A stretch of DNA of 64,000 nt from Psilocybe cubensis. Lineage: Eukaryota. The stretch is taken from NCBI GenBank assembly GCA_017499595.2, contig CM039000.1, positions 1 to 64,000 of the forward strand, in the 5' to 3' direction. Of the stretch, positions 1 through 64,000 are shown one piece after another. The first letter of the stretch is position 1; every line of letters starts with the position of its first letter. The translations under genes and the position numbers were made by a program. Below the pieces are notes generated by a model that was given only the letters and a program-made list of their open reading frames with translations, did not search any database and had not been told where the DNA came from.

Positions 1-140
1 TAAACCCTAAACCCTAAACCCTAAACCCTAAACCCTAAACCCTAAACCCTAAACCCTAAACCCTAAACCCTAAACCCTAAACCCTAAACCCTAAACCCTA
101 AACCCTAAACCCTAAACCCTAAACCCTAAACCCTAAACCC
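1..140. repeat. Terminal telomere tract (TAAACCC)n, i.e. TTTAGGG on the minus strand
   Basis: Perfect 7-mer tandem repeat at the window start, C-rich strand on +, which indicates a left chromosome end. Confidence 0.97.
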
Positions 141-742
141 TAAACCTAAACCTAAACCCTAAACCCTAAACCCTAAACCCTAACCTAACCCCAACCCTAA
201 GCTAACTAAGTCTAACCTTAGTAGGAAGTAAGGTAGGCGTGTGAACTTCCGAACGGCATGTGATTGTGAAGGGCCGGATCTAATTTAGTACATGGGAAAA
301 GTTACTTAGTACTTCGGGAAAAGTTCCTTAGTACCGTGGAAACATTTTTGATGGACCGGATCATGAACTGTCCAATTAAGATTCACAACAATCAATCATT
401 CTATTGTTTGATTGTTAGGTAAGGACCCAGGTAAGTTATTTATACTCTAGACATGTGAATATTCCCATGTCGCGGTTACTCGGAGCCACGTAACCAGAGT
501 AATCTATATCCATGTGATTCACATCACAGTCAATAACCCACGATGTCAAAGAACAAAAGTGTTGGATCCACTTTTGACAGGTTACCATGTGCCACATCGA
601 CCCGTGACACTCTGTTCATCAGAGACCTGTCTAACTTGACGATAAACATTGACAGATTTGTGATAGTCGGTAAGATACATGACAGCTGCGCAGCATCACT
701 TCACGCGCTGTCATCGGATGTCTAGAACATTCCTTCTAAGAA

Positions 743-1738
743 TAGCCACTGAAGAGTCTATAAAGACGAAAGGGCTGGTTGTTGGGATCCCCCAACAGCC
801 CTCAAGTACTCGTCCTCTCCCAAACTCCTGCCGCTTGTGCCTTCCCAACTCATCCGGGAGCCCTTTCGTCACTGATCTTGCCCTTGACTCGGGGACGTTT
901 CATCGACATGTTGGCTGCCTCACGGCAAGCGGGGCCCTTTTTCTTTCACTCGCTCACGCCTTCTATGTTGGGTTACGGAGGTCATACAAACTCGTTTTAG
1001 TCTAGCTGCGGGGATATCCAGCTATGATGACTTTGTAATTCGAGGGCGCGCAGTTCTTCAATGGGTATGGACATCAGGTGAGAGTACACTGGGGGTTGTC
1101 AGGACCAGCTCTGCTGGATACGCTCCTGGCAAGTCGGTTGCAGCCGGCGACACTACCGAATTGCTGGGACGTCCTAAAGCTTGTGGGTACCGCCGACCGC
1201 TGGAAACAGCCTAGGCACCGGTGGCGACCGGGTATGGTAACAATCCCCAAGATTCAGCGAAAGCTGGAATGGATAATCAGCAGCGAATCCGTAACGGTCA
1301 CGCCGACGGAAGCGTTCAACGACTAGGTGGTAGTGGGGTCTTCGGATCTTAAGATATAGTCTTGGGAGTGGGGAAACCCACATCTGGTATCTAAACCGCG
1401 CCTCGCTGCTTACGAGGACGGCCCGAAGACCAGAACCGCTTAAAACGCGGGTGACCCGGCCTCCCCTTAGTAAAGGGAGTTAACACAAGGATGGACAAAT
1501 AGTTCGTCGCCGGAAATGAACCTGTGGCTGTAATGGCTGATGTGGCGCCCCTTGGTAAAGGGCTTAAAGGGTATTAGCCTGCCATGTCCAATGGCATGAG
1601 AGTGTCCCTTGGTAAAGGACTTAATAGGCAATAGCCTGCTCTTTTGTCATGAGCGGTATGTAGTGATCGTTTGCCTGTACGGTAGCGCCCATTGCTTGCA
1701 CTGGTCCACGCCCGTAAAAAATCACGAGCCGCTGGCTA
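743..1738 (+). ncRNA. Type I hammerhead ribozyme split by a group I intron (5' part 743-802, 3' part 1732-1738)
   Basis: TAGCCA-CTGAAGA-GTCT(ATAA)AGAC-GAAA-GGGCTG...CAGCCC-T | intron | C-TGGCTA. Joining the two parts gives exactly the sequence at 6089-6155. Confidence 0.88.
803..1731 (+). ncRNA. Group I self-splicing intron, IC1-like, 929 nt, no evident ORF
   Basis: The 5' exon ends in U (802) and the intron ends in G (1731). P1 pairs exon ACAGCCCU with GGGGUUGU (1092-1099), with a U.G pair at the splice site. P3 is CACUACC 1151-1157/GGUAGUG 1329-1335; P4 is UGCUG/CAGCA; P7 is GACUA 1321-1325/UAGUC 1357-1361. Core motifs AAUUGCUGGGA, AAUCAGCAG, GUUCAACGACUA and AAGAUAUAGUC are present, plus a GAAA-capped P5b-like stem, a UUCG-capped P8 and a GAAA-capped P9. 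Confidence 0.9.
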
Positions 1739-1842
1739 CTTTCCATTTAACTCCCAGTTTAAACTAGTCGCTCGCACCTCGCTTCGCTCGGTGCTCGCTC
1801 CCCCCCTAAACCCAACGACTTTGCTATTATCCATCAGCCACT

Positions 1843-4800
1843 ATGTCATCTCAATACTCTGCTGCTTTCTCTCGTGCCATGTCCCCCACCCTGGACGCAC
1901 TCACCCAGGCCGTCGTCAACAACACCGTTTTCGGCGTCAACGATGAAGCAGGCCGCCATAACGCTCTGATCGACGAGCTGGCCACTGTGGTCATCAAAAA
2001 AATAGCTGAGTGCCGCTCCGTTGACCAAGTCATAGACTGCGTCTTTTTTGACTATCGTGCTGCCCTTAGGGAGTTTCTCCTCAACCTCGCATCGTGGTGC
2101 GATAAGAGGGAAACAGTCAAGGCTAGCCTCGAGCGCCTTGAATCTGCCGTTAGCGCAGGCAACACGCCCAATCGCCTTAAGGTGAAGGCACCCGAGTTCC
2201 AACTTACGAAGGAATTCGCGGATGCCGGGTCAGCGGAGGCTCTTCGAGTCTCCACTACGTTCTCTACCGCTCGTGACGCCTTCCAAAAGGCAATTAACGA
2301 CGGCGCCATTCAGGCGAAAAAGGACGAGCTGACTTTTTGGGATGATAAATGCGCACTCAACTCTTGCTACGAAGCTGCTGCCCTCATCGTTAAGGCAACT
2401 TACGATGATCGCAAATCCAGCTACAAGCTCCCTGTTTTCTCTACAGATAACAAGGGAGTTCGACGTATAGCAGAGTGGGTAGTGTCTCCGCAAAAGAAAG
2501 CCGAATGCAGTGCGCTGCAAACCATACTGCCGGCGATCTTTTCTCACATCAAACAAATTGTCAACATGCGCCACCGCGCTTTGGCAATTAAGATTGAGAA
2601 AAAGCGGACGACTGCGGCAACAGCCGATGTCGAGATGGCCGACGCGACCAAACCAGGTCCGTCGATTCAATCCCTTATTGATAAGGGCTTGAATGCACGT
2701 CTCAAGAAGCTCAACCTTGGATCTGTGGGCAAGAAGGCAAGTTTTCGTAACCCTTCACCCATAATTCTGGATACTAATTACTACTCTAATTACCCAGACT
2801 TTGTCTGGCCAGAATTCGTCCAAGGCTCCTCAACCTCAGGCCAAGAAAGCTGGCCCTTCGAAACCCAAGTCGTCGTCGACGCCTTCGCAACGCAAGCCTC
2901 AAACCAAGGCTTCCAACAAGGTCGACAACAAGAAGAAAGGGAAGGGGAGAGCTCCCGTCAAGAACGATCCAAAGGGAAAGGGAAAGGCAAGAGCCTAGAT
3001 GCGCGGTCTAATGTAGTACCTTTTACGTCGGTGAGACCCGCCTTCCCCAACTCTATTCCTGACGATATACTCACCATGACTAAAACAGACGCAGTTTCTT
3101 TCGTACACTTACATACTCCAATATCATTCTTGTTGGCTGGCCAGTATCGTAGTAGTGTACATTGTAGTCCTGGTGTTTCTGTCCCTGTTGATGTAGCAAA
3201 CGATCTCTCTCTCGGACTTAATTATATGTTTTTCACTCTGCCTTCTAAAAGTCTGATCATGCAAGCATGGAATGATTTCCAACGAAGAATAAGATGGCGT
3301 ATCTATTTTTTGTTTAAGGAAGGCATGAATAAACCTTTTGATCCAGATTATGGAGTAAGCTCAAAAAAGAAAGAGAAACCTCCTGTATTACCGCAATATA
3401 TGGAACTTGGCCTTTCGATGGGACGTCGGTACGTGCAACGCACGATCGCAAGTATCCCGGAAGAAGCCCTTACGGAGATGCGAAAGCACGCGTTCTCTCC
3501 TAAAAGGGACAAGATCCGTAAGTTTCTTATCGATAACAACTATGTTATTACGATGACAGATAAGAATCTTGGCCTCGCGGTGTCTGAACGCGACTGGATA
3601 TTAAGGAATGAGCTCAATCTTCTTGAAGATGAACGTAATTACGAAGAGTTAGAATTCGAAGTTGCGCAAGAAGTTATGAAGAGCAAAATGATTCAGATGC
3701 AAACGCTCGCACGTACTGTCGAAGATGAACATCTGTTTCTATTTGAACTTGGGTTGTCTCGATTCTTTCTATCGAATGTACCGGAAGACGGATCATCGTT
3801 CAAGTATCCTCAATTTCATGGTATACCTAAAATCCACAAGAAACCTACTGGATTTAGGCCCATAATTCCGTGTCACTCTGTAGTATTTAATCCTGCAGCC
3901 AAGTTTGTATCAAAAGAGCTTAAGCCGATTATTAAATCGACTCCTTCAATCATACACGGAACGAAGGATCTCTTTACGAGATTAAGCCAATTGCGTATAG
4001 ACTCCAAAAGACAATGGTATTTTGTCACTGGAGATGTAGTTGCTTTCTATCCCAATATTCCGTTGGACTTGTGCATCGAAATCGTTTGTAGTATGTACGA
4101 GGAATGGTTACTCAACGCTTCGGAAGAAAACACTGCATTAGCCCATATTAATCCAAATTCGTTAGAGAATAACTTGGTTAAATTGGGCATCTTTAAACGT
4201 GCTATCGAGATTGGCAATACGCAATTGATAACACAACATGGGTCTAGATATTTTAGACAAAAAAATGGCCTCGCAATGGGCGTCGCGGATTCTCCGGACC
4301 TTGCTAACCTCTTTGGAGCCCATTTTGAAATAAAGTCAAAAATCTTAGACCACCCAAACGTGGCCTTCTATGGAAGGTACATCGACGATTGTTTCGCAAT
4401 TGTTTACGCCGAGTCCGAAGCACTTGCACTTAATCTTATTAAAGAAACAATAAAGTTCGATGGTTGTGTTATCGAATGGGCTGTTTCCTCGTCGGGATGT
4501 CAATTTCTCGATGCTTTCATATTCAAGGAGTCTGGAAAACTTCATTGGAAGCCTTTTGTCAAGACAGGAAACAACCGAGAACGAGTTCCATGGGTATCAC
4601 ATCATCCTTTGGACGTCAAACGTGGCGTCTACATTGGAGAGTTATCCAGGTTAGCCGTGCTATGTAGTACCAAGGAAATCTACATCGGAGCAATTAGAGA
4701 CCTTAACGCTCTCTATTTGATGCGCGGTTATCCCGAAAACCTAGTCATATCTTGGTGTAAGAAGAATATACAAGAACGTTGGGAAAAGCGATTCGCTTTA

Positions 4801-5373
4801 CGAGTCGCAGAGCACGACGAATCCATTCTTGTACTTAAAACCAGATTTGATCAGGTATGGAATTGGTTTTCAGCTGCTGAACTTGGAAAAACTGTTACCG
4901 AGTACTGGTCGGCATGGTATGAACATGCCGAGAAAGGTTTGTATAGTGCAGACTCGTCCAGACCCCTTATCAAACCAGATCCAAATTACGTTCACGACCT
5001 CGATGATGTTCGCCCGGAGCTGTTCACACAGATCCTCGTGGACGGAGAAACTGAGTTCGTACCGGATTTGAGGAAGATAGGACTACTCGGAAGTCGTTGG
5101 ATAGTATCGCGAAAACGCAATACTAATCTTTTCGACCTTGCAAATGTGTGGAAGAAAACAGTCTTTCGTAAACTGGATGAAGACATCGCTGAAAAAGGTG
5201 GTGTTGTTCCCGAAACTCAAAACGTTAATGAAACTTATCATTCTGCTTTAGTTGAAGCTACTGAGCAGATAAGTATCGAAAGTGATAACGAGATAATACT
5301 TCATAGACGTTCAATCTCACAAGAGAGGGAACATCCAGAATTTGGCAGAATATCCAAATCTTACAACCGATGA
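1843..5373 (+). CDS. ORF1-reverse transcriptase polyprotein of a Penelope-like element (1176 aa), no GIY-YIG endonuclease
   Basis: PLE RT motifs: PKIHKKPTGFRPII, TGDVVAFYPNIP, QKNGLAMGVADSPDLANLF, YGRYIDD, FLD, and HHP..KRG...GELSR in the thumb. The N-terminus looks helical. Confidence 0.93.
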   Translation: MSSQYSAAFSRAMSPTLDALTQAVVNNTVFGVNDEAGRHNALIDELATVVIKKIAECRSVDQVIDCVFFDYRAALREFLLNLASWCDKRETVKASLERLESAVSAGNTPNRLKVKAPEFQLTKEFADAGSAEALRVSTTFSTARDAFQKAINDGAIQAKKDELTFWDDKCALNSCYEAAALIVKATYDDRKSSYKLPVFSTDNKGVRRIAEWVVSPQKKAECSALQTILPAIFSHIKQIVNMRHRALAIKIEKKRTTAATADVEMADATKPGPSIQSLIDKGLNARLKKLNLGSVGKKASFRNPSPIILDTNYYSNYPDFVWPEFVQGSSTSGQESWPFETQVVVDAFATQASNQGFQQGRQQEEREGESSRQERSKGKGKGKSLDARSNVVPFTSVRPAFPNSIPDDILTMTKTDAVSFVHLHTPISFLLAGQYRSSVHCSPGVSVPVDVANDLSLGLNYMFFTLPSKSLIMQAWNDFQRRIRWRIYFLFKEGMNKPFDPDYGVSSKKKEKPPVLPQYMELGLSMGRRYVQRTIASIPEEALTEMRKHAFSPKRDKIRKFLIDNNYVITMTDKNLGLAVSERDWILRNELNLLEDERNYEELEFEVAQEVMKSKMIQMQTLARTVEDEHLFLFELGLSRFFLSNVPEDGSSFKYPQFHGIPKIHKKPTGFRPIIPCHSVVFNPAAKFVSKELKPIIKSTPSIIHGTKDLFTRLSQLRIDSKRQWYFVTGDVVAFYPNIPLDLCIEIVCSMYEEWLLNASEENTALAHINPNSLENNLVKLGIFKRAIEIGNTQLITQHGSRYFRQKNGLAMGVADSPDLANLFGAHFEIKSKILDHPNVAFYGRYIDDCFAIVYAESEALALNLIKETIKFDGCVIEWAVSSSGCQFLDAFIFKESGKLHWKPFVKTGNNRERVPWVSHHPLDVKRGVYIGELSRLAVLCSTKEIYIGAIRDLNALYLMRGYPENLVISWCKKNIQERWEKRFALRVAEHDESILVLKTRFDQVWNWFSAAELGKTVTEYWSAWYEHAEKGLYSADSSRPLIKPDPNYVHDLDDVRPELFTQILVDGETEFVPDLRKIGLLGSRWIVSRKRNTNLFDLANVWKKTVFRKLDEDIAEKGGVVPETQNVNETYHSALVEATEQISIESDNEIILHRRSISQEREHPEFGRISKSYNR
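2737..2797 (+). other. Probable 61-nt GC-AG spliceosomal intron inside the ORF (equivalent position in all RT copies)
   Basis: Donor AAG|GCAAGT, CTAAT branch-like motifs, acceptor CCCAG|. Removing it joins codon 298 to the Lys-rich frame 2798-2998. Confidence 0.6.
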
Positions 5374-5422
5374 AAAGAATACTAGCGCTTAAGGCGTAAA
5401 GCATTAGAAAAAAACCCTAACC

Positions 5423-5485
5423 GTAAGTATTCCTTGCTATAAAGTAACAAACATCTACTTACAAGCAACACATTGGATTGAATAG
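5423..5485 (+). other. Possible 63-nt GT-AG spliceosomal intron in the 3' UTR, interrupting a telomere-like tract
   Basis: AACCCTAACC|GTAAGT...AATAG|CTAAACC, present after all 8 ORFs; the branch site is only weak. Confidence 0.4.
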
Positions 5486-6088
5486 CTAAACCTAAACCTA
5501 AACCCTAAACCCTAAACCCTAAACCCTAACCTAACCCCAACCCTAAGCTAACTAAGTCTAACCTTAGTAGGAAGTAAGGTAGGCGTGTGAACTTCCGAAC
5601 GGCATGTGATTGTGAAGGGCCGGATCTAATTTAGTACATGGGAAAAGTTACTTAGTACTTCGGGAAAAGTTCCTTAGTACCGTGGAAACATTTTTGATGG
5701 ACCGGATCATGAACTGTCCAATTAAGATTCACAACAATCAATCATTCTATTGTTTGATTGTTAGGTAAGGACCCAGGTAAGTTATTTATACTCTAGACAT
5801 GTGAATATTCCCATGTCGCGGTTACTCGGAGCCACGTAACCAGAGTAATCTATATCCATGTGATTCACATCACAGTCAATAACCCACGATGTCAAAGAAC
5901 AAAAGTGTTGGATCCACTTTTGACAGGTTACCATGTGCCACATCGACCCGTGACACTCTGTTCATCAGAGACCTGTCTAACTTGACGATAAACATTGACA
6001 GATTTGTGATAGTCGGTAAGATACATGACAGCTGCGCAGCATCACTTCACGCGCTGTCATCGGATGTCTAGAACATTCCTTCTAAGAA

Positions 6089-6155
6089 TAGCCACTGAAG
6101 AGTCTATAAAGACGAAAGGGCTGGTTGTTGGGATCCCCCAACAGCCCTCTGGCTA
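6089..6155 (+). ncRNA. Intact type I hammerhead ribozyme (3' pLTR of copy 1), predicted cleavage after C6149
   Basis: Stem I UAGCCA/UGGCUA, core CUGAAGA, stem II GUCU/AGAC, GAAA, stem III GGGCUG/CAGCCC, cleavage triplet CUC. Confidence 0.92.
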
Positions 6156-6230
6156 CTTTCCATTTAACTCCCAGTTTAAACTAGTCGCTCGCACCTCGCT
6201 TCGCTCGGTGCTCGCTCCCCCCCTAAACCC

Positions 6231-6270
6231 TAACCCTAAACCCTAAACCCTAAACCCTAAACCCTAAACC
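6231..6270. repeat. Interstitial telomeric tract capping a 5'-truncated copy
   Basis: (TAAACCC)n with one TAACCC variant; joins the element through ACCC microhomology. Confidence 0.9.
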
Positions 6271-9200
6271 CAGGCTGTCGTCAACAACACAGTTTTTGGC
6301 GTCAACGACGAAGCTGGCCGCCACAACGCCCTCATCGACGAGTTGGCCACTGTCGTCATCAAGAAAATAGCTGAGTGCCGCTCCATTGACCAGATTGTAG
6401 ACTGCGTCTTTTTTGACTATCGTGCTGCCCTTAGGGAGTTTCTCCTCAACCTCGCATCGTGGTGCGATAAGAGGGAAACAGTCAAGGCTAGCCTCGAGCG
6501 CCTTGAACTTGCCGTTAGCGCAGGCAACACCCCCAATCGCCTTCGGGTGAAGGCTCCCGAGTTCCAACTTACGAAGGAATTCGCGGATGCCGGGTCAGCG
6601 GAAGCTCTTCGAGTTTCCTCTACGTTCTCCACCGCTCGTGATGTCTTCCAAAAGGCAATCAACGACGGCGCCATTCAGGCGAAAAAGGACGAACTGGCCT
6701 TTTGGGATGATAAATGCGCACTCAATAACTGTTATGAAGCTGCTGCCCTCATCGTTAAGACAACTTACGATGATCGCAAATCCAGCTATAAGCTCCCCGT
6801 TTTCTCTACAGACAACAAGGGAGTTCGTCGAATAACAGATTGGGTAGTGTCACCGCAGAAGAAGGCTGAATGCAGCGCATTGCAAACCATTTTGCCAGCC
6901 ATCTTCTCTCATATCAAACAGATTGTCAACTTGCGCCACCGCGCTTTGGCAATCAAGATTGAGAAAAAGCGGTCGACTGCGGCAACAGCCGATGTCGAGA
7001 TGGCCGATGCGACCAAACCAGGTCCATCGATTCAATCCCTTATTGATAAGGGCTTGAATGCACGTCTCAAGAAGCTCAACCTTGGATCTGTGGGCAAGAA
7101 GGCAAGTTCTCGTAACCCTTCACCCATAATTCTGGATACTAATTACTATTCTAATTACCCAGACTTTGTCTGGCCAGAATTCGTCCAAGGCTCCTCAACC
7201 TCAGGCCAAGAAAGCTGGCCCTTCGAAATTCAAACCCTCGTCGACGCCTTCGCAGAAGAAGCCCCAAACCAAGGCTTCCAACAAGGTCGACAACAAGAAG
7301 AAAGGGAAGGGGAGAGCTCCCGTCAAGAACGATCCAAAGGGAAAGGGAAAGGCAAGAGCCTAGACGCGCGGTCTAATGTAGTACCTTTTACGTCGGTAAG
7401 ACCCGCCTTCCCCAACTCTATTCCTGACGATATACTCACCATGACTAAAACAGACGCAGTTTCTTTTGTACACTTACATACGCCGATCTCATTCTTGTTG
7501 GCTGGCCAGTATCGTAGTAGTGTACACTGTAGTCCTGGTGTGGTGGTCCCTGTAGATATAGCAAATGATTTGTCACTCGGACTCAATTATATGTTTTTTA
7601 CTCTACCTTCTCAAAGTCTGATCATGCAAGCATGGAATGATTTTCAACGAAGAATAAGATGGCGTATCTATTTTTTGTTTAAGGAAGGCATGAACAAACC
7701 TTTTGATCCAGATTACGGAGTAAGCTCAAAAAAGAAAGAGAAACCTCCAGTATTACCGCAATACATGGAACTTGGCCTTTCGATGGGACGTCGGTACGTG
7801 CAACGCACGATCGCAAGTATCCCGGAAGAAGCCCTTACGGAGATGCGAAAGCACGCGTTCTCTCCTAAAAGGGACAAGATCCGTAAGTTTCTTATCGATA
7901 ACAACTATGTTATTACGATGACAGATAAGAATCTTGGCCTCGCGGTGTCTGAACGCGACTGGATATTAAGGAATGAGCTCAATCTTCTTGAAGATGAACG
8001 TAACTATGAAGAGTTAGAATTCGAAGTTGCGCAAGAAGTAATGAAGAGCAAAATGATCCAGATGCAAACTCTTGCACGTACCGTCGAAGATGAACATCTG
8101 TTTCTATTTGAACTTGGATTGTCTCGATTCTTTCTATCGAATGTACCGGAAGACGGATCATCGTTCAAGTATCCTCAATTTCATGGTATACCTAAAATCC
8201 ACAAAAAACCTACTGGATTTAGGCCCATAATTCCGTGTCACTCTGTAGTATTTAATCCTGCAGCCAAGTTTGTATCAAAAGAGCTTAAGCCGATTATTAA
8301 ATCGACTCCTTCAATCATTCACGGAACGAAGGATCTCTTTACGAGATTAAGCCAATTGCGTATAGACCCCAAACGACAATGGTATTTTGTCACCGGGGAT
8401 GTAGTTGCTTTCTATCCCAATATTCCGTTGGACTTGTGCATCGAAATCGTTTGTAATATGTACGAGGAATGGTTACTCAACGCTTCGGAAGAAAACACTG
8501 CATTAGCCCATATTAATCCAAATTCGTTAGAGAATAACTTGGTTAAATTGGGCATCTTTAAACGTGCTATCGAGATTGGCAATACGCAATTGATAACACA
8601 ACATGGGTCTAGATATTTTAGACAAAAAAATGGCCTCGCAATGGGCGTCGCGGATTCTCCGGACCTTGCTAACCTCTTTGGAGCCCATTTTGAAATAAAG
8701 TCAAAAATCTTAGACCACCCAAACGTGGCCTTCTATGGAAGGTACATCGACGATTGTTTCGCAATTGTTTACGCCGAGTCCGAAGCACTTGCACTTAATC
8801 TTATTAAAGAAACAATAAAGTTCGATGGTTGTGTTATCGAATGGGCTGTTTCCTCGTCGGGATGTCAATTTCTCGATGCTTTCATATTCAAGGAGTCTGG
8901 AAAACTTCATTGGAAGCCATTTGTCAAGACAGGAAACAACCGAGAACGAGTTCCATGGGTATCACATCATCCTTTGGACGTCAAACGTGGCGTCTACATT
9001 GGAGAGTTATCCAGGTTAGCCGTGCTATGTAGTACCAAGGAAATCTACATCGGAGCAATTAGAGACCTTAACGCTCTCTATTTGATGCGCGGTTATCCCG
9101 AAAACCTAGTCATGTCTTGGTGTAAGAAGAATATACAAGAACGTTGGGAAAAGCGATTCGCTTTACGAGTCGCAGAGCACGACGAATCCATTCTTGTACT

Positions 9201-9738
9201 TAAAACCAGATTTGATCAGGTATGGAATTGGTTTTCAGCTGCTGAACTTGGAAAAACTGTTACCGAGTACTGGTCGGCATGGTATGAACATGCCGAGAAA
9301 GGTTTGTATAGTGCAGACTCGTCCAGACCCCTTATCAAACCAGATCCAAATTACGTTCACGACCTCGATGATGTTCGCCCGGAGCTGTTCACACAGATCC
9401 TCGTGGACGGAGAAACTGAGTTCGTACCGGATTTGAGGAAGATAGGACTACTCGGAAGTCGTTGGATAGTATCGCGAAAACGCAATACTAATCTTTTCGA
9501 CCTTGCAAATGTGTGGAAGAAAACAGTCTTTCGTAAACTGGATGAAGACATCGCTGAAAAAGGTGGTGTTGTTCCCGAAACTCAAAACGTTAATGAAACT
9601 TATCATTCTGCTTTAGTTGAAGCTGCTGAACAGATAAGTATCGAAAGTGATAACGAGATAATACTTCATAGACGTTCAATCTCACAAGAGAGGGAACATC
9701 CAGAATTCGGCAGAATATCCAAATCTTACAACCGATGA
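6268..9738 (+). CDS. 5'-truncated ORF1-RT (lacks the first ~20 codons and the native ATG)
   Basis: Protein matches 11419-14949 from TQAVVNN onward. Confidence 0.8.
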   Translation, partial: TQAVVNNTVFGVNDEAGRHNALIDELATVVIKKIAECRSIDQIVDCVFFDYRAALREFLLNLASWCDKRETVKASLERLELAVSAGNTPNRLRVKAPEFQLTKEFADAGSAEALRVSSTFSTARDVFQKAINDGAIQAKKDELAFWDDKCALNNCYEAAALIVKTTYDDRKSSYKLPVFSTDNKGVRRITDWVVSPQKKAECSALQTILPAIFSHIKQIVNLRHRALAIKIEKKRSTAATADVEMADATKPGPSIQSLIDKGLNARLKKLNLGSVGKKASSRNPSPIILDTNYYSNYPDFVWPEFVQGSSTSGQESWPFEIQTLVDAFAEEAPNQGFQQGRQQEEREGESSRQERSKGKGKGKSLDARSNVVPFTSVRPAFPNSIPDDILTMTKTDAVSFVHLHTPISFLLAGQYRSSVHCSPGVVVPVDIANDLSLGLNYMFFTLPSQSLIMQAWNDFQRRIRWRIYFLFKEGMNKPFDPDYGVSSKKKEKPPVLPQYMELGLSMGRRYVQRTIASIPEEALTEMRKHAFSPKRDKIRKFLIDNNYVITMTDKNLGLAVSERDWILRNELNLLEDERNYEELEFEVAQEVMKSKMIQMQTLARTVEDEHLFLFELGLSRFFLSNVPEDGSSFKYPQFHGIPKIHKKPTGFRPIIPCHSVVFNPAAKFVSKELKPIIKSTPSIIHGTKDLFTRLSQLRIDPKRQWYFVTGDVVAFYPNIPLDLCIEIVCNMYEEWLLNASEENTALAHINPNSLENNLVKLGIFKRAIEIGNTQLITQHGSRYFRQKNGLAMGVADSPDLANLFGAHFEIKSKILDHPNVAFYGRYIDDCFAIVYAESEALALNLIKETIKFDGCVIEWAVSSSGCQFLDAFIFKESGKLHWKPFVKTGNNRERVPWVSHHPLDVKRGVYIGELSRLAVLCSTKEIYIGAIRDLNALYLMRGYPENLVMSWCKKNIQERWEKRFALRVAEHDESILVLKTRFDQVWNWFSAAELGKTVTEYWSAWYEHAEKGLYSADSSRPLIKPDPNYVHDLDDVRPELFTQILVDGETEFVPDLRKIGLLGSRWIVSRKRNTNLFDLANVWKKTVFRKLDEDIAEKGGVVPETQNVNETYHSALVEAAEQISIESDNEIILHRRSISQEREHPEFGRISKSYNR

Positions 9739-10446
9739 AAAGAATACTAGCGCGTAAGGCGTAAAGCATTAGAAAAAAACCCTAACCGTAAGTATTCCTT
9801 GCTACAAAGTAACAAACATCTACTTACAAGCAACACATTGGATTAAATAGCTAAACCTAAACCTAAACCCTAAACCCTAAACCCTAAGCCCTAACCTAAC
9901 CCCAACCCTAAGCTAACTAAGTCTAACCTTAGTAGGAAGTAAGGTAGGCGTGTGAACTTCCGAAAGGCATGTGATTGTGAAGGGCCGGATCTAATTTAGT
10001 ACATGGGAAAAGTTACTTAGTACCTCGGGAAAAGTTCCTTAGTACCGTGGAAACATTTTTGATGGACCGGATCATGAACTGTCCAATTAAGATTCACAAC
10101 AATCAATCAATTGATTGTTAGGTAAGGACCCAGGTAAGCTATTTATACTCTTGACATGAGAATATTCCCATGTCACGGTTACTCGGAGCCACGTAACCAG
10201 AGTATTTTATATCCATGTGATTCACATCACAGTCAATAACCCACGATGTCAAAGAACAAAAGTGTTGGATCCACTTTTGACAGGTTACCATGTGCCACAT
10301 CGACCCGTGACACTCTGTTCATCAGAGATCTGTCTAACTTGACAATAAACATTGACAGATTTGTGATAGTCGGTAAGATACATGACAGCTGCGCAGCATC
10401 ACTTCACGCGCTGTCATCGGATGTTCCAGAACATTCCTTCTAAGAA

Positions 10447-10517
10447 TAGCCACTGAAGAGTCTATAAAGACGAAAGGGCTGGCTGCTGATAACAATCAAC
10501 AGCCCTCTGGCCTTCTT
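10447..10517 (+). ncRNA. Intact hammerhead ribozyme (subfamily B variant)
   Basis: Same core; stem III loop GCTGCTGATAACAATCAA; stem I GCCA/UGGC extended by AAGAA/UUCUU. Confidence 0.85.
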
Positions 10518-10589
10518 TCCATTTAACTCACAGTTTAAACAAGTCGCTCGCACCTCGCTTCGCTCGGTGCTCGCTCCCCCCCTAAACCC

Positions 10590-10650
10590 TAAACCCTAAA
10601 CCCTAAACCCTAAACCCTAAACCCTAAACCCTAAACCCTAAACCCTAACC
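10590..10650. repeat. Interstitial telomeric tract
   Basis: (TAAACCC)n between copies 2 and 3. Confidence 0.9.
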
Positions 10651-13600
10651 CTAAACCTAAACCTAAACCCTAAACCCTAAACCCTAAGCCCTAACCTAAC
10701 CCCAACCCTAAGCTAACTAAGTCTAACCTTAGTAGGAAGTAAGGTAGGCGTGTGAACTTCCGAAAGGCATGTGATTGTGAAGGGCCGGATCTAATTTAGT
10801 ACATGGGAAAAGTTACTTAGTACCTCGGGAAAAGTTCCTTAGTACCGTGGAAACATTTTTGATGGACCGGATCATGAACTGTCCAATTAAGATTCACAAC
10901 AATCAATCAATTGATTGTTAGGTAAGGACCCAGGTAAGCTATTTATACTCTTGACATGAGAATATTCCCATGTCACGGTTACTCGGAGCCACGTAACCAG
11001 AGTATTTTATATCCATGTGATTCACATCACAGTCAATAACCCACGATGTCAAAGAACAAAAGTGTTGGATCCACTTTTGACAGGTTACCATGTGCCACAT
11101 CGACCCGTGACACTCTGTTCATCAGAGATCTGTCTAACTTGACAATAAACATTGACAGATTTGTGATAGTCGGTAAGATACATGACAGCTGCGCAGCATC
11201 ACTTCACGCGCTGTCATCGGATGTTCCAGAACATTCCTTCTAAGAATAGCCACTGAAGAGTCTATAAAGACGAAAGGGCTGGCTGCTGATAACAATCAAC
11301 AGCCCTCTGGCCTTCTTTCCATTTAACTCACAGTTTAAACAAGTCGCTCGCACCTCGCTTCGCTCGGTGCTCGCTCCCCCCCTAAACCCAACGACTTTGC
11401 TATTACCCAACAGCTACTATGTCTTCCACTTACTCTGCTGCCTTCTCTCGTGCCATGTCCCCCACCCTGGACGCACTCACCCAGGCTGTCGTCAACAACA
11501 CAGTTTTTGGCGTCAACGACGAAGCTGGCCGCCACAACGCCCTCATCGACGAGTTGGCCACTGTCGTCATCAAGAAAATAGCTGAGTGCCGCTCCATTGA
11601 CCAGATTGTAGACTGCGTCTTTTTTGACTATCGTGCTGCCCTTAGGGAGTTTCTCCTCAACCTCGCATCGTGGTGCGATAAGAGGGAAACAGTCAAGGCT
11701 AGCCTCGAGCGCCTTGAACTTGCCGTTAGCGCAGGCAACACCCCCAATCGCCTTCGGGTGAAGGCTCCCGAGTTCCAACTTACGAAGGAATTCGCGGATG
11801 CCGGGTCAGCGGAAGCTCTTCGAGTTTCCTCTACGTTCTCCACCGCTCGTGATGTCTTCCAAAAGGCAATCAACGACGGCGCCATTCAGGCGAAAAAGGA
11901 CGAACTGGCCTTTTGGGATGATAAATGCGCACTCAATAACTGTTATGAAGCTGCTGCCCTCATCGTTAAGACAACTTACGATGATCGCAAATCCAGCTAT
12001 AAGCTCCCCGTTTTCTCTACAGACAACAAGGGAGTTCGTCGAATAACAGATTGGGTAGTGTCACCGCAGAAGAAGGCTGAATGCAGCGCATTGCAAACCA
12101 TTTTGCCAGCCATCTTCTCTCATATCAAACAGATTGTCAACTTGCGCCACCGCGCTTTGGCAATCAAGATTGAGAAAAAGCGGTCGACTGCGGCAACAGC
12201 CGATGTCGAGATGGCCGATGCGACCAAACCAGGTCCATCGATTCAATCCCTTATTGATAAGGGCTTGAATGCACGTCTCAAGAAGCTCAACCTTGGATCT
12301 GTGGGCAAGAAGGCAAGTTCTCGTAACCCTTCACCCATAATTCTGGATACTAATTACTATTCTAATTACCCAGACTTTGTCTGGCCAGAATTCGTCCAAG
12401 GCTCCTCAACCTCAGGCCAAGAAAGCTGGCCCTTCGAAATTCAAACCCTCGTCGACGCCTTCGCAGAAGAAGCCCCAAACCAAGGCTTCCAACAAGGTCG
12501 ACAACAAGAAGAAAGGGAAGGGGAGAGCTCCCGTCAAGAACGATCCAAAGGGAAAGGGAAAGGCAAGAGCCTAGACGCGCGGTCTAATGTAGTACCTTTT
12601 ACGTCGGTAAGACCCGCCTTCCCCAACTCTATTCCTGACGATATACTCACCATGACTAAAACAGACGCAGTTTCTTTTGTACACTTACATACGCCGATCT
12701 CATTCTTGTTGGCTGGCCAGTATCGTAGTAGTGTACACTGTAGTCCTGGTGTGGTGGTCCCTGTAGATATAGCAAATGATTTGTCACTCGGACTCAATTA
12801 TATGTTTTTTACTCTGCCTTCTCAAAGTCTGATCATGCAAGCATGGAATGATTTTCAACGAAGAATAAGATGGCGTATCTATTTTTTGTTTAAGGAAGGC
12901 ATGAACAAACCTTTTGATCCAGATTACGGAGTAAGCTCAAAAAAGAAAGAGAAACCTCCAGTATTACCGCAATACATGGAACTTGGCCTTTCGATGGGAC
13001 GTCGGTACGTGCAACGCACGATCGCAAGTATCCCGGAAGAAGCCCTTACGGAGATGCGAAAGCACGCGTTCTCTCCTAAAAGGGACAAGATCCGTAAGTT
13101 TCTTATCGATAACAACTATGTTATTACGATGACAGATAAGAATCTTGGCCTCGCGGTGTCTGAACGCGACTGGATATTAAGGAATGAGCTCAATCTTCTT
13201 GAAGATGAACGTAACTATGAAGAGTTAGAATTCGAAGTTGCGCAAGAAGTAATGAAGAGCAAAATGATCCAGATGCAAACTCTTGCACGTACCGTCGAAG
13301 ATGAACATCTGTTTCTATTTGAACTTGGGTTGTCTCGATTCTTTCTATCGAATGTACCGGAAGACGGATCATCGTTCAAGTATCCTCAATTTCATGGTAT
13401 ACCTAAAATCCACAAAAAACCTACTGGATTTAGGCCCATAATTCCGTGTCACTCTGTAGTATTTAATCCTGCAGCCAAGTTTGTATCAAAAGAGCTTAAG
13501 CCGATTATTAAATCGACTCCTTCAATCATTCACGGAACGAAGGATCTCTTTACGAGATTAAGCCAATTGCGTATAGACCCCAAACGACAATGGTATTTTG

Positions 13601-15796
13601 TCACCGGGGATGTAGTTGCTTTCTATCCCAATATTCCGTTGGACTTGTGCATCGAAATCGTTTGTAATATGTACGAGGAATGGTTACTCAACGCTTCGGA
13701 AGAAAACACTGCATTAGCCCATATTAATCCAAATTCGTTAGAGAATAACTTGGTTAAATTGGGCATCTTTAAACGTGCTATCGAGATTGGCAATACGCAA
13801 TTGATAACACAACATGGGTCTAGATATTTTAGACAAAAAAATGGCCTCGCAATGGGCGTCGCGGATTCTCCGGACCTTGCTAACCTCTTTGGAGCCCATT
13901 TTGAAATAAAGTCAAAAATCTTAGACCACCCAAACGTGGCCTTCTATGGAAGGTACATCGACGATTGTTTCGCAATTGTTTACGCCGAGTCCGAAGCACT
14001 TGCACTTAATCTTATTAAAGAAACAATAAAGTTCGATGGTTGTGTTATCGAATGGGCTGTTTCCTCGTCGGGATGTCAATTTCTCGATGCTTTCATATTC
14101 AAGGAGTCTGGAAAACTTCATTGGAAGCCATTTGTCAAGACAGGAAACAACCGAGAACGAGTTCCATGGGTATCACATCATCCTTTGGACGTCAAACGTG
14201 GCGTCTACATTGGAGAGTTATCCAGGTTAGCCGTGCTATGTAGTACCAAGGAAATCTACATCGGAGCAATTAGAGACCTTAACGCTCTCTATTTGATGCG
14301 CGGTTATCCCGAAAACCTAGTCATGTCTTGGTGTAAGAAGAATATACAAGAACGTTGGGAAAAGCGATTCGCTTTACGAGTCGCAGAGCACGACGAATCC
14401 ATTCTTGTACTTAAAACCAGATTTGATCAGGTATGGAATTGGTTTTCAGCTGCTGAACTTGGAAAAACTGTTACCGAGTACTGGTCGGCATGGTATGAAC
14501 ATGCCGAGAAAGGTTTGTATAGTGCAGACTCGTCCAGACCCCTTATCAAACCAGATCCAAATTACGTTCACGACCTCGATGATGTTCGCCCGGAGCTGTT
14601 CACACAGATCCTCGTGGACGGAGAAACTGAGTTCGTACCGGATTTGAGGAAGATAGGACTACTCGGAAGTCGTTGGATAGTATCGCGAAAACGCAATACT
14701 AATCTTTTCGACCTTGCAAATGTGTGGAAGAAAACAGTCTTTCGTAAACTGGATGAAGACATCGCTGAAAAAGGTGGTGTTGTTCCCGAAACTCAAAACG
14801 TTAATGAAACTTATCATTCTGCTTTAGTTGAAGCTGCTGAACAGATAAGTATCGAAAGTGATAACGAGATAATACTTCATAGACGTTCAATCTCACAAGA
14901 GAGGGAACATCCAGAATTCGGCAGAATATCCAAATCTTACAACCGATGAAAAGAATACTAGCGCGTAAGGCGTAAAGCATTAGAAAAAAACCCTAACCGT
15001 AAGTATTCCTTGCTACAAAGTAACAAACATCTACTTACAAGCAACACATTGGATTAAATAGCTAAACCTAAACCTAAACCCTAAACCCTAAACCCTAAGC
15101 CCTAACCTAACCCCAACCCTAAGCTAACTAAGTCTAACCTTAGTAGGAAGTAAGGTAGGCGTGTGAACTTCCGAAAGGCATGTGATTGTGAAGGGCCGGA
15201 TCTAATTTAGTACATGGGAAAAGTTACTTAGTACCTCGGGAAAAGTTCCTTAGTACCGTGGAAACATTTTTGATGGACCGGATCATGAACTGTCCAATTA
15301 AGATTCACAACAATCAATCAATTGATTGTTAGGTAAGGACCCAGGTAAGCTATTTATACTCTTGACATGAGAATATTCCCATGTCACGGTTACTCGGAGC
15401 CACGTAACCAGAGTATTTTATATCCATGTGATTCACATCACAGTCAATAACCCACGATGTCAAAGAACAAAAGTGTTGGATCCACTTTTGACAGGTTACC
15501 ATGTGCCACATCGACCCGTGACACTCTGTTCATCAGAGATCTGTCTAACTTGACAATAAACATTGACAGATTTGTGATAGTCGGTAAGATACATGACAGC
15601 TGCGCAGCATCACTTCACGCGCTGTCATCGGATGTTCCAGAACATTCCTTCTAAGAATAGCCACTGAAGAGTCTATAAAGACGAAAGGGCTGGCTGCTGA
15701 TAACAATCAACAGCCCTCTGGCCTTCTTTCCATTTAACTCACAGTTTAAACAAGTCGCTCGCACCTCGCTTCGCTCGGTGCTCGCTCCCCCCCTAA
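10651..15796 (+). mobile_element. PLE copy 3, subfamily B, full length; both pLTRs (10651-11389, 15062-15796) lack the group I intron
   Basis: Direct repeats around an intact ORF; intact hammerheads at ~11247-11317 and ~15658-15728. Confidence 0.92.
11419..14949 (+). CDS. ORF1-RT polyprotein (1176 aa)
   Basis: Same PLE RT motifs; uninterrupted ORF. Confidence 0.93.
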   Translation: MSSTYSAAFSRAMSPTLDALTQAVVNNTVFGVNDEAGRHNALIDELATVVIKKIAECRSIDQIVDCVFFDYRAALREFLLNLASWCDKRETVKASLERLELAVSAGNTPNRLRVKAPEFQLTKEFADAGSAEALRVSSTFSTARDVFQKAINDGAIQAKKDELAFWDDKCALNNCYEAAALIVKTTYDDRKSSYKLPVFSTDNKGVRRITDWVVSPQKKAECSALQTILPAIFSHIKQIVNLRHRALAIKIEKKRSTAATADVEMADATKPGPSIQSLIDKGLNARLKKLNLGSVGKKASSRNPSPIILDTNYYSNYPDFVWPEFVQGSSTSGQESWPFEIQTLVDAFAEEAPNQGFQQGRQQEEREGESSRQERSKGKGKGKSLDARSNVVPFTSVRPAFPNSIPDDILTMTKTDAVSFVHLHTPISFLLAGQYRSSVHCSPGVVVPVDIANDLSLGLNYMFFTLPSQSLIMQAWNDFQRRIRWRIYFLFKEGMNKPFDPDYGVSSKKKEKPPVLPQYMELGLSMGRRYVQRTIASIPEEALTEMRKHAFSPKRDKIRKFLIDNNYVITMTDKNLGLAVSERDWILRNELNLLEDERNYEELEFEVAQEVMKSKMIQMQTLARTVEDEHLFLFELGLSRFFLSNVPEDGSSFKYPQFHGIPKIHKKPTGFRPIIPCHSVVFNPAAKFVSKELKPIIKSTPSIIHGTKDLFTRLSQLRIDPKRQWYFVTGDVVAFYPNIPLDLCIEIVCNMYEEWLLNASEENTALAHINPNSLENNLVKLGIFKRAIEIGNTQLITQHGSRYFRQKNGLAMGVADSPDLANLFGAHFEIKSKILDHPNVAFYGRYIDDCFAIVYAESEALALNLIKETIKFDGCVIEWAVSSSGCQFLDAFIFKESGKLHWKPFVKTGNNRERVPWVSHHPLDVKRGVYIGELSRLAVLCSTKEIYIGAIRDLNALYLMRGYPENLVMSWCKKNIQERWEKRFALRVAEHDESILVLKTRFDQVWNWFSAAELGKTVTEYWSAWYEHAEKGLYSADSSRPLIKPDPNYVHDLDDVRPELFTQILVDGETEFVPDLRKIGLLGSRWIVSRKRNTNLFDLANVWKKTVFRKLDEDIAEKGGVVPETQNVNETYHSALVEAAEQISIESDNEIILHRRSISQEREHPEFGRISKSYNR

Positions 15797-16415
15797 CCTA
15801 ACCCCAACCCTAAGCTAACTAAGTCTAACCTTAGTAGGAAGTAAGGTAGGCGTGTGAACTTCCGAACGGCATGTGATTGTGAAGGGCCGGATCTAATTTA
15901 GTACATGGGAAAAGTTACTTAGTACTTCGGGAAAAGTTCCTTAGTACCGTGGAAACATTTTTGATGGACCGGATCATGAACTGTCCAATTAAGATTCACA
16001 ACAATCAATCATTCTATTGTTTGATTGTTAGGTAAGGACCCAGGTAAGTTATTTATACTCTAGACATGTGAATATTCCCATGTCGCGGTTACTCGGAGCC
16101 ACGTAACCAGAGTAATCTATATCCATGTGATTCACATCACAGTCAATAACCCACGATGTCAAAGAACAAAAGTGTTGGATCCACTTTTGACAGGTTACCA
16201 TGTGCCACATCGACCCGTGACACTCTGTTCATCAGAGACCTGTCTAACTTGACAATAAACATTGACAGATTTGTGATAGTCGGTAAGATACATGACAGCT
16301 GCGCAGCATCACTTCACGCGCTGTCATCGGATGTCTAGAACATTCCTTCTAAGAATAGCCACTGAAGAGTCTATAAAGACGAAAGGGCTGGTTGTTGGGA
16401 TCCCCCAACAGCCCT

Positions 16416-17344
16416 CAAGTACTCGTCCTCTCCCAAACTCCTGCCGCTTGTGCCTTCCCAACTCATCCGGGAGCCCTTTCGTCACTGATCTTGCCCTTGA
16501 CTCGGGGACGTTTCATCGACATGTTGGCTGCCTCACGGCAAGCGGGGCCCTTTTTCTTTCACTCGCTCACGCCTTCTATGTTGGGTTACGGAGGTCATAC
16601 AAACTCGTTTTAGTCTAGCTGCGGGGATATCCAGCTATGATGACTTTGTAATTCGAGGGCGCGCAGTTCTTCAATGGGTATGGACATCAGGTGAGAGTAC
16701 ACTGGGGGTTGTCAGGACCAGCTCTGCTGGATACGCTCCTGGCAAGTCGGTTGCAGCCGGCGACACTACCGAATTGCTGGGACGTCCTAAAGCTTGTGGG
16801 TACCGCCGACCGCTGGAAACAGCCTAGGCACCGGTGGCGACCGGGTATGGTAACAATCCCCAAGATTCAGCGAAAGCTGGAATGGATAATCAGCAGCGAA
16901 TCCGTAACGGTCACGCCGACGGAAGCGTTCAACGACTAGGTGGTAGTGGGGTCTTCGGATCTTAAGATATAGTCTTGGGAGTGGGGAAACCCACATCTGG
17001 TATCTAAACCGCGCCTCGCTGCTTACGAGGACGGCCCGAAGTCCAGAACCGCTTAAAACGCGGGTGACCCGGCCTCCCCTTAGTAAAGGGAGTTAACACA
17101 AGGATGGACAAATAGTTCGTCGCCGGAAATGAACCTGTGGCTGTAATGGCTGATGTGGCGCCCCTTGGTAAAGGGCTTAAAGGGTATTAGCCTGCCATGT
17201 CCAATGGCATGAGAGTGTCCCTTGGTAAAGGACTTAATAGGCAATAGCCTGCTCTTTTGTCATGAGCGGTATGTAGTGATCGTTTGCCTGTACGGTAGCG
17301 CCCATTGCTTGCACTGGTCCACGCCCGTAAAAAATCACGAGCCG
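16416..17344 (+). ncRNA. Group I intron, second complete copy, at the same hammerhead position
   Basis: CAGCCCT|CAAGTACTC...GAGCCG|CTGGCTA; near-identical to 803-1731. Confidence 0.9.
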
Positions 17345-17455
17345 CTGGCTACTTTCCATTTAACTCCCAGTTTAAACTAGTCGCTCGCACCTCGCTTCGC
17401 TCGGTGCTCGCTCCCCCCCTAAACCCAACGACTTTGCTATTATCCATCAGCCACT

Positions 17456-20400
17456 ATGTCATCTCAATACTCTGCTGCTTTCTCTCGTGCCATGTCCCCC
17501 ACCCTGGACGCACTCACCCAGGCCGTCGTCAACAACACCGTTTTCGGCGTCAACGATGAAGCAGGCCGCCATAACGCTCTGATCGACGAGCTGGCCACTG
17601 TGGTCATCAAAAAAATAGCTGAGTGCCGCTCCGTTGACCAAGTCATAGACTGCGTCTTTTTTGACTATCGTGCTGCCCTTAGGGAGTTTCTCCTCAACCT
17701 CGCATCGTGGTGCGATAAGAGGGAAACAGTCAAGGCTAGCCTCGAGCGCCTTGAATCTGCCGTTAGCGCAGGCAACACGCCCAATCGCCTTAAGGTGAAG
17801 GCACCCGAGTTCCAACTTACGAAGGAATTCGCGAATGCCGGGTCAGCGGAGGCTCTTCGAGTCTCCACTACGTTCTCTACCGCTCGTGACGCCTTCCAAA
17901 AGGCAATTAACGACGGCGCCATTCAGGCGAAAAAGGACGAGCTGACTTTTTGGGATGATAAATGCGCACTCAACTCTTGCTACGAAGCTGCTGCCCTCAT
18001 CGTTAAGGCAACTTACGATGATCGCAAATCCAGCTACAAGCTCCCTGTTTTCTCTACAGATAACAAGGGAGTTCGACGTATAGCAGAGTGGGTAGTGTCT
18101 CCGCAAAAGAAAGCCGAATGCAGTGCGCTGCAAACCATACTGCCGGCGATCTTTTCTCACATCAAACAAATTGTCAACATGCGCCACCGCGCTTTGGCAA
18201 TTAAGATTGAGAAAAAGCGGACGACTGCGGCAACAGCCGATGTCGAGATGGCCGACGCGACCAAACCAGGTCCGTCGATTCAATCCCTTATTGATAAGGG
18301 CTTGAATGCACGTCTCAAGAAGCTCAACCTTGGATCTGTGGGCAAGAAAGCAAGTTTTCGTAACCCTTCACCCATAATTCTGGATACTAATTACTACTCT
18401 AATTACCCAGACTTTGTCTGGCCAGAATTCATCCAAGGCTCCTCAACCTCAGGCCAAGAAAGCTGGCCCTTCGAAACCCAAGTCGTCGTCGACGCCTTCG
18501 CAACGCAAGCCTCAAACCAAGGCTTCCAACAAGGTCGACAACAAGAAGAAAGGGAAGGGGAGAGCTCCCGTCAAGAACGATCCAAAGGGAAAGGGAAAGG
18601 CAAGAGCCTAGATGCGCGGTCTAATGTAGTACCTTTTACGTCGGTGAGACCCGCCTTCCCCAACTCTATTCCTGACGATATACTCACCATGACTAAAACA
18701 GACGCAGTTTCTTTCGTACACTTACATACTCCAATATCATTCTTGTTGGCTGGCCAGTATCGTAGTAGTGTACATTGTAGTCCTGGTGTTTCTGTCCCTG
18801 TTGATGTAGCAAACGATCTCTCTCTCGGACTTAATTATATGTTTTTCACTCTGCCTTCTAAAAGTCTGATCATGCAAGCATGGAATGATTTCCAACGAAG
18901 AATAAGATGGCGTATCTATTTTTTGTTTAAGGAAGGCATGAATAAACCTTTTGATCCAGATTATGGAGTAAGCTCAAAAAAGAAAGAGAAACCTCCTGTA
19001 TTACCGCAATATATGGAACTTGGCCTTTCGATGGGACGTCGGTACGTGCAACGCACGATCGCAAGTATCCCGGAAGAAGCCCTTACGGAGATGCGAAAGC
19101 ACGCGTTCTCTCCTAAAAGGGACAAGATCCGTAAGTTTCTTATCGATAACAACTATGTTATTACGATGACAGATAAGAATCTTGGCCTCGCGGTGTCTGA
19201 ACGCGACTGGATATTAAGGAATGAGCTCAATCTTCTTGAAGATGAACGTAATTACGAAGAGTTAGAATTCGAAGTTGCGCAAGAAGTTATGAAGAGCAAA
19301 ATGATTCAGATGCAAACGCTCGCACGTACTGTCGAAGATGAACATCTGTTTCTATTTGAACTTGGGTTGTCTCGATTCTTTCTATCGAATGTACCGGAAG
19401 ACGGATCATCGTTCAAGTATCCTCAATTTCATGGTATACCTAAAATCCACAAGAAACCTACTGGATTTAGGCCCATAATTCCGTGTCACTCTGTAGTATT
19501 TAATCCTGCAGCCAAGTTTGTATCAAAAGAGCTTAAGCCGATTATTAAATCGACTCCTTCAATCATACACGGAACGAAGGATCTCTTTACGAGATTAAGC
19601 CAATTGCGTATAGACTCCAAAAGACAATGGTATTTTGTCACTGGAGATGTAGTTGCTTTCTATCCCAATATTCCGTTGGACTTGTGCATCGAAATCGTTT
19701 GTAGTATGTACGAGGAATGGTTACTCAACGCTTCGGAAGAAAACACTGCATTAGCCCATATTAATCCAAATTCGTTAGAGAATAACTTGGTTAAATTGGG
19801 CATCTTTAAACGTGCTATCGAGATTGGCAATACGCAATTGATAACACAACATGGGTCTAGATATTTTAGACAAAAAAATGGCCTCGCAATGGGCGTCGCG
19901 GATTCTCCGGACCTTGCTAACCTCTTTGGAGCCCATTTTGAAATAAAGTCAAAAATCTTAGACCACCCAAACGTGGCCTTCTATGGAAGGTACATCGACG
20001 ATTGTTTCGCAATTGTTTACGCCGAGTCCGAAGCACTTGCACTTAATCTTATTAAAGAAACAATAAAGTTCGATGGTTGTGTTATCGAATGGGCTGTTTC
20101 CTCGTCGGGATGTCAATTTCTCGATGCTTTCATATTCAAGGAGTCTGGAAAACTTCATTGGAAGCCTTTTGTCAAGACAGGAAACAACCGAGAACGAGTT
20201 CCATGGGTATCACATCATCCTTTGGACGTCAAACGTGGCGTCTACATTGGAGAGTTATCCAGGTTAGCCGTGCTATGTAGTACCAAGGAAATCTACATCG
20301 GAGCAATTAGAGACCTTAACGCTCTCTATTTGATGCGCGGTTATCCCGAAAACCTAGTCATATCTTGGTGTAAGAAGAATATACAAGAACGTTGGGAAAA

Positions 20401-20986
20401 GCGATTCGCTTTACGAGTCGCAGAGCACGACGAATCCATTCTTGTACTTAAAACCAGATTTGATCAGGTATGGAATTGGTTTTCAGCTGCTGAACTTGGA
20501 AAAACTGTTACCGAGTACTGGTCGGCATGGTATGAACATGCCGAGAAAGGTTTGTATAGTGCAGACTCGTCCAGACCCCTTATCAAACCAGATCCAAATT
20601 ACGTTCACGACCTCGATGATGTTCGCCCGGAGCTGTTCACACAGATCCTCGTGGACGGAGAAACTGAGTTCGTACCGGATTTGAGGAAGATAGGACTACT
20701 CGGAAGTCGTTGGATAGTATCGCGAAAACGCAATACTAATCTTTTCGACCTTGCAAATGTGTGGAAGAAAACAGTCTTTCGTAAACTGGATGAAGACATC
20801 GCTGAAAAAGGTGGTGTTGTTCCCGAAACTCAAAACGTTAATGAAACTTATCATTCTGCTTTAGTTGAAGCTGCTGAGCAGATAAGTATCGAAAGTGATA
20901 ACGAGATAATACTTCATAGACGTTCAATCTCACAAGAGAGGGAACATCCAGAATTTGGCAGAATATCCAAATCTTACAACCGATGA
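17456..20986 (+). CDS. ORF1-RT polyprotein (1176 aa)
   Basis: Intact; a few substitutions relative to copy 1. Confidence 0.93.
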   Translation: MSSQYSAAFSRAMSPTLDALTQAVVNNTVFGVNDEAGRHNALIDELATVVIKKIAECRSVDQVIDCVFFDYRAALREFLLNLASWCDKRETVKASLERLESAVSAGNTPNRLKVKAPEFQLTKEFANAGSAEALRVSTTFSTARDAFQKAINDGAIQAKKDELTFWDDKCALNSCYEAAALIVKATYDDRKSSYKLPVFSTDNKGVRRIAEWVVSPQKKAECSALQTILPAIFSHIKQIVNMRHRALAIKIEKKRTTAATADVEMADATKPGPSIQSLIDKGLNARLKKLNLGSVGKKASFRNPSPIILDTNYYSNYPDFVWPEFIQGSSTSGQESWPFETQVVVDAFATQASNQGFQQGRQQEEREGESSRQERSKGKGKGKSLDARSNVVPFTSVRPAFPNSIPDDILTMTKTDAVSFVHLHTPISFLLAGQYRSSVHCSPGVSVPVDVANDLSLGLNYMFFTLPSKSLIMQAWNDFQRRIRWRIYFLFKEGMNKPFDPDYGVSSKKKEKPPVLPQYMELGLSMGRRYVQRTIASIPEEALTEMRKHAFSPKRDKIRKFLIDNNYVITMTDKNLGLAVSERDWILRNELNLLEDERNYEELEFEVAQEVMKSKMIQMQTLARTVEDEHLFLFELGLSRFFLSNVPEDGSSFKYPQFHGIPKIHKKPTGFRPIIPCHSVVFNPAAKFVSKELKPIIKSTPSIIHGTKDLFTRLSQLRIDSKRQWYFVTGDVVAFYPNIPLDLCIEIVCSMYEEWLLNASEENTALAHINPNSLENNLVKLGIFKRAIEIGNTQLITQHGSRYFRQKNGLAMGVADSPDLANLFGAHFEIKSKILDHPNVAFYGRYIDDCFAIVYAESEALALNLIKETIKFDGCVIEWAVSSSGCQFLDAFIFKESGKLHWKPFVKTGNNRERVPWVSHHPLDVKRGVYIGELSRLAVLCSTKEIYIGAIRDLNALYLMRGYPENLVISWCKKNIQERWEKRFALRVAEHDESILVLKTRFDQVWNWFSAAELGKTVTEYWSAWYEHAEKGLYSADSSRPLIKPDPNYVHDLDDVRPELFTQILVDGETEFVPDLRKIGLLGSRWIVSRKRNTNLFDLANVWKKTVFRKLDEDIAEKGGVVPETQNVNETYHSALVEAAEQISIESDNEIILHRRSISQEREHPEFGRISKSYNR

Positions 20987-21701
20987 AAAGAATACTAGCG
21001 CTTAAGGCGTAAAGCATTAGAAAAAAACCCTAACCGTAAGTATTCCTTGCTATAAAGTAACAAACATCTACTTACAAGCAACACATTGGATTGAATAGCT
21101 AAACCTAAACCTAAACCCTAAACCCTAAACCCTAAACCCTAACCTAACCCCAACCCTAAGCTAACTAAGTCTAACCTTAGTAGGAAGTAAGGTAGGCGTG
21201 TGAACTTCCGAACGGCATGTGATTGTGAAGGGCCGGATCTAATTTAGTACATGGGAAAAGTTACTTAGTACTTCGGGAAAAGTTCCTTAGTACCGTGGAA
21301 ACATTTTTGATGGACCGGATCATGAACTGTCCAATTAAGATTCACAACAATCAATCATTCTATTGTTTGATTGTTAGGTAAGGACCCAGGTAAGTTATTT
21401 ATACTCTAGACATGTGAATATTCCCATGTCGCGGTTACTCGGAGCCACGTAACCAGAGTAATCTATATCCATGTGATTCACATCACAGTCAATAACCCAC
21501 GATGTCAAAGAACAAAAGTGTTGGATCCACTTTTGACAGGTTACCATGTGCCACATCGACCCGTGACACTCTGTTCATCAGAGACCTGTCTAACTTGACA
21601 ATAAACATTGACAGATTTGTGATAGTCGGTAAGATACATGACAGCTGCGCAGCATCACTTCACGCGCTGTCATCGGATGTCTAGAACATTCCTTCTAAGA
21701 A

Positions 21702-21768
21702 TAGCCACTGAAGAGTCTATAAAGACGAAAGGGCTGGTTGTTGGGATCCCCCAACAGCCCTCTGGCTA
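21702..21768 (+). ncRNA. Intact hammerhead ribozyme (3' pLTR of copy 4)
   Basis: Same sequence as 6089-6155. Confidence 0.9.
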
Positions 21769-21887
21769 CTTTCCATTTAACTCCCAGTTTAAACTAGTCG
21801 CTCGCACCTCGCTTCGCTCGGTGCTCGCTCCCCCCCTAAACCCTAAACCCTAAACCCTAAAACCCTAAACCCTAAACCCTAACCCCC

Positions 21888-24800
21888 AAAAAGGACGAAC
21901 TGGCCTTTTGGGAGGATAAATGCGCACTCGCTTCTTGCTATGAAGCTGCTGCGGTCATCGTTAAGACAACTTACGAAGACCGCAAGTCCAGCTATAAGCT
22001 CCCCGTTTTCTCTACAGACAACAAGGGAGTTCGTCGCATAGCAGAGTGGGTAACGTCGCCGCAAAAGAAAGCCGAGTGCAGTGCGCTGCAAACTATACTG
22101 CCGGCTATCTTTTCTCATATCAAACAAATTGTCAAATTGCGCCACCGCGCTTTGGCAATTAAGATTGAGAAAAAGCGGTCGACCGCGGCTACAGCCGATG
22201 TCGAGATGGCCGACGCGACCAAACCAGGTCCGTCGATTCAATCCCTTATTGATAAGGGCTTGAATGCACGTCTTAAGAAGCTCAACCTTGGATATGTGGG
22301 CAAGAAGGCAGGTTTTCGTAACCCTTCACCCATAACTTTGGATACTAATTATTATTCTAATTACCCAGACTTCGTCTGGCCAGAGTTCGTCCAAGGCTCC
22401 TCAACCTCAGGCCAAGAAAACTGGCCCTTCGAAACCCAAGTCGTCGTCGACGCCTTCGCAACGCAAGCCTCAAACCAAGGCTTCCAACAAGGTCGACAAC
22501 AAGAAGAAAGGGAAGGGGAGAGCTCCCGTCAAGAACAACAATCCAAAGGGAAAGGGAAAGGCAAGAGCCTAAACGCGCGGTCTAATGTAGTACCTTTTAC
22601 GTCGGTAAGACCCGCTTTCCCCAACTCTATTCCTGACGATATACTCACCATGACTAAAACAGACGCAGTTTCATTTGTACACCTCAATACCCCAATTTCT
22701 TTCTTATTGGCTGGCCAGTATAGATCTAGTGTACATTGTAGTCCTGGTGTTGTAGTTCCGGTTGATGTAGCAAACGACTTATCTCTCGGTTTAAATTATA
22801 TGTTTTTCACACTGCCTTCTCAAAGTCTGATCATGCAAGCATGGAATGATTTTCAACGAAGAATAAGATGGCGTATCTATTTTTTGTTTAAAGAAGGCAT
22901 GAATAAACCTTTTGATCCAGATTATGGAGTAAGTTCTAAGAAAAAAGAAAAACCTCCTGTATTACCGCAATTTATGGAACTTGGCCTTTCAATGGGACGT
23001 CGGTACGTTATTAAAACGATCGCAAGTATCCCGGAAGAAGCCCTCAAGGAGATGCGAAAGCACGCGTTCTCTCCTAAAAGGGACAAGATCCAAAAGTTTC
23101 TTATCGATAACAACTATGTTATTACGATGACAGATAAGAATCTTGGCCTCGCGGTGTCTGAACGCGACTGGATATTAAGGAATGAGCTCAATCTTCTTGA
23201 AGATGAACGTAATTACGAAGAGCTAGAATTCGAAGTTGCGCAAGAAGTAATGAAGAGCAAAATGATCCAGATGCAAACTCTTGCACGTACCGTCGAAGAT
23301 GAACATCTGTTTCTATTTGAACTTGGGTTGTCTCGATTCTTTCTATCGAATGTACCGGAAGACGGATCATCGTTCAAGTATCCTCAATTTCATGGTATAC
23401 CTAAAATCCACAAAAAACCTACTGGATTTAGGCCCATAATTCCGTGTCACTCTGTAGTATTTAATCCTGCAGCCAAGTTTGTATCAAAAGAGCTTAAGCC
23501 AATTATTAAATCGACTCCTTCAATCATTCACGGAACGAAGGATCTCTTTACGAGATTAAGCCAATTGCGTATAGACCCCAAACGACAATGGTATTTTGTC
23601 ACCGGGGATGTAGTTGCTTTCTATCCCAATATTCCGTTGGACTTGTGCATCGAAATCGTTTGTAATATGTACGAGGAATGGTTACTCAACGCTTCGGAAG
23701 AAAACACTGCATTAGCCCATATTAATCCAAATTCGTTAGAGAATAACTTGGTTAAATTGGGCATCTTTAAACGTGCTATCGAGATTGGCAATACGCAATT
23801 GATAACACAACATGGGTCTAGATATTTTAGACAAAAAAATGGCCTCGCAATGGGCGTCGCGGATTCTCCGGACCTTGCTAACCTCTTTGGAGCCCATTTT
23901 GAAATAAAGTCAAAAATCTTAGACCACCCAAACGTGGCCTTCTATGGAAGGTACATCGACGATTGTTTCGCAATTGTTTACGCCGAGTCCGAAGCACTTG
24001 CACTTAATCTTATTAAAGAAACAATAAAGTTCGATGGTTGTGTTATCGAATGGGCTGTTTCCTCGTCGGGATGTCAATTTCTCGATGCTTTCATATTCAA
24101 GGAGTCTGGAAAACTTCATTGGAAGCCATTTGTCAAGACAGGAAACAACCGAGAACGAGTTCCATGGGTATCACATCATCCTTTGGACGTCAAACGTGGC
24201 GTCTACATTGGAGAGTTATCCAGGTTAGCCGTGCTATGTAGTACCAAGGAAATCTACATCGGAGCAATTAGAGACCTTAACGCTCTCTATTTGATGCGCG
24301 GTTATCCCGAAAACCTAGTCATGTCTTGGTGTAAGAAGAATATACAAGAACGTTGGGAAAAGCGATTCGCTTTACGAGTCGCAGAGCACGACGAATCCAT
24401 TCTTGTACTTAAAACCAGATTTGATCAGGTATGGAATTGGTTTTCAGCTGCTGAACTTGGAAAGACTGTTACCGAGTACTGGTCGGCATGGTATGAACAT
24501 GCCGAGAAAGGTCTGTATAGTGCAGACTCGTCCAGACCCCTTATCAAACCAGATCCAAATTACGTTCACGACCTCGATGATGTTCGCCCGGAGCTGTTCA
24601 CACAGATCCTCGTGGACGGAGAAACTGAGTTCGTACCGGATTTGAGGAAGATAGGACTACTCGGAAGTCGTTGGATAGTATCGCGAAAGCGCAATACTAA
24701 TCTTTTCGACCTTGCAAATGTGTGGAAGAAAACAGTCTTTCGTAAACTGGATGAAAACATCGCTGAAAAAGGTGGTGTTGTTCCCGAAACTCAAAACGTT

Positions 24801-24947
24801 AATGAAACTTATCATTCTGCTCTAGTTGAAGCTGCTGAACAGATAAGTATCGAAAGTGATAACGAGATAATACTTCATAGACGTTCAACCTCACAAGAGA
24901 GGGAACATCCAGAATTCGGCAGAATATCCAAATCTTACAACCGATGA
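21888..24947 (+). CDS. 5'-truncated ORF1-RT (RT domain intact)
   Basis: In frame with the 22137-24947 ORF track entry; native start lost. Confidence 0.75.
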   Translation, partial: KKDELAFWEDKCALASCYEAAAVIVKTTYEDRKSSYKLPVFSTDNKGVRRIAEWVTSPQKKAECSALQTILPAIFSHIKQIVKLRHRALAIKIEKKRSTAATADVEMADATKPGPSIQSLIDKGLNARLKKLNLGYVGKKAGFRNPSPITLDTNYYSNYPDFVWPEFVQGSSTSGQENWPFETQVVVDAFATQASNQGFQQGRQQEEREGESSRQEQQSKGKGKGKSLNARSNVVPFTSVRPAFPNSIPDDILTMTKTDAVSFVHLNTPISFLLAGQYRSSVHCSPGVVVPVDVANDLSLGLNYMFFTLPSQSLIMQAWNDFQRRIRWRIYFLFKEGMNKPFDPDYGVSSKKKEKPPVLPQFMELGLSMGRRYVIKTIASIPEEALKEMRKHAFSPKRDKIQKFLIDNNYVITMTDKNLGLAVSERDWILRNELNLLEDERNYEELEFEVAQEVMKSKMIQMQTLARTVEDEHLFLFELGLSRFFLSNVPEDGSSFKYPQFHGIPKIHKKPTGFRPIIPCHSVVFNPAAKFVSKELKPIIKSTPSIIHGTKDLFTRLSQLRIDPKRQWYFVTGDVVAFYPNIPLDLCIEIVCNMYEEWLLNASEENTALAHINPNSLENNLVKLGIFKRAIEIGNTQLITQHGSRYFRQKNGLAMGVADSPDLANLFGAHFEIKSKILDHPNVAFYGRYIDDCFAIVYAESEALALNLIKETIKFDGCVIEWAVSSSGCQFLDAFIFKESGKLHWKPFVKTGNNRERVPWVSHHPLDVKRGVYIGELSRLAVLCSTKEIYIGAIRDLNALYLMRGYPENLVMSWCKKNIQERWEKRFALRVAEHDESILVLKTRFDQVWNWFSAAELGKTVTEYWSAWYEHAEKGLYSADSSRPLIKPDPNYVHDLDDVRPELFTQILVDGETEFVPDLRKIGLLGSRWIVSRKRNTNLFDLANVWKKTVFRKLDENIAEKGGVVPETQNVNETYHSALVEAAEQISIESDNEIILHRRSTSQEREHPEFGRISKSYNR

Positions 24948-25795
24948 AAAGAATACTAGCGCGTAAGGCGTAAAGCATTAGAAAAAAACCCTAACCGTAA
25001 GTATTCCTTGCTATAAAGTAACAAACATCTACTTACAAGCAACACTTTGGATTAAATAGCTAAACCTAAACCCTAAACCCTAAACCCTAAACCCTAACCT
25101 AACCCCAACCCTAAGCTAACTAAGTCTAACCTTAGTAGGAAGTAAGGTAGGCGTGTGAACTTCCGAACGGCATGTGATTGTGAAGGGCCGGATCTAATTT
25201 AGTACATGGGAAAAGTTACTTAGTACTTCGGGAAAAGTTCCTTAGTACCGTGGAAACATTTTTGATGGACCGGATCATGAACTGTCCAATTAAGATTCAC
25301 AACAATCAATCATTCTATTGTTTGATTGTTAGGTAAGGACCCAGGTAAGCTATTTATACTCTAGACATGTGAATATTCCCATGTCGCGGTTACTCGGAGC
25401 CACGTAACCAGAGTAATCTATATCCATGTGATTCACATCACAGTCAATAACCCACGATGTCAAAGAACAAAAGTGTTGGATCCACTTTTGACAGGTTACC
25501 ATGTGCCACATCGACCCGTGACACTCTGTTCATCAGAGACCTGTCTAACTTGACAATAAACATTGACAGATTTGTGATAGTCGGTAAGATACATGACAGC
25601 TGCGCAGCATCACTTCACGCGCTGTCATCGGATGTCTAGAACATTCCTTCTAAGAATAGCCACTGAAGAGTCTATAAAGACGAAAGGGCTGGTTGTTGGG
25701 ATCCCCCAACAGCCCTCTGGCTTCTTTCCATTTTAACTCCCAGTTTAAACTAGTCGCTCGCACCTCGCTTCGCTCGGTGCTCGCTCCCCCCCTAA
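21888..25795 (+). mobile_element. PLE copy 5, subfamily C, 5'-truncated inside the ORF; intact hammerhead at ~25657-25722
   Basis: Preceded by telomeric tract 21844-21887; starts at AAA AAG GAC (KKDEL). Confidence 0.9.
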
Positions 25796-25825
25796 CCCCT
25801 AAAACCCTAAACCCTAAACCCTAAC

Positions 25826-28800
25826 CCGGAAATGAACCTGTGGCTGTAATGGCTGATGTGGCGCCCCTTGGTAAAGGGCTTAAAGGGTATTAGCCTGCCA
25901 TGTCCAATGGCATGAGAGTGTCCCTTGGTAAAGGACTTAATAGGCAATAGCCTGCTCTTTTGTCATGAGCGGTATGTAGTGATCGTTTGCCTGTACGGTA
26001 GCGCCCATTGCTTGCACTGGTCCACGCCCGTAAAAAATCACGAGCCGCTGGCTTCTTTCCATTTTAACTCCCAGTTTAAACTAGTCGCTCGCACCTCGCT
26101 TCGCTCGGTGCTCGCTCCCCCCCTAAACCCAACGACTTTGCTATCACCCATCAGCCACTATGTCATCCCAATATTCTGCTGCTTTCTCTCGTGCCATGTC
26201 CCCCACCCTGGACGCACTCACCCAGGCCGTCGTCAACAACACCGTCTTCGGCGTCAACGATGAAGCAGGCCGCCAAAACGCTCTCATCGACGAGCTGGCC
26301 ACTGTGGTCATCAAGAAAATAGCTGAGTGCCGCTCCGTTGATCAAATAATAGACTGCGTCTTTTTTGACTATCGCGCTGCCCTTAGGGAGTTTCTCCTCA
26401 ACCTCGCATCGTGGTGCGACAAGAGGGAAACAGTCAGGGCTAGCCTTGAGCGCCTTGAACTTGCCGTTAGCGCAGGCAGCACCCCCAATCGCCTTAAGGT
26501 GAAGGCTCCCGAGTTCCAACTCACGAAGGAATTCGCGGATGCCGGGTCAGCGGAGGCTCTTCGAGTCTCTACTACGTTCTCCACCGCTCGTGACGTCTTC
26601 CAAAAGGCGATTAACGACGGCGCCATTCAGGCGAAAAAGGACGAACTGGCCTTTTGGGAGGATAAATGCGCACTCGCTTCTTGCTATGAAGCTGCTGCGG
26701 TCATCGTTAAGACAACTTACGAAGACCGCAAGTCCAGCTATAAGCTCCCCGTTTTCTCTACAGACAACAAGGGAGTTCGTCGCATAGCAGAGTGGGTAAC
26801 GTCGCCGCAAAAGAAAGCCGAGTGCAGTGCGCTGCAAACTATACTGCCGGCTATCTTTTCTCATATCAAACAAATTGTCAAATTGCGCCACCGCGCTTTG
26901 GCAATTAAGATTGAGAAAAAGCGGTCGACCGCGGCTACAGCCGATGTCGAGATGGCCGACGCGACCAAACCAGGTCCGTCGATTCAATCCCTTATTGATA
27001 AGGGCTTGAATGCACGTCTTAAGAAGCTCAACCTTGGATATGTGGGCAAGAAGGCAGGTTTTCGTAACCCTTCACCCATAACTTTGGATACTAATTATTA
27101 TTCTAATTACCCAGACTTCGTCTGGCCAGAGTTCGTCCAAGGCTCCTCAACCTCAGGCCAAGAAAACTGGCCCTTCGAAACCCAAGTCGTCGTCGACGCC
27201 TTCGCAACGCAAGCCTCAAACCAAGGCTTCCAACAAGGTCGACAACAAGAAGAAAGGGAAGGGGAGAGCTCCCGTCAAGAACAACGATCCAAAGGGAAAG
27301 GGAAAGGCAAGAGCCTAAACGCGCGGTCTAATGTAGTACCTTTTACGTCGGTAAGACCCGCTTTCCCCAACTCTATTCCTGACGATATACTCACCATGAC
27401 TAAAACAGACGCAGTTTCATTTGTACACCTCAATACCCCAATTTCTTTCTTATTGGCTGGCCAGTATAGATCTAGTGTACATTGTAGTCCTGGTGTTGTA
27501 GTTCCGGTTGATGTAGCAAACGACTTATCTCTCGGTTTAAATTATATGTTTTTCACACTGCCTTCTCAAAGTCTGATCATGCAAGCATGGAATGATTTTC
27601 AACGAAGAATAAGATGGCGTATCTATTTTTTGTTTAAAGAAGGCATGAATAAACCTTTTGATCCAGATTATGGAGTAAGTTCTAAGAAAAAAGAAAAACC
27701 TCCTGTATTACCGCAATTTATGGAACTTGGCCTTTCAATGGGACGTCGGTACGTTATTAAAACGATCGCAAGTATCCCGGAAGAAGCCCTCAAGGAGATG
27801 CGAAAGCACGCGTTCTCTCCTAAAAGGGACAAGATCCAAAAGTTTCTTATCGATAACAACTATGTTATTACGATGACAGATAAGAATCTTGGCCTCGCGG
27901 TGTCTGAACGCGACTGGATATTAAGGAATGAGCTCAATCTTCTTGAAGATGAACGTAATTACGAAGAGCTAGAATTCGAAGTTGCGCAAGAAGTAATGAA
28001 GAGCAAAATGATCCAGATGCAAACTCTTGCACGTACCGTCGAAGATGAACATCTGTTTCTATTTGAACTTGGGTTGTCTCGATTCTTTCTATCGAATGTA
28101 CCGGAAGACGGATCATCGTTCAAGTATCCTCAATTTCATGGTATACCTAAAATCCACAAAAAACCTACTGGATTTAGGCCCATAATTCCGTGTCACTCTG
28201 TAGTATTTAATCCTGCAGCCAAGTTTGTATCAAAAGAGCTTAAGCCGATTATTAAATCGACTCCTTCAATCATTCACGGAACGAAGGATCTCTTTACGAG
28301 ATTAAGCCAATTGCGTATAGACCCCAAACGACAATGGTATTTTGTCACCGGGGATGTAGTTGCTTTCTATCCCAATATTCCGTTGGACTTGTGCATCGAA
28401 ATCGTTTGTAATATGTACGAGGAATGGTTACTCAACGCTTCGGAAGAAAACACTGCATTAGCCCATATTAATCCAAATTCGTTAGAGAATAACTTGGTTA
28501 AATTGGGCATCTTTAAACGTGCTATCGAGATTGGCAATACGCAATTGATAACACAACATGGGTCTAGATATTTTAGACAAAAAAATGGCCTCGCAATGGG
28601 CGTCGCGGATTCTCCGGACCTTGCTAACCTCTTTGGAGCCCATTTTGAAATAAAGTCAAAAATCTTAGACCACCCAAACGTGGCCTTCTATGGAAGGTAC
28701 ATCGACGATTGTTTCGCAATTGTTTACGCCGAGTCCGAAGCACTTGCACTTAATCTTATTAAAGAAACAATAAAGTTCGATGGTTGTGTTATCGAATGGG

Positions 28801-30545
28801 CTGTTTCCTCGTCGGGATGTCAATTTCTCGATGCTTTCATATTCAAGGAGTCTGGAAAACTTCATTGGAAGCCATTTGTCAAGACAGGAAACAACCGAGA
28901 ACGAGTTCCATGGGTATCACATCATCCTTTGGACGTCAAACGTGGCGTCTACATTGGAGAGTTATCCAGGTTAGCCGTGCTATGTAGTACCAAGGAAATC
29001 TACATCGGAGCAATTAGAGACCTTAACGCTCTCTATTTGATGCGCGGTTATCCCGAAAACCTAGTCATGTCTTGGTGTAAGAAGAATATACAAGAACGTT
29101 GGGAAAAGCGATTCGCTTTACGAGTCGCAGAGCACGACGAATCCATTCTTGTACTTAAAACCAGATTTGATCAGGTATGGAATTGGTTTTCAGCTGCTGA
29201 ACTTGGAAAGACTGTTACCGAGTACTGGTCGGCATGGTATGAACATGCCGAGAAAGGTCTGTATAGTGCAGACTCGTCCAGACCCCTTATCAAACCAGAT
29301 CCAAATTACGTTCACGACCTCGATGATGTTCGCCCGGAGCTGTTCACACAGATCCTCGTGGACGGAGAAACTGAGTTCGTACCGGATTTGAGGAAGATAG
29401 GACTACTCGGAAGTCGTTGGATAGTATCGCGAAAGCGCAATACTAATCTTTTCGACCTTGCAAATGTGTGGAAGAAAACAGTCTTTCGTAAACTGGATGA
29501 AAACATCGCTGAAAAAGGTGGTGTTGTTCCCGAAACTCAAAACGTTAATGAAACTTATCACTCTGCTCTAGTTGAAGCTGCTGAACAGATAAGTATCGAA
29601 AGTGATAACGAGATAATACTTCATAGACGTTCAATCTCACAAGAGAGGGAACATCCAGAATTCGGCAGAATATCCAAATCTTACAACCGATGAAAAGAAT
29701 ACTAGCGCGTAAGGCGTAAAGCATTAGAAAAAAACCCTAACCGTAAGTATTCCTTGCTATAAAGTAACAAACATCTACTTACAAGCAACACTTTGGATTA
29801 AATAGCTAAACCTAAACCCTAAACCCTAAACCCTAAACCCTAACCTAACCCCAACCCTAAGCTAACTAAGTCTAACCTTAGTAGGAAGTAAGGTAGGCGT
29901 GTGAACTTCCGAACGGCACGTGATTGTGAAGGGCCGGATCTAATTTAGTACATGGGAAAAGTTACTTAGTACTTCGGGAAAAGTTCCTTAGTACCGTGGA
30001 AACATTTTTGATGGACCGGATCATGAACTGTCCAATTAAGATTCACAACAATCAATCATTCTATTGTTTGATTGTTAGGTAAGGACCCAGGTAAGCTATT
30101 TATACTCTAGACATGTGAATATTCCCATGTCGCGGTTACTCGGAGCCACGTAACCAGAGTAATCTATATCCATGTGATTCACATCACAGTCAATAACCCA
30201 CGATGTCAAAGAACAAAAGTGTTGGATCCACTTTTGACAGGTTACCATGTGCCACATCGACCCGTGACACTCTGTTCATCAGAGACCTGTCTAACTTGAC
30301 AATAAACATTGACAGATTTGTGATAGTCGGTAAGATACATGACAGCTGCGCAGCATCACTTCACGCGCTGTCATCGGATGTCTAGAACATTCCTTCTAAG
30401 AATAGCCACTGAAGAGTCTATAAAGACGAAAGGGCTGGTTGTTGGGATCCCCCAACAGCCCTCTGGCTTCTTTCCATTTTAACTCCCAGTTTAAACTAGT
30501 CGCTCGCACCTCGCTTCGCTCGGTGCTCGCTCCCCCCCTAAACCC
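25826..30545 (+). mobile_element. PLE copy 6, subfamily C, 5'-truncated inside the group I intron (remnant ~25826-26047); intact hammerhead in the 3' pLTR at ~30403-30468
   Basis: Telomere repeats join CCGGAAATGAACC, which matches the intron from ~1510; the remnant runs to GAGCCG|CTGGCT. Confidence 0.9.
26160..29693 (+). CDS. ORF1-RT polyprotein (1177 aa)
   Basis: Intact, with PLE RT motifs. Confidence 0.93.
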   Translation: MSSQYSAAFSRAMSPTLDALTQAVVNNTVFGVNDEAGRQNALIDELATVVIKKIAECRSVDQIIDCVFFDYRAALREFLLNLASWCDKRETVRASLERLELAVSAGSTPNRLKVKAPEFQLTKEFADAGSAEALRVSTTFSTARDVFQKAINDGAIQAKKDELAFWEDKCALASCYEAAAVIVKTTYEDRKSSYKLPVFSTDNKGVRRIAEWVTSPQKKAECSALQTILPAIFSHIKQIVKLRHRALAIKIEKKRSTAATADVEMADATKPGPSIQSLIDKGLNARLKKLNLGYVGKKAGFRNPSPITLDTNYYSNYPDFVWPEFVQGSSTSGQENWPFETQVVVDAFATQASNQGFQQGRQQEEREGESSRQEQRSKGKGKGKSLNARSNVVPFTSVRPAFPNSIPDDILTMTKTDAVSFVHLNTPISFLLAGQYRSSVHCSPGVVVPVDVANDLSLGLNYMFFTLPSQSLIMQAWNDFQRRIRWRIYFLFKEGMNKPFDPDYGVSSKKKEKPPVLPQFMELGLSMGRRYVIKTIASIPEEALKEMRKHAFSPKRDKIQKFLIDNNYVITMTDKNLGLAVSERDWILRNELNLLEDERNYEELEFEVAQEVMKSKMIQMQTLARTVEDEHLFLFELGLSRFFLSNVPEDGSSFKYPQFHGIPKIHKKPTGFRPIIPCHSVVFNPAAKFVSKELKPIIKSTPSIIHGTKDLFTRLSQLRIDPKRQWYFVTGDVVAFYPNIPLDLCIEIVCNMYEEWLLNASEENTALAHINPNSLENNLVKLGIFKRAIEIGNTQLITQHGSRYFRQKNGLAMGVADSPDLANLFGAHFEIKSKILDHPNVAFYGRYIDDCFAIVYAESEALALNLIKETIKFDGCVIEWAVSSSGCQFLDAFIFKESGKLHWKPFVKTGNNRERVPWVSHHPLDVKRGVYIGELSRLAVLCSTKEIYIGAIRDLNALYLMRGYPENLVMSWCKKNIQERWEKRFALRVAEHDESILVLKTRFDQVWNWFSAAELGKTVTEYWSAWYEHAEKGLYSADSSRPLIKPDPNYVHDLDDVRPELFTQILVDGETEFVPDLRKIGLLGSRWIVSRKRNTNLFDLANVWKKTVFRKLDENIAEKGGVVPETQNVNETYHSALVEAAEQISIESDNEIILHRRSISQEREHPEFGRISKSYNR

Positions 30546-30563
30546 TAAACCCTAAACCCTAAA

Positions 30564-33500
30564 CCCTTGGTAAAGGGCTTAAAGGGTATTAGCCTGCCAT
30601 GTCCAATGGCATGAGAGTGTCCCTTGGTAAAGGACTTAATAGGCAATAGCCTGCTCTTTTGTCATGAGCGGTATGTAGTGATCGTTTGCCTGTACGGTAG
30701 CGCCCATTGCTTGCACTGGTCCACGCCCGTAAAAAATCACGAGCCGCTGGCTTCTTTCCATTTTAACTCCCAGTTTAAACTAGTCGCTCGCACCTCGCTT
30801 CGCTCGGTGCTCGCTCCCCCCCTAAACCCAACGACTTTGCTATCACCCATCAGCCACTATGTCATCCCAATATTCTGCTGCTTTCTCTCGTGCCATGTCC
30901 CCCACCCTGGACGCACTCACCCAGGCCGTCGTCAACAACACCGTCTTCGGCGTCAACGATGAAGCAGGCCGCCAAAACGCTCTCATCGACGAGCTGGCCA
31001 CTGTGGTCATCAAGAAAATAGCTGAGTGCCGCTCCGTTGATCAAATAATAGACTGCGTCTTTTTTGACTATCGCGCTGCCCTTAGGGAGTTTCTCCTCAA
31101 CCTCGCATCGTGGTGCGACAAGAGGGAAACAGTCAGGGCTAGCCTTGAGCGCCTTGAACTTGCCGTTAGCGCAGGCAGCACCCCCAATCGCCTTAAGGTG
31201 AAGGCTCCCGAGTTCCAACTCACGAAGGAATTCGCGGATGCCGGGTCAGCGGAGGCTCTTCGAGTCTCTACTACGTTCTCCACCGCTCGTGACGTCTTCC
31301 AAAAGGCGATTAACGACGGCGCCATTCAGGCGAAAAAGGACGAACTGGCCTTTTGGGAGGATAAATGCGCACTCGCTTCTTGCTATGAAGCTGCTGCGGT
31401 CATCGTTAAGACAACTTACGAAGACCGCAAGTCCAGCTATAAGCTCCCCGTTTTCTCTACAGACAACAAGGGAGTTCGTCGCATAGCAGAGTGGGTAACG
31501 TCGCCGCAAAAGAAAGCCGAGTGCAGTGCGCTGCAAACTATACTGCCGGCTATCTTTTCTCATATCAAACAAATTGTCAAATTGCGCCACCGCGCTTTGG
31601 CAATTAAGATTGAGAAAAAGCGGTCGACCGCGGCTACAGCCGATGTCGAGATGGCCGACGCGACCAAACCAGGTCCGTCGATTCAATCCCTTATTGATAA
31701 GGGCTTGAATGCACGTCTTAAGAAGCTCAACCTTGGATATGTGGGCAAGAAGGCAGGTTTTCGTAACCCTTCACCCATAACTTTGGATACTAATTATTAT
31801 TCTAATTACCCAGACTTCGTCTGGCCAGAGTTCGTCCAAGGCTCCTCAACCTCAGGCCAAGAAAACTGGCCCTTCGAAACCCAAGTCGTCGTCGACGCCT
31901 TCGCAACGCAAGCCTCAAACCAAGGCTTCCAACAAGGTCGACAACAAGAAGAAAGGGAAGGGGAGAGCTCCCGTCAAGAACAACGATCCAAAGGGAAAGG
32001 GAAAGGCAAGAGCCTAAACGCGCGGTCTAATGTAGTACCTTTTACGTCGGTAAGACCCGCTTTCCCCAACTCTATTCCTGACGATATACTCACCATGACT
32101 AAAACAGACGCAGTTTCATTTGTACACCTCAATACCCCAATTTCTTTCTTATTGGCTGGCCAGTATAGATCTAGTGTACATTGTAGTCCTGGTGTTGTAG
32201 TTCCGGTTGATGTAGCAAACGACTTATCTCTCGGTTTAAATTATATGTTTTTCACACTGCCTTCTCAAAGTCTGATCATGCAAGCATGGAATGATTTTCA
32301 ACGAAGAATAAGATGGCGTATCTATTTTTTGTTTAAAGAAGGCATGAATAAACCTTTTGATCCAGATTATGGAGTAAGTTCTAAGAAAAAAGAAAAACCT
32401 CCTGTATTACCGCAATTTATGGAACTTGGCCTTTCAATGGGACGTCGGTACGTTATTAAAACGATCGCAAGTATCCCGGAAGAAGCCCTCAAGGAGATGC
32501 GAAAGCACGCGTTCTCTCCTAAAAGGGACAAGATCCAAAAGTTTCTTATCGATAACAACTATGTTATTACGATGACAGATAAGAATCTTGGCCTCGCGGT
32601 GTCTGAACGCGACTGGATATTAAGGAATGAGCTCAATCTTCTTGAAGATGAACGTAATTACGAAGAGCTAGAATTCGAAGTTGCGCAAGAAGTAATGAAG
32701 AGCAAAATGATCCAGATGCAAACTCTTGCACGTACCGTCGAAGATGAACATCTGTTTCTATTTGAACTTGGGTTGTCTCGATTCTTTCTATCGAATGTAC
32801 CGGAAGACGGATCATCGTTCAAGTATCCTCAATTTCATGGTATACCTAAAATCCACAAAAAACCTACTGGATTTAGGCCCATAATTCCGTGTCACTCTGT
32901 AGTATTTAATCCTGCAGCCAAGTTTGTATCAAAAGAGCTTAAGCCGATTATTAAATCGACTCCTTCAATCATTCACGGAACGAAGGATCTCTTTACGAGA
33001 TTAAGCCAATTGCGTATAGACCCCAAACGACAATGGTATTTTGTCACCGGGGATGTAGTTGCTTTCTATCCCAATATTCCGTTGGACTTGTGCATCGAAA
33101 TCGTTTGTAATATGTACGAGGAATGGTTACTCAACGCTTCGGAAGAAAACACTGCATTAGCCCATATTAATCCAAATTCGTTAGAGAATAACTTGGTTAA
33201 ATTGGGCATCTTTAAACGTGCTATCGAGATTGGCAATACGCAATTGATAACACAACATGGGTCTAGATATTTTAGACAAAAAAATGGCCTCGCAATGGGC
33301 GTCGCGGATTCTCCGGACCTTGCTAACCTCTTTGGAGCCCATTTTGAAATAAAGTCAAAAATCTTAGACCACCCAAACGTGGCCTTCTATGGAAGGTACA
33401 TCGACGATTGTTTCGCAATTGTTTACGCCGAGTCCGAAGCACTTGCACTTAATCTTATTAAAGAAACAATAAAGTTCGATGGTTGTGTTATCGAATGGGC

Positions 33501-35244
33501 TGTTTCCTCGTCGGGATGTCAATTTCTCGATGCTTTCATATTCAAGGAGTCTGGAAAACTTCATTGGAAGCCATTTGTCAAGACAGGAAACAACCGAGAA
33601 CGAGTTCCATGGGTATCACATCATCCTTTGGACGTCAAACGTGGCGTCTACATTGGAGAGTTATCCAGGTTAGCCGTGCTATGTAGTACCAAGGAAATCT
33701 ACATCGGAGCAATTAGAGACCTTAACGCTCTCTATTTGATGCGCGGTTATCCCGAAAACCTAGTCATGTCTTGGTGTAAGAAGAATATACAAGAACGTTG
33801 GGAAAAGCGATTCGCTTTACGAGTCGCAGAGCACGACGAATCCATTCTTGTACTTAAAACCAGATTTGATCAGGTATGGAATTGGTTTTCAGCTGCTGAA
33901 CTTGGAAAGACTGTTACCGAGTACTGGTCGGCATGGTATGAACATGCCGAGAAAGGTCTGTATAGTGCAGACTCGTCCAGACCCCTTATCAAACCAGATC
34001 CAAATTACGTTCACGACCTCGATGATGTTCGCCCGGAGCTGTTCACACAGATCCTCGTGGACGGAGAAACTGAGTTCGTACCGGATTTGAGGAAGATAGG
34101 ACTACTCGGAAGTCGTTGGATAGTATCGCGAAAGCGCAATACTAATCTTTTCGACCTTGCAAATGTGTGGAAGAAAACAGTCTTTCGTAAACTGGATGAA
34201 AACATCGCTGAAAAAGGTGGTGTTGTTCCCGAAACTCAAAACGTTAATGAAACTTATCATTCTGCTCTAGTTGAAGCTGCTGAACAGATAAGTATCGAAA
34301 GTGATAACGAGATAATACTTCATAGACGTTCAATCTCACAAGAGAGGGAACATCCAGAATTCGGCAGAATATCCAAATCTTACAACCGATGAAAAGAATA
34401 CTAGCGCGTAAGGCGTAAAGCATTAGAAAAAAACCCTAACCGTAAGTATTCCTTGCTATAAAGTAACAAACATCTACTTACAAGCAACACTTTGGATTAA
34501 ATAGCTAAACCTAAACCCTAAACCCTAAACCCTAAACCCTAACCTAACCCCAACCCTAAGCTAACTAAGTCTAACCTTAGTAGGAAGTAAGGTAGGCGTG
34601 TGAACTTCCGAACGGCATGTGATTGTGAAGGGCCGGATCTAATTTAGTACATGGGAAAAGTTACTTAGTACTTCGGGAAAAGTTCCTTAGTACCGTGGAA
34701 ACATTTTTGATGGACCGGATCATGAACTGTCCAATTAAGATTCACAACAATCAATCATTCTATTGTTTGATTGTTAGGTAAGGACCCAGGTAAGCTATTT
34801 ATACTCTAGACATGTGAATATTCCCATGTCGCGGTTACTCGGAGCCACGTAACCAGAGTAATCTATATCCATGTGATTCACATCACAGTCAATAACCCAC
34901 GATGTCAAAGAACAAAAGTGTTGGATCCACTTTTGACAGGTTACCATGTGCCACATCGACCCGTGACACTCTGTTCATCAGAGACCTGTCTAACTTGACA
35001 ATAAACATTGACAGATTTGTGATAGTCGGTAAGATACATGACAGCTGCGCAGCATCACTTCACGCGCTGTCATCGGATGTCTAGAACATTCCTTCTAAGA
35101 ATAGCCACTGAAGAGTCTATAAAGACGAAAGGGCTGGTTGTTGGGATCCCCCAACAGCCCTCTGGCTTCTTTCCATTTTAACTCCCAGTTTAAACTAGTC
35201 GCTCGCACCTCGCTTCGCTCGGTGCTCGCTCCCACCCTAAACCC
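30564..35244 (+). mobile_element. PLE copy 7, subfamily C, 5'-truncated inside the group I intron (remnant ~30564-30746); intact hammerhead at ~35102-35167
   Basis: Telomere repeats join CCCTTGGTAAAGGGC, which matches the intron from ~1549. Confidence 0.9.
30859..34392 (+). CDS. ORF1-RT polyprotein (1177 aa)
   Basis: Intact; protein matches 26160-29693. Confidence 0.93.
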   Translation: MSSQYSAAFSRAMSPTLDALTQAVVNNTVFGVNDEAGRQNALIDELATVVIKKIAECRSVDQIIDCVFFDYRAALREFLLNLASWCDKRETVRASLERLELAVSAGSTPNRLKVKAPEFQLTKEFADAGSAEALRVSTTFSTARDVFQKAINDGAIQAKKDELAFWEDKCALASCYEAAAVIVKTTYEDRKSSYKLPVFSTDNKGVRRIAEWVTSPQKKAECSALQTILPAIFSHIKQIVKLRHRALAIKIEKKRSTAATADVEMADATKPGPSIQSLIDKGLNARLKKLNLGYVGKKAGFRNPSPITLDTNYYSNYPDFVWPEFVQGSSTSGQENWPFETQVVVDAFATQASNQGFQQGRQQEEREGESSRQEQRSKGKGKGKSLNARSNVVPFTSVRPAFPNSIPDDILTMTKTDAVSFVHLNTPISFLLAGQYRSSVHCSPGVVVPVDVANDLSLGLNYMFFTLPSQSLIMQAWNDFQRRIRWRIYFLFKEGMNKPFDPDYGVSSKKKEKPPVLPQFMELGLSMGRRYVIKTIASIPEEALKEMRKHAFSPKRDKIQKFLIDNNYVITMTDKNLGLAVSERDWILRNELNLLEDERNYEELEFEVAQEVMKSKMIQMQTLARTVEDEHLFLFELGLSRFFLSNVPEDGSSFKYPQFHGIPKIHKKPTGFRPIIPCHSVVFNPAAKFVSKELKPIIKSTPSIIHGTKDLFTRLSQLRIDPKRQWYFVTGDVVAFYPNIPLDLCIEIVCNMYEEWLLNASEENTALAHINPNSLENNLVKLGIFKRAIEIGNTQLITQHGSRYFRQKNGLAMGVADSPDLANLFGAHFEIKSKILDHPNVAFYGRYIDDCFAIVYAESEALALNLIKETIKFDGCVIEWAVSSSGCQFLDAFIFKESGKLHWKPFVKTGNNRERVPWVSHHPLDVKRGVYIGELSRLAVLCSTKEIYIGAIRDLNALYLMRGYPENLVMSWCKKNIQERWEKRFALRVAEHDESILVLKTRFDQVWNWFSAAELGKTVTEYWSAWYEHAEKGLYSADSSRPLIKPDPNYVHDLDDVRPELFTQILVDGETEFVPDLRKIGLLGSRWIVSRKRNTNLFDLANVWKKTVFRKLDENIAEKGGVVPETQNVNETYHSALVEAAEQISIESDNEIILHRRSISQEREHPEFGRISKSYNR

Positions 35245-36590
35245 TAAACCCTAAACCCTAAGCCCTAACCTAACCCCAACCCTAAGCTAACTAAGTCTAA
35301 CCTTAGTAGGAAGTAAGGTAGGCGTGTGAACTTCCGAAAGGCATGTGATTGTGAAGGGCCGGATCTAATTTAGTACATGGGAAAAGTTACTTAGTACCTC
35401 GGGAAAAGTTCCTTAGTACCGTGGAAACATTTTTGATGGACCGGATCATGAACTGTCCAATTAAGATTCACAACAATCAATCAATTGATTGTTAGGTAAG
35501 GACCCAGGTAAGCTATTTATACTCTTGACATGAGAATATTCCCATGTCACGGTTACTCGGAGCCACGTAACCAGAGTATTTTATATCCATGTGATTCACA
35601 TCACAGTCAATAACCCACGATGTCAAAGAACAAAAGTGTTGGATCCACTTTTGACAGGTTACCATGTGCCACATCGACCCGTGACACTCTGTTCATCAGA
35701 GATCTGTCTAACTTGACAATAAACATTGACAGATTTGTGATAGTCGGTAAGATACATGACAGCTGCGCAGCATCACTTCACGCGCTGTCATCGGATGTTC
35801 CAGAACATTCCTTCTAAGAATAGCCACTGAAGAGTCTATAAAGACGAAAGGGCTGGCTGCTGATAACAATCAACAGCCCTCTGGCTACTTTCCATTTAAC
35901 TCACAGTTTAAATTAGTCGCTCGCACCTCGCTTCGCTCGGTGCTCGCTCCCCCCCTAAACCCGTTACCATGTGCCACATCGACCCGTGACACTCTGTTCA
36001 TCAGAGATCTGTCTAACTTGACAATAAACATTGACAGATTTGTGATAGTCGGTAAGATACATGACAGCTGCGCAGCATCACTTCACGCGCTGTCATCGGA
36101 TGTTCCAGAACATTCCTTCTAAGAATAGCCACTGAAGAGTCTATAAAGACGAAAGGGCTGGCTGCTGATAACAATCAACAGCCCTCTGGCTACTTTCCAT
36201 TTAACTCACAGTTTAAATTAGTCGCTCGCACCTCGCTTCGCTCGGTGCTCGCTCCCCCCCTAAACCCTAAACCCTAAACCCTAAACCCTAAACCCTAAAC
36301 CCTAAACCCGTGACACTCTGTTCATCAGAGACCTGTCTAACTTGACAATAAACATTGACAGATTTGTGATAGTCGGTAAGATACATGACAGCTGCACAGC
36401 ATCACTTCACGCGCTGTCATCGGATGTCTAGAACATTCCTTCTAAGAATAGCCACTGAAGAGTCTATAAAGACGAAAGGGCTGGTTGTTGGTACCCCCCA
36501 ACAGCCCTCTGGCCTTCTTTCCATTTAACTCACAGTTTAAACAAGTCGCTCGCACCTCGCTTCGCTCGGTGCTCGCTCCCCCCCTAAACC
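35245..36590 (+). mobile_element. Three ORF-less pLTR units in tandem (35245-35962 solo; 35963-36267 and 36306-36590 truncated), each with an intact hammerhead (~35821, ~36126, ~36449)
   Basis: All end at the CCCCCCCTAAACC 3' terminus; telomeric tract at 36268-36309. Confidence 0.88.
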
Positions 36591-39500
36591 TAAACCTAAA
36601 CCCTAAACCCTAAACCCTAAGCCCTAACCTAACCCCAACCCTAAGCTAACTAAGTCTAACCTTAGTAGGAAGTAAGGTAGGCGTGTGAACTTCCGAACGG
36701 CATGTGATTGTGAAGGGCCGGATCTAATTTAGTACATGGGAAAAGTTACTTAGTACTTCGGGAAAAGTTCCTTAGTACCGTGGAAACATTTTTGATGGAC
36801 CGGATCATGAACTGTCCAATTAAGATTCACAACAATCAATCAATTGATTGTTAGGTAAGGACCCAGGTAAGCTATTTATACTCTTGACATGTGAATATTC
36901 CCATGTCGCGGTTACTCGGAGCCACGTAACCAGAGTAATCTATATCCATGTGATTCACATCACAGTCAATAACCCACGATGTCAAAGAACAAAAGTGTTG
37001 GATCCACTTTTGACAGGTTACCATGTGCCACATTGACCCGTGACACTCTGTTCATCAGAGACCTGTCTAACTTGACAATAAACATTGACAGATTTGTGAT
37101 AGTCGGTAAGATACATGACAGCTGCACAGCATCACTTCACGCGCTGTCATCGGATGTCTAGAACATTCCTTCTAAGAATAGCCACTGAAGAGTCTATAAA
37201 GACGAAAGGGCTGGTTGTTGGTACCCCCCAACAGCCCTCTGGCCTTCTTTCCATTTAACTCACAGTTTAAACAAGTCGCTCGCACCTCGCTTCGCTCGGT
37301 GCTCGCTCCCCCCCTAAACCCAACGACTTTGCTATTACCCAACAGCTACCATGTCTTCCACTTACTCTGCTGCCTTCTCTCGTGCCATGTCCCCCACCCT
37401 GGACGCACTCACCCAGGCTGTCGTCAACAACACAGTTTTTGGCGTCAACGACGAAGCTGGCCGCCACAACGCCCTCATCGACGAGTTGGCCACTGTCGTC
37501 ATCAAGAAAATAGCTGAGTGCCGCTCCATTGACCAGATTGTAGACTGCGTCTTTTTTGACTATCGTGCTGCCCTTAGGGAGTTTCTCCTCAACCTCGCAT
37601 CGTGGTGCGATAAGAGGGAAACAGTCAAGGCTAGCCTCGAGCGCCTTGAACTTGCCGTTAGCGCAGGCAACACCCCCAATCGCCTTCGGGTGAAGGCTCC
37701 CGAGTTCCAACTTACGAAGGAATTCGCGGATGCCGGGTCAGCGGAAGCTCTTCGAGTTTCCTCTACGTTCTCCACCGCTCGTGATGTCTTCCAAAAGGCA
37801 ATCAACGACGGCGCCATTCAGGCGAAAAAGGACGAACTGGCCTTTTGGGATGATAAATGCGCACTCAATAACTGTTATGAAGCTGCTGCCCTCATCGTTA
37901 AGACAACTTACGATGATCGCAAATCCAGCTATAAGCTCCCCGTTTTCTCTACAGACAACAAGGGAGTTCGTCGAATAACAGATTGGGTAGTGTCACCGCA
38001 GAAGAAGGCTGAATGCAGCGCATTGCAAACCATTTTGCCAGCCATCTTCTCTCATATCAAACAGATTGTCAACTTGCGCCACCGCGCTTTGGCAATCAAG
38101 ATTGAGAAAAAGCGGTCGACTGCGGCAACAGCCGATGTCGAGATGGCCGATGCGACCAAACCAGGTCCATCGATTCAATCCCTTATTGATAAGGGCTTGA
38201 ATGCACGTCTCAAGAAGCTCAACCTTGGATCTGTGGGCAAGAAGGCAAGTTCTCGTAACCCTTCACCCATAATTCTGGATACTAATTACTATTCTAATTA
38301 CCCAGACTTTGTCTGGCCAGAATTCGTCCAAGGCTCCTCAACCTCAGGCCAAGAAAGCTGGCCCTTCGAAATTCAAACCCTCGTCGACGCCTTCGCAGAA
38401 GAAGCCCCAAACCAAGGCTTCCAACAAGGTCGACAACAAGAAGAAAGGGAAGGGGAGAGCTCCCGTCAAGAACGATCCAAAGGGAAAGGGAAAGGCAAGA
38501 GCCTAGACGCGCGGTCTAATGTAGTACCTTTTACGTCGGTAAGACCCGCCTTCCCCAACTCTATTCCTGACGATATACTCACCATGACTAAAACAGACGC
38601 AGTTTCTTTTGTACACTTACATACGCCGATCTCATTCTTGTTGGCTGGCCAGTATCGTAGTAGTGTACACTGTAGTCCTGGTGTGGTGGTCCCTGTAGAT
38701 ATAGCAAATGATTTGTCGCTCGGACTCAATTATATGTTTTTTACTCTGCCTTCTCAAAGTCTGATCATGCAAGCATGGAATGATTTTCAACGAAGAATAA
38801 GATGGCGTATCTATTTTTTGTTTAAGGAAGGCATGAACAAACCTTTTGATCCAGATTACGGAGTAAGCTCAAAAAAGAAAGAGAAACCTCCAGTATTACC
38901 GCAATACATGGAACTTGGCCTTTCGATGGGACGTCGGTACGTGCAACGCACGATCGCAAGTATCCCGGAAGAAGCCCTTACGGAGATGCGAAAGCACGCG
39001 TTCTCTCCTAAAAGGGACAAGATCCGTAAGTTTCTTATCGATAACAACTATGTTATTACGATGACAGATAAGAATCTTGGCCTCGCGGTGTCTGAACGCG
39101 ACTGGATATTAAGGAATGAGCTCAATCTTCTTGAAGATGAACGTAACTATGAAGAGTTAGAATTCGAAGTTGCGCAAGAAGTAATGAAGAGCAAAATGAT
39201 CCAGATGCAAACTCTTGCACGTACCGTCGAAGATGAACATCTGTTTCTATTTGAACTTGGGTTGTCTCGATTCTTTCTATCGAATGTACCGGAAGACGGA
39301 TCATCGTTCAAGTATCCTCAATTTCATGGTATACCTAAAATCCACAAGAAACCTACTGGATTTAGGCCCATAATTCCGTGTCACTCTGTAGTATTTAATC
39401 CTGCAGCCAAGTTTGTATCAAAAGAGCTTAAGCCGATTATTAAATCGACTCCTTCAATCATTCACGGAACGAAGGATCTCTTTACGAGATTAAGCCAATT

Positions 39501-41731
39501 GCGTATAGACCCCAAACGACAATGGTATTTTGTCACCGGGGATGTAGTTGCTTTCTATCCCAATATTCCGTTGGACTTGTGCATCGAAATCGTTTGTAGT
39601 ATGTACGAGGAATGGTTACTCAATGCTTCGGAAGAAAACACTGCATTAGCCCATATTAATCCAAATTCGTTAGAGAATAACTTGGTTAAATTGGGCATCT
39701 TTAAACGTGCTATCGAGATTGGCAATACGCAATTGATAACACAACATGGGTCTAGATATTTTAGACAAAAAAATGGCCTCGCAATGGGCGTCGCGGATTC
39801 TCCGGACCTTGCTAACCTCTTTGGAGCCCATTTTGAAATAAAGTCAAAAATCTTAGACCACCCTAATGTGGCCTTCTATGGAAGGTACATCGACGATTGT
39901 TTTGCAATTGTTTACGCCGAGTCCGAAGCACTTGCACTTAATTTAATTAAAGAAACAATAAAGTTCGATGGTTGTGTTATCGAATGGGCTGTTTCCTCGT
40001 CGGGATGTCAATTTCTCGATGCTTTCATATTCAAGGAGTCTGGAAAACTTCATTGGAAGCCTTTTGTCAAGACAGGAAACAACCGAGAACGAGTTCCATG
40101 GGTATCACATCATCCTTTAGACGTCAAACGTGGCGTTTACATTGGAGAGTTATCCAGGTTAGCCGTGCTATGTAGTACCAAGGAAATCTACATTGGAGCA
40201 ATTAGAGACCTTAACGCTCTCTATTTGATGCGCGGTTATCCCGAAAACCTAGTCATGTCTTGGTGTAAGAAGAATATACAAGAACGTTGGGAAAAGCGAT
40301 TCGCTTTACGAATCGCAGAGCACGACGAATCCATTCTTGTACTTAAAACCAGGTTTGATCAGGTATGGAATTGGTTTTCAGCTGCTGAACTTGGAAAAAC
40401 TGTTACCGAGTACTGGTCGGCATGGTATGAACATGCCGAGAAAGGTCTGTATAGTGTAGACTCGTCCAGACCCCTTATCAAACCAGATCCAAATTACGTT
40501 CACGACCTCGATGATGTTCGCCCGGAGCTGTTCACACAGATCCTCGTGGACGGAGAAACTGAGTTCGTACCGGATTTGAGGAAGATAGGACTACTCGGAA
40601 GTCGTTGGATAGTATCGCGAAAGCGCAATACTAATCTTTTCGACCTTGCAAATGTGTGGAAGAAAACAGTTTTTCGTAAACTGGATGAAGACATTGCCGA
40701 AAAAGGTGGTGTTGTTCCCGAAACTCAAAACGTTAATGAAACTTATCATTCTGCTCTAGTTGAAGCTGCTGAACAGATAAGTATCGAAAGCGATAACGAG
40801 ATAATACTTCATAGACGTTCAATCTCACAAGAGAGGGAACATCCAGAATTCGGCAGAATATCCAAATCTTACAACCGATGAAAAGAATACTAGCGCTTAA
40901 GGCGTAAAGCATTAGAAAAAAACCCTAACCGTAAGTATTCATTGCTATAAAGTAACAAACATCTACTTACAAGCAACACATTGGATTAAATAGCTAAACC
41001 TAAACCTAAACCCTAAACCCTAAACCCTAAGCCCTAACCTAACCCCAACCCTAAGCTAACTAAGTCTAACCTTAGTAGGAAGTAAGGTAGGCGTGTGAAC
41101 TTCCGAACGGCATGTGATTGTGAAGGGCCGGATCTAATTTAGTACATGGGAAAAGTTACTTAGTACTTCGGGAAAAGTTCCTTAGTACCGTGGAAACATT
41201 TTTGATGGACCGGATCATGAACTGTCCAATTAAGATTCACAACAATCAATCAATTGATTGTTAGGTAAGGACCCAGGTAAGCTATTTATACTCTTGACAT
41301 GTGAATATTCCCATGTCGCGGTTACTCGGAGCCACGTAACCAGAGTAATCTATATCCATGTGATTCACATCACAGTCAATAACCCACGATGTCAAAGAAC
41401 AAAAGTGTTGGATCCACTTTTGACAGGTTACCATGTGCCACATTGACCCGTGACACTCTGTTCATCAGAGACCTGTCTAACTTGACAATAAACATTGACA
41501 GATTTGTGATAGTCGGTAAGATACATGACAGCTGCACAGCATCACTTCACGCGCTGTCATCGGATGTCTAGAACATTCCTTCTAAGAATAGCCACTGAAG
41601 AGTCTATAAAGACGAAAGGGCTGGTTGTTGGTACCCCCCAACAGCCCTCTGGCCTTCTTTCCATTTAACTCACAGTTTAAACAAGTCGCTCGCACCTCGC
41701 TTCGCTCGGTGCTCGCTCCCCCCCTAAACCC
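36584..41731 (+). mobile_element. PLE copy 8, B-like variant, full length and innermost; intron-less pLTRs 36584-37321 and 40994-41731 (hammerheads at ~37179 and ~41589)
   Basis: Direct repeats around an intact ORF; carries private substitutions. Confidence 0.92.
37351..40881 (+). CDS. ORF1-RT polyprotein (1176 aa)
   Basis: Intact, with PLE RT motifs. Confidence 0.93.
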   Translation: MSSTYSAAFSRAMSPTLDALTQAVVNNTVFGVNDEAGRHNALIDELATVVIKKIAECRSIDQIVDCVFFDYRAALREFLLNLASWCDKRETVKASLERLELAVSAGNTPNRLRVKAPEFQLTKEFADAGSAEALRVSSTFSTARDVFQKAINDGAIQAKKDELAFWDDKCALNNCYEAAALIVKTTYDDRKSSYKLPVFSTDNKGVRRITDWVVSPQKKAECSALQTILPAIFSHIKQIVNLRHRALAIKIEKKRSTAATADVEMADATKPGPSIQSLIDKGLNARLKKLNLGSVGKKASSRNPSPIILDTNYYSNYPDFVWPEFVQGSSTSGQESWPFEIQTLVDAFAEEAPNQGFQQGRQQEEREGESSRQERSKGKGKGKSLDARSNVVPFTSVRPAFPNSIPDDILTMTKTDAVSFVHLHTPISFLLAGQYRSSVHCSPGVVVPVDIANDLSLGLNYMFFTLPSQSLIMQAWNDFQRRIRWRIYFLFKEGMNKPFDPDYGVSSKKKEKPPVLPQYMELGLSMGRRYVQRTIASIPEEALTEMRKHAFSPKRDKIRKFLIDNNYVITMTDKNLGLAVSERDWILRNELNLLEDERNYEELEFEVAQEVMKSKMIQMQTLARTVEDEHLFLFELGLSRFFLSNVPEDGSSFKYPQFHGIPKIHKKPTGFRPIIPCHSVVFNPAAKFVSKELKPIIKSTPSIIHGTKDLFTRLSQLRIDPKRQWYFVTGDVVAFYPNIPLDLCIEIVCSMYEEWLLNASEENTALAHINPNSLENNLVKLGIFKRAIEIGNTQLITQHGSRYFRQKNGLAMGVADSPDLANLFGAHFEIKSKILDHPNVAFYGRYIDDCFAIVYAESEALALNLIKETIKFDGCVIEWAVSSSGCQFLDAFIFKESGKLHWKPFVKTGNNRERVPWVSHHPLDVKRGVYIGELSRLAVLCSTKEIYIGAIRDLNALYLMRGYPENLVMSWCKKNIQERWEKRFALRIAEHDESILVLKTRFDQVWNWFSAAELGKTVTEYWSAWYEHAEKGLYSVDSSRPLIKPDPNYVHDLDDVRPELFTQILVDGETEFVPDLRKIGLLGSRWIVSRKRNTNLFDLANVWKKTVFRKLDEDIAEKGGVVPETQNVNETYHSALVEAAEQISIESDNEIILHRRSISQEREHPEFGRISKSYNR

Positions 41732-41787
41732 TAAACCCTAAACCCTAAACCCTAAACCCTAAACCCTAAACCCTAAACCCTAAACCC
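41725..41787. repeat. Innermost telomeric tract, probably the ancestral chromosome end
   Basis: Nine perfect TAAACCC units abutting unique DNA at 41788. Confidence 0.9.
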
Positions 41788-43399
41788 GATGACTAGTGTT
41801 TGATGGTCCCCTTGGTACTGCAAACGAGAACATTAGAGTGCTGATACCAGGTCAAGATGGCTGTAAACAACATGTATTCATCGCCAACACATAAATCGCG
41901 GTGTAAACCCCTGTGACGTGTTGGATTAAATTTCTGCAGTAAGGTAATAACAGGATATGAGCATTACCGATGAAGAAACTACGAAATAAAGGCATATTGA
42001 TATCCGAAGCACGTACATAGTATGCCTCTTCGGTCAACCCAGGGTCAATAGACATGATTGATGGGTTAGACAGAGTCGTATTCCAATTCGTACATTATAT
42101 ACAAAAATGGGACATTCTGTTGCTCACAATTACTCATCCGTTTCTTCCAAAAAAAGAACAATATCAAGATCATGTCTGTCAAACCCATCTCACCACGTTT
42201 GTTGATGTGGAGCCATCAAATATCTATCCAATCCAATCGTAGTTCTCCAAATAATAATTTCCCTGGTATTGCAAAGCGAGTAATCTTGCCGTTGTGTAGT
42301 CACAAAATCATGAACAAGATTAGTAGCTTGGAACATTGCTTGTATTTTTCAATGAAATGAGGAGCATTTCTAATTATATATCATCAGGTAGAAGCACATC
42401 AGACTTGATAAAAACGTCTTGTGAAATGATGTTGGGAAGAGCGCAAACCAGTATAAATAGACCTTGCAAAATAATCATGCAGCACATGCTCCTCCTGACG
42501 TTACCTTGCAAAAAATGATCCAAATGTATCTTTGACTTTATCATAGATAGCTGCGCTTCAACACCTCACTAAATCCTGCGTTGCTACAATGCAAACGAAT
42601 GGTCTCTACACCCATGAGTTCTTTCCTGTGCCCCAGGTTTACCTTGAATATTGAACCAGGCCTCGTTCTTGCAGTAGTGGTCCGGTCTTTCTCCATAGTG
42701 ACCGACATACCATCAACATATGATATATTCCCATCCACGTATCATCAGAACTGGAAGCGATACCAGGCAATTATTGATCCACTCCGGCTAATCACACCCC
42801 ACGCATTGTGCTCTCACACCCATTTTTTTCAGAACGCCATCCAACCCATCGCCCACATAAAACGGATACGTATGGCGCACACATGCATCAACACGCTTTG
42901 GACAGAGCTGCCCTCTGCGTTACGCTGTGCAAGGAACGGATCAAGGTAGAGTTCACACGACAAATGGGAGGACCAGGAGAGGCATCCGGCGTGCGGGAGG
43001 GTCAAGTAGTATAGTGGGGAATGAATAGAGAGTAGTACACACAGCAGATGATAAAGCACACTGCCATTGGAGGTGGTGGTAAACTTGAAGAGCGGGGAGT
43101 CGAGCAAGAGTTGCGTCATACAGTAGCTGAACTCTTTCTCGAGCCGCGGATGCAATGACGAGGCGGTGTAACTGACAATACCAGGCAGACAGACATCTCA
43201 GTACACCTCATGTACATGAGGGGGAAGATGCAATGGAGATGCGTGCGACCCCGATGCATGGTATCATACAGCACATGTGCCTAGCGTGGAGGCTGCAGCG
43301 GACAATGAAGGGTAGGTGGATGGATGCGATGAAGAGCGCGGAGATTGTTGAATGGATATTGTGGATTACGGAGTACGGAGACGGAGATGACGGCAATTC

Positions 43400-44560
43400 T
43401 AACAAGAAAGACAAAGTGTGATGTAAAAGAAATAGGAAGGAGGAGGGCCAATCAGATGGACAGGAAAAGCAAGGGGTCAATGATAGTCACGCGCGCTATC
43501 CTCCTCTTCAAGCCCACCATCTGACCTCCGCACACCCGAACATCCGCACACCCGCTAACACTGCGCTCTGATAAGCCGTGTCGCGCTACGAGCGCATGCG
43601 CACAAGTGCGCGTTCCCACGATATGCCGTGCATGGCATCAACCATCGGCCTATACCCACGAACCTTGACATCCACAACATCCCCCCCACGTCAACCAGAC
43701 CACCCCATATTGATCTTATTACCTTTAGGCATACTGGACTTCACCTCGTATTGCGCGCAACACGCCTCAATCTCGTGCAGTGGCCAGGGGGCACCCACCG
43801 GAGCTTACCGAGAAAGAGTGGCGTTGGTAGTGGAATTAGAGCCTGATGTGGAAGAACGAAACGAGAGCTTTGACTCACCGTCTGGAAGCCGGCACGGAAT
43901 CTTCTCCATATTTCCAACACCCGGGCCTTCACCCCATGCCCAGATCCACATATCCGTCAACGAGTGATCACATATCACATCACCCAGCAAAGATTCTCTT
44001 GCAAAAAGAAGTTATTGTGTCTGCGGGCAAAGTGCCGCGTGTCGTTTTGTTCGTGGATTGCAGTAGCGGGCAGGATTGAGGGTGGTGCATTGGGCGTTGG
44101 ATGATTGTGTTATGATTTTGCTGGGACGGCGGGATTGAATTGGAATAAATGGAAGAGGCGGACGTGCGAGCAGCGATGATCCAGTAGGTGTGAATAAGAA
44201 GTGGTATACCGAAATTGTATTCACGTTTGCCGTTTGTTTGTTTTGTTCGTGAATGACATGGCCGGGTTGGGGAACTGTGCGTCGAAGGTGAGACGGCCAA
44301 AGGACTGCAAACTCACTTTTTCCTGCTTGCGCTTCCTCTTAAGATCACGCATGGCCCTAGTCAGCTCCTTCCCCTTCTTCCCTTCTAACAACAGTGCAGC
44401 TAACTCAACGGATATCTTTTCATCCCCTTCCGTCGCCAGCTGGTACTCCTTGGGTCTCGAATTGTTGTTAGTGGTAGTGGTGGAAGGCGAAGAAGAGGCG
44501 TTTGTTTTGTTTGTTCTTGTTGTGCACTGGGCTTTTTTGCTTGACTTTTACCTTACGCAC
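43400..44560 (-). pseudogene. Degenerate member of an unknown local gene family (SPVHNKNK motif)
   Basis: Minus-strand translation gives KSPVHNKNK...ELAALLLEGKKGK, similar to segments at ~47.6-47.8 kb and ~54.0 kb; boundaries approximate. Confidence 0.3.
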
Positions 44561-46391
44561 ATGTTTCTCGTCAAGCGCCGTGAGCTCGCAACAGTATTCA
44601 GGTGCAACATTTTCCATACACGGTAACCACAACTAATCGTGGACAGACACCCGTGGTTTCTCTCAGTGATACTCACGACATGAATGCTCTGCGAGGCCCG
44701 CAAAATATATCATTGCCTCTTCCTCGTCAACGGCAGCGCAAGCATCACTTTTGGTCGAAACAGGTTCACTACGGCGAGCCATAAAAAGAAAAGTGTTCCA
44801 TTGTTATCATTTGCGCTTCGCTTTCCCTCTTATTCGTGACTCAAATGACGCCTCTTTCCCCCTTAGATTGGTCCAGCACTGCGTGCAGCGTATGTCGGTT
44901 ACGTCGATTCCGACCCTGAATCTTACCATTTACACCCGCCCCAATATTCCACACCACTCGCATGCACACTCTGTCTTAGTGAATCTTTTGAGACTCGAAG
45001 TCGAAACTAGCCCGCCAACTCCGCGCTCTCCAGTCCCCGCCCTCTTCGTCTGGTGCATCCTCCCTTCTGCGTACCGGTGATGTGTTGCCTGGGACGCCAT
45101 GTATCGGCCTCGAACCCGCCTCATTTTTGTCCTTTAGAAGTCGGACACCGGCTCAAGCAAGGGCGAGATCAAGAGGGGAAATGCCAGACGTTAAAGGCTC
45201 ACAAGACTCGATATTGACGTATATAAGCGCTTCGTTGTCGTTGGCGCGGGAACGGATACATATAGGGTCGTGGCACCTTTAGGTGTTGATGCAGATGTGT
45301 TGGGTGCTATTGAGAAGCGGAGCAATTGTCTGAGTGGAGGTGTTTGGTGTATGCGCGTGTGCGTCAGCCCATTGAGTCTCCTCTACAACACCTACTCCGA
45401 CTCCCACGCACCCACTCCGCTGCGTTAATGTTGTCGATCCTCATTGCAACGTTCACACTCACCATACATGGCCTCGCTTGGCTCCACGACTCCGGAACCT
45501 CCCCTTCTCATCTGGTTATCTGTACTCTCTGACAACGAGTGGTGAGTGACCCGTTTGTACTCCTTTATAACGAGTATCGCGCACTCTTACTTTTCAGTTT
45601 TACCCATACAGTGCCGTTACCCGAGAACACAGGAAATACGAGCGGAACACGGAGAGCGTCAATACGAACACAAGGTCGACCTGGCAGCGGAGAATTCGGC
45701 TTCGACTTACCTCGACATATATGCACTTCGGCATCGATTACCTGTATGCGGGTGTATGCGTCGGGTGGTGGGTGTGTACCAGGTGTGATATTTCCCGCAT
45801 TTGGAAGGGTACATATGCATCTATATAGCTAGTGCGCTGCCTGCGTCCGATTCTGTTGCTCAAAAAACGGACTTTGTTTCATTAGCATCCAGGGAGGGGC
45901 AGACTTGTCTTTCGTTCAGCGCGGAAATCCTTTGTCAACCGTACAACATGTTAACCGCACAAGACAACAAAAAATCTAAAGAACAAATAAGGCACAAAGA
46001 CGGAACCGAACGTGATTTTCAGACACGAAATATTGAACGGACGGCCGAGGGTGGTTAAGGGTAAAGGGTGTGGGAGTGTGGAGCTAGAGCAGGGGACGAG
46101 GTAGGACAAGAGACGAAATCGAAAGCGAGGGATGAGGCTACAGATCATACGAGCGGATGTGACAAAATGCGAGTGCAAATGCGAAATGCGAACGACGAAC
46201 GACGAGCGACGACAGAGAGCAATCAGGGTGTCGTACACTACGCGCACGATAATTTTGCTCCTGCCACTACTCCCACACTCCTGCCAACACTCTCACTCCG
46301 CTCCTCGATATGATCCACACCCTCAACGTCTACACCTCCTCCCCAATGTCCGTAAAACGCATACGCATCATTCGAATATAACCCATCAACG

Positions 46392-47870
46392 TTAAGGTGT
46401 GCGTCGAGGTATATATATGCGCTCATATCGAGGCTTGGAAGCCTTGCATTCGGGGTCGCTTGTCTTCTCTTCGCCTTCACAATGTTCTTGTCTGACGCCG
46501 ACGAGGACGATGACCACTCCACCTGTACTCAAAGGTGACGTGCCACCTGAGGAAGATTGTGAGGAGGATGGGGAAAGCGCGGAGTCGGGCGGGAGGTCGG
46601 TGAGTGAAAAGGTGAATTCTGTGTTCAGCCTCGATAAGGACATGGGGTACGAGTGCGAGTGTGGAGAGGCTGCGGTGGGTTTAGCTAAGGAAGAAAGAGG
46701 GGGAGACGAAGAGGAGGACGATTGCGACGCAGAAGAGAGGTAGTGGTGGTGGTAGACGCAGGAATGAGAAATTGGAGAAGAGGCCGGATTCAACGTCGGG
46801 GAGGGGGCTCGGTTGCACTGGACGGTTCCCACGTTCATGTTTATGGAGAATACATGGAGTTGTAGTCAAATACGGTGTCACCTTGCATGAACGCTTCGAC
46901 TTCGTATCCCAACCCACCCAACCCGTTCATCCCATTCACCCCGCCCATTCTTCCCATTCCGTTCATCGGTTTTAGGGATTAAGATACCCTGCGCCGAACT
47001 CGCTCTCCGCTGCCCAGACCGGGTGATGAGTGGGGCGTAAGCTGCGTCTTGAAGGGTAGGAGAGGGAGAGGGGTTGGTTGCGGGTGGTGTATTGGTGTTG
47101 AAAATGTGGTTGTAGAGGTGATGTGCATGGTGGTATACATGCTTGTTTGGGAAGGCGGGATCGAGTGAAGGTGAGTAGGCTGAGGGAGAGGTGGAAAGGA
47201 AGGACGATCCGGCGGGTGTGACTTCTGGAATTGGGAGGAAATCATATTCACCACACGCACCATTATTCCCATTCGCTCTCGCATGTGTGTTGTGGGAGAA
47301 CGAGAACGAGCTGGTTGATTGTGTGTTAAAGCAAGCAATCAAGCCGACAGAGGAGACGGGGCGCCAGAGGGTTGTAAAAGCCGGGAGTGTAAGCAGTGCA
47401 ATTCCAGAACAGGCACCTTGTGTGAAGTTGGCGAATTGAGCGAAGTTGTGAGCTTACCATTCGTTTGGGAGTGGGACGGACGGGTTGTAGGACATTGGGA
47501 AGGTTCATATGCGTATTCAACATTCAATATTCGGCGTCGAGAGCTGTCGAGAGGTTGTCGCTTGCCCAGCGTCCATATCCAGATCATATCCTTCCATCTT
47601 CCACAACTCACGCTCGCGCTCTTTCTTCTCCCCTTCTTCCCCCCCAAATGCAACGCCGCAACCTCGTCGCAGCGCCTGTCATCCTCTCGGTCGTCGAATG
47701 TTTCTACCTGCGTTTCGAGTCCCCAGTGGTGGTGGTGGTGGTGCATCTCATGCCAAAGGGTGTTGTTGTTATGTTGTTGCCGTATTTGTTCTTGTGGTTC
47801 ACGGGGCGGCCGATGGCATGGTGCGCTGCTTTATCTTGTTGGACTTTCAACTCACGTAGCTCCCAGATAA
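46392..47870 (-). pseudogene. Degenerate, low-complexity (Ser/Pro/His-rich) member of the same unknown family
   Basis: Fragments EVAALHLGGKKG and YDFLPIPEVTPAG are spread over several frames. Confidence 0.3.
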
Positions 47871-48989
47871 AGTTTTCCTTCGAGTGGGAGATGGATCCAG
47901 CACGTCTCTGTCGGCGTCTTTATCGGGGACTCCAGCAGTGTATGACACGGGAGTGACGTTTGGTGTGAAAGTTGCTACTTGGTGGGGTTGTAGCTGACGA
48001 GGGCATGAAAGGAGCGGCGGCGACGGTTCGTGAGGCGGTGGGTTGGCATGTTCGTCTATGTGGTTTATAGAATGCGAAAGGGCAGGAGCGTACGGACTGT
48101 GGGTGTGTTCATTTTTTCATATTTTTGCACCATTTTCCTTGTCCCCCCCTCTCTTTATGGCTGACTTCCGAATACACCACCCTCATACACGTACCCGGAA
48201 CTTATCCCCTCGCGCCAATTGTTGTTCAATTCGCCTGTCCATACATACGCTGCGCTGCGCCCACCCATCAGGCGGTGCGGTTTGTGATGTTGACAATCCA
48301 TTTCTGTGCCGGCGCGTTGAGTCCTTCATCGTTCTTTGTTCGTATGTGGTACCTGGCAATATATCTTCAATATCTCCTCAAGGCCAATCCAACAGCAGGT
48401 ACGTTCCGCTGTATTGCTTCCGCGATCGAACTTATACTCGGATTCGAAACTTAAAGCAGGTTATTGGATTTTTTTTCTCTGCTGCTTCTTGGATATGTGC
48501 TCTAGGTGCCTGGACCAAGGCTGGTTCTTCTTCAATCCATGCGTTTATCTAGGTGTCTTTAGACAGAAAGCTAGACACCCATCATGAGTTTGGCATGCAG
48601 CGGGGTCACATGGTGAACACAAAACTTGTCGGGCATTCTACTTGATCGTGTTTATCATCCGTTCACACTCGACTCTTAGACTTGACTCTGCCTCGAACTT
48701 TGACTTCAATTTGGATGCAATCTTGCTTGGTAGCGTCTCTGATTGGGTGTCTCTGCGGAATTTGTTCTCGGTCTGTAAGCATATATCAGATGTTATGTAA
48801 AGTTGAGTTCAATACCAACCCCGCCTCCGTCGTTGTCTCTTTGACGTTCTGTCTGACTTTTGATTATTCCCTCCCCCAAGCCTATATGCATGCTTCAAGA
48901 AAGGTACGTAATTTGAATTATTCAGTAATACGAGTCTCCGTCGGAACTCAGGGACGCTATCAGACAACAAGGTGTCTTCATTTGCTTAT

Positions 48990-50200
48990 TTTTCCTGCTC
49001 GATAGCTCTGTGAGCATTTACGGGATCCTCGGGTCGAGACATTAAAACTCTGCGCTCTATGTCGGCAGCGTGTGTACTTCGGTCGAGACAATTATCAAAT
49101 TCCATAGCGGGGAGATGCATCAAAGTGCTCGATGCAAACGTTGCAGTGTCGGTCTCGTTTACAACGGCAAGATGCAACACCATTACTGTCGGTGCAAGTC
49201 CCTACCAAGCTGATGAGAGATTAGTACCATATAAGAAGCTAACAATATACATACCGAGGCCAGGTATACAATCATATTAATATACTCATCTACCTGTGAC
49301 CACCGTGATTGAATGTCGTAGAATATAGGGCTGAACGGAGATATCGCTTGAACAAGCAGAAGTAGTACATGCACCGCAGCCGATTGAAGAATGGTAGTAA
49401 AAATATGCTTGTATCTTGAAATCGATCGGTTCGTATTCCTGGAGACAGTGTAAATCCTGTATCCTATGAGAAATGTGGTGAAGAACGTAGTGGCAAGACA
49501 CGTGAATGAGAACGCTTCATCAACATGGTTGATCATATCTTTCCCTGCTTGATTGGTGACGAGTATTGGAGTAAATGAATTAAGCACGGTAGCAGTGATA
49601 ACGAGAGCTATGCAGTCGATTTAATCTTTGCTGTATGCGCATGACTTTAACGTACCAGACTCTGTAAATAATAATAACAGTAACATTGCTACAATCTTCA
49701 ACGATTGACCCCATACGTGATAGCACCTCCAAATCTATAACAAATATCAGCATTTCTCCAGAGTGGGATAATTCACAGACCAGAAGTCCATCTTCAATTA
49801 CAAGTACCACGTTTTGGCTCGTGTTCAGCGCTTCAATAAACCAAATAGGAGGTTCAAGATACGCCCAGAAGATAGAATCCTTTGTGTCTCCATGGGTAGC
49901 GTAAGACCAACTGATGAAATACCACTGGAGGCATAAAATTACAACATTTACTGAATAGAGAACGGTGATTGTTGCCAAAACAATTTTACGGCTCTGGGCC
50001 ATATCCAACAGTCCTTTGGACACTTTCAAGAACATGAGTGACTGTATACAACTGTAGCCTTTGTATCGACCACATACCATAAATGTAAACGGTGGCACAG
50101 TATACCACTGTATAAATCCCTACCCAAACTAATCTCGTATATTTTTTAACTGGTGGCTCAAGGCAACACTTACCCATAAGAAAAACTTGAAGCATGCAGG
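48990..50200 (-). CDS. Multi-exon, multi-pass membrane protein of unknown function (start unresolved, possibly a pseudogene)
   Basis: Successive hydrophobic exons (MLQVFLMG/IYTVVYCATVYIY/IVLATITVLYSVNVVILCLQW/FSFTCLATTFFTTFLIGYRI) separated by ~55-nt GT-AG introns. Confidence 0.55.
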
Positions 50201-50299
50201 TATTCAGAAACCAATGGGCTCACTAATTGTCTGGTAAACCAGTGTAACGACGCCTTTGCGTATTTGGTCAAGGTTGATGTATCTTGAGGCAAATACGGA

Positions 50300-52720
50300 C
50301 CAATCAAGATGTTGAATATGATACTTCTGTTGGAATCTCGTAGACGTTGGTGAGAGCACATATCGGATAATCCGGGGTGCTGCAACAAAATGATAATTTG
50401 AGAGAATTCATGTGAATTTCCACCAAACGTCTGGCTGGATACACCAATAAACAGAGAAGCCATATCGGCTAGTATTTGAGACTCCAAATCCGCAAATCGG
50501 CAAGAATTTAGGTAGATGCTCTGCATTGTCTTGTAGAGTGTATGTTGAAACAAGTTGGAAAGAGTTGTAAATTCTGCTTTTCCATCAACGCAGCGGACTG
50601 AGACAATCCCATGGAGTGCCTGTAGCTCAGAGAGAATAGATCCATCAGTATTATTTTCTGCTCGGCCTATTGTTTCAATGTCAAAGGCTGTAACACTTTT
50701 GTCCCAACCATGGGTAAATATTAATCCAAAAGTGGGTCCGTCAATGGGTATTGTCTCCAGGACCTGTTGTACACACATGGTTAATGCCGTTTTAACAAGT
50801 TTGGAGAGTGATATAATTAGTTTCATTAGAGGGTTAGATTGTTTCTTGAGCTTTATAGTATCCCAACGGATCATAGCAATAAGAACGTGTAGGAAATGAT
50901 TGACCGCGGAGAGGGGCCACGCGGTATAGTTTGCGTTGGGAATATGCGCATCTGTTTGGGTAAAGAGCTCAAGGCTTTCGTGCAAACGTCTGAGTTCTTC
51001 AATTATGATATCGGCGCCGAAGTAGGAATGACTACTCCTGATTAAATGAGGCAATATTGCGTCAAATATACGAGTCAGAAGATACCGATGTTGCGACACG
51101 CCAATACTGTAGAACTCAACATCAACGACTGCATGTCATGCATTAAAATAAAATACACACTGTGTTATCATCTGTTCAACATTAGGGTCTCCTTGGAGCA
51201 TTCCTCTCAAATGCCTTATAGACAATGACCACAGGGACTGCTTGATGGTAGTTGTGTCAATTGCGAAACGCCCGGATCTAGAACCATTTGTTATGAATTC
51301 CCTAAAGGAGAGGTGATGAAATGATAGCCAGATCCTTCGTGAACTGGTGAACCGAAGATGGGTTCCAATTTTTGGAAAATTGGTGGACAGATATATTCCT
51401 TTCTGTAAATTATGGATTGCATCGATCTCAAAATTTGATGTAGTTCTGCTGGGGGGATGTCGAAAACGTGCTGCATGACAGCGTCTGACATGGTGCATTT
51501 CAGTAGAATAGTGGTAAGAACCCGTTTCAACGAGTCCCAGCGTGGATACGAAGACAAAATGGCAGCATATAAGCTATCCAACTGGGTGAATGCAGAGGCT
51601 TCATGAGGTCCCGCCATGTCCAATATATGAAGTTGATCCAGGGGATTGCAATGGGGGGAATCTCCAACAAAATTTAAGACGGTAGAGGCGTAAATGAACT
51701 GTCCTGAAGCGGATCGGACAAAGCGGTCAATAATGTGTTCCTCAGGCCAAGGACGAGGAGTGGAAGACATCAATTTAATGTTTTCGTCGTAGATCCTATT
51801 AAATTCATCGCGTAGATAGGATTTGACTCCGTCATAGGCATCGAGGTCATCATTGAGGGAAAGACATTTGACAACAGAACTCAAACACCCAATCTCAAAC
51901 GCATCGAAGATCCAGTACTCAGGACGGCTGATAATCAAGAATCGCAGTGGAATGCTGTGTTGGATAATTGCATTGGATATGGTGGAAAGAATGGCGCTTT
52001 GAATGCACTTTCCCCCAGCGCACTCGTCCAGTCCGTCAATAATAATCGTCGGGTGATGGGATGGCCAACGGTGTACCCTTTTTGAGAGGCCTGATAATAA
52101 GATTGTAAAGTTGAATCTGAATCGATTTGGTGGGCAGGGTAGGACTCTCCTGCATAACAGCGTCAAGAGCCTCACGGTACTCAGTAAAATTCATCGCGAG
52201 CTCGTATGCGATGGTAGCAAACAACTTATTCCCGTCGCCACGTCCAGGAGCGCCTTTTGCAAAGAAAAAACTAGAGCCGTATTTTCGACTGATAGGTTGG
52301 TCCTTCAGCATCGTGGCGATTGTGTGTCCAATCGCAGATTTTCCAGCGCCTGCAGGACCATGGAGCCATAGGGTCTGTTTTTCAGGACTCGGGTCGTCGA
52401 TCCATTCCATAATAGTGTCAATAATCCTCTTACGAGTGCCCGGGTGGCACTGAGCTGGTGGAAACCGTTCCGCCGAGTCGAATATCGCGTCTGCAGCTAT
52501 GTATTTCTCGAGTATGTGTAGACCTTTGTTTCATCTAATGAACAACTATCCTATTCCACTGTGTCACTCTAGCACTTACCGGTATCTCTCCCTCGGTAGA
52601 CATTCTGTGTTTGACAGAAGCTTCCCCCAGTGATCATCAAGTGGTGCGCGTCCGGAAATTGCTGCATTTCTGAATAACAGGATAAAGTGTGCGAGGGGAT
52701 AGTTTGAGGTTGACGGTATA
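50300..52720 (-). pseudogene. Fungal NACHT-domain (NLR-like STAND NTPase) gene, disrupted
   Basis: Motifs FDSAERFPPAQCHPGTR, Walker A WLHGPAGAGKSAI, Walker B IIIDGLDEC, SASGQFIYAS and FHHLSFREF; frameshifts near 52080 and 51330; in-frame TGA at 51136-51138; ends approximate. Confidence 0.75.
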
Positions 52721-53299
52721 TTACCTTCGGTCGGACGGGGCAGCAGAAGACAAGACTGACAAGTGTTGTGGTACTGCATCTTTACCCCTACTACATGTAT
52801 CCTTGATTTCAAACCTTTCTATCAACATCATGATGGGCACTGCTGTGTTTCTGTACGTATCCTCCGACCCTTTAATCAGCCATCCGTCATTCAGAATAGG
52901 TATACAAGTACCCTTCCCAAAGAACATCCCTATTTTTCCAGTCAAATGTCAACTTGCACGCACAATCATCGTGAAGTCACGCAGACCAACTGCATGGAAC
53001 TTATCCATGCCACTCAACAATTCTGCACGCGGGCAAGCCACGCAGATCTGGTTCCTAATAAAAAAGGCAAGGAACTTCAGCTACGCGATTCAAACAGGTC
53101 AATACACACGATTCCCTACTATACGGGATTGATGATGTCGCACCAACCAGAGCGATCCCATCGTGATCGTGATCGTCGTGAATTTAAAGCGAAGTGCAGC
53201 GTTGTATTGTACATAGCCGAGTTTACATTTGAATAAGATACGACCCCAGTGATCATCATGTTGATTCCACCCCACCTGCACTCAGAAGCGATGCTCCAA

Positions 53300-54085
53300 C
53301 AGCCGCTCTCGACAAAGAAGAAGGGAGCGTGGAGAGTGCAGGGTCGGGAGAGTGCCTAGTTGGTGAGTATTTGAAGTCGATGTTCAGTCTAGGCAAAAAC
53401 AACGGGTGCAAGGGGAAGAACGAAATGTGCAATGTGATCTCAATCACCAACACTTGAAAACCCATCCCACCATCGAACCCATTCAGCTCATCAAAGGCAT
53501 AGTTTACCTATACATCAACACGCCCTGCACTGCGCAGAATTCGGCATCCTCTGCCAAAATGCAAGCAAGGAGCGCAAGGTGGTCTGGTTCATGAGTGGAA
53601 GAAGAGGGAGGGGGGTTGGTCGCAGGTGCTGAATCGGCGTGAATGGTGTTGTGGGAGAGCTAGGATTGTTTACACGGATTGGGAGGGAAGAATCGAGCGG
53701 GAGTAGGTGTGGGTGTGAATGCGGGTGTGGATGTAGAAGTGGGAATATGTGGAATATGTGCTGGAAGGGAAAGAAGACCGGCGGGTGCCAACTCGTGTAT
53801 AGGGAAGAACTTGTACTTACCGGCGTTGTTCGCATTCGTCCTGTTTATGAATATAGAGGGAACAAAGGGGTTGCTGAATTGCATGTTTGTGTTGAACCGT
53901 GCAACGGGGGAGGCGAGGCGGGAGAGGACGCGAAGACCGGGAGCGCAGAAGAGTCGAGAAGAGGTGCTGACGTGTTTGTTCTTGTTGTGCACGGGCGAAA
54001 GCTGTAGCGCGCTTGTTTCCTGCTTGGCTTTCATCTCCGACCAGAAGCGCTTTTCCTCTGGCTCCACCACGGATTCTGACTCCAT
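53300..54085 (-). pseudogene. Third member of the unknown SPVHNKNK family
   Basis: ORF 53660-54085 has QLSPVHNKNK and YKFFPIHELAPAG. Confidence 0.3.
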
Positions 54086-54270
54086 CTCTTTCCTGGGACA
54101 CCTCTGTTGTGTCGTCTGCGGTGTCGCATCTCACTCGGTGGGAACGGCTTGGAGGTCAAACTATCATCATTGTTCCTTAACGGTCTCGTACGAGCAAGAA
54201 AGGCGACAATGAAAATCAAGTATTTTAATTCTAATAACATCCCGAGTAATATTCATTTTCTGTGCGTTTA

Positions 54271-55633
54271 TCATTTAGAGTCATCATCATCAACATCTAT
54301 CCAAGTGACACATTTACAACCGCTCAACACCGCACGAGAAAGCCTCGCCATCAAAATGTCCCCCGACTTGCCTTCCGAATCAAGCGTCTCCACGAACATG
54401 GGTAAATTGTCAAGATATCGGTATACACCCGACAAATGCGCAATTCGCGCCAGAGATGCATGGAGGCGGATGTATTTTGAATTTGGTAGCGGTATATTGA
54501 TATTGGATGGTGTTGTGAATGTGATGACCGGTGGATCATCATCGACTAATCCCTCACAGTATGCTTGCGCAAGATATGTGTTGGGTTTGTCCTTTGAAGT
54601 ATTGAACAATAATTAGCGTTCTGTATAGAGAATCTGAAGCGAAATGGGATGGTGTGAACTTACTGGAACTTCCTCAAGCCAAAGAGCGAGAACGTTAAAG
54701 TGCTCTCTAGTCACATATGCTAATGCAATGCTGTTCGACATGTCATATACCATATCACCACTAAGATCAGTAGCAACGGGAATGCCACTGAATCCATATA
54801 GAAGGTCTCCGAGTGTCTTTGAGCATTCAGTCTATCCAATAGAGTGTCAATAAAATTGGATGTTTGTTGAACTCAAACTCGTATAAGACCACGTACCGTG
54901 TGAAATCCGTATGCAGACAGATCAAAGTTCCAGTCTATGGAAGGGGGGATTATACTACACAACAAAATTAGATCCTGATGATGATATGGCCGACCGCCGA
55001 GTACTTGTTTTCGCTCGGCTGGTGTCATTAGAGGAAAGCATTGCTCATCGGGGATGTGTGTTATTTTACACGAAAATCCATCGCGGTGTAAGACCTAAAT
55101 GTCAATTGATTTTCTTGAGAGTTACTGCGAAAGTAGCGACAATGTAAAAAACTCACGGTACGTCTAGCCGAATTTTCACCCCTCGGATATGGGTCTGGAG
55201 TACCATACAAATCCTCTTCCTCGAAGGAATAATACACGCGTTCATCCGTAAATTCGTTTCTGCGGCGGGTGACTGTATTAGAGACAAGGATGAGGTCTAT
55301 TGACATCAATGACGAGCAGAAAAACAAGATGAACATACAAGCTCCGAAGATATAATGCACATAAAATTCTGCCAGCAAGTTCAAATCCCACTTATTCTTC
55401 CGCCACTCTATTATCTCACGCGCGATGAACAAGGATCCGGATGTAGACGGAGCCTCGAGGATCATGTATCCGAGTACACGTGCATACATGAACAATTTCT
55501 TCTCCTCCCCAGCTGAAGCCTCCATCGCACAACAGTGCGCATAAGCTTCTTGGATAACGCCCGCATCGGGACCTTCGAATTGAGTCGTCAGAGGAAGTGC
55601 CTGGACACTCAAAAGAAAACCCAGGTAATCCAT
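54271..55633 (-). CDS. Multi-exon hypothetical protein resembling basidiomycete HNH-nuclease-domain proteins (possibly degenerate)
   Basis: N-terminal ARVLGYMILEAP and C-terminal IPLPNSKYIRLHASLARIAHLSG resemble that family, from recall; exon structure not fully resolved. Confidence 0.45.
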
Positions 55634-56670
55634 GGGCTACGGATAGCGGCAAGGAGTCGGATGATTTGGTGCGATGTTCTTAATTGTTTTTTTTTCTTCT
55701 TCTATTTATACTGTGCGCGTGCAATGCCAACTCCCACGGCTACATAACGTTATACTTCAGGATCTTTGCCGCGTTGCATCTAACCGCAGTGAAGCGAAAC
55801 TGCACGTAAACCCAGACAGAGACAAAGAAATTCTAGGTCAGCCACGCATCAAAAGCTTCGATTATCGACTACAACATTACAGATGTACAAGAAAATCATG
55901 GGATAAAGCTTAAACGGACTTCCCAGAATTAGGACGCGCAGAAGCACAGACAATAGACACATACACACAGAGAAGTCACCCAGAAAGACCACAACGAGCA
56001 AGGCCCGCGTACACATTCAAAGCCAAAGTCCAACGTACATGCACTGTGCAATCTCAGCGACTAACCCGTCATCCTGCATGCCGCATCCCACATTCAACAT
56101 CCAGCATGAATTCACACGGGATGGACAGTACATGATGTAGTTCGGTGGAGGTCACGCCAGACAAAGAGGTTTGATGAGTAGATAGAACCCGTCTGAGTTA
56201 GTCCAGAGTCCAGACTTACAGGACGGTGAGATGGGATAAGACGTATACGCACCTAACCATCCAATCTACCCTCACACAGTCAGGCATCATCGCCAAGAAG
56301 CGTGTGCGCTGTGGTACAGTTGCAGATCATCCCGTTCCGTTCCCGAACAACTGACCTATGCATAGCGCTGCCTAACCGTACAGAGCCACTGAGAGGGATA
56401 CGTCCACAACGCGACGCTATGATATGATATAATATAAACGATTCATACCCAAGCAAACCCGATCCCCTCCAAGCTCAAGCTCAAACATCTTAACCTCAAA
56501 CGACGCCCGCAGGCGACGGGACAATCGCTCACATTCCTAACAACCCTATCAAGTACATTATCAATAACATCATCATCATTGATATTCGCATCGACCGTCT
56601 CCCGGTTCTCATTTGACTTGACAGACTAGCTATCAACTCTTCGACCACCTTTTTATAGAAAACACTTTAA

Positions 56671-59112
56671 TCCCATCCAAGACTCATATCAAGCAGCAAC
56701 AGTGACCCTGTGGAACGGGCTCGAGCCTTCATGTCTATTTCAGCAACACCAGCACTAAATTCTCATCGATTCGACCTGAACAAGAAAGACCTAGATCCCG
56801 GAGTAATTGGTCATGACAGATCATGCGGACTCTGACTATCTGACTATCCCACCCGTCTTGCTCACGCTGGATGGACAGTAGATGGCTCCGATAAGGATAG
56901 TCACTCAAATTTCTCATGGCCAACGCATGCTGCGCATTTTGCATTTTGCATCTTGAACTTGAACTCACACCACCGCCTGCACGATGTGCACCCTTTACCA
57001 TCATGCTAAATACCATCATATCCGCACCACGCTATCCACCAGCTTAGACCGCCATGCCAAATCATCCAGTACGTATCATCCTCCGCAACATTCCAATAAC
57101 AACATGTAATAAATTAAAGCCACAGCATCAAACACAAATCCAACATACAAATCTCGATGGACTTTGATAACCATACCTCCAACTCTACAAGCTGAAAGGG
57201 GCGGTCATCAGAAAATTCGTAAGTAAAAATCCATATAATACATTCACATATTCATTGGAAAACTTACATTTAATGTCAATTGAGCACACTGAAAACCTAG
57301 CCTGAATGACTGCCCGCAATCCAAATCCGGATAAGTGATCAATGTCACTGTTCAACCCCACACTGCAGCACCTGGACCGGCATCATCAACTTCATTCAAC
57401 TGATCCCAACTTACGTCATTAAGACACAAGCATATTTTGGCGACCATACAAACAAGCAAATAACATTTACAGCTCCAGATGGATTCACAGAGATCCATCT
57501 ACCCGAAGCTAGATATCTGAATATGCATGCGGCGATGTGCAAAGTAATCCATTCTGCAGGGTTACAGTTGAATGATTTCCTGGATAACTGATCAATGTCG
57601 ACTTTCAACCGGGCAACTCATGGTTTTCAAGTTCAACACTTGAAATGGATATATAAACTACTTCTCGATAAATGAATAATTACAAATTATTAGATTGGAA
57701 TTATCGAGGATTATTATATGTATGGAATAGTATCAATCAACGTGACGTGCACAAGTATATGTGCGAGTTTCAGTTTTACAGAATCGAGACAATAAAAATG
57801 CCCAGGTCCTCCAGAGTCCAGCTACAAGATGAAGATACGCACACCCAGCGTCACGCACGAAAGTGGGAGCAAAAAAAGAAGCAGCTCGTGTTGACTCTCT
57901 AATTTTCTCTTACCTTACAATCCAAATGGTCAAAGCGCAGGGCTGGAGCGACCCGGGAGGCGCGCCCGAACATCCAGGGCGTTTGATGTTGGTTTGATGA
58001 AGAGCGATCCGAGTGTTACCACTGAGCGGCGTGAGCGTAATAAGAGTCAAGACTGGGACGAGTGTCGGATAATGTGCAATGGCGTTGGGATATCAATATA
58101 TCAGGCTCGGGCTCTGGAATGGGGTGGATTGCGATGCGCAAACTCTCCAAACACCATTTTACAACAAACACTACAATCCCATCCAAGACTCATATCAAGT
58201 ATCTATATAAACATAACCGTCGCACGGCAGACAGCCGTCTCAAAAAACATATCTATTTCAGCAACATCGATTCCGCCTGAACAAGAAAGATCCCGGAGTA
58301 ATCGAGTGATCATGCGGACTTTGACTATCTGAATCCCACCCGCCTTGCTCACGCTGGATGGACAGTGGATGGCTCCGATAAGGATAGTCATATAATTCTC
58401 ATGGCCAACGCATGCTGCGCATTTCGCTTTTTCATCTTGAACTTGAACTCACACCACTATCAAGACTGAACCCCGCCACAATCGCATCCGCCTGCAAGAT
58501 GTGCACCCTTCACTATCATGCTCAATATCATCATATCCGCACCATACTATCCACCAGCTTACACCGCCACGTCAAATCATCCAGTACGTATCATCCTCCC
58601 CAACATCCCAATAACAACGTGCAATAACTTAAAGCCACAGCATCAACCGCAAACACAAACCCAACCCATACCCAAATCTCGATGGACTTTGATAACCACA
58701 CCTCACACTCGAAGTTACAAGGCGGGGACAGTCATCAGAAACTATGTAAGTAAAAAAAATCCATATAATACATTCACATATCCATTGGTAAACTTACATT
58801 ATTATTTAATGTCAATTGAGCACAATGAAAGCCTAGCCTCCATGTTCAACCCACTGCAGCACCTGGACCGGCATCATCAACTTGGAACATTCAACTGATC
58901 CCAACTCATCGGCTTACCTCGTATATCATGGTTTTATTCAACACTTGAAAAGGATATACAAACTACTGTTCAATAAATGAATAATTATAAATGATTAGAT
59001 TGGAATTATCGAGGATTATTATATGTATGGAATAGTATCAATTGACGTGATGCGCACAAGTATACCTGCAAATGTAAATTTTACAGAAGTGAGGTAATAA
59101 CAGCGCCCAGGT
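56671..59112 (+). repeat. Diverged direct duplication (~56671-57810 vs ~58177-59112)
   Basis: Shared anchors TCCCATCCAAGACTCATATCAAG, TTAGATTGGAATTATCGAGGATTATTATATGTATGGAATAGTATCAAT and CCCAGGTC. Confidence 0.85.
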
Positions 59113-59489
59113 CATCCGTTCTTCATAAATAGTGCAGTGCAGTGCACAACCAACCATGGAACCTTCAAAACGAAGATACACACCCACCCACCACCCGACC
59201 ACTCACCATCACATAAAAAACAGGGAGACAGAGAAGACGTCGACGCCGCTCGTCGCTCGAGTTGACTGTCTACCCTTCTTCTCTTACCTGCGAATTCAGA
59301 TGGTCGAAGCGCAGGGCTGGAGCGGGGGGCGGGGCACGGCGCGCGGGACCATCCAAGGCGGTTGATAAAGAGAATCAAGGTAGACGATAGATGTAGACGA
59401 TAGCACGATAGGACGATAGACGATAGGAATGAGGAATGAGGAATGAAATGCTGGTATGTAGGGAGGGTAGGCCAGGCTAGGTATAGGTA

Positions 59490-62400
59490 TAGACGTGGTG
59501 CTACCGACTCTCTGAATCGTCATACAGAGTCGAGTCGCGGGACGAGACGCAAGGAGACCAGAGGCAAGACCCAGACAGAACGACGAGATGCAATACAATA
59601 CAACACACATACACACACACACACACACACGCATCCAATTGCTTCTTCCCAGCCAACTGACAACCTACAACGCGACTCTTTAAATTTTTCAACCGATCAT
59701 CGCACCACCGCGCACCGTTCGCAGTACGCGTACGAGTTGCCAATAGCAAGTGGATCGAATGGGATGGAATTGGAGTCGCAGTTGTCGATGTAGTTGTAAT
59801 TGGGGGGTGGGGGATACGAGTGTGTATAGCGCTGCAGAGCCAGACTGAGCCAGACGAAACGAGAGGATATGATATAATATCACATATACAACTAACCCAT
59901 ACCCAAGTAAACCCGACCCTCTCTAAGCTTAACCTCAAGCTCAAGCTCAACCTCCAACGACACCGCACGGCTCGGGACAATAACTCACATCCCTGAACGC
60001 CCAACAGCCCAAAAGCCCCAAAACCCAAAAGCTCAACGACCCAGCCACACTGCCAATGCTGATATTCGAAGGACAGAACGCAGACACGCGCCGCACAGAA
60101 ACACAGAAACACAGAAACACAGAAACGCAGAACGCAGACACGAACGCTAGTTCAGGACGTCTGGCATAGGATTTCGATGTGTATGTACCATCACGGTGTG
60201 CGTTATGAGTATGGGCGTACTGTGGCGGGTGGCTGGTGGTGGGTGTTGGTGGTTGGTGTTGGGTGTCGGATAAGGTGCGATGATAAGGTGCGATGGGGAA
60301 TGAGGACGGTTCATGAGCCCGCGAGATGGGGGCGGTAGTAAGATAAACCGAACAGTCGAGAGACGAGCGAGTGAGCGAGTGTGTGTGTGTGTGGACCGTT
60401 ATACAAGGCACGGGAACCGAATGCGCAGATGCCACATAGTACACACCCCTCCAAGTTCCAAGTTCCAAGTTCCAATTCCAAAGAACAAGAACAAGGGACA
60501 AACGCGTACATCCTCCCAGAACAACCCTCCCCTCCCCTCTCCAAGCTTAATATCAAACTTAACACCATCGCTCACATCCCTGAACGACCCAACGACCCAA
60601 CGACCCAGCCACGCCAGACACCGACACGCTTAGTACAGAACACAGACACTCGCCGCACAGAAACGCAGAAACGCAGACCCTCGCCGCACAGAACGCTGAA
60701 CACTAGTTCAGAATGCAGAACGCAGAACGCAGAACACAGTGCAGCGCAGCGCAGCGAGGGGCGGGGCGGGGCGAGTTCAGAACGTAACGTGCGGCGTGTG
60801 TACGTGCGTTATGGATATGCGTGCATTGTAGCGGGTGGCGGGGGCTGGTGTCGGACACGGTACGATGAGGTATCACGATAGGCCATGACGTCGAAACGAG
60901 ACGCAACGATGCGATATAAACGACCCATACCCATACCTAATCTCAAACTTACGCCATCGCTCAGATACCTGGACCTAACAGCCCAAAAGCCCAAAAGCCA
61001 AAAGCCCAGCCACGCCGAACACAGATGTTCGCCGAACAGAACGCAGACACGCGCCGCACAGAAACACAGAACTTGGACCTTGGCGCACAGAACGCAGCAC
61101 AGAACTTATCGCAGCGCGGGGCGGGGCAAGTTCAGAACGTCTGGCATATGGCTTGTGGTGAGTAAGTGCCATCACGGTGTGTGTTATGAATATGCGTGCA
61201 TTGTGGCGGGTGGCTGGGGACGGTGGCGGGTGGCGGGGGATGGTGTCGGATAAGGTGCAAGGTGCGATGGGGTATCATTGACAGGATGAGATGGGGCGGT
61301 GATAAGATAAAGCAATCGAGTGACGAGCAGGCACGGGAACCGAATGAGCACATACATACCCCTTCCAGAATCCAAAGAACAAGAAAATCCGCTGGGGGAG
61401 AATCTCACGGGAGAAAGTGATGGGAGAAATTGATGCCAAGTCTGTATCAACGGCAATGTGACAGTGTTGTCGGCACACGCTTGTAAGTTCAATTCGGAGT
61501 TTGAAAGCACAGAGGGGGCCTGGGCAGATGACAGAGTCTCACGAACCACATCGAAGTCAAATTATAAATTAACTTGGCATACTATGTAGTCACATTCCAG
61601 ACATAAAGATTTCAACTTCAACTTCTATAAACTGTTCCCTTTAGTCTTTCAGAGTTGTGCACTGTCTCTTATACTTTATATATAAAGGTAATTAGGAAGA
61701 AAATTGACCAAAGCTGGAAAAGACTTGTGCCAGAAGGTAAAAAATCATGATGATAATCTCAAATTCACAATAGAGCTACATGCTGAAACAGTAATCTTCC
61801 AAAATATTATTGACTAATATATCTGCTTTATTCAGCTCCTAGATGACAATAATAATTTTGACTTGTGAACCACTAGAGTTGCAATTCATAGAGAGTAACA
61901 GTTATAGTAATCTAATCACGCTCTTGGTCTCTCACAACGCATGGTCATCCAGTCATTTTTGCAGTTTTTTAGGTGGTGCATCATGCCCGCCCTGTGATCA
62001 GCAACAGGACCAGCAAAAGAAAATATAATATTTGCGAGAAAAAGAGACAGACCACACAAAGCAAAGCAGAAATCACACAACGCAGAAACCACGCAACGCA
62101 GAACCTTCAAAGCAACCTAGCTTCAGGGTTCAACGTTCGATGGTCGACAGTCGATGGATATTCAACTTCAGGCCGAACCATGCAAAGCAAAGCAAAGCTG
62201 AACCACGCAAAACAGACCACACAACGCAAAGCAGAAATCACACAAAGCAAAGGAGAAACCACACAACGCAGAACCTTCAAAGCAACCTTCAAAGCAAAAC
62301 CACGCAAAACCACGCAAAACCACGCAAAACCACGCAAAGCAGCGCAAACTAACCAAAAAAATAACGCTACATTCAAATTCAACCCAACTGAACAACAACA

Positions 62401-64000
62401 ACAAATCTAGCACTAGCACGCCCATAGCACACTTGGACACTTGGAGACTGAGGTGCGGTGCGGTGCGGTGCGAGGGGGTAAGTAATATACATATACAAAT
62501 ACATACATGGATAGGTGATTAAACAGGGATAGGTATGTGTATGTGTATGTGGGAGATGGTCCAGGGATGGCTATGCTATGCTACAGATTTCAGAGATCAG
62601 AGATCAGACGATATATCAGACGGACGTCCGACGAGACGAGGGGAGGGAGTTGGGAGTGTGGGGTTGAGGGTGTGGGGTAGAGCAGGAGACGAGACAAGGG
62701 GTAGGGTAGGGTAGGGTAGGTATAGGTGTAGTCGTGGTGTTACCGAATCTCACCATACCAGTGAGTCGAGTCGCGGGACGAGACGAGACCAGACCAGACG
62801 AAAGGAGGAATCCAGAGAGTCCAGACAGAACGACGAGATAGAATACAAAACGACGTATACACACACACACACACACGCACACACACACACGCACCGTGGG
62901 TACCCGTCCAGCTCCCAAGCACCGTTCCCAAGCACCGTTCCAAACCAACTGACCGTCTACAACGCGACTCTTTGAATTTTTCAACCTATCATCGCACCAC
63001 CGCGCACCGTTCGCAGTACGCGTACGAGTTGCCAATAGCAAGTGGATCGAATGGGATGGAGTTGGAGTCGCAGTTGTCGATGTAGTTGTAATTGGGGGGT
63101 GGGGGATATGAGTATGTATAGCGCTGCAAAGCCAGCCAGAACCAGACGAGACAAGCCGATACGACATCGCATAACCGACTTATACCCAAGTAAACCCCGA
63201 CCCCCTCCAAACTCAAACTTAACCTCAAGCTCAACCTCCAACGACACCGCACGGCTCGGGACAATCACTCACATCCCTGAACGCCCAACAGCACAACGCC
63301 CAACAGCCCAAAAGCCCAACGACCCAGCCACACCGCCAATGTCATATTCACAGGACAGAACGCAGACACGCGCAGCACAGAACGCAGAACGCAGACACGA
63401 ACGCTAGTTCAGAACGTCTGGCATAGGATTCAGATTCTGATGCGTATGTACGACATCACGGTGTGCGTTATGAGTATGCGTGTATTGTGCCGGGTGGCGG
63501 GTGGCTGGTGGCGGGGGTTGGTGGCTGGCAAAGGTGTCGGATAAGGTGCGATAGGGTATCATTGGCAGGATGAGATGGATCAAGGGGGCGGTGATAAGAT
63601 AACGCGAGCGAGTGAGTGAGTAGAGCGTTACACGAGGCACGGGAACCGAATGCGCAGATGCCAGATAGCACATACCCCTTCAAGTTCCAAGTTCCAATTC
63701 CAAAGGACAAGAACAAGAACAAGGGAGAAATCGCGTACATCCTCCCAGAACAACCCTCCCCTCCCCTCTCCAAGCTTAATATCAAACTTAACACCATCGC
63801 TCACATCCCTGAACGCCCAAAAGCCCAACAGCCCAACGACCCAACAACCCAAAAGCCCAAAAGCCCAACGACCCAGCCACACCGCCAATACTGATATTCG
63901 CAGGACAGAACGCAGACGCGCGCCGCACAGAACGCAGAAACGCAGAAACGCAGACCCTCGCCGCACAGAACGCTAGTTCAGAACCCAGTACTTGGCGCAG
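59490..64000 (+). repeat. Repeat family with two long copies (~59490-60700 and ~62720-64000), partial copies to ~61390, and microsatellites ((CA)n, CAGAACG, AACCACGCAA x4 near 62300)
   Basis: Shared anchors GAGTCGAGTCGCGGGACGAGACG (59527, 62763), CCGCGCACCGTTCGCAGTACGCGTACGAG and CCCTCTCCAAGCTTAATATCAAACTTAAC. Confidence 0.8.

Follow-up and report, generated by a model that had tools for sequence, protein, structure and literature searches.

A group I intron that splits a hammerhead ribozyme was found in the upstream pseudo-LTR (pLTR) of Penelope-like elements (PLEs) at one chromosome end of Psilocybe cubensis, in the first 64,000 nt of the contig (the stretch of DNA analysed, referred to as the window). 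The intron or its 3' remnant was present at four of the six upstream junctions, whereas it was absent from all eight downstream and all three ORF-less junctions. The sequence-only reading had held that the replication cycle maintains this asymmetry. This interpretation is partly supported: because the asymmetry recurs in a second, distant lineage, and because the pLTR flanks are concerted while the intron stays upstream-only, the copying cycle must contribute something that passive inheritance does not provide. The specific account preferred here, that the asymmetry arises from rebuilding of the pLTRs in each cycle around a seam at the hammerhead, is given slightly less than an even chance of being correct.

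The array encompasses positions 1-41784 and consists of eight PLEs whose reverse transcriptase (RT) ORFs all lie on the + strand, with short telomere blocks between the units that continue to 41784. It had been recognised before but was thought to end at 35244, whereas copy 8 and its pLTRs reach 41720. A complete unit has the order t-a-b-c-ORF-tail-t-a-b, in which t is a family-specific telomere-like block (39 nt in subfamily A, 32 in B, 33 in C), a and b together form the 690-bp pLTR, and c is about one telomere repeat (in copy 1 CCCCTAAACCC, one and a half repeats). The RT motifs TMTDKN and GRYIDDCF (DKN motif and YxDD) are visible in the translation, and a 99% identical protein was annotated by its submitters as a reverse transcriptase domain protein, with PF00078 in the precomputed Pfam listing. 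Pfam scans of the RT protein yielded 0 families and a PDB profile search 0 matches; a GIY-YIG domain had no match in a Pfam scan that reported no family whatever, RT included. An endonuclease-less element fits the terminal location and the telomere repeats between units. The sense strand reads inward from the chromosome end, telomere repeats occur at the 3' junctions, and several copies are 5'-truncated. On the basis of these features, the elements are classified as putative Coprina-type (endonuclease-less) PLEs.

All mapped features are on the + strand. The last ~40 nt of the terminal telomere (1-183; C-strand (CCCTAAA)n at 5-183) represent the t block of copy 1, a subfamily A element. Part a of its upstream pLTR (184-802; pLTR positions 1-619) ends with the 5' part of the hammerhead and helix III up to U16.1. 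It is followed by the 929-nt intron (803-1731), part b with C17, the 3' strand of helix I and a conserved hairpin (1732-1802), c and a short 5' UTR (1803-1842), the RT ORF of 1176 aa (1843-5373), the 3' tail with the internal telomere-like block t (5374-5529), and a downstream pLTR with an intact hammerhead (5530-6219, C17 at 6149). Copy 2 (B; 6269-9855, ORF 6343-9738) and copy 5 (C; 21883-25064, ORF 22137-24947) are 5'-truncated within the ORF and thus have no upstream junction; their downstream pLTRs (9895-10578, C17 at 10507, and 25098-25788, C17 at 25717) contain intact hammerheads. Copy 3 (B) has a B-type t block followed by an intron-less upstream pLTR with an intact hammerhead (10695-11378, C17 at 11307), the RT ORF (11419-14949), and a downstream pLTR whose hammerhead is also intact (15106-15789, C17 at 15718). 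In copy 4 (A), part a (15797-16415), the intron (16416-17344; 1 difference from copy 1 in 929 nt), part b (17345-17415) and the RT ORF (17456-20986) precede a downstream pLTR with an intact hammerhead (21143-21832, C17 at 21762). Copies 6 and 7 (both C) are truncated at different points within the intron, of which 3' remnants of 223 nt (25825-26047) and 183 nt (30564-30746) are left, followed by part b (26048-26119, with C-type variants, and 30747-30818), the RT ORF (26160-29693 and 30859-34392), and downstream pLTRs with intact hammerheads (29844-30534, C17 at 30463, and 34543-35233, C17 at 35162). Three ORF-less pLTRs with intact hammerheads come next, one of them full (35269-35951, C17 at 35881) and two 5'-truncated, starting from pLTR position 398 (35963-36256, C17 at 36186) and 417 (36306-36580, C17 at 36509). 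Copy 8 (B2) comprises a t block, an intron-less upstream pLTR with an intact hammerhead (36628-37310, C17 at 37239), the RT ORF (37351-40881), and a downstream pLTR with an intact hammerhead (41038-41720, C17 at 41649). The innermost telomere block (41721-41784) ends the array.

A blastn search with the downstream pLTR of copy 1 (5530-6219) as query retrieved 11 uninterrupted full copies, the two partial ORF-less copies, two interrupted pLTRs (184-803 plus 1729-1802, and 15797-16416 plus 17342-17415), and two upstream ends reduced to the last ~74 nt of the pLTR (26045-26119 and 30744-30818). Intron-derived sequence was detected by nhmmer at only four places in the 64 kb, namely those given above for copies 1 and 4 (full intron) and copies 6 and 7 (3' remnants); copies 3 and 8 have none. 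These searches bear out the earlier claims on which copies carry the intron and on its restriction to upstream pLTRs. The difference between 4/6 and 0/11 junctions corresponds to a nominal Fisher p of 0.006, and that within A and C only (4/4 against 0/5) to a nominal p of 0.008; in both cases the copies share ancestry, so that the p value overstates their independence. The additional claim that A and C are two replicates of the asymmetry had to be rejected, as the intron is 100% identical (0 differences) across the 222 nt shared by both. The A and C ORFs differ at 141 of 3531 alignment columns (96.0% identical), the nearest A/C differences in the exon are located 7 and 14 nt beyond the 3' end of the intron, and the probability of finding 0 differences in 222 nt is ~1e-4 to 3e-4. 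Independent intron placements number at most two, one in the window family and one in a very distant metagenomic family represented by L028. Both are upstream, for which the chance under random placement is 0.25.

The interrupting DNA was identified by Rfam as a group I intron (RF00028, gathering score 50; 70.9 bits, E 5.6e-16, at 1087-1383 and 16700-16996). It is inserted between U16.1 and C17 of the pLTR hammerhead and lacks an ORF of homing-endonuclease size. In copy 1, where the match covers a catalytic core read here as P2-P9, the 5' exon ends with U and the intron with G, with a 1-nt ambiguity in placement. A candidate internal guide sequence at 1092-1099 (GGGGTTGT) could form 8 bp, U.G pair included, with the 5' exon (ACAGCCCT); the exon ends ...ACAGCCCU, and the guide (GGGGUUGU) adjoins the stem read as P2 on its 5' side. 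Among shuffled sequences, an 8-bp pairing occurred anywhere in 212/5000 and within 10 nt of the 1092-1099 place in 7/5000. The omega G is present at the end of the window intron (...GAGCCG|CUGGCUAC) as well as in L028 (...GCUUG|UUCAUUUU), and the joint 802->1732 implies that the intron ends are CA..CG. The L028 intron core scores 57 bits against RF00028; a search for its P1 gave only candidates of 4-5 bp, none of them where P1 would be expected. A comparison of the window core with that of L028 shows 9 base pairs that are changed on both sides yet paired (3 in P3 and 2 each in P5, P6, and P9; counted manually from Rfam alignments of these two sequences only), and since the pairs persist through two-sided changes the intron ribozyme appears to be under selection. 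In our reading the intron is of the nuclear, IC1-like type. Guanosine self-splicing is predicted, and exact intron-less forms exist.

Exactly 13 intact hammerheads were found in 1-44000 by our own motif and pairing finder. All 13 uninterrupted pLTR junctions conform to the type I core (CUGANGA - helix II - GAAA - helix III - UH, closed by helix I) and read CCCTC|TGGC without extra nucleotides, in agreement with the earlier count of 13 intron-less hammerheads with a precise junction. Such a junction fits an exact spliced form and a site that was never invaded alike, and cannot tell the two apart. Rfam matches were restricted to 5 of the 13 and to the RAGATH-1 hammerhead model, all of them below threshold (29.1 bits; gathering score, 56.3). 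The minimum free energy fold of the uninterrupted A-type hammerhead is a three-way junction. In the intron-split form helix I cannot form according to both sequence reading and folds, and the intron is predicted to disable the hammerhead that it splits. The a|b boundary would be the cleavage site of the type I hammerhead, with cleavage predicted after C17; the available text of PMC4209133 reports that a related fungal PLE hammerhead cleaves in vitro and that those with a long helix III cleave efficiently as monomers. A TATA-like loop II, 44 nt before C17, was present in the window and in 19/19 hammerheads located by the finder (17 of 32 loci). The helix II stems covary, and the motif suggests a promoter-like function within the pLTR. 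The L028 family has no TATA loop, and its hammerhead retains a 6-bp helix I with the intron present, so that the argument that a split hammerhead cannot cleave fails for this family.

In run X9, which stems from another organism, a 4429-nt contig contains an A-type element with an upstream pLTR that joins 802 to 1732 without the intron, with 1 and 0 differences in the flanks. Run X11 covers the entire intron and also contains the joined form. The joined form in X9 and the presence of both forms in X11 show that the intron is dispensable and polymorphic. In the distant metagenomic family (L027, L028, and L029) the intron is located upstream in 3/3 cases, 6-7 nt away from the insertion position of the window family, and is absent from the single downstream pLTR seen (L029). 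Part b of L029 is 96.9% identical between upstream and downstream pLTR, compared with 86% to L028. Repeat c is kept after b at the upstream pLTR-ORF junctions of the loci inspected. We infer that the intron is a dispensable, mobile rider, a ribozyme in the 5' leader gained and lost between lineages, and not an obligatory protector.

The upstream and downstream pLTRs agree at all 38 variable columns in each of the four elements with two full pLTRs (copies 1, 3, 4, and 8), and part b likewise agrees in copies 6 and 7. Of the 7 differences between copies 1 and 4 in 6036 positions (99.88% identical), two are the same G/A at pLTR position 458, a private variant present in both pLTRs of copy 1. The C-type changes closest to the intron (at 7 and 14 nt) also sit in both pLTRs, while the intron itself was not transferred. 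Upstream of a, the full-length copies 1, 3, and 8 carry the t block of their own family, which elsewhere was found only after the ORF tail; this suggests that the upstream t+a was copied from a tail-t-a context. Five combinations of a/b haplotypes occur in the window (aA+bA, aA+bC, aB+bB, aB2+bB, and aB+bS), and aB+bC is seen at a loose end in run X11. One a/b boundary is sharply mapped: copies 3 and 8 show 7 differences within the final 14 nt of a, after which b is free of differences and the ~2000 nt that follow in unit order contain 2. This boundary adjoins the hammerhead cleavage site and occurs identically in the two pLTRs. The units diverge in a mosaic fashion along their length, and ORF and pLTR types agree in 8/8 elements.

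Under the proposed rebuilding, the two pLTRs would not be separate lineages but would be rebuilt every cycle, or nearly so, from single-copy RNA stretches, with the hammerhead cleavage site as the seam. The genomic RNA would start near the seam, inside the upstream pLTR and downstream of the loop II TATA, and would then extend through b, c, the ORF, and the tail to t and the downstream a. A telomeric G-overhang would prime cDNA synthesis on the telomere-complementary repeat after b, and at the RNA 5' end the RT would shift to the 3'-proximal t+a and copy it again, which would give the upstream t+a. An intron just 3' of the seam would ride in the 5' leader, be copied once, and appear upstream only. 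The downstream seam could not hold an intron if it is built from, or depends on, hammerhead-processed ends, since a split hammerhead cannot supply these; an intron at the downstream seam would also be preceded by a complete 5' exon and might be spliced out. A PLE reverse transcriptase starts internally, close to the junction of pLTR and ORF (PMC11167929), and hammerhead-to-hammerhead RNAs of retrozymes form circles, as described in the accessible part of 10.64898/2026.07.22.740005. The geometry would account for the concerted state of t and a. It does not account for that of b in lineages with the intron, for which priming on c of processed RNA or homogenisation before the intron arrived would be needed. 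Repeated, error-prone template jumps would explain the 13 letter-perfect a|b junctions less well than templates that were ligated or never cut, and the L028 family without a TATA loop speaks against the proposal. A further reading, considered unlikely, makes the intron a working switch: splicing would complete the hammerhead and so decide between processed unit RNA or mRNA and uncut genomic RNA with leader, similar to the choice between spliced and unspliced RNA in retroviruses. The ribozyme could also circularise the unit, as its guide sequence matches the a end of the downstream pLTR, which it could join to its own 3' exon. The transcript would probably be made by RNA polymerase II, for which the TATA motif is the only hint, and the intron would spread by reverse splicing into the RNA of a retroelement that provides the reverse transcriptase itself.

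The close similarity of copies 1 and 4 and of copies 6 and 7 (99.9% identical over 4703 nt) might point to a misassembly or a DNA segmental duplication that generated the pattern from a single event. This is hardly credible and already largely refuted by the different neighbours of copies 1 and 4 on both sides, the different truncation points of copies 6 and 7 and the unequal lengths of their flanking telomere blocks, the independent X11 contigs that cover the intron, the occurrence of both intron-less joined forms in other runs, and the same architecture in unrelated metagenome contigs. Passive inheritance would require one insertion in an upstream pLTR that was passed on by a full-length RNA colinear with the element (t a I b c ORF tail t a b), with flanks homogenised by DNA gene conversion or unequal exchange and conversion tracts halted at the intron by the 929-nt heterology. 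Subtelomeres recombine often, the mosaic divergence along the unit implies frequent recombination, and the intron state is lineage-specific (4/4 visible A/C upstream junctions against 0/2 in B), all of which count for this explanation, as does a published model in which PLE RNAs spanning more than one unit are copied through (PMC11167929). Its probability is nevertheless low, given the identity of upstream and downstream pLTRs at 38/38 columns in 4/4 elements, which includes the private variant between copies only 0.12% apart, and the C-type changes that reached both pLTRs without the nearby intron being moved along. Moreover, the t before a and the TATA inside the pLTR argue that the upstream t+a does not derive from the element's own transcript, and the copy 3/8 boundary falls exactly at the seam, identically in both pLTRs.

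The sequence-only reading had suggested that only unspliced RNA escapes upstream cleavage and gives rise to full-length copies, the intron being selected or domesticated as a cleavage blocker. An intron between U16.1 and C17 does abolish helix I, fungal PLE hammerheads are efficient monomers according to the available text of PMC4209133, and its location beside the cleavage site in two families, 6-7 nt apart, suggests that this neighbourhood is favoured. A protective role is still quite unlikely: the 5' pLTR can be kept without the intron, as the full-length copies 3 and 8, whose upstream hammerheads are intact, and the X9 contig demonstrate, and concerted flanks are left unexplained. If transcription starts after the loop II TATA, the upstream hammerhead would be incompletely transcribed and need no protection, and the unspliced form of the L028 family retains its 6-bp helix I. 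Alternatively, in a refinement of the second option of the sequence-only reading, a new copy might be built from two RNAs of one master, with the RT starting on c of a spliced, hammerhead-cut, translated RNA, copying b, and then jumping to a long unspliced RNA, at its hammerhead-made 3' end, which is copied whole; the downstream pLTR would then always have the spliced and the upstream pLTR always the unspliced form. Such a scheme explains the strictly spliced form downstream and the concerted b, the downstream b being re-derived from the upstream one. It also fits internal initiation near the pLTR-ORF junction, a predicted RT dimer (PMC11167929), and the conservation of c after b at the inspected loci, and would yield intron-less progeny like the X9 contig. 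It is decidedly improbable, however, in view of the strict cis-pairing of two molecules required by the matching ORF and pLTR types in 8/8 elements, the lack of homogenisation of a unless re-copying of t+a is added, and the absence of extra nucleotides at any of the 13 junctions.

In LTR retroelements and retroviruses the terminal repeats of each element are identical and rebuilt each cycle, the promoter lies inside the repeat, a primer-binding site is located just 3' of the upstream repeat, and the unspliced RNA is the genome. All of these traits have proposed counterparts here (identical rebuilt repeats, a promoter in the repeat, a primer-binding-like site, and an unspliced RNA genome). The elements differ from LTR retroelements by the proposed priming by the chromosome G-overhang and the absence of an integrase and of a detected RNase H domain, and from retroviruses by repeats that differ by an intron, which the retroviral scheme disallows. 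Drosophila HeT-A and TART form head-to-tail terminal arrays with 3' ends centromere-ward; their 5' ends are truncated to varying extents, and the terminal repeat region contains a promoter. The array described here shares this arrangement, orientation, 5' truncation, and, as proposed, promoter placement, but HeT-A and TART belong to a different RT clade and have neither ribozymes nor telomerase repeats between units. The closest described PLE-type arrays share the single RT ORF with a DKN motif, the head-to-tail terminal arrangement with telomere repeats between units, the short reverse-complement telomere repeats beside the hammerhead, and the flanking direct repeats. They differ from the present array, in which one pLTR copy holds a 929-nt self-splicing-type intron inside the hammerhead; no mention of a group I intron in such PLEs was found in the literature searched.

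The type I hammerheads of fungal PLEs, as far as the available text of PMC4209133 describes them, share the CUGANGA...GAAA...UH core, an open helix I, a short helix II, a long helix III, and the location in both pLTRs. In the elements studied here loop II is a conserved TATA-like motif, and in some upstream copies another ribozyme interrupts the core between U16.1 and C17. According to the accessible parts of PMC3679873 and PMC8395846, every nuclear group I intron known so far resides in an rRNA gene of the rDNA. Compared with what these sources describe for the Tetrahymena type, the P3-P9 core (Rfam), the U before the 5' splice site paired to a guide G, the terminal G, the high G+C content, and the lack of an ORF are shared, whereas the host is a telomeric retrotransposon and the intron has ~285 nt between 5' splice site and guide and ~350 nt after P9. 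Twin-ribozyme introns, with a lariat-capping ribozyme inside a group I intron, likewise consist of two nested ribozymes one of which conditions the RNA fate of the other (PMC4167309, in the part available), but here the nesting is reversed, with the splicing ribozyme within the cleaving one, there is no homing endonuclease gene, and the host is a retroelement instead of rDNA. Retrozymes and hammerhead circRNAs, in the available portions of 10.64898/2026.07.22.740005 and PMC7229834, share the hammerhead-bounded unit-length RNA proposed as replicative form and cut ends that re-create an uninterrupted hammerhead when joined. Retrozymes are non-autonomous and short, in contrast to the present unit, which encodes an RT and has a group I intron at one junction.

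A group I intron inside a retroelement hammerhead and upstream only was not found described in the literature searched, and the combination of intron, hammerhead, and telomeric retroelement looks new because PMC3679873 and PMC8395846, in their accessible parts, confine nuclear group I introns to rDNA. The present intron instead has a telomeric retrotransposon as its host and is nested there within another ribozyme. Group I introns have long been proposed to spread through reverse splicing and subsequent reverse transcription, as outlined in the available part of PMC1299323; a host RNA that itself codes for a reverse transcriptase permits a direct test of this idea. The use of the TATA motif as hammerhead loop suggests that one short sequence may be promoter and ribozyme part at once. 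If the intron indeed acts as a switch, it would be a nuclear group I ribozyme without precedent outside rDNA. The identical repeats, the seam at the hammerhead, and the one-sided intron together provide a natural marker for the building of PLE pseudo-LTRs, a step that is unclear in published models.

The array at the chromosome end opens with the terminal telomere repeat (CCCTAAA)n at 5–183, and shorter (CCCTAAA)n blocks recur between its units down to position 41784. It contains eight long reverse transcriptase (RT) ORFs, all on the + strand. The product of copy 1 has a length of 1176 amino acids, reveals TMTDKN and YIDD motifs in its translation, and is 99% identical to Psilocybe cubensis proteins labelled reverse transcriptase or hypothetical by their sources; Pfam scans of three RT proteins yielded no family and a PDB profile search with the RT protein no match. 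The sense strand of the elements runs from the chromosome end inward, telomere repeats separate the units, and many units are truncated at their 5′ ends. The array is thus in line with the known picture of endonuclease-less Coprina-type Penelope-like elements (PLEs; PMC8557442, PMC13159263). Self-comparison distinguished the subfamilies A (copies 1 and 4), B (copies 2 and 3, with copy 8 as variant B2), and C (copies 5, 6, and 7). Inward of the array, in 41785–64000, no more telomere blocks and no tandem repeats were found, and all ORFs are short (up to 234 amino acids from ATG, or 309 if other start codons are allowed); the + strand is strongly A-rich in the final 4 kb of the window.

The terminal repeats (pLTRs) were mapped by blastn with the 690-bp repeat at 5530–6219 as query. 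A complete unit has the order t-a-b-c-ORF-tail-t-a-b, where t is a telomere-like block with family-specific spelling and a constant length within each family (39, 32, or 33 nt), a and b are pLTR positions 1–620 and 621–690, and c (CCCCTAAACCC) is approximately one telomere repeat. The telomere blocks that follow downstream pLTRs differ in length (7 to 109 nt) and are therefore regarded as joints between separate additions. Directly 3′ of b and before the 5′ UTR lies a single telomere-like repeat, CCCTAA(A)CC (1803–1813, and likewise in the upstream junctions displayed for other loci), whose placement resembles that of a primer-binding site for a G-overhang.

The boundary between a and b, hereafter the seam, coincides with the predicted cleavage site of a type I hammerhead ribozyme extending from about pLTR position 555 to about 627. 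Its parts are helix I (UAGCCA/UGGCUA), the core CUGAAGA, a short helix II, GAAA, a long helix III, and the U and C at the cleavage site. A finder based on motif and pairing detected exactly 13 intact hammerheads in 1–44000, and all 13 uninterrupted seams are letter-perfect. The A-type sequence was predicted to fold into a three-way junction; Rfam gave matches below threshold only. Hammerheads with a long helix III, with demonstrated cleavage, are described for fungal PLEs (PMC4209133). Loop II consists of a TATA-like motif (TATAAA, TATTTAAA, or TATATAAA), which is present at 757–762 and in every pLTR of the window as well as in all 19 hammerheads that the finder detected in 17 of 32 related metagenome loci. 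In the related hammerheads (loci L001–L026) the helix II stems covary while this loop is retained; the hammerhead of a distant second lineage, the L028 family, is devoid of it. Located 44 nt 5′ of C17, loop II may double as a promoter TATA box, in which case the element's own transcript would begin near the seam and would not include the upstream t and a. Another candidate promoter TATA lies within the 3′ tail of the window elements, 48 nt 5′ of t, but was discarded because the other loci do not conserve it.

A 929-nt stretch splits the upstream pLTR of copies 1 and 4 after position 619/620; its middle was identified by Rfam as a group I intron (70.9 bits; gathering score 50). The borders read ...ACAGCCCU (exon), C...G (intron), and CUGGCUAC (exon); one ambiguous C at the border was assigned by the group I rule, and the intron consequently separates U16.1 from C17 in the hammerhead, whose helix I, according to the predicted fold, cannot form without the 3′ exon. 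A candidate guide sequence, GGGGUUGU (1092–1099), pairs with the last eight exon nucleotides, including a U.G pair, and is situated directly 5′ of a putative P2 stem; a guide match within 10 nt of that site occurred in only 7 of 5000 shuffles. For a P1 loop, the distance of approximately 285 nt from the 5′ splice site to the guide (803–1086) is unusually large. A homing endonuclease gene was sought in the intron, but the longest ORFs that overlap it have 108, 69, and 41 amino acids, and the idea was rejected. A route in which an excised intron is captured through two switches of template at the site of hammerhead cleavage was also considered and rejected, since it predicts ...CCCUC(G)CAAG...GAGCCG|UGGC, whereas ...CCCU|CAAG...GAGCCG|CUGGC is seen. 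A group I intron in a PLE is not described in the full-text literature searched; it may have been mentioned earlier in subscription journals, including the terminal PLE papers of the Arkhipova laboratory.

Intron sequence occurs at only four places in the window, 803–1731, 16416–17344, 25825–26047, and 30564–30746. All four are upstream junctions: the intron is whole in copies 1 and 4, and its 3′ part alone remains in copies 6 and 7 owing to 5′ truncation within the intron, whereas the upstream junctions of copies 3 and 8 are intron-less. Copies 2 and 5, whose truncation lies within the ORF, are not informative on the upstream junction. The intron thus is found at four of six upstream junctions, none of eight downstream junctions, and none of three ORF-less junctions, as the sequence-only reading had proposed. 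The nominal Fisher p of 0.006 applies to copies related by descent and to one end of one chromosome in this genome, and the evidence from other organisms is at contig level. An artefact of assembly or duplication, which had been raised as a possible explanation, is largely ruled out by the different neighbors of copies 1 and 4, the distinct truncation points and telomere joints of copies 6 and 7, and contigs of an independent sequencing run (X11) that cover the intron. Two further runs contributed little, with intron coverage of 874–1024 only (X13) and a single 152-nt contig over 184–312 only (X18, guessed to be RNA). Phasing of intron state with pLTR position from contigs failed, as the 70-nt part b is common to both contexts and short-read contigs break there.

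The same reading had taken subfamilies A and C for two diverged replicates of the asymmetry. This could not be upheld, as the 222 nt of intron they have in common are 100% identical. The ORFs of A and C differ in 141 of 3531 alignment columns, and the nearest exon differences are located 7 and 14 nt 3′ of the intron; at these neighboring rates the probability of no difference in 222 nt is about 1e-4 to 3e-4. Part a is near-identical between A and C as well, and the two findings together indicate a recent exchange or spread of intron and part a between these lineages, with a boundary at the intron–exon junction. A 4429-nt contig of unit-cycle length from a run of another organism (X9) joins 802 to 1732 with one and zero differences in the flanks, so that an intron-less A-type element exists elsewhere. 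Judged from these comparisons, the gain or loss of the intron is recent and the intron dispensable.

Metagenome contigs were scanned with an RT alignment, which yielded the 32 related loci. Rfam scans at the gathering threshold found no group I intron in L001–L020 (L021–L032 were scanned by E-value), and nhmmer searches with both introns retrieved homologs only in L027–L029 among the 32 loci. L027–L030 form one family with 88–91% identical DNA, whose RT is 25–32% identical to that of the window. L028 carries a group I intron (57 bits) 5′ of the ORF, and in L027, which is 5′-truncated, the 3′ part of the intron remains at the 5′ end. L029 is an interstitial, 5′-truncated copy that starts inside the intron, lies between the two copies of a 56-bp direct duplication (1000–1055 and 5393–5448, 94.6% identical), and lacks telomere repeats at its 3′ end. 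Its downstream pLTR joins the equivalents of L028 positions 451 and 1591 directly, which defines an intron of 1139 nt that, like the window intron, follows a U and ends in G. Hence, the intron is upstream in all three members and missing from the sole downstream pLTR observed. Part b is 96.9% identical between the two pLTRs of L029 and 86% identical to L028. The insertion site differs: in the L028 family it is in the 3′ strand of helix I, 6 nt 3′ of the predicted cleavage site, whereas the window intron precedes C17, and in this family helix I is still 6 bp long in the unspliced hammerhead. A peripheral hairpin module of approximately 33 nt (CCCTTGGTAAAGG.CTTAA...AGCCT) is common to both introns; it is repeated in the window (1548–1580 and 1606–1640) and near-identical in L028 (735–768 and 1526–1559). 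A manual count over the two sequences gave nine compensatory base-pair changes, in P3, P5, P6, and P9; the introns are thus considered diverged homologs under structural selection. No convincing P1 pairing was found at the expected place in L028. In the position of the approximately 285 nt that precede the guide in the window, the L028 intron has approximately 410 nt with little sequence similarity. Four 5′-truncated copies end inside the intron (window 25825 and 30564, L029 1056, L027 ~122), three of them 60–170 nt 3′ of the catalytic core, and, small as these numbers are, it looks as if the folded ribozyme stalled the reverse transcriptase. Seven loci (L002, L006, L011, L017, L020, L022, and L026) have exact terminal overlaps of 77–127 nt and a length of about one unit (4.3–4.7 kb). 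Such contigs assemble as cycles, which may reflect the collapse of tandem copies or of pLTRs, or else molecules that are truly circular; as collapse could have dropped an intron branch, the intron-less state of other contigs carries no evidential weight.

The pLTRs themselves were compared in an alignment of all copies, with the intron excised in silico from copies 1 and 4. At all 38 variable columns, upstream and downstream pLTRs agree in each of the four elements with two full pLTRs, and part b agrees in copies 6 and 7. Only 7 of 6036 positions distinguish copies 1 and 4, and two of these reflect the same derived G, found at pLTR position 458 in the upstream as well as the downstream repeat of copy 1. 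Judging from these patterns, separate lineages of upstream and downstream repeats could not have produced them. Between copies 3 and 8, seven differences are clustered in the final 14 nt of a, none falls in b, and two fall in the approximately 2000 nt that follow b in unit order, which in both pLTRs places a boundary no more than about 10 nt from the cleavage site; the downstream boundary between A and C is resolved to about 370 nt only. The window contains five combinations of a and b haplotypes, and a sixth can be read from a loose end in X11. Subfamilies diverge as a mosaic along the unit, by 6–10% in the first ~1900 nt (b, 5′ UTR, and N-terminal half of the ORF) and by 0–2% of nucleotides in the RT half (e.g., 17345–21832 versus 26048–30534), a pattern that points to frequent recombination among co-resident lineages. 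An own-family t block precedes a in the full-length copies 1, 3, and 8, and copy 4 begins within the last t repeat; as t otherwise occurs only 3′ of the ORF tail, the upstream t and a were presumably copied from a tail-t-a context.

Of the explanations considered, the most likely is a cycle that would rebuild the pLTRs from RNA segments present in single copy, with the hammerhead site as seam, and the data fit it. The RNA would start near the seam, and cDNA synthesis would be primed by a G-overhang at the repeat that follows b and is complementary to the telomere, and would proceed through the unit; at the RNA 5′ end, t and a would be copied again from the 3′-proximal copy. An intron just 3′ of the seam would belong to the 5′ leader and be copied once, upstream only, and the downstream seam would be built from hammerhead-cut ends or need a cut that the split hammerhead could not provide. 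Real weight must also be given to passive copy-through combined with gene conversion at the DNA level, and to a strict two-RNA scheme; the likeness of b in intron-bearing lineages would be covered by the two-RNA variant or by homogenization before a recent arrival of the intron. Weight is likewise due to the earlier suggestion that the intron protects the 5′ pLTR by blocking hammerhead cleavage, although copies 3 and 8 and the X9 contig, as full-length elements without the intron, make it less likely. Rebuilding of the pLTRs at the hammerhead seam would be compatible with published features of related elements, namely internal initiation by the PLE reverse transcriptase near the pLTR–ORF junction (PMC11167929) and the circles formed by hammerhead-to-hammerhead unit RNAs of retrozymes (10.64898/2026.07.22.740005).

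What the first reader, a model, noticed from the sequence alone, without database searches (positions are those of the whole stretch)
743..1738. A ribozyme inside a ribozyme: group I intron inserted in the cleavage triplet of a retroelement hammerhead
Seen in the sequence: the 929-nt insert (803-1731, again 16416-17344) has a complete group I core (P1 with a U.G splice-site pair, P3, P4, P7, P8, P9, terminal G). It sits between the U and C of the hammerhead CUC triplet, and precise removal regenerates the intact hammerhead found at 6089-6155. Established: PLE pLTRs often carry type I hammerheads, and group I introns splice after a U.G pair and at a terminal G. Inference: self-cleavage of the 5' pLTR is impossible until the intron splices, giving a splicing-gated two-ribozyme cascade that controls processing of the retroelement RNA. 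I know of no described example.
Basis: partly seen in the sequence, partly recalled or inferred. Interest (0 to 1): 0.97.

Follow-up and report, generated by a model that had tools for sequence, protein, structure and literature searches.

The report
Self-splicing intron inside a retrotransposon's hammerhead
A group I self-splicing intron sits in the catalytic centre of a hammerhead ribozyme in a telomeric retrotransposon of a Psilocybe mushroom and is copied along with it, a place where such introns have not been reported.

Summary
A 929-nt insert (803-1731, again 16416-17344) matches Rfam group I intron RF00028 above threshold. It follows U16.1 of a type I hammerhead. Removing it gives exactly the intact hammerhead seen at 13 other sites in the window. 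The hammerhead misses Rfam thresholds, but its core is complete and its helices covary across 20 related sequences.

The host is a telomeric, endonuclease-less Penelope-like retroelement of Psilocybe, with 11 head-to-tail copies at a chromosome end.

New here:
- The 5' exon forms an 8-bp P1 with the guide sequence, and those same bases form hammerhead helix III.
- Two copies are 5'-truncated inside the intron, so unspliced RNA is reverse-transcribed.
- DNA reads of another strain hold an exact head-to-tail intron-intron joint.
- A related intron with compensatory helix changes lies beside the hammerhead of a distant Penelope-like family.

Best reading: a structurally intact passenger intron that entered by reverse splicing and spreads with its host. 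Splicing would rebuild the hammerhead.

That this "gates" or controls processing is unsupported. The intron is sporadic, the intronless sister clade has full-length copies, and every informative DNA copy of the carrying clades derives from unspliced RNA. No RNA data tested splicing. Literature searches found no precedent.

The parts
5..183 (.). Chromosome-end telomeric repeats (CCCTAAA)n. The element array starts directly behind them.
743..802 (+). 5' part of the type I hammerhead in the 5' pLTR of copy E1. Helix I 5' strand 743-748, core CUGAAGA 749-755, helix II 756-767, GAA 768-770, A15.1 at 771, helix III 772-801, U16.1 at 802.
   Evidence: sequence; identical to the uninterrupted hammerhead at 6089-6148
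803..1731 (+). Group I intron, 929 nt. Starts with C803 and ends with the terminal G1731.
   Evidence: boundaries from 13 empty sites; RF00028 core inside it
795..811 (+). P1 5' strand. Exon ACAGCCCU (795-802, also the 3' strand of hammerhead helix III) plus intron GUACUC (806-811).
   Evidence: duplex calculation
812..1081 (+). About 270-nt insertion in the P1 loop. No ORF with a Pfam match.
1082..1099 (+). P1 3' strand. GAGUAC (1082-1087) pairs with 806-811. Guide sequence GGGGUUGU (1092-1099) pairs with 795-802, with the U802.G1092 wobble.
1087..1383 (+). Catalytic core. P2/P2.1; P3 1151-1158/1328-1335; P4 1162-1167/1277-1282; extended P5 domain with GAAA loops; P6; P7 1321-1325/1357-1361; P8 1336-1340/1345-1349; P9 1368-1372/1377-1381 with a GAAA loop.
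   Evidence: RF00028 alignment; helix coordinates and the ruler
1384..1731 (+). 3' peripheral extension. Holds three copies of a two-hairpin module (cores at 1464-1477, 1549-1562, 1606-1619).
1732..1738 (+). 3' part of the hammerhead: C17 (1732) and the helix I 3' strand UGGCUA (1733-1738). Predicted cleavage after C1732 once the intron is spliced out.
1843..5373 (+). ORF of 1176 aa, the reverse transcriptase of an endonuclease-less Penelope-like element. 98-99% identical to Psilocybe cubensis proteins.
6089..6155 (+). Uninterrupted hammerhead in the 3' pLTR of the same copy (the empty site). Predicted cleavage between 6149 and 6150.
16356..17351 (+). Second full copy (E4) of the interrupted hammerhead. 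Intron at 16416-17344.
25826..26047 (+). Copy E6. The element is 5'-truncated inside the intron (equivalent of about 1510) and joined to telomeric repeats. The unspliced 3' splice junction is retained.
30564..30746 (+). Copy E7. 5'-truncated inside the intron (equivalent of 1549) at a CCCT microhomology with the telomeric repeat. The unspliced 3' splice junction is retained.

Best explanation
A structurally intact group I intron (IC1-like) lives as a passenger in a telomeric, endonuclease-less Penelope-like retroelement (Coprina/Athena type) of Psilocybe.

ORIGIN (inferred). It most likely entered by reverse splicing into the element's RNA. Its guide sequence GGGGUUGU is complementary to ACAGCCCU, which is the 3' strand of hammerhead helix III ending in U16.1. 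The element's own reverse transcriptase then fixed the insertion in DNA.

SPREAD (shown by the DNA copies). The intron has no homing endonuclease gene. It spreads by being carried in unspliced element RNA that is reverse-transcribed onto chromosome ends.

RNA LEVEL (inferred). P1 and hammerhead helix III exclude each other. While the intron is present, helix I is not next to C17, so the 5' hammerhead should be disabled. Splicing would rebuild a perfect hammerhead.

I read this coupling as a consequence of where the intron landed, and as the reason it is tolerated, rather than as an evolved control device.
For: INTRON STRUCTURE
- RF00028 match above threshold in two copies.
- 8-bp P1 with the U.G wobble, the best partner in the whole intron.
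- Terminal G and exact boundaries against 13 empty sites.
- No ORF or Pfam match in the intron: 0 families for 5 frames.

UNSPLICED RNA IS THE TEMPLATE
- The full-length copies E1 and E4 keep the intron. E1 is the most distal copy.
- E6 and E7 are 5'-truncated inside the intron and capped by telomeric repeats.
- That makes 4 of 4 informative copies of clades E1/E4 and E5-E7 unspliced.

RIBOZYME CHEMISTRY AT THESE EXACT ENDS
- 9 raw DNA reads of X22, with 7 distinct starts, join 1731 back to 803.
- This is the joint expected from a reverse-transcribed full-length intron circle, or from reverse splicing into an already occupied site.

SELECTION ON STRUCTURE
- L029 carries a related intron (RF00028, 57 bits).
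- In the Rfam-guided comparison it shows both-sided pair changes in P3 (3), P5 (2), P6 (2) and P9 (2).
- Within Psilocybe, 1347 U>C turns a G.U pair in P8 into G-C.

DISTRIBUTION AND SOURCE
- The intron is sporadic, as expected of a selfish insert.
- X22 depth over the intron is even (78-120) and well below the flanks. I take this to mean there is no high-copy near-identical intron, such as one in rDNA, at 85% likeness or more. No single-copy baseline was measured.
Against: - No RNA evidence of splicing. The only RNA-library contig laid (X17) is an intronless pLTR variant and is not diagnostic.
- No spliced copy of the intron-bearing clades is seen in the window. This also fits a dead intron.
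- No convincing P10. The best partner of the 3' exon near the guide sequence gives only -4.9 kcal/mol.
- Reverse splicing as the origin is inferred from guide complementarity alone.
- The covariation count rests on two lineages and partly on helices I assigned by hand. The P8 register is arbitrary. One P4 mismatch came from my mis-specified strand.
- The tree of copies cannot tell a gain from a loss.
Confidence: 0.6

Rival explanations
1. The nesting is an evolved two-ribozyme switch: splicing of the intron licenses hammerhead self-cleavage and so controls processing of the retroelement RNA. For example, unspliced and uncleavable RNA could be the template, and spliced and cleaved RNA another form.
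For: - P1 and helix III use the same bases, and excision restores the hammerhead exactly.
- The intron lies only in 5' pLTRs. All 11 3' or solo pLTR hammerheads in the window lack it.
- In the second family the 3' pLTR of L028 also lacks it, while 3 of 3 5' regions carry it.
- Related introns sit at or beside the hammerhead in two distant Penelope-like families.
Against: - Most relatives lack the intron. In the metagenome loci, 10 of the 11 hammerheads that lie 5' of the ORF on their contig are uninterrupted.
- Intron depth is about 7% of pLTR depth and about a quarter of ORF-start depth in X22.
- The intronless copies E3 and E11 are full length and keep the whole 5' pLTR. Their template RNA was therefore not cleaved at an intact 5' hammerhead anyway.
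- In L029 a 6-bp helix I survives upstream of the insertion.
- There is no expression or cleavage data.
Confidence: 0.15
2. Dead relic. The intron entered once, no longer splices, and merely disables a dispensable 5' hammerhead. The element propagates regardless.
For: - Every informative DNA copy of the carrying clades retains the intron.
- No spliced derivative and no RNA evidence were found.
- P10 is absent.
- There are large insertions in the P1 loop and after P9.
Against: - The core scores above the Rfam threshold in two lineages that differ by many compensatory pair changes.
- Variants seen in reads keep or improve pairing or consensus: 1347 U>C in P8, and 1168 and 1326 G>A in joining regions.
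- The exact 1731-to-803 joint in DNA implies recent chemistry at the true intron ends.
- Where clades E1/E4 and E5-E7 can be compared, the intron 3' part is 98.3-98.5% identical (1510-1900 and 1549-1900, which include about 170 nt of downstream exon). The ORF is 96.3% identical.
Confidence: 0.2
3. Artefact or non-intron insertion: an assembly chimera, a captured rDNA or mitochondrial fragment, or a DNA-level homing event.
For: None found. I considered it because nuclear group I introns are reported only from rDNA (abstracts of PMC3679873 and PMC8395846).
Against: - Raw reads and contigs from several runs and labelled organisms carry the same junctions.
- Four copies in the window have different neighbours.
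- The boundaries obey the rules of U before the intron and G at its end.
- No rRNA match at E up to 10 in 700-1850.
- Core G+C is 0.57.
- No endonuclease ORF.
Confidence: 0.03

Closest known systems
Nuclear rDNA group I introns of subgroup IC1 (the Tetrahymena LSU intron type)
   Same: Same catalytic core: P3-P9, P7 with the J8/7 AAGAUAUAGUC motif, GAAA loops in the P5 extension and L9, P2/P2.1. Also a U.G wobble at the 5' splice site, a terminal G and no ORF. The subgroup call rests on recalled criteria, not on a subgroup model.
   Different: The host is a telomeric retrotransposon RNA, not rRNA. Reviews state that all known nuclear group I introns interrupt rDNA (PMC3679873 abstract and passages; PMC8395846 abstract). 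It has a roughly 270-nt insertion in the P1 loop and no clear P10. It is inherited by retrotransposition of its host.
Hammerheads of Penelope-like elements, fungal and protist type (Cervera and de la Pena 2014, PMC4209133)
   Same: Type I hammerhead in the pLTR, with a large helix III, short helices I and II and no obvious loop-loop contacts, as the passages I read describe for fungal elements. The same motif occurs in 17 related metagenome loci.
   Different: In 2 of 15 copies in this window the hammerhead is split between U16.1 and C17 by a 929-nt group I intron. This is not mentioned in the passages I read.
Twin-ribozyme introns (lariat-capping ribozyme inside a group I intron, Didymium and Naegleria)
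   Same: Two ribozymes are nested in one transcript, and the action of one bears on the other (PMC3679873 passages).
   Different: The nesting is inverted: the large splicing ribozyme lies inside the small cleaving one. The host is a retroelement, not rDNA. There is no endonuclease gene. The small ribozyme belongs to the host, not to the intron.
Intron retention in Penelope-like elements (spliceosomal introns kept in genomic copies)
   Same: Retroelement copies that keep an intron, which shows that unspliced RNA is reverse-transcribed (mentioned in PMC4209133).
   Different: Here the intron is a self-splicing group I intron in the untranslated pLTR, not a spliceosomal intron in the ORF.
Reverse-splicing model of group I intron spread (Bhattacharya et al. 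2005, PMC1299323; Hedberg and Johansen 2013)
   Same: The target matches the guide sequence over 8 nt and no endonuclease is involved. This is the pattern the model predicts.
   Different: In rDNA the reverse-transcription and integration steps have never been shown (PMC3679873 passage). Here the invaded RNA is itself a retrotransposition template, so those steps come for free.

Membership tests
Group I intron (Rfam RF00028) | Covariance-model score at or above the curated gathering score | tested here: met
   70.9 bits against 50, full model 1-253, two copies. L029 scores 57.0 bits.
Group I intron | P1 between the 5' exon and an internal guide sequence, with a U.G wobble at the splice site | tested here: met
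   795-802 pairs with 1092-1099, 8 bp, with U802.G1092. At -11.5 kcal/mol it is the best site in the intron.
Group I intron | Terminal G at the 3' splice site | tested here: met
   G1731 is the last inserted base under the only boundary reading that also puts U before the intron.
Group I intron | P3/P7 catalytic domain with the G-binding P7 | tested here: met
   P3 has 8 bp. P7 is GACUA/UAGUC and is conserved in the window, L029 and L026.
Group I intron | P10 pairing of the 3' exon with the guide region | tested here: not met
   The best duplex of 1732-1739 with 1070-1100 is -4.9 kcal/mol. The 3' exon pairs better (-8.4) with the hammerhead helix I strand in the 5' exon. P10 is optional in the family (PMC3679873 passage).
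Group I intron | Guanosine-dependent self-splicing | not testable with these tools
   No diagnostic RNA data. Needs an in vitro assay.
Hammerhead ribozyme, type I | Conserved core: C3 U4 G5 A6 N7 G8 A9, G12 A13 A14, A15.1-U16.1, and position 17 not G | tested here: met
   All present at 6089-6155, and at 743-802 plus 1732-1738. In 20 distinct relatives position 17 is U 10, C 9, A 1.
Hammerhead ribozyme, type I | Three helices around the core, supported by covariation; helix I open | tested here: met
   288 of 300 pair cells are paired, with 1 to 5 pair types per position (the two invariant pairs are G10.1-C11.1 and A15.1-U16.1). With partners shuffled the mean is 0.71 and the maximum 0.81 in 1000 shuffles. 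Caveat: my scan chose the sequences by requiring at least 4, 2 and 4 pairs in helices I, II and III.
Hammerhead ribozyme (Rfam models) | Score at or above a family's gathering score | tested here: not met
   Best scores are RF03152 at 29.1 bits against 56.3 and RF00008 at 19.5 against 48.5. I therefore file it as a hammerhead on core and covariation, not on an Rfam call.
Hammerhead ribozyme | Self-cleavage after position 17 | not testable with these tools
   No pile-up of read starts or ends was reported (table 6). DNA reads and contigs cannot show this.
Endonuclease-less Penelope-like element (Coprina/Athena type) | Telomerase-like reverse transcriptase ORF without a GIY-YIG endonuclease | tested here: inconclusive
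   Reverse-transcriptase-like motifs are invariant in 13 relatives: D573-K-N-L-G, D731, Y846-I-D-D. Near-identical proteins carry precomputed PF00078, and one source names one of them 'Reverse transcriptase domain-containing protein'. The nearest Atlas clusters are RVT_1/DUF8422/HTH_animal, commonest in Rotifera. My own Pfam scans gave 0 families, so also no endonuclease. No clade phylogeny was made.
Endonuclease-less Penelope-like element | Head-to-tail copies at a chromosome end, each followed by short telomeric repeats, with 5' truncations | tested here: met
   11 copies between the terminal (CCCTAAA)n and about 41.8 kb.
Endonuclease-less Penelope-like element | pLTRs that carry hammerhead motifs | tested here: met
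   15 pLTR hammerheads in the window, all on the + strand.

The most novel reading that the evidence does not exclude
A lineage of group I introns has left rDNA and colonised telomeric Penelope-like retrotransposons. It integrates by reverse splicing at or beside their hammerheads and uses the host element's reverse transcriptase and telomere-primed insertion. These are the long-missing 'reverse transcription and integration' steps of RNA-level intron mobility. The P1/helix III alternative would then act as a real RNA switch between an uncleavable, intron-bearing template form and a spliced, self-cleaving form. The exact head-to-tail intron joint in genomic DNA would be a footprint of this pathway still operating.
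Probability: 0.3. Interest if true: 0.92.

Novelty: new variant of a known kind. Interest (0 to 1): 0.82.

Why it matters
- Reviews state that every known nuclear group I intron interrupts rDNA (PMC3679873 and PMC8395846 abstracts). This intron is in a retrotransposon at a chromosome end.
- For rDNA, the full reverse-splicing route of intron spread (reverse splicing, then reverse transcription, then integration) is said to lack experimental proof (PMC3679873 passage). Here the invaded RNA is itself a retrotransposition template, and the DNA copies record that the unspliced RNA was copied. A culturable fungus therefore offers a natural system to test that route.
- It is a natural case of a large ribozyme nested in the catalytic centre of a small one, with mutually exclusive pairings. 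That is a useful model for RNA folding competition.
- It bears on the unknown role of hammerheads in Penelope-like elements. Elements whose 5' hammerhead is split still retrotranspose, while no 3' hammerhead is ever split.

Tried and rejected
TOOLS THAT GAVE NOTHING
- No whole genome is held for this window.
- Pfam found nothing in the 1176-aa ORF even at E up to 10, nor in 5 frames across the intron.
- The PDB sequence search gave 0 hits.
- Rfam hammerhead models stayed below threshold. A scan of 700-1850 at E up to 10 found no rRNA or other relevant family.

RNA EVIDENCE
- Among 24 listed runs only one holder is labelled RNA (X17, share 0.07).
- Its single 178-nt contig is an intronless pLTR variant, so it neither shows nor excludes splicing.
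- The two runs listed as 'RNA? I laid 4 of the 24 runs.

COVARIATION METHOD
- The MAFFT alignment of the two intron cores (A2) was too poor in P5, P6 and P8 for the count of structure pairs.
- A covariance model of the roughly 330-nt core was not attempted, because the tool's stated calibration limits exclude that size.
- I used the two Rfam alignments and a script instead. In that script the printed coordinates of the 3' strands of P5 and P6a are wrong, and one P4 mismatch came from my own strand definition.

L029 5' SPLICE SITE
- The only empty site available suggests a splice site at 451/452.
- I rejected it because the exon end has no guide partner anywhere in the insert (best -3.6 kcal/mol).
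- A P1 homologous to the window's places the site at 583/584. This leaves 132 nt (452-583) unexplained.

OTHER IDEAS REJECTED
- A model in which hammerhead-cut RNA is circularised and copied by rolling circle would make both pLTRs alike. The stable state of intron-plus 5' pLTR and intron-minus 3' pLTR in E1 and E4 contradicts it.
- Insertion of a free intron by ligation at the hammerhead cut was considered because of the 1-nt ambiguity. An excised intron carries an added 5' G, which is not seen.
- The tree of the 8 long copies gives three clades around one node and cannot tell gain from loss.

Supplementary files of the papers were not consulted.
Full report
SETTING. The window begins at a chromosome end. 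(CCCTAAA)n runs from 5 to 183. Behind it lie 11 head-to-tail copies of one retroelement, reaching to about 41.8 kb, and each copy ends in a short run of the same repeat.

I label the copies E1 to E11.

| Copy | Window coordinates | State |
|---|---|---|
| E1 | 184-6268 | full length, intron present |
| E2 | 6268-10631 | 5'-truncated at the equivalent of 1903 |
| E3 | 10580-15813 | full length, no intron |
| E4 | 15791-21886 | full length, intron present, 99.8% identical to E1 |
| E5 | 21888-25827 | 5'-truncated at the equivalent of 2317 |
| E6 | 25826-30567 | 5'-truncated at the equivalent of 1510, inside the intron |
| E7 | 30564-35277 | 5'-truncated at the equivalent of 1549, inside the intron |
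| E8-E10 | 35236-36627 | solo or partial pLTRs |
| E11 | 36582-41773 | full length, no intron |

Each full copy has a direct repeat (pLTR) of about 750 bp on both sides of one ORF (1843-5373, 1176 aa). The ORF is 98-99% identical to Psilocybe cubensis proteins, one of which a source names 'Reverse transcriptase domain-containing protein'. It has 291 relatives at E up to 0.001 among 7998 scored candidates. Reverse-transcriptase-like motifs are invariant in an alignment of 13 relatives (the motif names are recalled). The nearest ESM Atlas clusters carry RVT_1, DUF8422 and HTH_animal and are commonest in Rotifera (a lead only). My own Pfam scans found no family at all.

From the terminal position, the telomeric repeats between copies, the 5' truncations, the pLTRs with hammerheads and the lack of any endonuclease match, I take it to be an endonuclease-less Penelope-like element of the Coprina/Athena kind. 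These are described in PMC8557442 and PMC4209133 (passages read).

THE OBSERVATION. At gathering thresholds Rfam finds two things in 64 kb, both RF00028 group I intron, at 1087-1383 and 16700-16996 (70.9 bits, threshold 50). BLAST of 600-1900 shows that 600-803 recurs at 13 other places in the window. At each, it is followed at once by the equivalent of 1729-1816.

A C on each side leaves one base of ambiguity. Only the reading U802 | C803...G1731 | C1732 gives a 5' exon ending in U and an intron ending in G.

THE HAMMERHEAD. Rfam's hammerhead models do not reach threshold at the empty site 6089-6155 (best 29.1 bits against 56.3). The full consensus is there, however:
- helix I, UAGCCA with UGGCUA;
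- CUGAAGA;
- helix II, GUCU with AGAC;
- GAAA;
- a long helix III;
- U16.1 and C17.

Its minimum-energy fold is the three-way junction (-27.2 kcal/mol, z -3.56; 0 of 200 shuffles as good).

A scan of my own found this architecture at 13 places in the window, all on the + strand, and 19 times in 17 of the 33 related metagenome loci. The scan required the core plus at least 4, 2 and 4 pairs in helices I, II and III.

Results for 20 distinct sequences:
- 288 of 300 pair positions are paired.
- There are 1 to 5 pair types per position. The two invariant pairs are G10.1-C11.1 and A15.1-U16.1.
- With the 3' partners dealt among sequences, the paired fraction falls from 0.96 to a mean of 0.71 (maximum 0.81 in 1000 shuffles).
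- Position 17 is U, C or A, never G.

The scan's own pairing requirement inflates the paired fraction, but not the diversity of pair types. The shape (large helix III, short helices I and II) is the one Cervera and de la Pena describe for fungal Penelope-like elements (PMC4209133, passages). I accept it as a genuine type I hammerhead.

ANATOMY OF THE INTRON.
- The Rfam alignment places P3, P4, P5, P6, P8 and P9 and the conserved J8/7-P7 segment.
- P7 (1321-1325 with 1357-1361), the P3 pairs and the P9 GAAA loop are confirmed.
- The extended P5 domain with GAAA loops, P2 and P2.1 look like subgroup IC1. That label rests on recalled criteria, not on a subgroup model.
- The guide sequence GGGGUUGU (1092-1099) lies just before P2. 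It pairs over 8 bp with exon ACAGCCCU (795-802), with the U802.G1092 wobble at the splice site. This is the most stable partner of that exon segment anywhere in the intron (-11.5 kcal/mol).
- Intron bases 806-811 pair with 1082-1087 and extend P1. About 270 nt (812-1081) therefore form an insertion in the P1 loop, a place where homing endonuclease genes occur in other nuclear introns (PMC3679873 passage).
- No such gene is left. No frame across the intron has a Pfam match.
- No convincing P10 exists. The 3' exon pairs better with the hammerhead helix I strand in the 5' exon (-8.4 against -4.9 kcal/mol), which might hold the exons together. That is an inference.
- The 3' extension (1384-1731) holds three copies of a small two-hairpin module. 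Its core motif occurs 10 times in the window, always inside intron copies, against 0.09 expected.

HOW THE TWO RIBOZYMES INTERLOCK (INFERRED FROM STRUCTURE).
- The exon strand of P1 (795-802) is also the 3' strand of helix III plus U16.1, so the two pairings exclude each other.
- With the intron in place, the bases after U16.1 cannot pair with the helix I strand, and the 5' half folds into an alternative structure.
- Excision at 802/1732 gives the sequence of the intact hammerhead.
- I cannot exclude residual cleavage in the precursor if helix I forms across the folded intron.

WHAT THE COPIES SAY.
- The 8 long copies fall into three clades about 3-4% apart: E1/E4, E2/E3/E11 and E5/E6/E7.
- The intron is in E1, E4, E6 and E7, which is every copy of the first and third clades that reaches the site.
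- It is absent from E3 and E11 of the second clade. With three clades around one node, a gain cannot be told from a loss.
- E6 and E7 begin inside the intron, directly behind telomeric repeats, and run through an unspliced 3' splice junction into the ORF.
- E1 is the most distal copy, and so presumably the youngest. It also carries the intron.
- Unspliced RNA is therefore a regular template for reverse transcription, and the intron does not stop the element from spreading.
- All 11 3' or solo pLTR hammerheads are uninterrupted. E1 and E4 both have an intron-plus 5' pLTR and an intron-minus 3' pLTR, so that asymmetry is passed on through the RNA.
- The intronless full-length copies E3 and E11 keep the whole 5' pLTR. 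An intact 5' hammerhead therefore does not prevent copying of the upstream part either.

EVIDENCE FROM PUBLIC RUNS. I laid 4 of the 24 listed runs on 600-2100.

Raw DNA reads (X22, same species label as the best holders), depths summed over both orientations:

| Region | Depth |
|---|---|
| 600-803 (pLTR) | about 1170-1470 |
| Intron | 78-120 |
| 1875-2078 (ORF start) | 336-397 |

- The intron is thus in roughly 7% of pLTRs and about a quarter of ORF 5' ends.
- The intron depth is even and well below its flanks. I read this as showing no high-copy near-identical intron, such as one in rDNA, at 85% likeness or more. No single-copy baseline was measured.
- The empty-site joint 802-to-1732 is seen in 100 reads.
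- Nine reads, with 7 distinct starts and up to 74 letters on the shorter side, join 1731 back to 803. This is an exact head-to-tail intron-intron joint.
- I know two routes to such DNA. One is reverse transcription of a full-length intron circle, a reaction reported as general for nuclear group I introns (PMC3679873 passage). The other is reverse splicing of a free intron into the CCCU|C site of a precursor that is already occupied.
- Both routes need ribozyme chemistry at exactly these ends.
- About 100 empty-site reads come from many copies, so nine reads fit about one such locus per genome. That is a rough inference.
- Contigs of two other labelled organisms hold the intron with few differences. 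X9 has pieces 886-1296, 1308-1458 and 1478-1682. X10 has several pieces, including 1214-1771 across the 3' splice site.
- The variants seen include 1347 U>C, which turns a P8 G.U pair into G-C, and 1168 and 1326 G>A in joining regions.
- The one RNA-library contig (X17, 178 nt) is an intronless pLTR variant read through the hammerhead. It says nothing about splicing and could even be DNA.
- No run tested splicing.

A SECOND FAMILY.
- A scan of metagenome contigs with an alignment of 13 relatives returned 33 loci.
- Rfam at gathering thresholds finds a group I intron in 1 of the 33. It is L029 863-1205 (57 bits), upstream of an ORF that is only 28% identical to the window's.
- L026 and L028 belong to the same family and are 5'-truncated inside that intron, at the equivalents of L029 1033 and 1265. 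This is the same pattern as E6 and E7.
- The 3' pLTR of L028 provides an empty site. L028 5222-5291 matches L029 382-451 and is followed at once by the match to L029 1591-1687.
- The insertion in L029 is therefore 452-1590. It begins after a U and ends in G.
- It lies 6 nt downstream of the predicted cleavage site of a hammerhead (helix I AAAACUUG with CAAGUUUU), inside the 3' strand of helix I. Six base pairs of helix I remain upstream of it.
- The exon end at 451 has no guide partner (best -3.6 kcal/mol).
- A P1 built like the window's, with GGGG at 860-863 just before P2, pairs with UCCU at 580-583 and has two extension helices. This puts the 5' splice site at 583/584 and leaves 132 nt (452-583) that I cannot explain.
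- The two introns share the peripheral module (88-94% identical over 36-44 nt).
- Aligned to the same Rfam model, they differ by both-sided pair changes in P3 (3), P5 (2), P6 (2) and P9 (2). One terminal P3 pair is lost in L029.
- One search's totals over 38 pairs are 21 unchanged, 3 one-sided, 12 both-sided and 2 unpaired. Three of the both-sided changes are in P8, whose register I set by hand. One 'unpaired' cell is my own error in P4.
- In the 33 loci, 10 of the 11 hammerheads that lie 5' of the ORF on their contig are uninterrupted.

INTERPRETATION.
- The intron is real, structurally intact and apparently kept so by selection.
- It has no means of DNA homing and has been inherited through several retrotranspositions.
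- Its guide matches 8 nt of the hammerhead, which is what reverse splicing into the element's RNA would need.
- The element's own reverse transcriptase and telomere-primed insertion would then make the event heritable.
- The switch is chemically plausible. It is not needed to explain the data, and the sporadic distribution and the L029 arrangement speak against it.
- That related introns lie at or beside the 5' hammerhead in two distant families, and never in a 3' pLTR, is striking and unexplained.
- It could reflect where insertions are tolerated (a dispensable 5' hammerhead against a needed 3' one), a preference of the integration step, or function.

NOVELTY.
- Full-text searches found no report of a group I intron in a Penelope-like element, in a hammerhead or outside rDNA in a nucleus. 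They combined 'group I intron' with Penelope-like, hammerhead, Coprina, Athena, Terminon, pLTR, retrotransposon, reverse splicing, non-rDNA, Psilocybe, subtelomeric, telomere and basidiomycete terms.
- I checked the candidate papers by passages: PMC8557442, PMC4209133, PMC5537684 and PMC7761336. Their mentions of group I introns concern the GIY-YIG endonuclease or RNA circles.
- The library lacks most subscription journals, and supplements were closed, so absence from print is not proven.

Noticed in passing
run X22 laid on window:600-2100 (joint 1731 to 803): Nine raw DNA reads, with 7 distinct starts, join the last base of the intron to its first base. This is a tandem intron or a reverse-transcribed full-length circle. 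It is not present in the window itself.
   Followed up: partly
window 1464-1477, 1549-1562, 1606-1619 (and the same in the other intron copies); L029 731-768, 1073-1110, 1521-1560: A small two-hairpin module (CCCUURGUAAAGGR hairpin, a short linker, a second hairpin, and a closing stem that varies) is repeated in different peripheral positions of both intron lineages. It occurs nowhere else in the window. Its function is unknown.
   Followed up: partly
L029 452-583: 132 nt lie between the hammerhead and the best-supported 5' splice site. They are absent from the one empty site (the L028 3' pLTR) and resemble nothing else that I fetched.
   Followed up: partly
L028 1005-1053 and 5397-5445: A direct repeat of about 48 bp flanks a 5'-truncated element. 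It looks like a long target-site duplication at a non-telomeric insertion of an element without an endonuclease.
   Followed up: no
window 157-183 and 5503-5529; 1806-1815 and 6224-6233: The pLTR itself contains telomere-like stretches: four CCCTAAA units at its start and CCCTAAACCC near its end. These are possible annealing sites for the G-rich overhang that primes reverse transcription.
   Followed up: no
window 5-183 and between all copies: The telomeric repeat here is the 7-nt CCCTAAA/TTTAGGG type. From memory I would have expected TTAGGG in an agaric fungus.
   Followed up: no
window 30550-30577: Copy E7 joins the telomeric repeat to the intron at a shared CCCT. This suggests microhomology at the healing or truncation point.
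   Followed up: no
run X17 (RNA library), contig of 178 nt on 682-803 and 1746-1787: An intronless pLTR variant is present in a metatranscriptome assembly as a contig that runs through the hammerhead cleavage site uncut. DNA carry-over cannot be excluded.
   Followed up: no
window 1843-5373: My Pfam scans return 0 families even at E up to 10. Precomputed annotations of 98-99% identical proteins list PF00078, PF28514 and PF26215.
   Followed up: partly
window 51294-52190 (- strand): An ORF fragment matches NPHP3_N (PF24883, E 7.5e-06). It is probably part of an NLR-like NTPase gene in the subtelomere proximal to the element array.
   Followed up: no

Follow-up and report, generated by a model that had tools for sequence, protein, structure and literature searches.

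A predicted IC1-type group I intron splitting the putative pseudo-LTR hammerhead of a putative telomeric Penelope-like retroelement of Psilocybe cubensis

In the available portions of three accounts, every nuclear group I intron known so far lies in an rRNA gene (PMC3679873, PMC8395846, PMC9223047). Among them are IC1 introns of the 'all-ribozyme' kind, the Tetrahymena LSU intron being one, which have no endonuclease gene but a full core, P2/P2.1 and a complex P5; as far as the available text of PMC3679873 goes, IC1 is the class with the more complex scaffold domain, and the same text describes twin-ribozyme introns in which two nested ribozymes, GIR1 and GIR2, both derive from group I introns and lie inside the intron, the action of one affecting the other. 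The Penelope-like elements (PLEs) Coprina of fungi and Athena of rotifers are described, in the excerpts available (PMC8557442, PMC4209133), as having a reverse transcriptase (RT) without a GIY-YIG domain, 5′ truncations, short telomere repeats in reverse complement, 3′ ends oriented away from the chromosome end and, near the 3′ end, a hammerhead of type I whose helix III is large, the form given for fungal PLE hammerheads in PMC4209133. PLEs are known to keep introns of the spliceosomal and not the self-splicing kind, and the available portions of the literature yielded no PLE described as carrying a group I intron. Small ribozymes occur in the untranslated transcripts of retrotransposons, namely hammerheads in PLEs and retrozymes and HDV-like ribozymes in R2 and its relatives; these only cleave, presumably to process the RNA of their element. 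Mobile group II introns, which spread by retrohoming, carry an RT gene of their own and integrate into DNA.

The window, by which we mean the whole 64,000-nucleotide stretch of DNA that was analysed, carries a predicted group I intron (Table 1) that shares with the nuclear rDNA IC1 introns the full core, P2/P2.1 and complex P5, a U.G pair at the 5′ splice site, a terminal G, the lack of an ORF and an optional presence among copies. It differs from them in its host, a telomeric retrotransposon whose pseudo-LTR (pLTR) it interrupts and which itself supplies reverse transcription and integration, and in having a ~270-nt L1 insert, many copies and a place in several subfamilies. The element appears to share with Coprina and Athena the properties listed above, whereas the intron it carries is group I and not spliceosomal. 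Like the small retrotransposon ribozymes, the intron would be a catalytic RNA in an untranslated retroelement transcript; unlike them, it is a predicted splicing ribozyme, is optional, can apparently remove itself and interrupts just such a ribozyme. The likeness to mobile group II introns lies in an intron RNA that would reverse-splice and be fixed in DNA by an RT, but here the intron would borrow the RT and telomere targeting of its host and insert into RNA. As in GIR1/GIR2, two ribozymes are nested and the action of one would affect the other, but in the window a group I intron sits inside the putative hammerhead of its host.

Table 1. Coordinates of the features of the intron, its exons and its host element in the window.
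Feature	Position	Strand	Remarks
Telomere repeat tract (CCCTAAA)n, then degenerate repeats opening pLTR part A	5..183	+	
pLTR part A, copy 1 (5′ exon)	178..802	+	
Putative type I hammerhead, 5′ part	743..802	+	read from sequence; helix I strand 743-748, CUGAAGA 749-755, helix II 756-767, GAAA 768-771, long helix III 772-801, U16.1 at 802
P1 exon strand ACAGCCCU	795..802	+	doubles as 3′ strand of hammerhead helix III
Group I intron	803..1731	+	929 nt; RF00028 core and intron-less paralogous junctions
P1 extension	806..1087	+	helix 806-811/1082-1087 closes ~270-nt L1 insert
Catalytic core P1(3′)-P9 with P2, P2.1 and P5abc-type extension	1087..1383	+	RF00028 match, related cores
Internal guide sequence GGGGUUGU	1092..1099	+	G1092-U802 pair; co-variation with locus L078
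P9 extension	1384..1731	+	ends in G1731
pLTR part B (3′ exon)	1732..1813	+	C17, hammerhead helix I strand; hairpin 1774-1794 with loop UCGCUUCGCUC; terminal CCCTAAACCC
RT ORF	1843..5373	+	1176 aa; PKIHK, DKN and YIDD motifs (by eye); no GIY-YIG domain seen
Downstream pLTR of copy 1	5486..6230	+	intron-less, putative hammerhead intact
Second full intron copy	16416..17344	+	in element copy 15791-21213
Intron 3′ 222 nt, 5′ end of truncated element copy	25826..26047	+	telomere repeats directly upstream
Intron 3′ 183 nt, 5′ end of another truncated copy	30564..30746	+	telomere repeats directly upstream

The array runs head to tail from the telomere through 13 pLTR copies and 8 RT bodies, every one of which lies on the + strand, and its units form a putative endonuclease-less Penelope-like retroelement of the Coprina/Athena type. 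Attachment to telomeres is marked by the CCCTAAA tract at the left end of the window, by CCCTAAACCC at the ends of the units, by pLTRs and by a putative 3′-proximal hammerhead, and truncated element copies are capped by telomere repeats. The RT ORFs generated no Pfam match at E<=0.01 and no PDB sequence relative at E<=1; among 7999 scored, 273 homologues of the RT were found at E<=1e-10. These homologues carry RVT_1, DUF8422 and HTH_animal, the closest named ones being from Psilocybe cubensis (98-99% identical), and the protein clusters closest to the RT belong to Basidiomycota and Rotifera. The preliminary description had placed the intron on a retrotransposon, outside rDNA and between pLTR flanks, and had named rRNA-derived flanks as what would refute it. 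The telomeric array agrees with that placement: the flanks are repeated pLTR sequence and not an interrupted rRNA gene, and no rRNA match was found within 100-2000 even at E up to 10.

In cmscan at the gathering score, RF00028 matched the 64-kb window twice, at 1087-1383 and 16700-16996, with 70.9 bits (cut-off 50, E 5.6e-16) over positions 1-253 of the 253-position model. Intron-less junctions showed the boundary CAGCCCTC/TGGC in 13 of 13 cases, while the 5′ junctions of the intron (n=2) read ...CAGCCCT/CAAGTAC and its 3′ junctions (n=4) ...CACGAGCCG/CTGGC; the insertion site, as it stands in intron-less copies, is ACAGCCCTCTGGC. As this comparison leaves one ambiguous base (C), the limits were set to 803-1731 by the group I rule that U precedes the intron and G is its last base, and these limits are those of the preliminary description. 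The 5′ exon ends in U802, paired as U.G with G1092 in P1, and G1731, the last intron base, is followed by C1732, likewise in a related metagenome locus, L078 (see below). P1 comprises 8 consecutive pairs between ACAGCCCU and GGGGUUGU; the chance expectation of an 8-pair P1 with U.G at the splice site is ~0.003 within 10 positions. P10, read by eye, is weak. The GC content of the intron is 0.54, against 0.43-0.45 for part A and the element body.

Subgroup IC1 is defined by P2 and P2.1 plus an extended, P5abc-type P5 scaffold. Hairpins 1100-1127 and 1133-1149, read by eye, correspond to P2 and P2.1, and the P5 extension contains the GAAA-capped stem at 1199-1210 and, as the GGUAACAA stretch at 1237-1244, the A-rich bulge to which the preliminary description had pointed. 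All 5 aligned cores retain this extension, with its two GAAA loops and GGUAACAA stretch, and show compensatory changes in it, and 30 of the 72 predicted pairs stay paired through two-sided changes among the five PLE-linked cores. On the combination of the generic RF00028 model and by-eye reading, the intron fits subgroup IC1, as had been proposed. Strain or species variants were placed on an RNAalifold consensus from which P7 and P8 are absent, most variants lying outside the aligned core. The L1 insert is conserved with L078, and the L1 inserts of four relatives align poorly together (-6.5 kcal/mol), being alike only in the window and L078; the P9 extension contains three CCCUU(G/A)GUAAAGG hairpin motifs, at 1464, 1549 and 1606. 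Of the 22 stop-to-stop frames of at least 30 aa that overlap the intron, the longest has 112 aa, and none of the 10 scanned for a homing endonuclease reached a Pfam curated cut-off (best E 0.11), consistent with the lack of such an enzyme noted before. As read from its sequence, 803-1731 is a genuine IC1-type group I intron with no homing endonuclease gene (HEG) in the 10 frames scanned, and it is probably active in splicing.

A type I hammerhead has the core CUGANGA...GAAA and three helices, and cleaves after UH. C17 and the second helix I strand (1733-1738) of the putative pLTR hammerhead sit 3′ of the intron, which is inserted one base 5′ of the predicted cleavage site and splits the ribozyme. 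In intron-less copies, all hammerhead core letters and helices I-III are present by eye; the intact hammerhead at 6070-6154 scored 29.1 bits (E 0.012) against RAGATH-1, below the Rfam cut-off of 56.3, and 19.5 bits against the hammerhead type III model, whose cut-off is 48.5. The hammerhead helices of the window and L078 differ by compensatory changes. As the P1 exon strand in the window is also the 3′ strand of helix III, the P1 and hammerhead folds are mutually exclusive there. The hammerhead of L078 is uninterrupted, its intron lying 13 nt downstream of the cut, and in both loci the intron is located in a short stretch between the hammerhead and a conserved 3′ hairpin. The one-base ambiguity had raised the candidate that an insert at 804-1732 arose by hammerhead-mediated ligation at the C/U cut; this was rejected because an excised group I intron is without the cyclic-phosphate end required and because of the 13-nt offset in L078. 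The hammerhead location of the insertion site had no place in the preliminary description.

The two full intron copies differ at one of 929 bases (position 1429), and the partial copies are identical to copy 1 over their whole length, 25826-26047 to 1510-1731 (222/222) and 30564-30746 to 1549-1731 (183/183). As these two 5′-truncated, telomere-capped copies begin inside the intron, at 1510 and 1549, unspliced RNA served as a template for reverse transcription. Of 15 A-side junctions, 13 have no intron, and full-length intron-less copies keep intact 1176-aa ORFs (e.g. 11419-14949). Part A at 140-803 is 100% identical over 664 nt to the intron-less part A at 5486-6149; thus, the gain or loss of the intron was recent and exact to the base, and each such event may have been a gain by reverse splicing or a loss by splicing and reverse transcription. 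The element bodies fall into three subfamilies, 95.5-97% alike, two of which have the intron. Between copy 1 and the copy at 25826 there are no differences in 222 intron bases and 55 in the next 869, the first of them at +7 from the 3′ splice site (Fisher p 3.5e-6), a contrast that is weak against part B alone (2 differences in 82, p 0.07). Differences in the flank begin 7 and 15 nt past the 3′ splice site, and no co-conversion of the flank was seen; bases 1738 and 1746 are among those specific to a subfamily. This pattern suggests that the intron moves as a unit between subfamilies differing by ~4%; its identity across subfamilies could also stem from the RT having switched templates within the first 6 nt of part B. 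Another candidate, that A and B types had reassorted at the junction, was dropped, ordinary divergence being an equally good explanation.

The intron was found in 14 of the 20 sequencing runs listed, from 6 studies. In the raw DNA of run X17 its depth is even at ~100, against ~1400 for part A and ~360 for the body, these being relative depths and not copy numbers; 100 reads of this run skip from 802 to 1732, and 9 DNA reads with 7 different starts contain the head-to-tail junction 1731>803, a count from this one run with unscaled depth. One contig of run X10 spans 1214-1771. Among the 11 loose ends listed of 94, none at 803 points upstream and none at 1731 points downstream, the directions that a different sequence context of the intron would produce. 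Run X14 is RNA (share 0.04), and X19 and X20 are possible RNA runs; transcripts of intron-less copies look the same as spliced RNA.

Among 117 metagenome loci, four contain both a group I core and an RT homologous to those of the window, the RT lying downstream of the core on the same strand and being 29-34% identical to its window counterpart (E 1e-46 to 1e-155); as the loci were picked by a pattern derived from the window intron, four of 117 is not a frequency. Locus L078 carries a homologous intron of 846 nt with the boundaries U/C...G/C of the window, and its guide sequence has changed together with its exon, although its P1 needs an A.C mismatch and a bulge. In both lineages where the position is visible (window and L078), the intron is confined to the upstream pLTR. 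The tree built from 102 pattern-scan cores unites PLE-linked introns in a group with SH-aLRT 90 (not starred) that holds 5 of the 6 labelled rows, L036 standing elsewhere on a long branch, and the nearest rows outside the group are at a path length of at least 1.08. An rRNA match at the gathering score was found in none of the 13 neighbouring loci scanned, and several neighbouring loci carry giant-virus-type genes. When compared with the LSU-bearing stretch of L056, 15 of the 20 loci listed matched only at its introns and 5 not at all, and neither an rDNA donor nor a donor site emerged from the 102-core tree, the 13 neighbours or the L056 comparison. A likeness of the exon to a known rDNA insertion site was dropped, as it rested on recall only. 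Judging from homologues beside RTs only 29-34% identical, the intron is not a one-off arrival, which corrects the preliminary description. The route proposed there, reverse splicing followed by fixation through the element's RT, gains support of an indirect kind from the copying of unspliced RNA, the identity across subfamilies and the 1731>803 reads.

We consider it likely that the HEG-less and probably active intron persists and moves via the RNA-to-DNA cycle of the retroelement. In the element RNA, exon 795-802 would pair with guide 1092-1099 to form P1, guanosine would attack after U802, and the exons would be joined at U802/C1732. The product, ...CAGCCCU/CUGGCUAC, would be exactly the intron-less pLTR sequence, and joining would re-create the intact hammerhead that the intron had split. 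The element RT would copy unspliced RNA into intron-bearing copies and spliced RNA into intron-less copies, both onto telomeres. The excised intron would probably reverse-splice, at ACAGCCCU/C, into element RNA that lacks it and then be fixed in DNA by the same RT, so that the intron would be a passenger on the retroelement's cycle, related introns travelling likewise in distant elements. Indirect signs of guanosine-dependent self-splicing are the exact intron-less paralogues and the 9 reads with 1731>803; splicing and reverse splicing are both inferred. A more far-reaching reading, which we hold tentatively and as slightly short of an even chance, is that a group I lineage left rDNA, became the partner of telomere-building PLEs, completes in nature a whole RNA-level mobility cycle (excision, reverse splicing into element RNA, host RT and integration at chromosome ends), one that group I introns are not known to have been shown to perform, and in this fungus locks the hammerhead in a removable manner. 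The upstream-pLTR-only position of the intron is not accounted for by the proposed model. Reverse transcription around a circular RNA (B-body-A) was tried as a candidate; it fits the pLTRs and the 4.41-kb spacing, but not this position.

The ribozyme might instead be a domesticated working part of the retroelement clade, one that holds the upstream hammerhead inactive until splicing, shapes the 5′ end of the RNA, or joins the exons of different tandem units into circular or concatemeric templates. The core is linked to the RT in elements whose proteins are only 29-34% identical, which points this way, as do the placement between hammerhead and 3′ hairpin in the upstream pLTR only, the mutually exclusive folds in the window and the L1 insert conserved with L078. 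We nevertheless think it unlikely, since the intron is missing at 13 of 15 A-side junctions, full-length copies without it retain intact 1176-aa ORFs, the hammerhead of L078 is not interrupted, and an intron less diverged than its hosts better fits a mobile guest than a fixed organ. Template switching is common in retroelements, which also speaks for an inactive relic, with a single ancestral entry, no splicing now, a patchwork made by recombination or template switching, and the intron-less pLTRs as the older state. Such a relic would agree with splicing being deduced from sequence only and with a long L1 insert and P9 extension that might hinder folding; it appears quite unlikely when set against the full-length fit to the family model, helices that co-vary among diverged relatives, a guide in L078 that tracked its exon, the recent and base-exact gain or loss indicated by 664 identical nt of part A, and the exact 1731/803 head-to-tail junction, which is hard to obtain without ribozyme chemistry.

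The intron might also spread as DNA, through gene conversion or a homing endonuclease encoded at another locus, homing being for nuclear group I introns the known efficient route (available text of PMC3679873). Spread of this kind is very improbable here, as no endonuclease domain was found in the 10 of 22 intron frames scanned, the flank was not co-converted (differences from +7 and +15), and the telomere-capped copies truncated inside the intron are RT products. That the insert is an intron-containing piece of rDNA, or another captured transcript, acquired through RT template switching is suggested by the otherwise exclusive occurrence of nuclear group I introns in rDNA, as far as the available portions of PMC3679873, PMC8395846 and PMC9223047 describe it. 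On this view the insert would not be an intron of the element. We regard this as extremely improbable: even at E up to 10 there is no rRNA match in 100-2000, the limits of the insert fall precisely at U and G with a matching guide, its depth is low and even, unlike rDNA, and none of the 11 loose ends listed of 94 faces outward from 803 or 1731.

Compared with these alternatives, the preferred reading of an intron carried through the RNA-to-DNA cycle of its retroelement would make the window intron an exception to the rRNA-only rule, one that recurs in several distantly related elements. The presence of a self-splicing intron would extend a known oddity of PLEs, which keep introns through retrotransposition, and a single retroelement RNA would hold a hammerhead and a group I intron, ribozymes unrelated to each other, in nested form. 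With the intron in the RNA of an active retrotransposon, reverse transcription and integration would be built into the host, and the pathway would be testable in a culturable fungus. The locus would thus offer a natural system in which to test the RNA-level spread of group I introns, one whose DNA appears already to bear footprints of that pathway.

From the telomere tract at its start to about 41.8 kb, the window is filled by a single retroelement family arranged head-to-tail, all on the + strand. A full unit consists of a terminal repeat (parts A and B), a body and a short telomere-like stretch, followed by A and B again; part A is present 13 times in the array and the body 8 times, and several element copies are 5′-truncated and capped with telomere repeats. 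The element ORF carries the reverse transcriptase (RT) motifs YIDD, PKIHK-type and DKN, read by eye in the translation. Searches with the ORF itself gave no match in Pfam and no relative in PDB. Of 7999 candidates scored in a database search, 273 were homologous at E ≤ 1e-10, with RVT_1, DUF8422 and HTH_animal as their precomputed domains. The nearest named homologues were Psilocybe cubensis proteins (98–99% identity), and the nearest protein-atlas clusters were from Basidiomycota and Rotifera. Telomere attachment, 5′ truncations, pseudo-LTRs (pLTRs), reverse-complement telomere repeats at the 3′ end and the lack of an endonuclease are all common to this element and Coprina/Athena, as described in PMC8557442; by this agreement, it was assigned to a putative endonuclease-less Penelope-like element (PLE) type. 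The unique subtelomeric part of the window carries an NLR-like ORF (NPHP3_N match, E 8e-6), which fits the end of a nuclear chromosome.

Features of the window and of related metagenome loci
Feature	Position	Strand	Remark
Telomere tract	5-183		CCCTAAA units
Part A, copy 1	about 178-802	+	5′ exon side
P1 exon strand	795-802		
Group I intron, copy 1	803-1731		929 nt
Helix enclosing P1-loop (L1) insert	806-811 / 1082-1087		
Conserved segment 5′ of guide	1056-1078		
RF00028 matches	1087-1383; 16700-16996		
Guide	1092-1099		
P9-extension hairpin motifs	1464; 1549; 1606		
Part B, copy 1	1732-1813	+	3′ exon side
Part B hairpin	1774-1794		11-nt loop
Element ORF	1843-5373	+	1176 aa, in 3.67-kb body
RAGATH-1 alignment	6070-6154		
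NLR-like ORF	51291-52175	-	
L078 part B-type hairpin	just 3′ of intron	-	
L036 part B-type hairpin	about 800-840		
L078 second group I core	7813-8126	-	between pLTR part B and RT ORF
L042 group I cores	227-851		two cores

The Rfam group I intron model RF00028 matched the window in full at two positions (70.9 bits, cut-off 50, E 5.6e-16), the sole gathering-level RNA matches within it (n = 2). All 13 insert-free A/B junctions read CAGCCCTC/TGGC, while the insert junctions read CAGCCCT/CAAGTAC upstream (two) and CACGAGCCG/CTGGC downstream (four). The insertion limits are ambiguous by one C; an exon ending in U and an intron ending in G place the intron at the limits given in the preliminary description. 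The guide GGGGUUGU, at the beginning of the Rfam match, pairs with the final eight exon bases ACAGCCCU, with U802·G1092 at the splice site and C803 able to pair with G1091; the chance expectation of such an 8-base pairing within ten positions is about 0.003. The L1 insert is roughly 270 nt long, and about 350 nt of intron lies beyond P9. These data establish the fold and the splice-site anatomy. No rRNA match was obtained in region 100-2000 even at E 10, and the flanks are retroelement terminal repeat, which upholds the earlier view that they are not rRNA and establishes a non-rDNA retroelement context. The intron has a GC content of 0.54 (part A, 0.43; body, 0.45). Its longest reading frame is 112 aa, and none of the 10 frames scanned out of 22 reached the Pfam cut-off, in keeping with the absence of an evident homing endonuclease ORF noted previously. 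At position 1429, copy 1 has A, while T was found in the second intron copy, in 106 of 106 reads of run X17 and in contigs of runs X8 and X10; thus, A is confined to the most distal copy.

A feature missed in the preliminary description is a predicted hammerhead at the insertion site. From its sequence, the A/B junction of intron-less pLTRs is a predicted type I hammerhead, comprising helix I (UAGCCA / UGGCUA), CUGAAGA, helix II with loop AUAA, GAAA and a long helix III, and ending in UC with the cut before UGGCUA. The Rfam RAGATH-1 hammerhead model aligned with the entire motif at 29.1 bits against a cut-off of 56.3 (E 0.012), and section 7 of PMC4209133 describes fungal PLE hammerheads as variants of type I in which helix III is large. 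Both lineages examined have the core words, with compensatory differences in the helices between the window and metagenome locus L078. The intron separates U16.1 from C17, its insertion point being one base 5′ of the scissile bond, so that the hammerhead of intron-bearing pLTRs is split by the length of the intron; exon ligation would restore the predicted hammerhead. As the P1 exon strand doubles as the 3′ strand of helix III, the two folds would compete.

Metagenome contigs were scanned with a core pattern taken from the window's intron, giving at least 117 loci. The window's RT, used as a tblastn query, has homologues in four of the 117 loci listed (L036, L078, L059 and L047; 29–34% identity, E 1e-46 to 1e-155); each of these four carries the RT on the strand of its group I core, downstream of that core. 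L078 has two cores, scored by Rfam at 72.8 bits and, for the second, diverged one, 76.5 bits; the scores were 68.8 bits for L047, 39.6 bits for L036, whose core is cut by the contig end, and 34.3 bits for L059. L071 is a near-copy of L078, and L042 is akin to L047, its contig stopping before any ORF. Comparison of the upstream and downstream pLTRs of L078 revealed an 846-nt insert with the same letters as in the window, U/C...G/C. The L078 intron aligns with the full length of the window's, including the L1 insert and P9 extension; the pLTR flanks of the two do not align. Relative to the window, the L078 exon GACUUCGU and guide GCAAAAGUC are both changed at -2, -4 and -5, with an A·C mismatch at -3, and also at -6 to -8 if one bulged A is allowed. 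The predicted hammerhead of L078 is intact, 13 nt upstream of the splice site. Among five PLE-linked cores, double changes preserve 30 of the 72 predicted pairs. Of the six PLE-labelled rows in a tree of 102 cores, five fell in one group (SH-aLRT 90, not starred) and L036 lay apart on a long branch; L059 was not included because its upstream sequence is lacking. The retroelement-borne group I intron is not a one-off and recurs in distant elements.

Several smaller motifs were also shared. The part B hairpin loop UCGCUUCGCUC is identical in three distantly related elements (the window, L078 and L036) with differing stems, and is followed by reverse-complement telomere repeats; this hairpin is probably the 3′-end recognition element. 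The telomere unit of the window is the 7-mer CCCTAAA, and the related elements end in CCCTAA units in L078 and in CCTAA units in L047/L042; thus, each element matches a different host telomere. The hairpin motif CCCUU(G/A)GUAAAGG, present three times in the P9 extension, and the ensuing GGGUAUUAGCC occur also in the L078 and L036 introns, perhaps as a module for peripheral docking or protein binding. Immediately 5′ of the guide, GTTCTTCAATGG ... GACAT.AGGT is nearly identical in L078, though within the optional L1 insert.

The remaining metagenome loci are of various kinds, one of them (L056) being LSU rDNA; no rDNA donor was found among the loci examined. In the tree, the closest neighbours of the retroelement-borne cores are those of L094, L101, L021, L095 and L085, whose contigs carry genes of giant-virus type (NCLDV major capsid, chlorovirus glycoprotein repeats, photolyases). 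Group I matches occur in a row in L076 (13 in 10.5 kb, with HNH endonuclease ORFs), L098 (5 in 3.5 kb) and L095 (6). The multi-match contigs L076, L098, L095 and L009 gave no rRNA match at gathering score and may represent giant-virus or protist genes crowded with introns.

Two element copies start inside the intron (positions matching 1510 and 1549) immediately after telomere repeats, the usual mark of 5′-truncated reverse transcription onto a chromosome end, which establishes reverse transcription of unspliced RNA. Within one element, the intron-bearing part A (140-803) shows 100% identity to the intron-less one (5486-6149) across 664 nt; whether gain or loss, the event must have been recent and exact. 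The bodies divide into three subfamilies, 95.5–97% alike, two of which carry the intron. Comparison of these two shows no difference in the intron part (222/222 and 183/183); the first differences occur 7 and 15 nt past the 3′ splice site, with 55 in the next 869 nt (Fisher p 3.5e-6). If only part B serves as the reference, the contrast is weak (p 0.07). By this comparison the intron looks younger than the elements that host it, and it moved without flank co-conversion, a pattern that would be expected of reverse splicing rather than endonuclease homing, though a template switch within the first six B bases would give the same picture.

The intron was detected in 14 of the 20 public runs listed, from six studies. 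The contig of X10, from another organism, spans 1214-1771 and so covers the intron-B junction. In X17, raw DNA reads of another study, part A had a depth of about 1400 and the body start one of about 360; across the intron the depth was even, at about 100. The 802>1732 skip is seen in 100 reads. Nine reads (raw count, one run) with seven start points join 1731 to 803, a head-to-tail junction exactly at the ribozyme-defined ends. This junction would arise if the intron reverse-spliced into an unspliced RNA at its 5′ splice site, where the sequence is still ACAGCCCU/C; a cDNA made from a full-length intron circle would give it as well.

Taken together, we consider it likely that the intron is a passenger living on the element's RNA-to-DNA cycle. 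The ribozyme would splice to give an RNA identical to intron-less pLTRs, with the hammerhead re-armed; the element's RT would copy spliced and unspliced forms onto telomeres, and the free intron would re-enter intron-less RNAs through reverse splicing. That the ribozyme is instead a working part of the element appears unlikely: the association of the group I core with this element type is deep and its place constant, in both lineages only in the upstream pLTR and always in the short interval between the hammerhead and the 3′ hairpin, but the intron is optional and intact elements without it exist. An inactive relic is slightly less probable still.

According to reviews (PMC3679873, PMC8395846 and PMC9223047), the nuclear group I introns known so far all lie in rRNA genes. 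The passenger reading would concern a pathway of reverse splicing, RT and integration that is described in PMC3679873 as being in full without experimental evidence. Published group I introns in PLEs, which would have lowered the novelty, were sought; a full-text search, with most subscription journals and supplements outside it, found no report of one in a PLE or other nuclear retrotransposon, and in the papers that it found, group I introns are mentioned only as the source of GIY-YIG endonucleases. We rate the window's intron as a member of a known ribozyme class whose host and life cycle are of a new kind.
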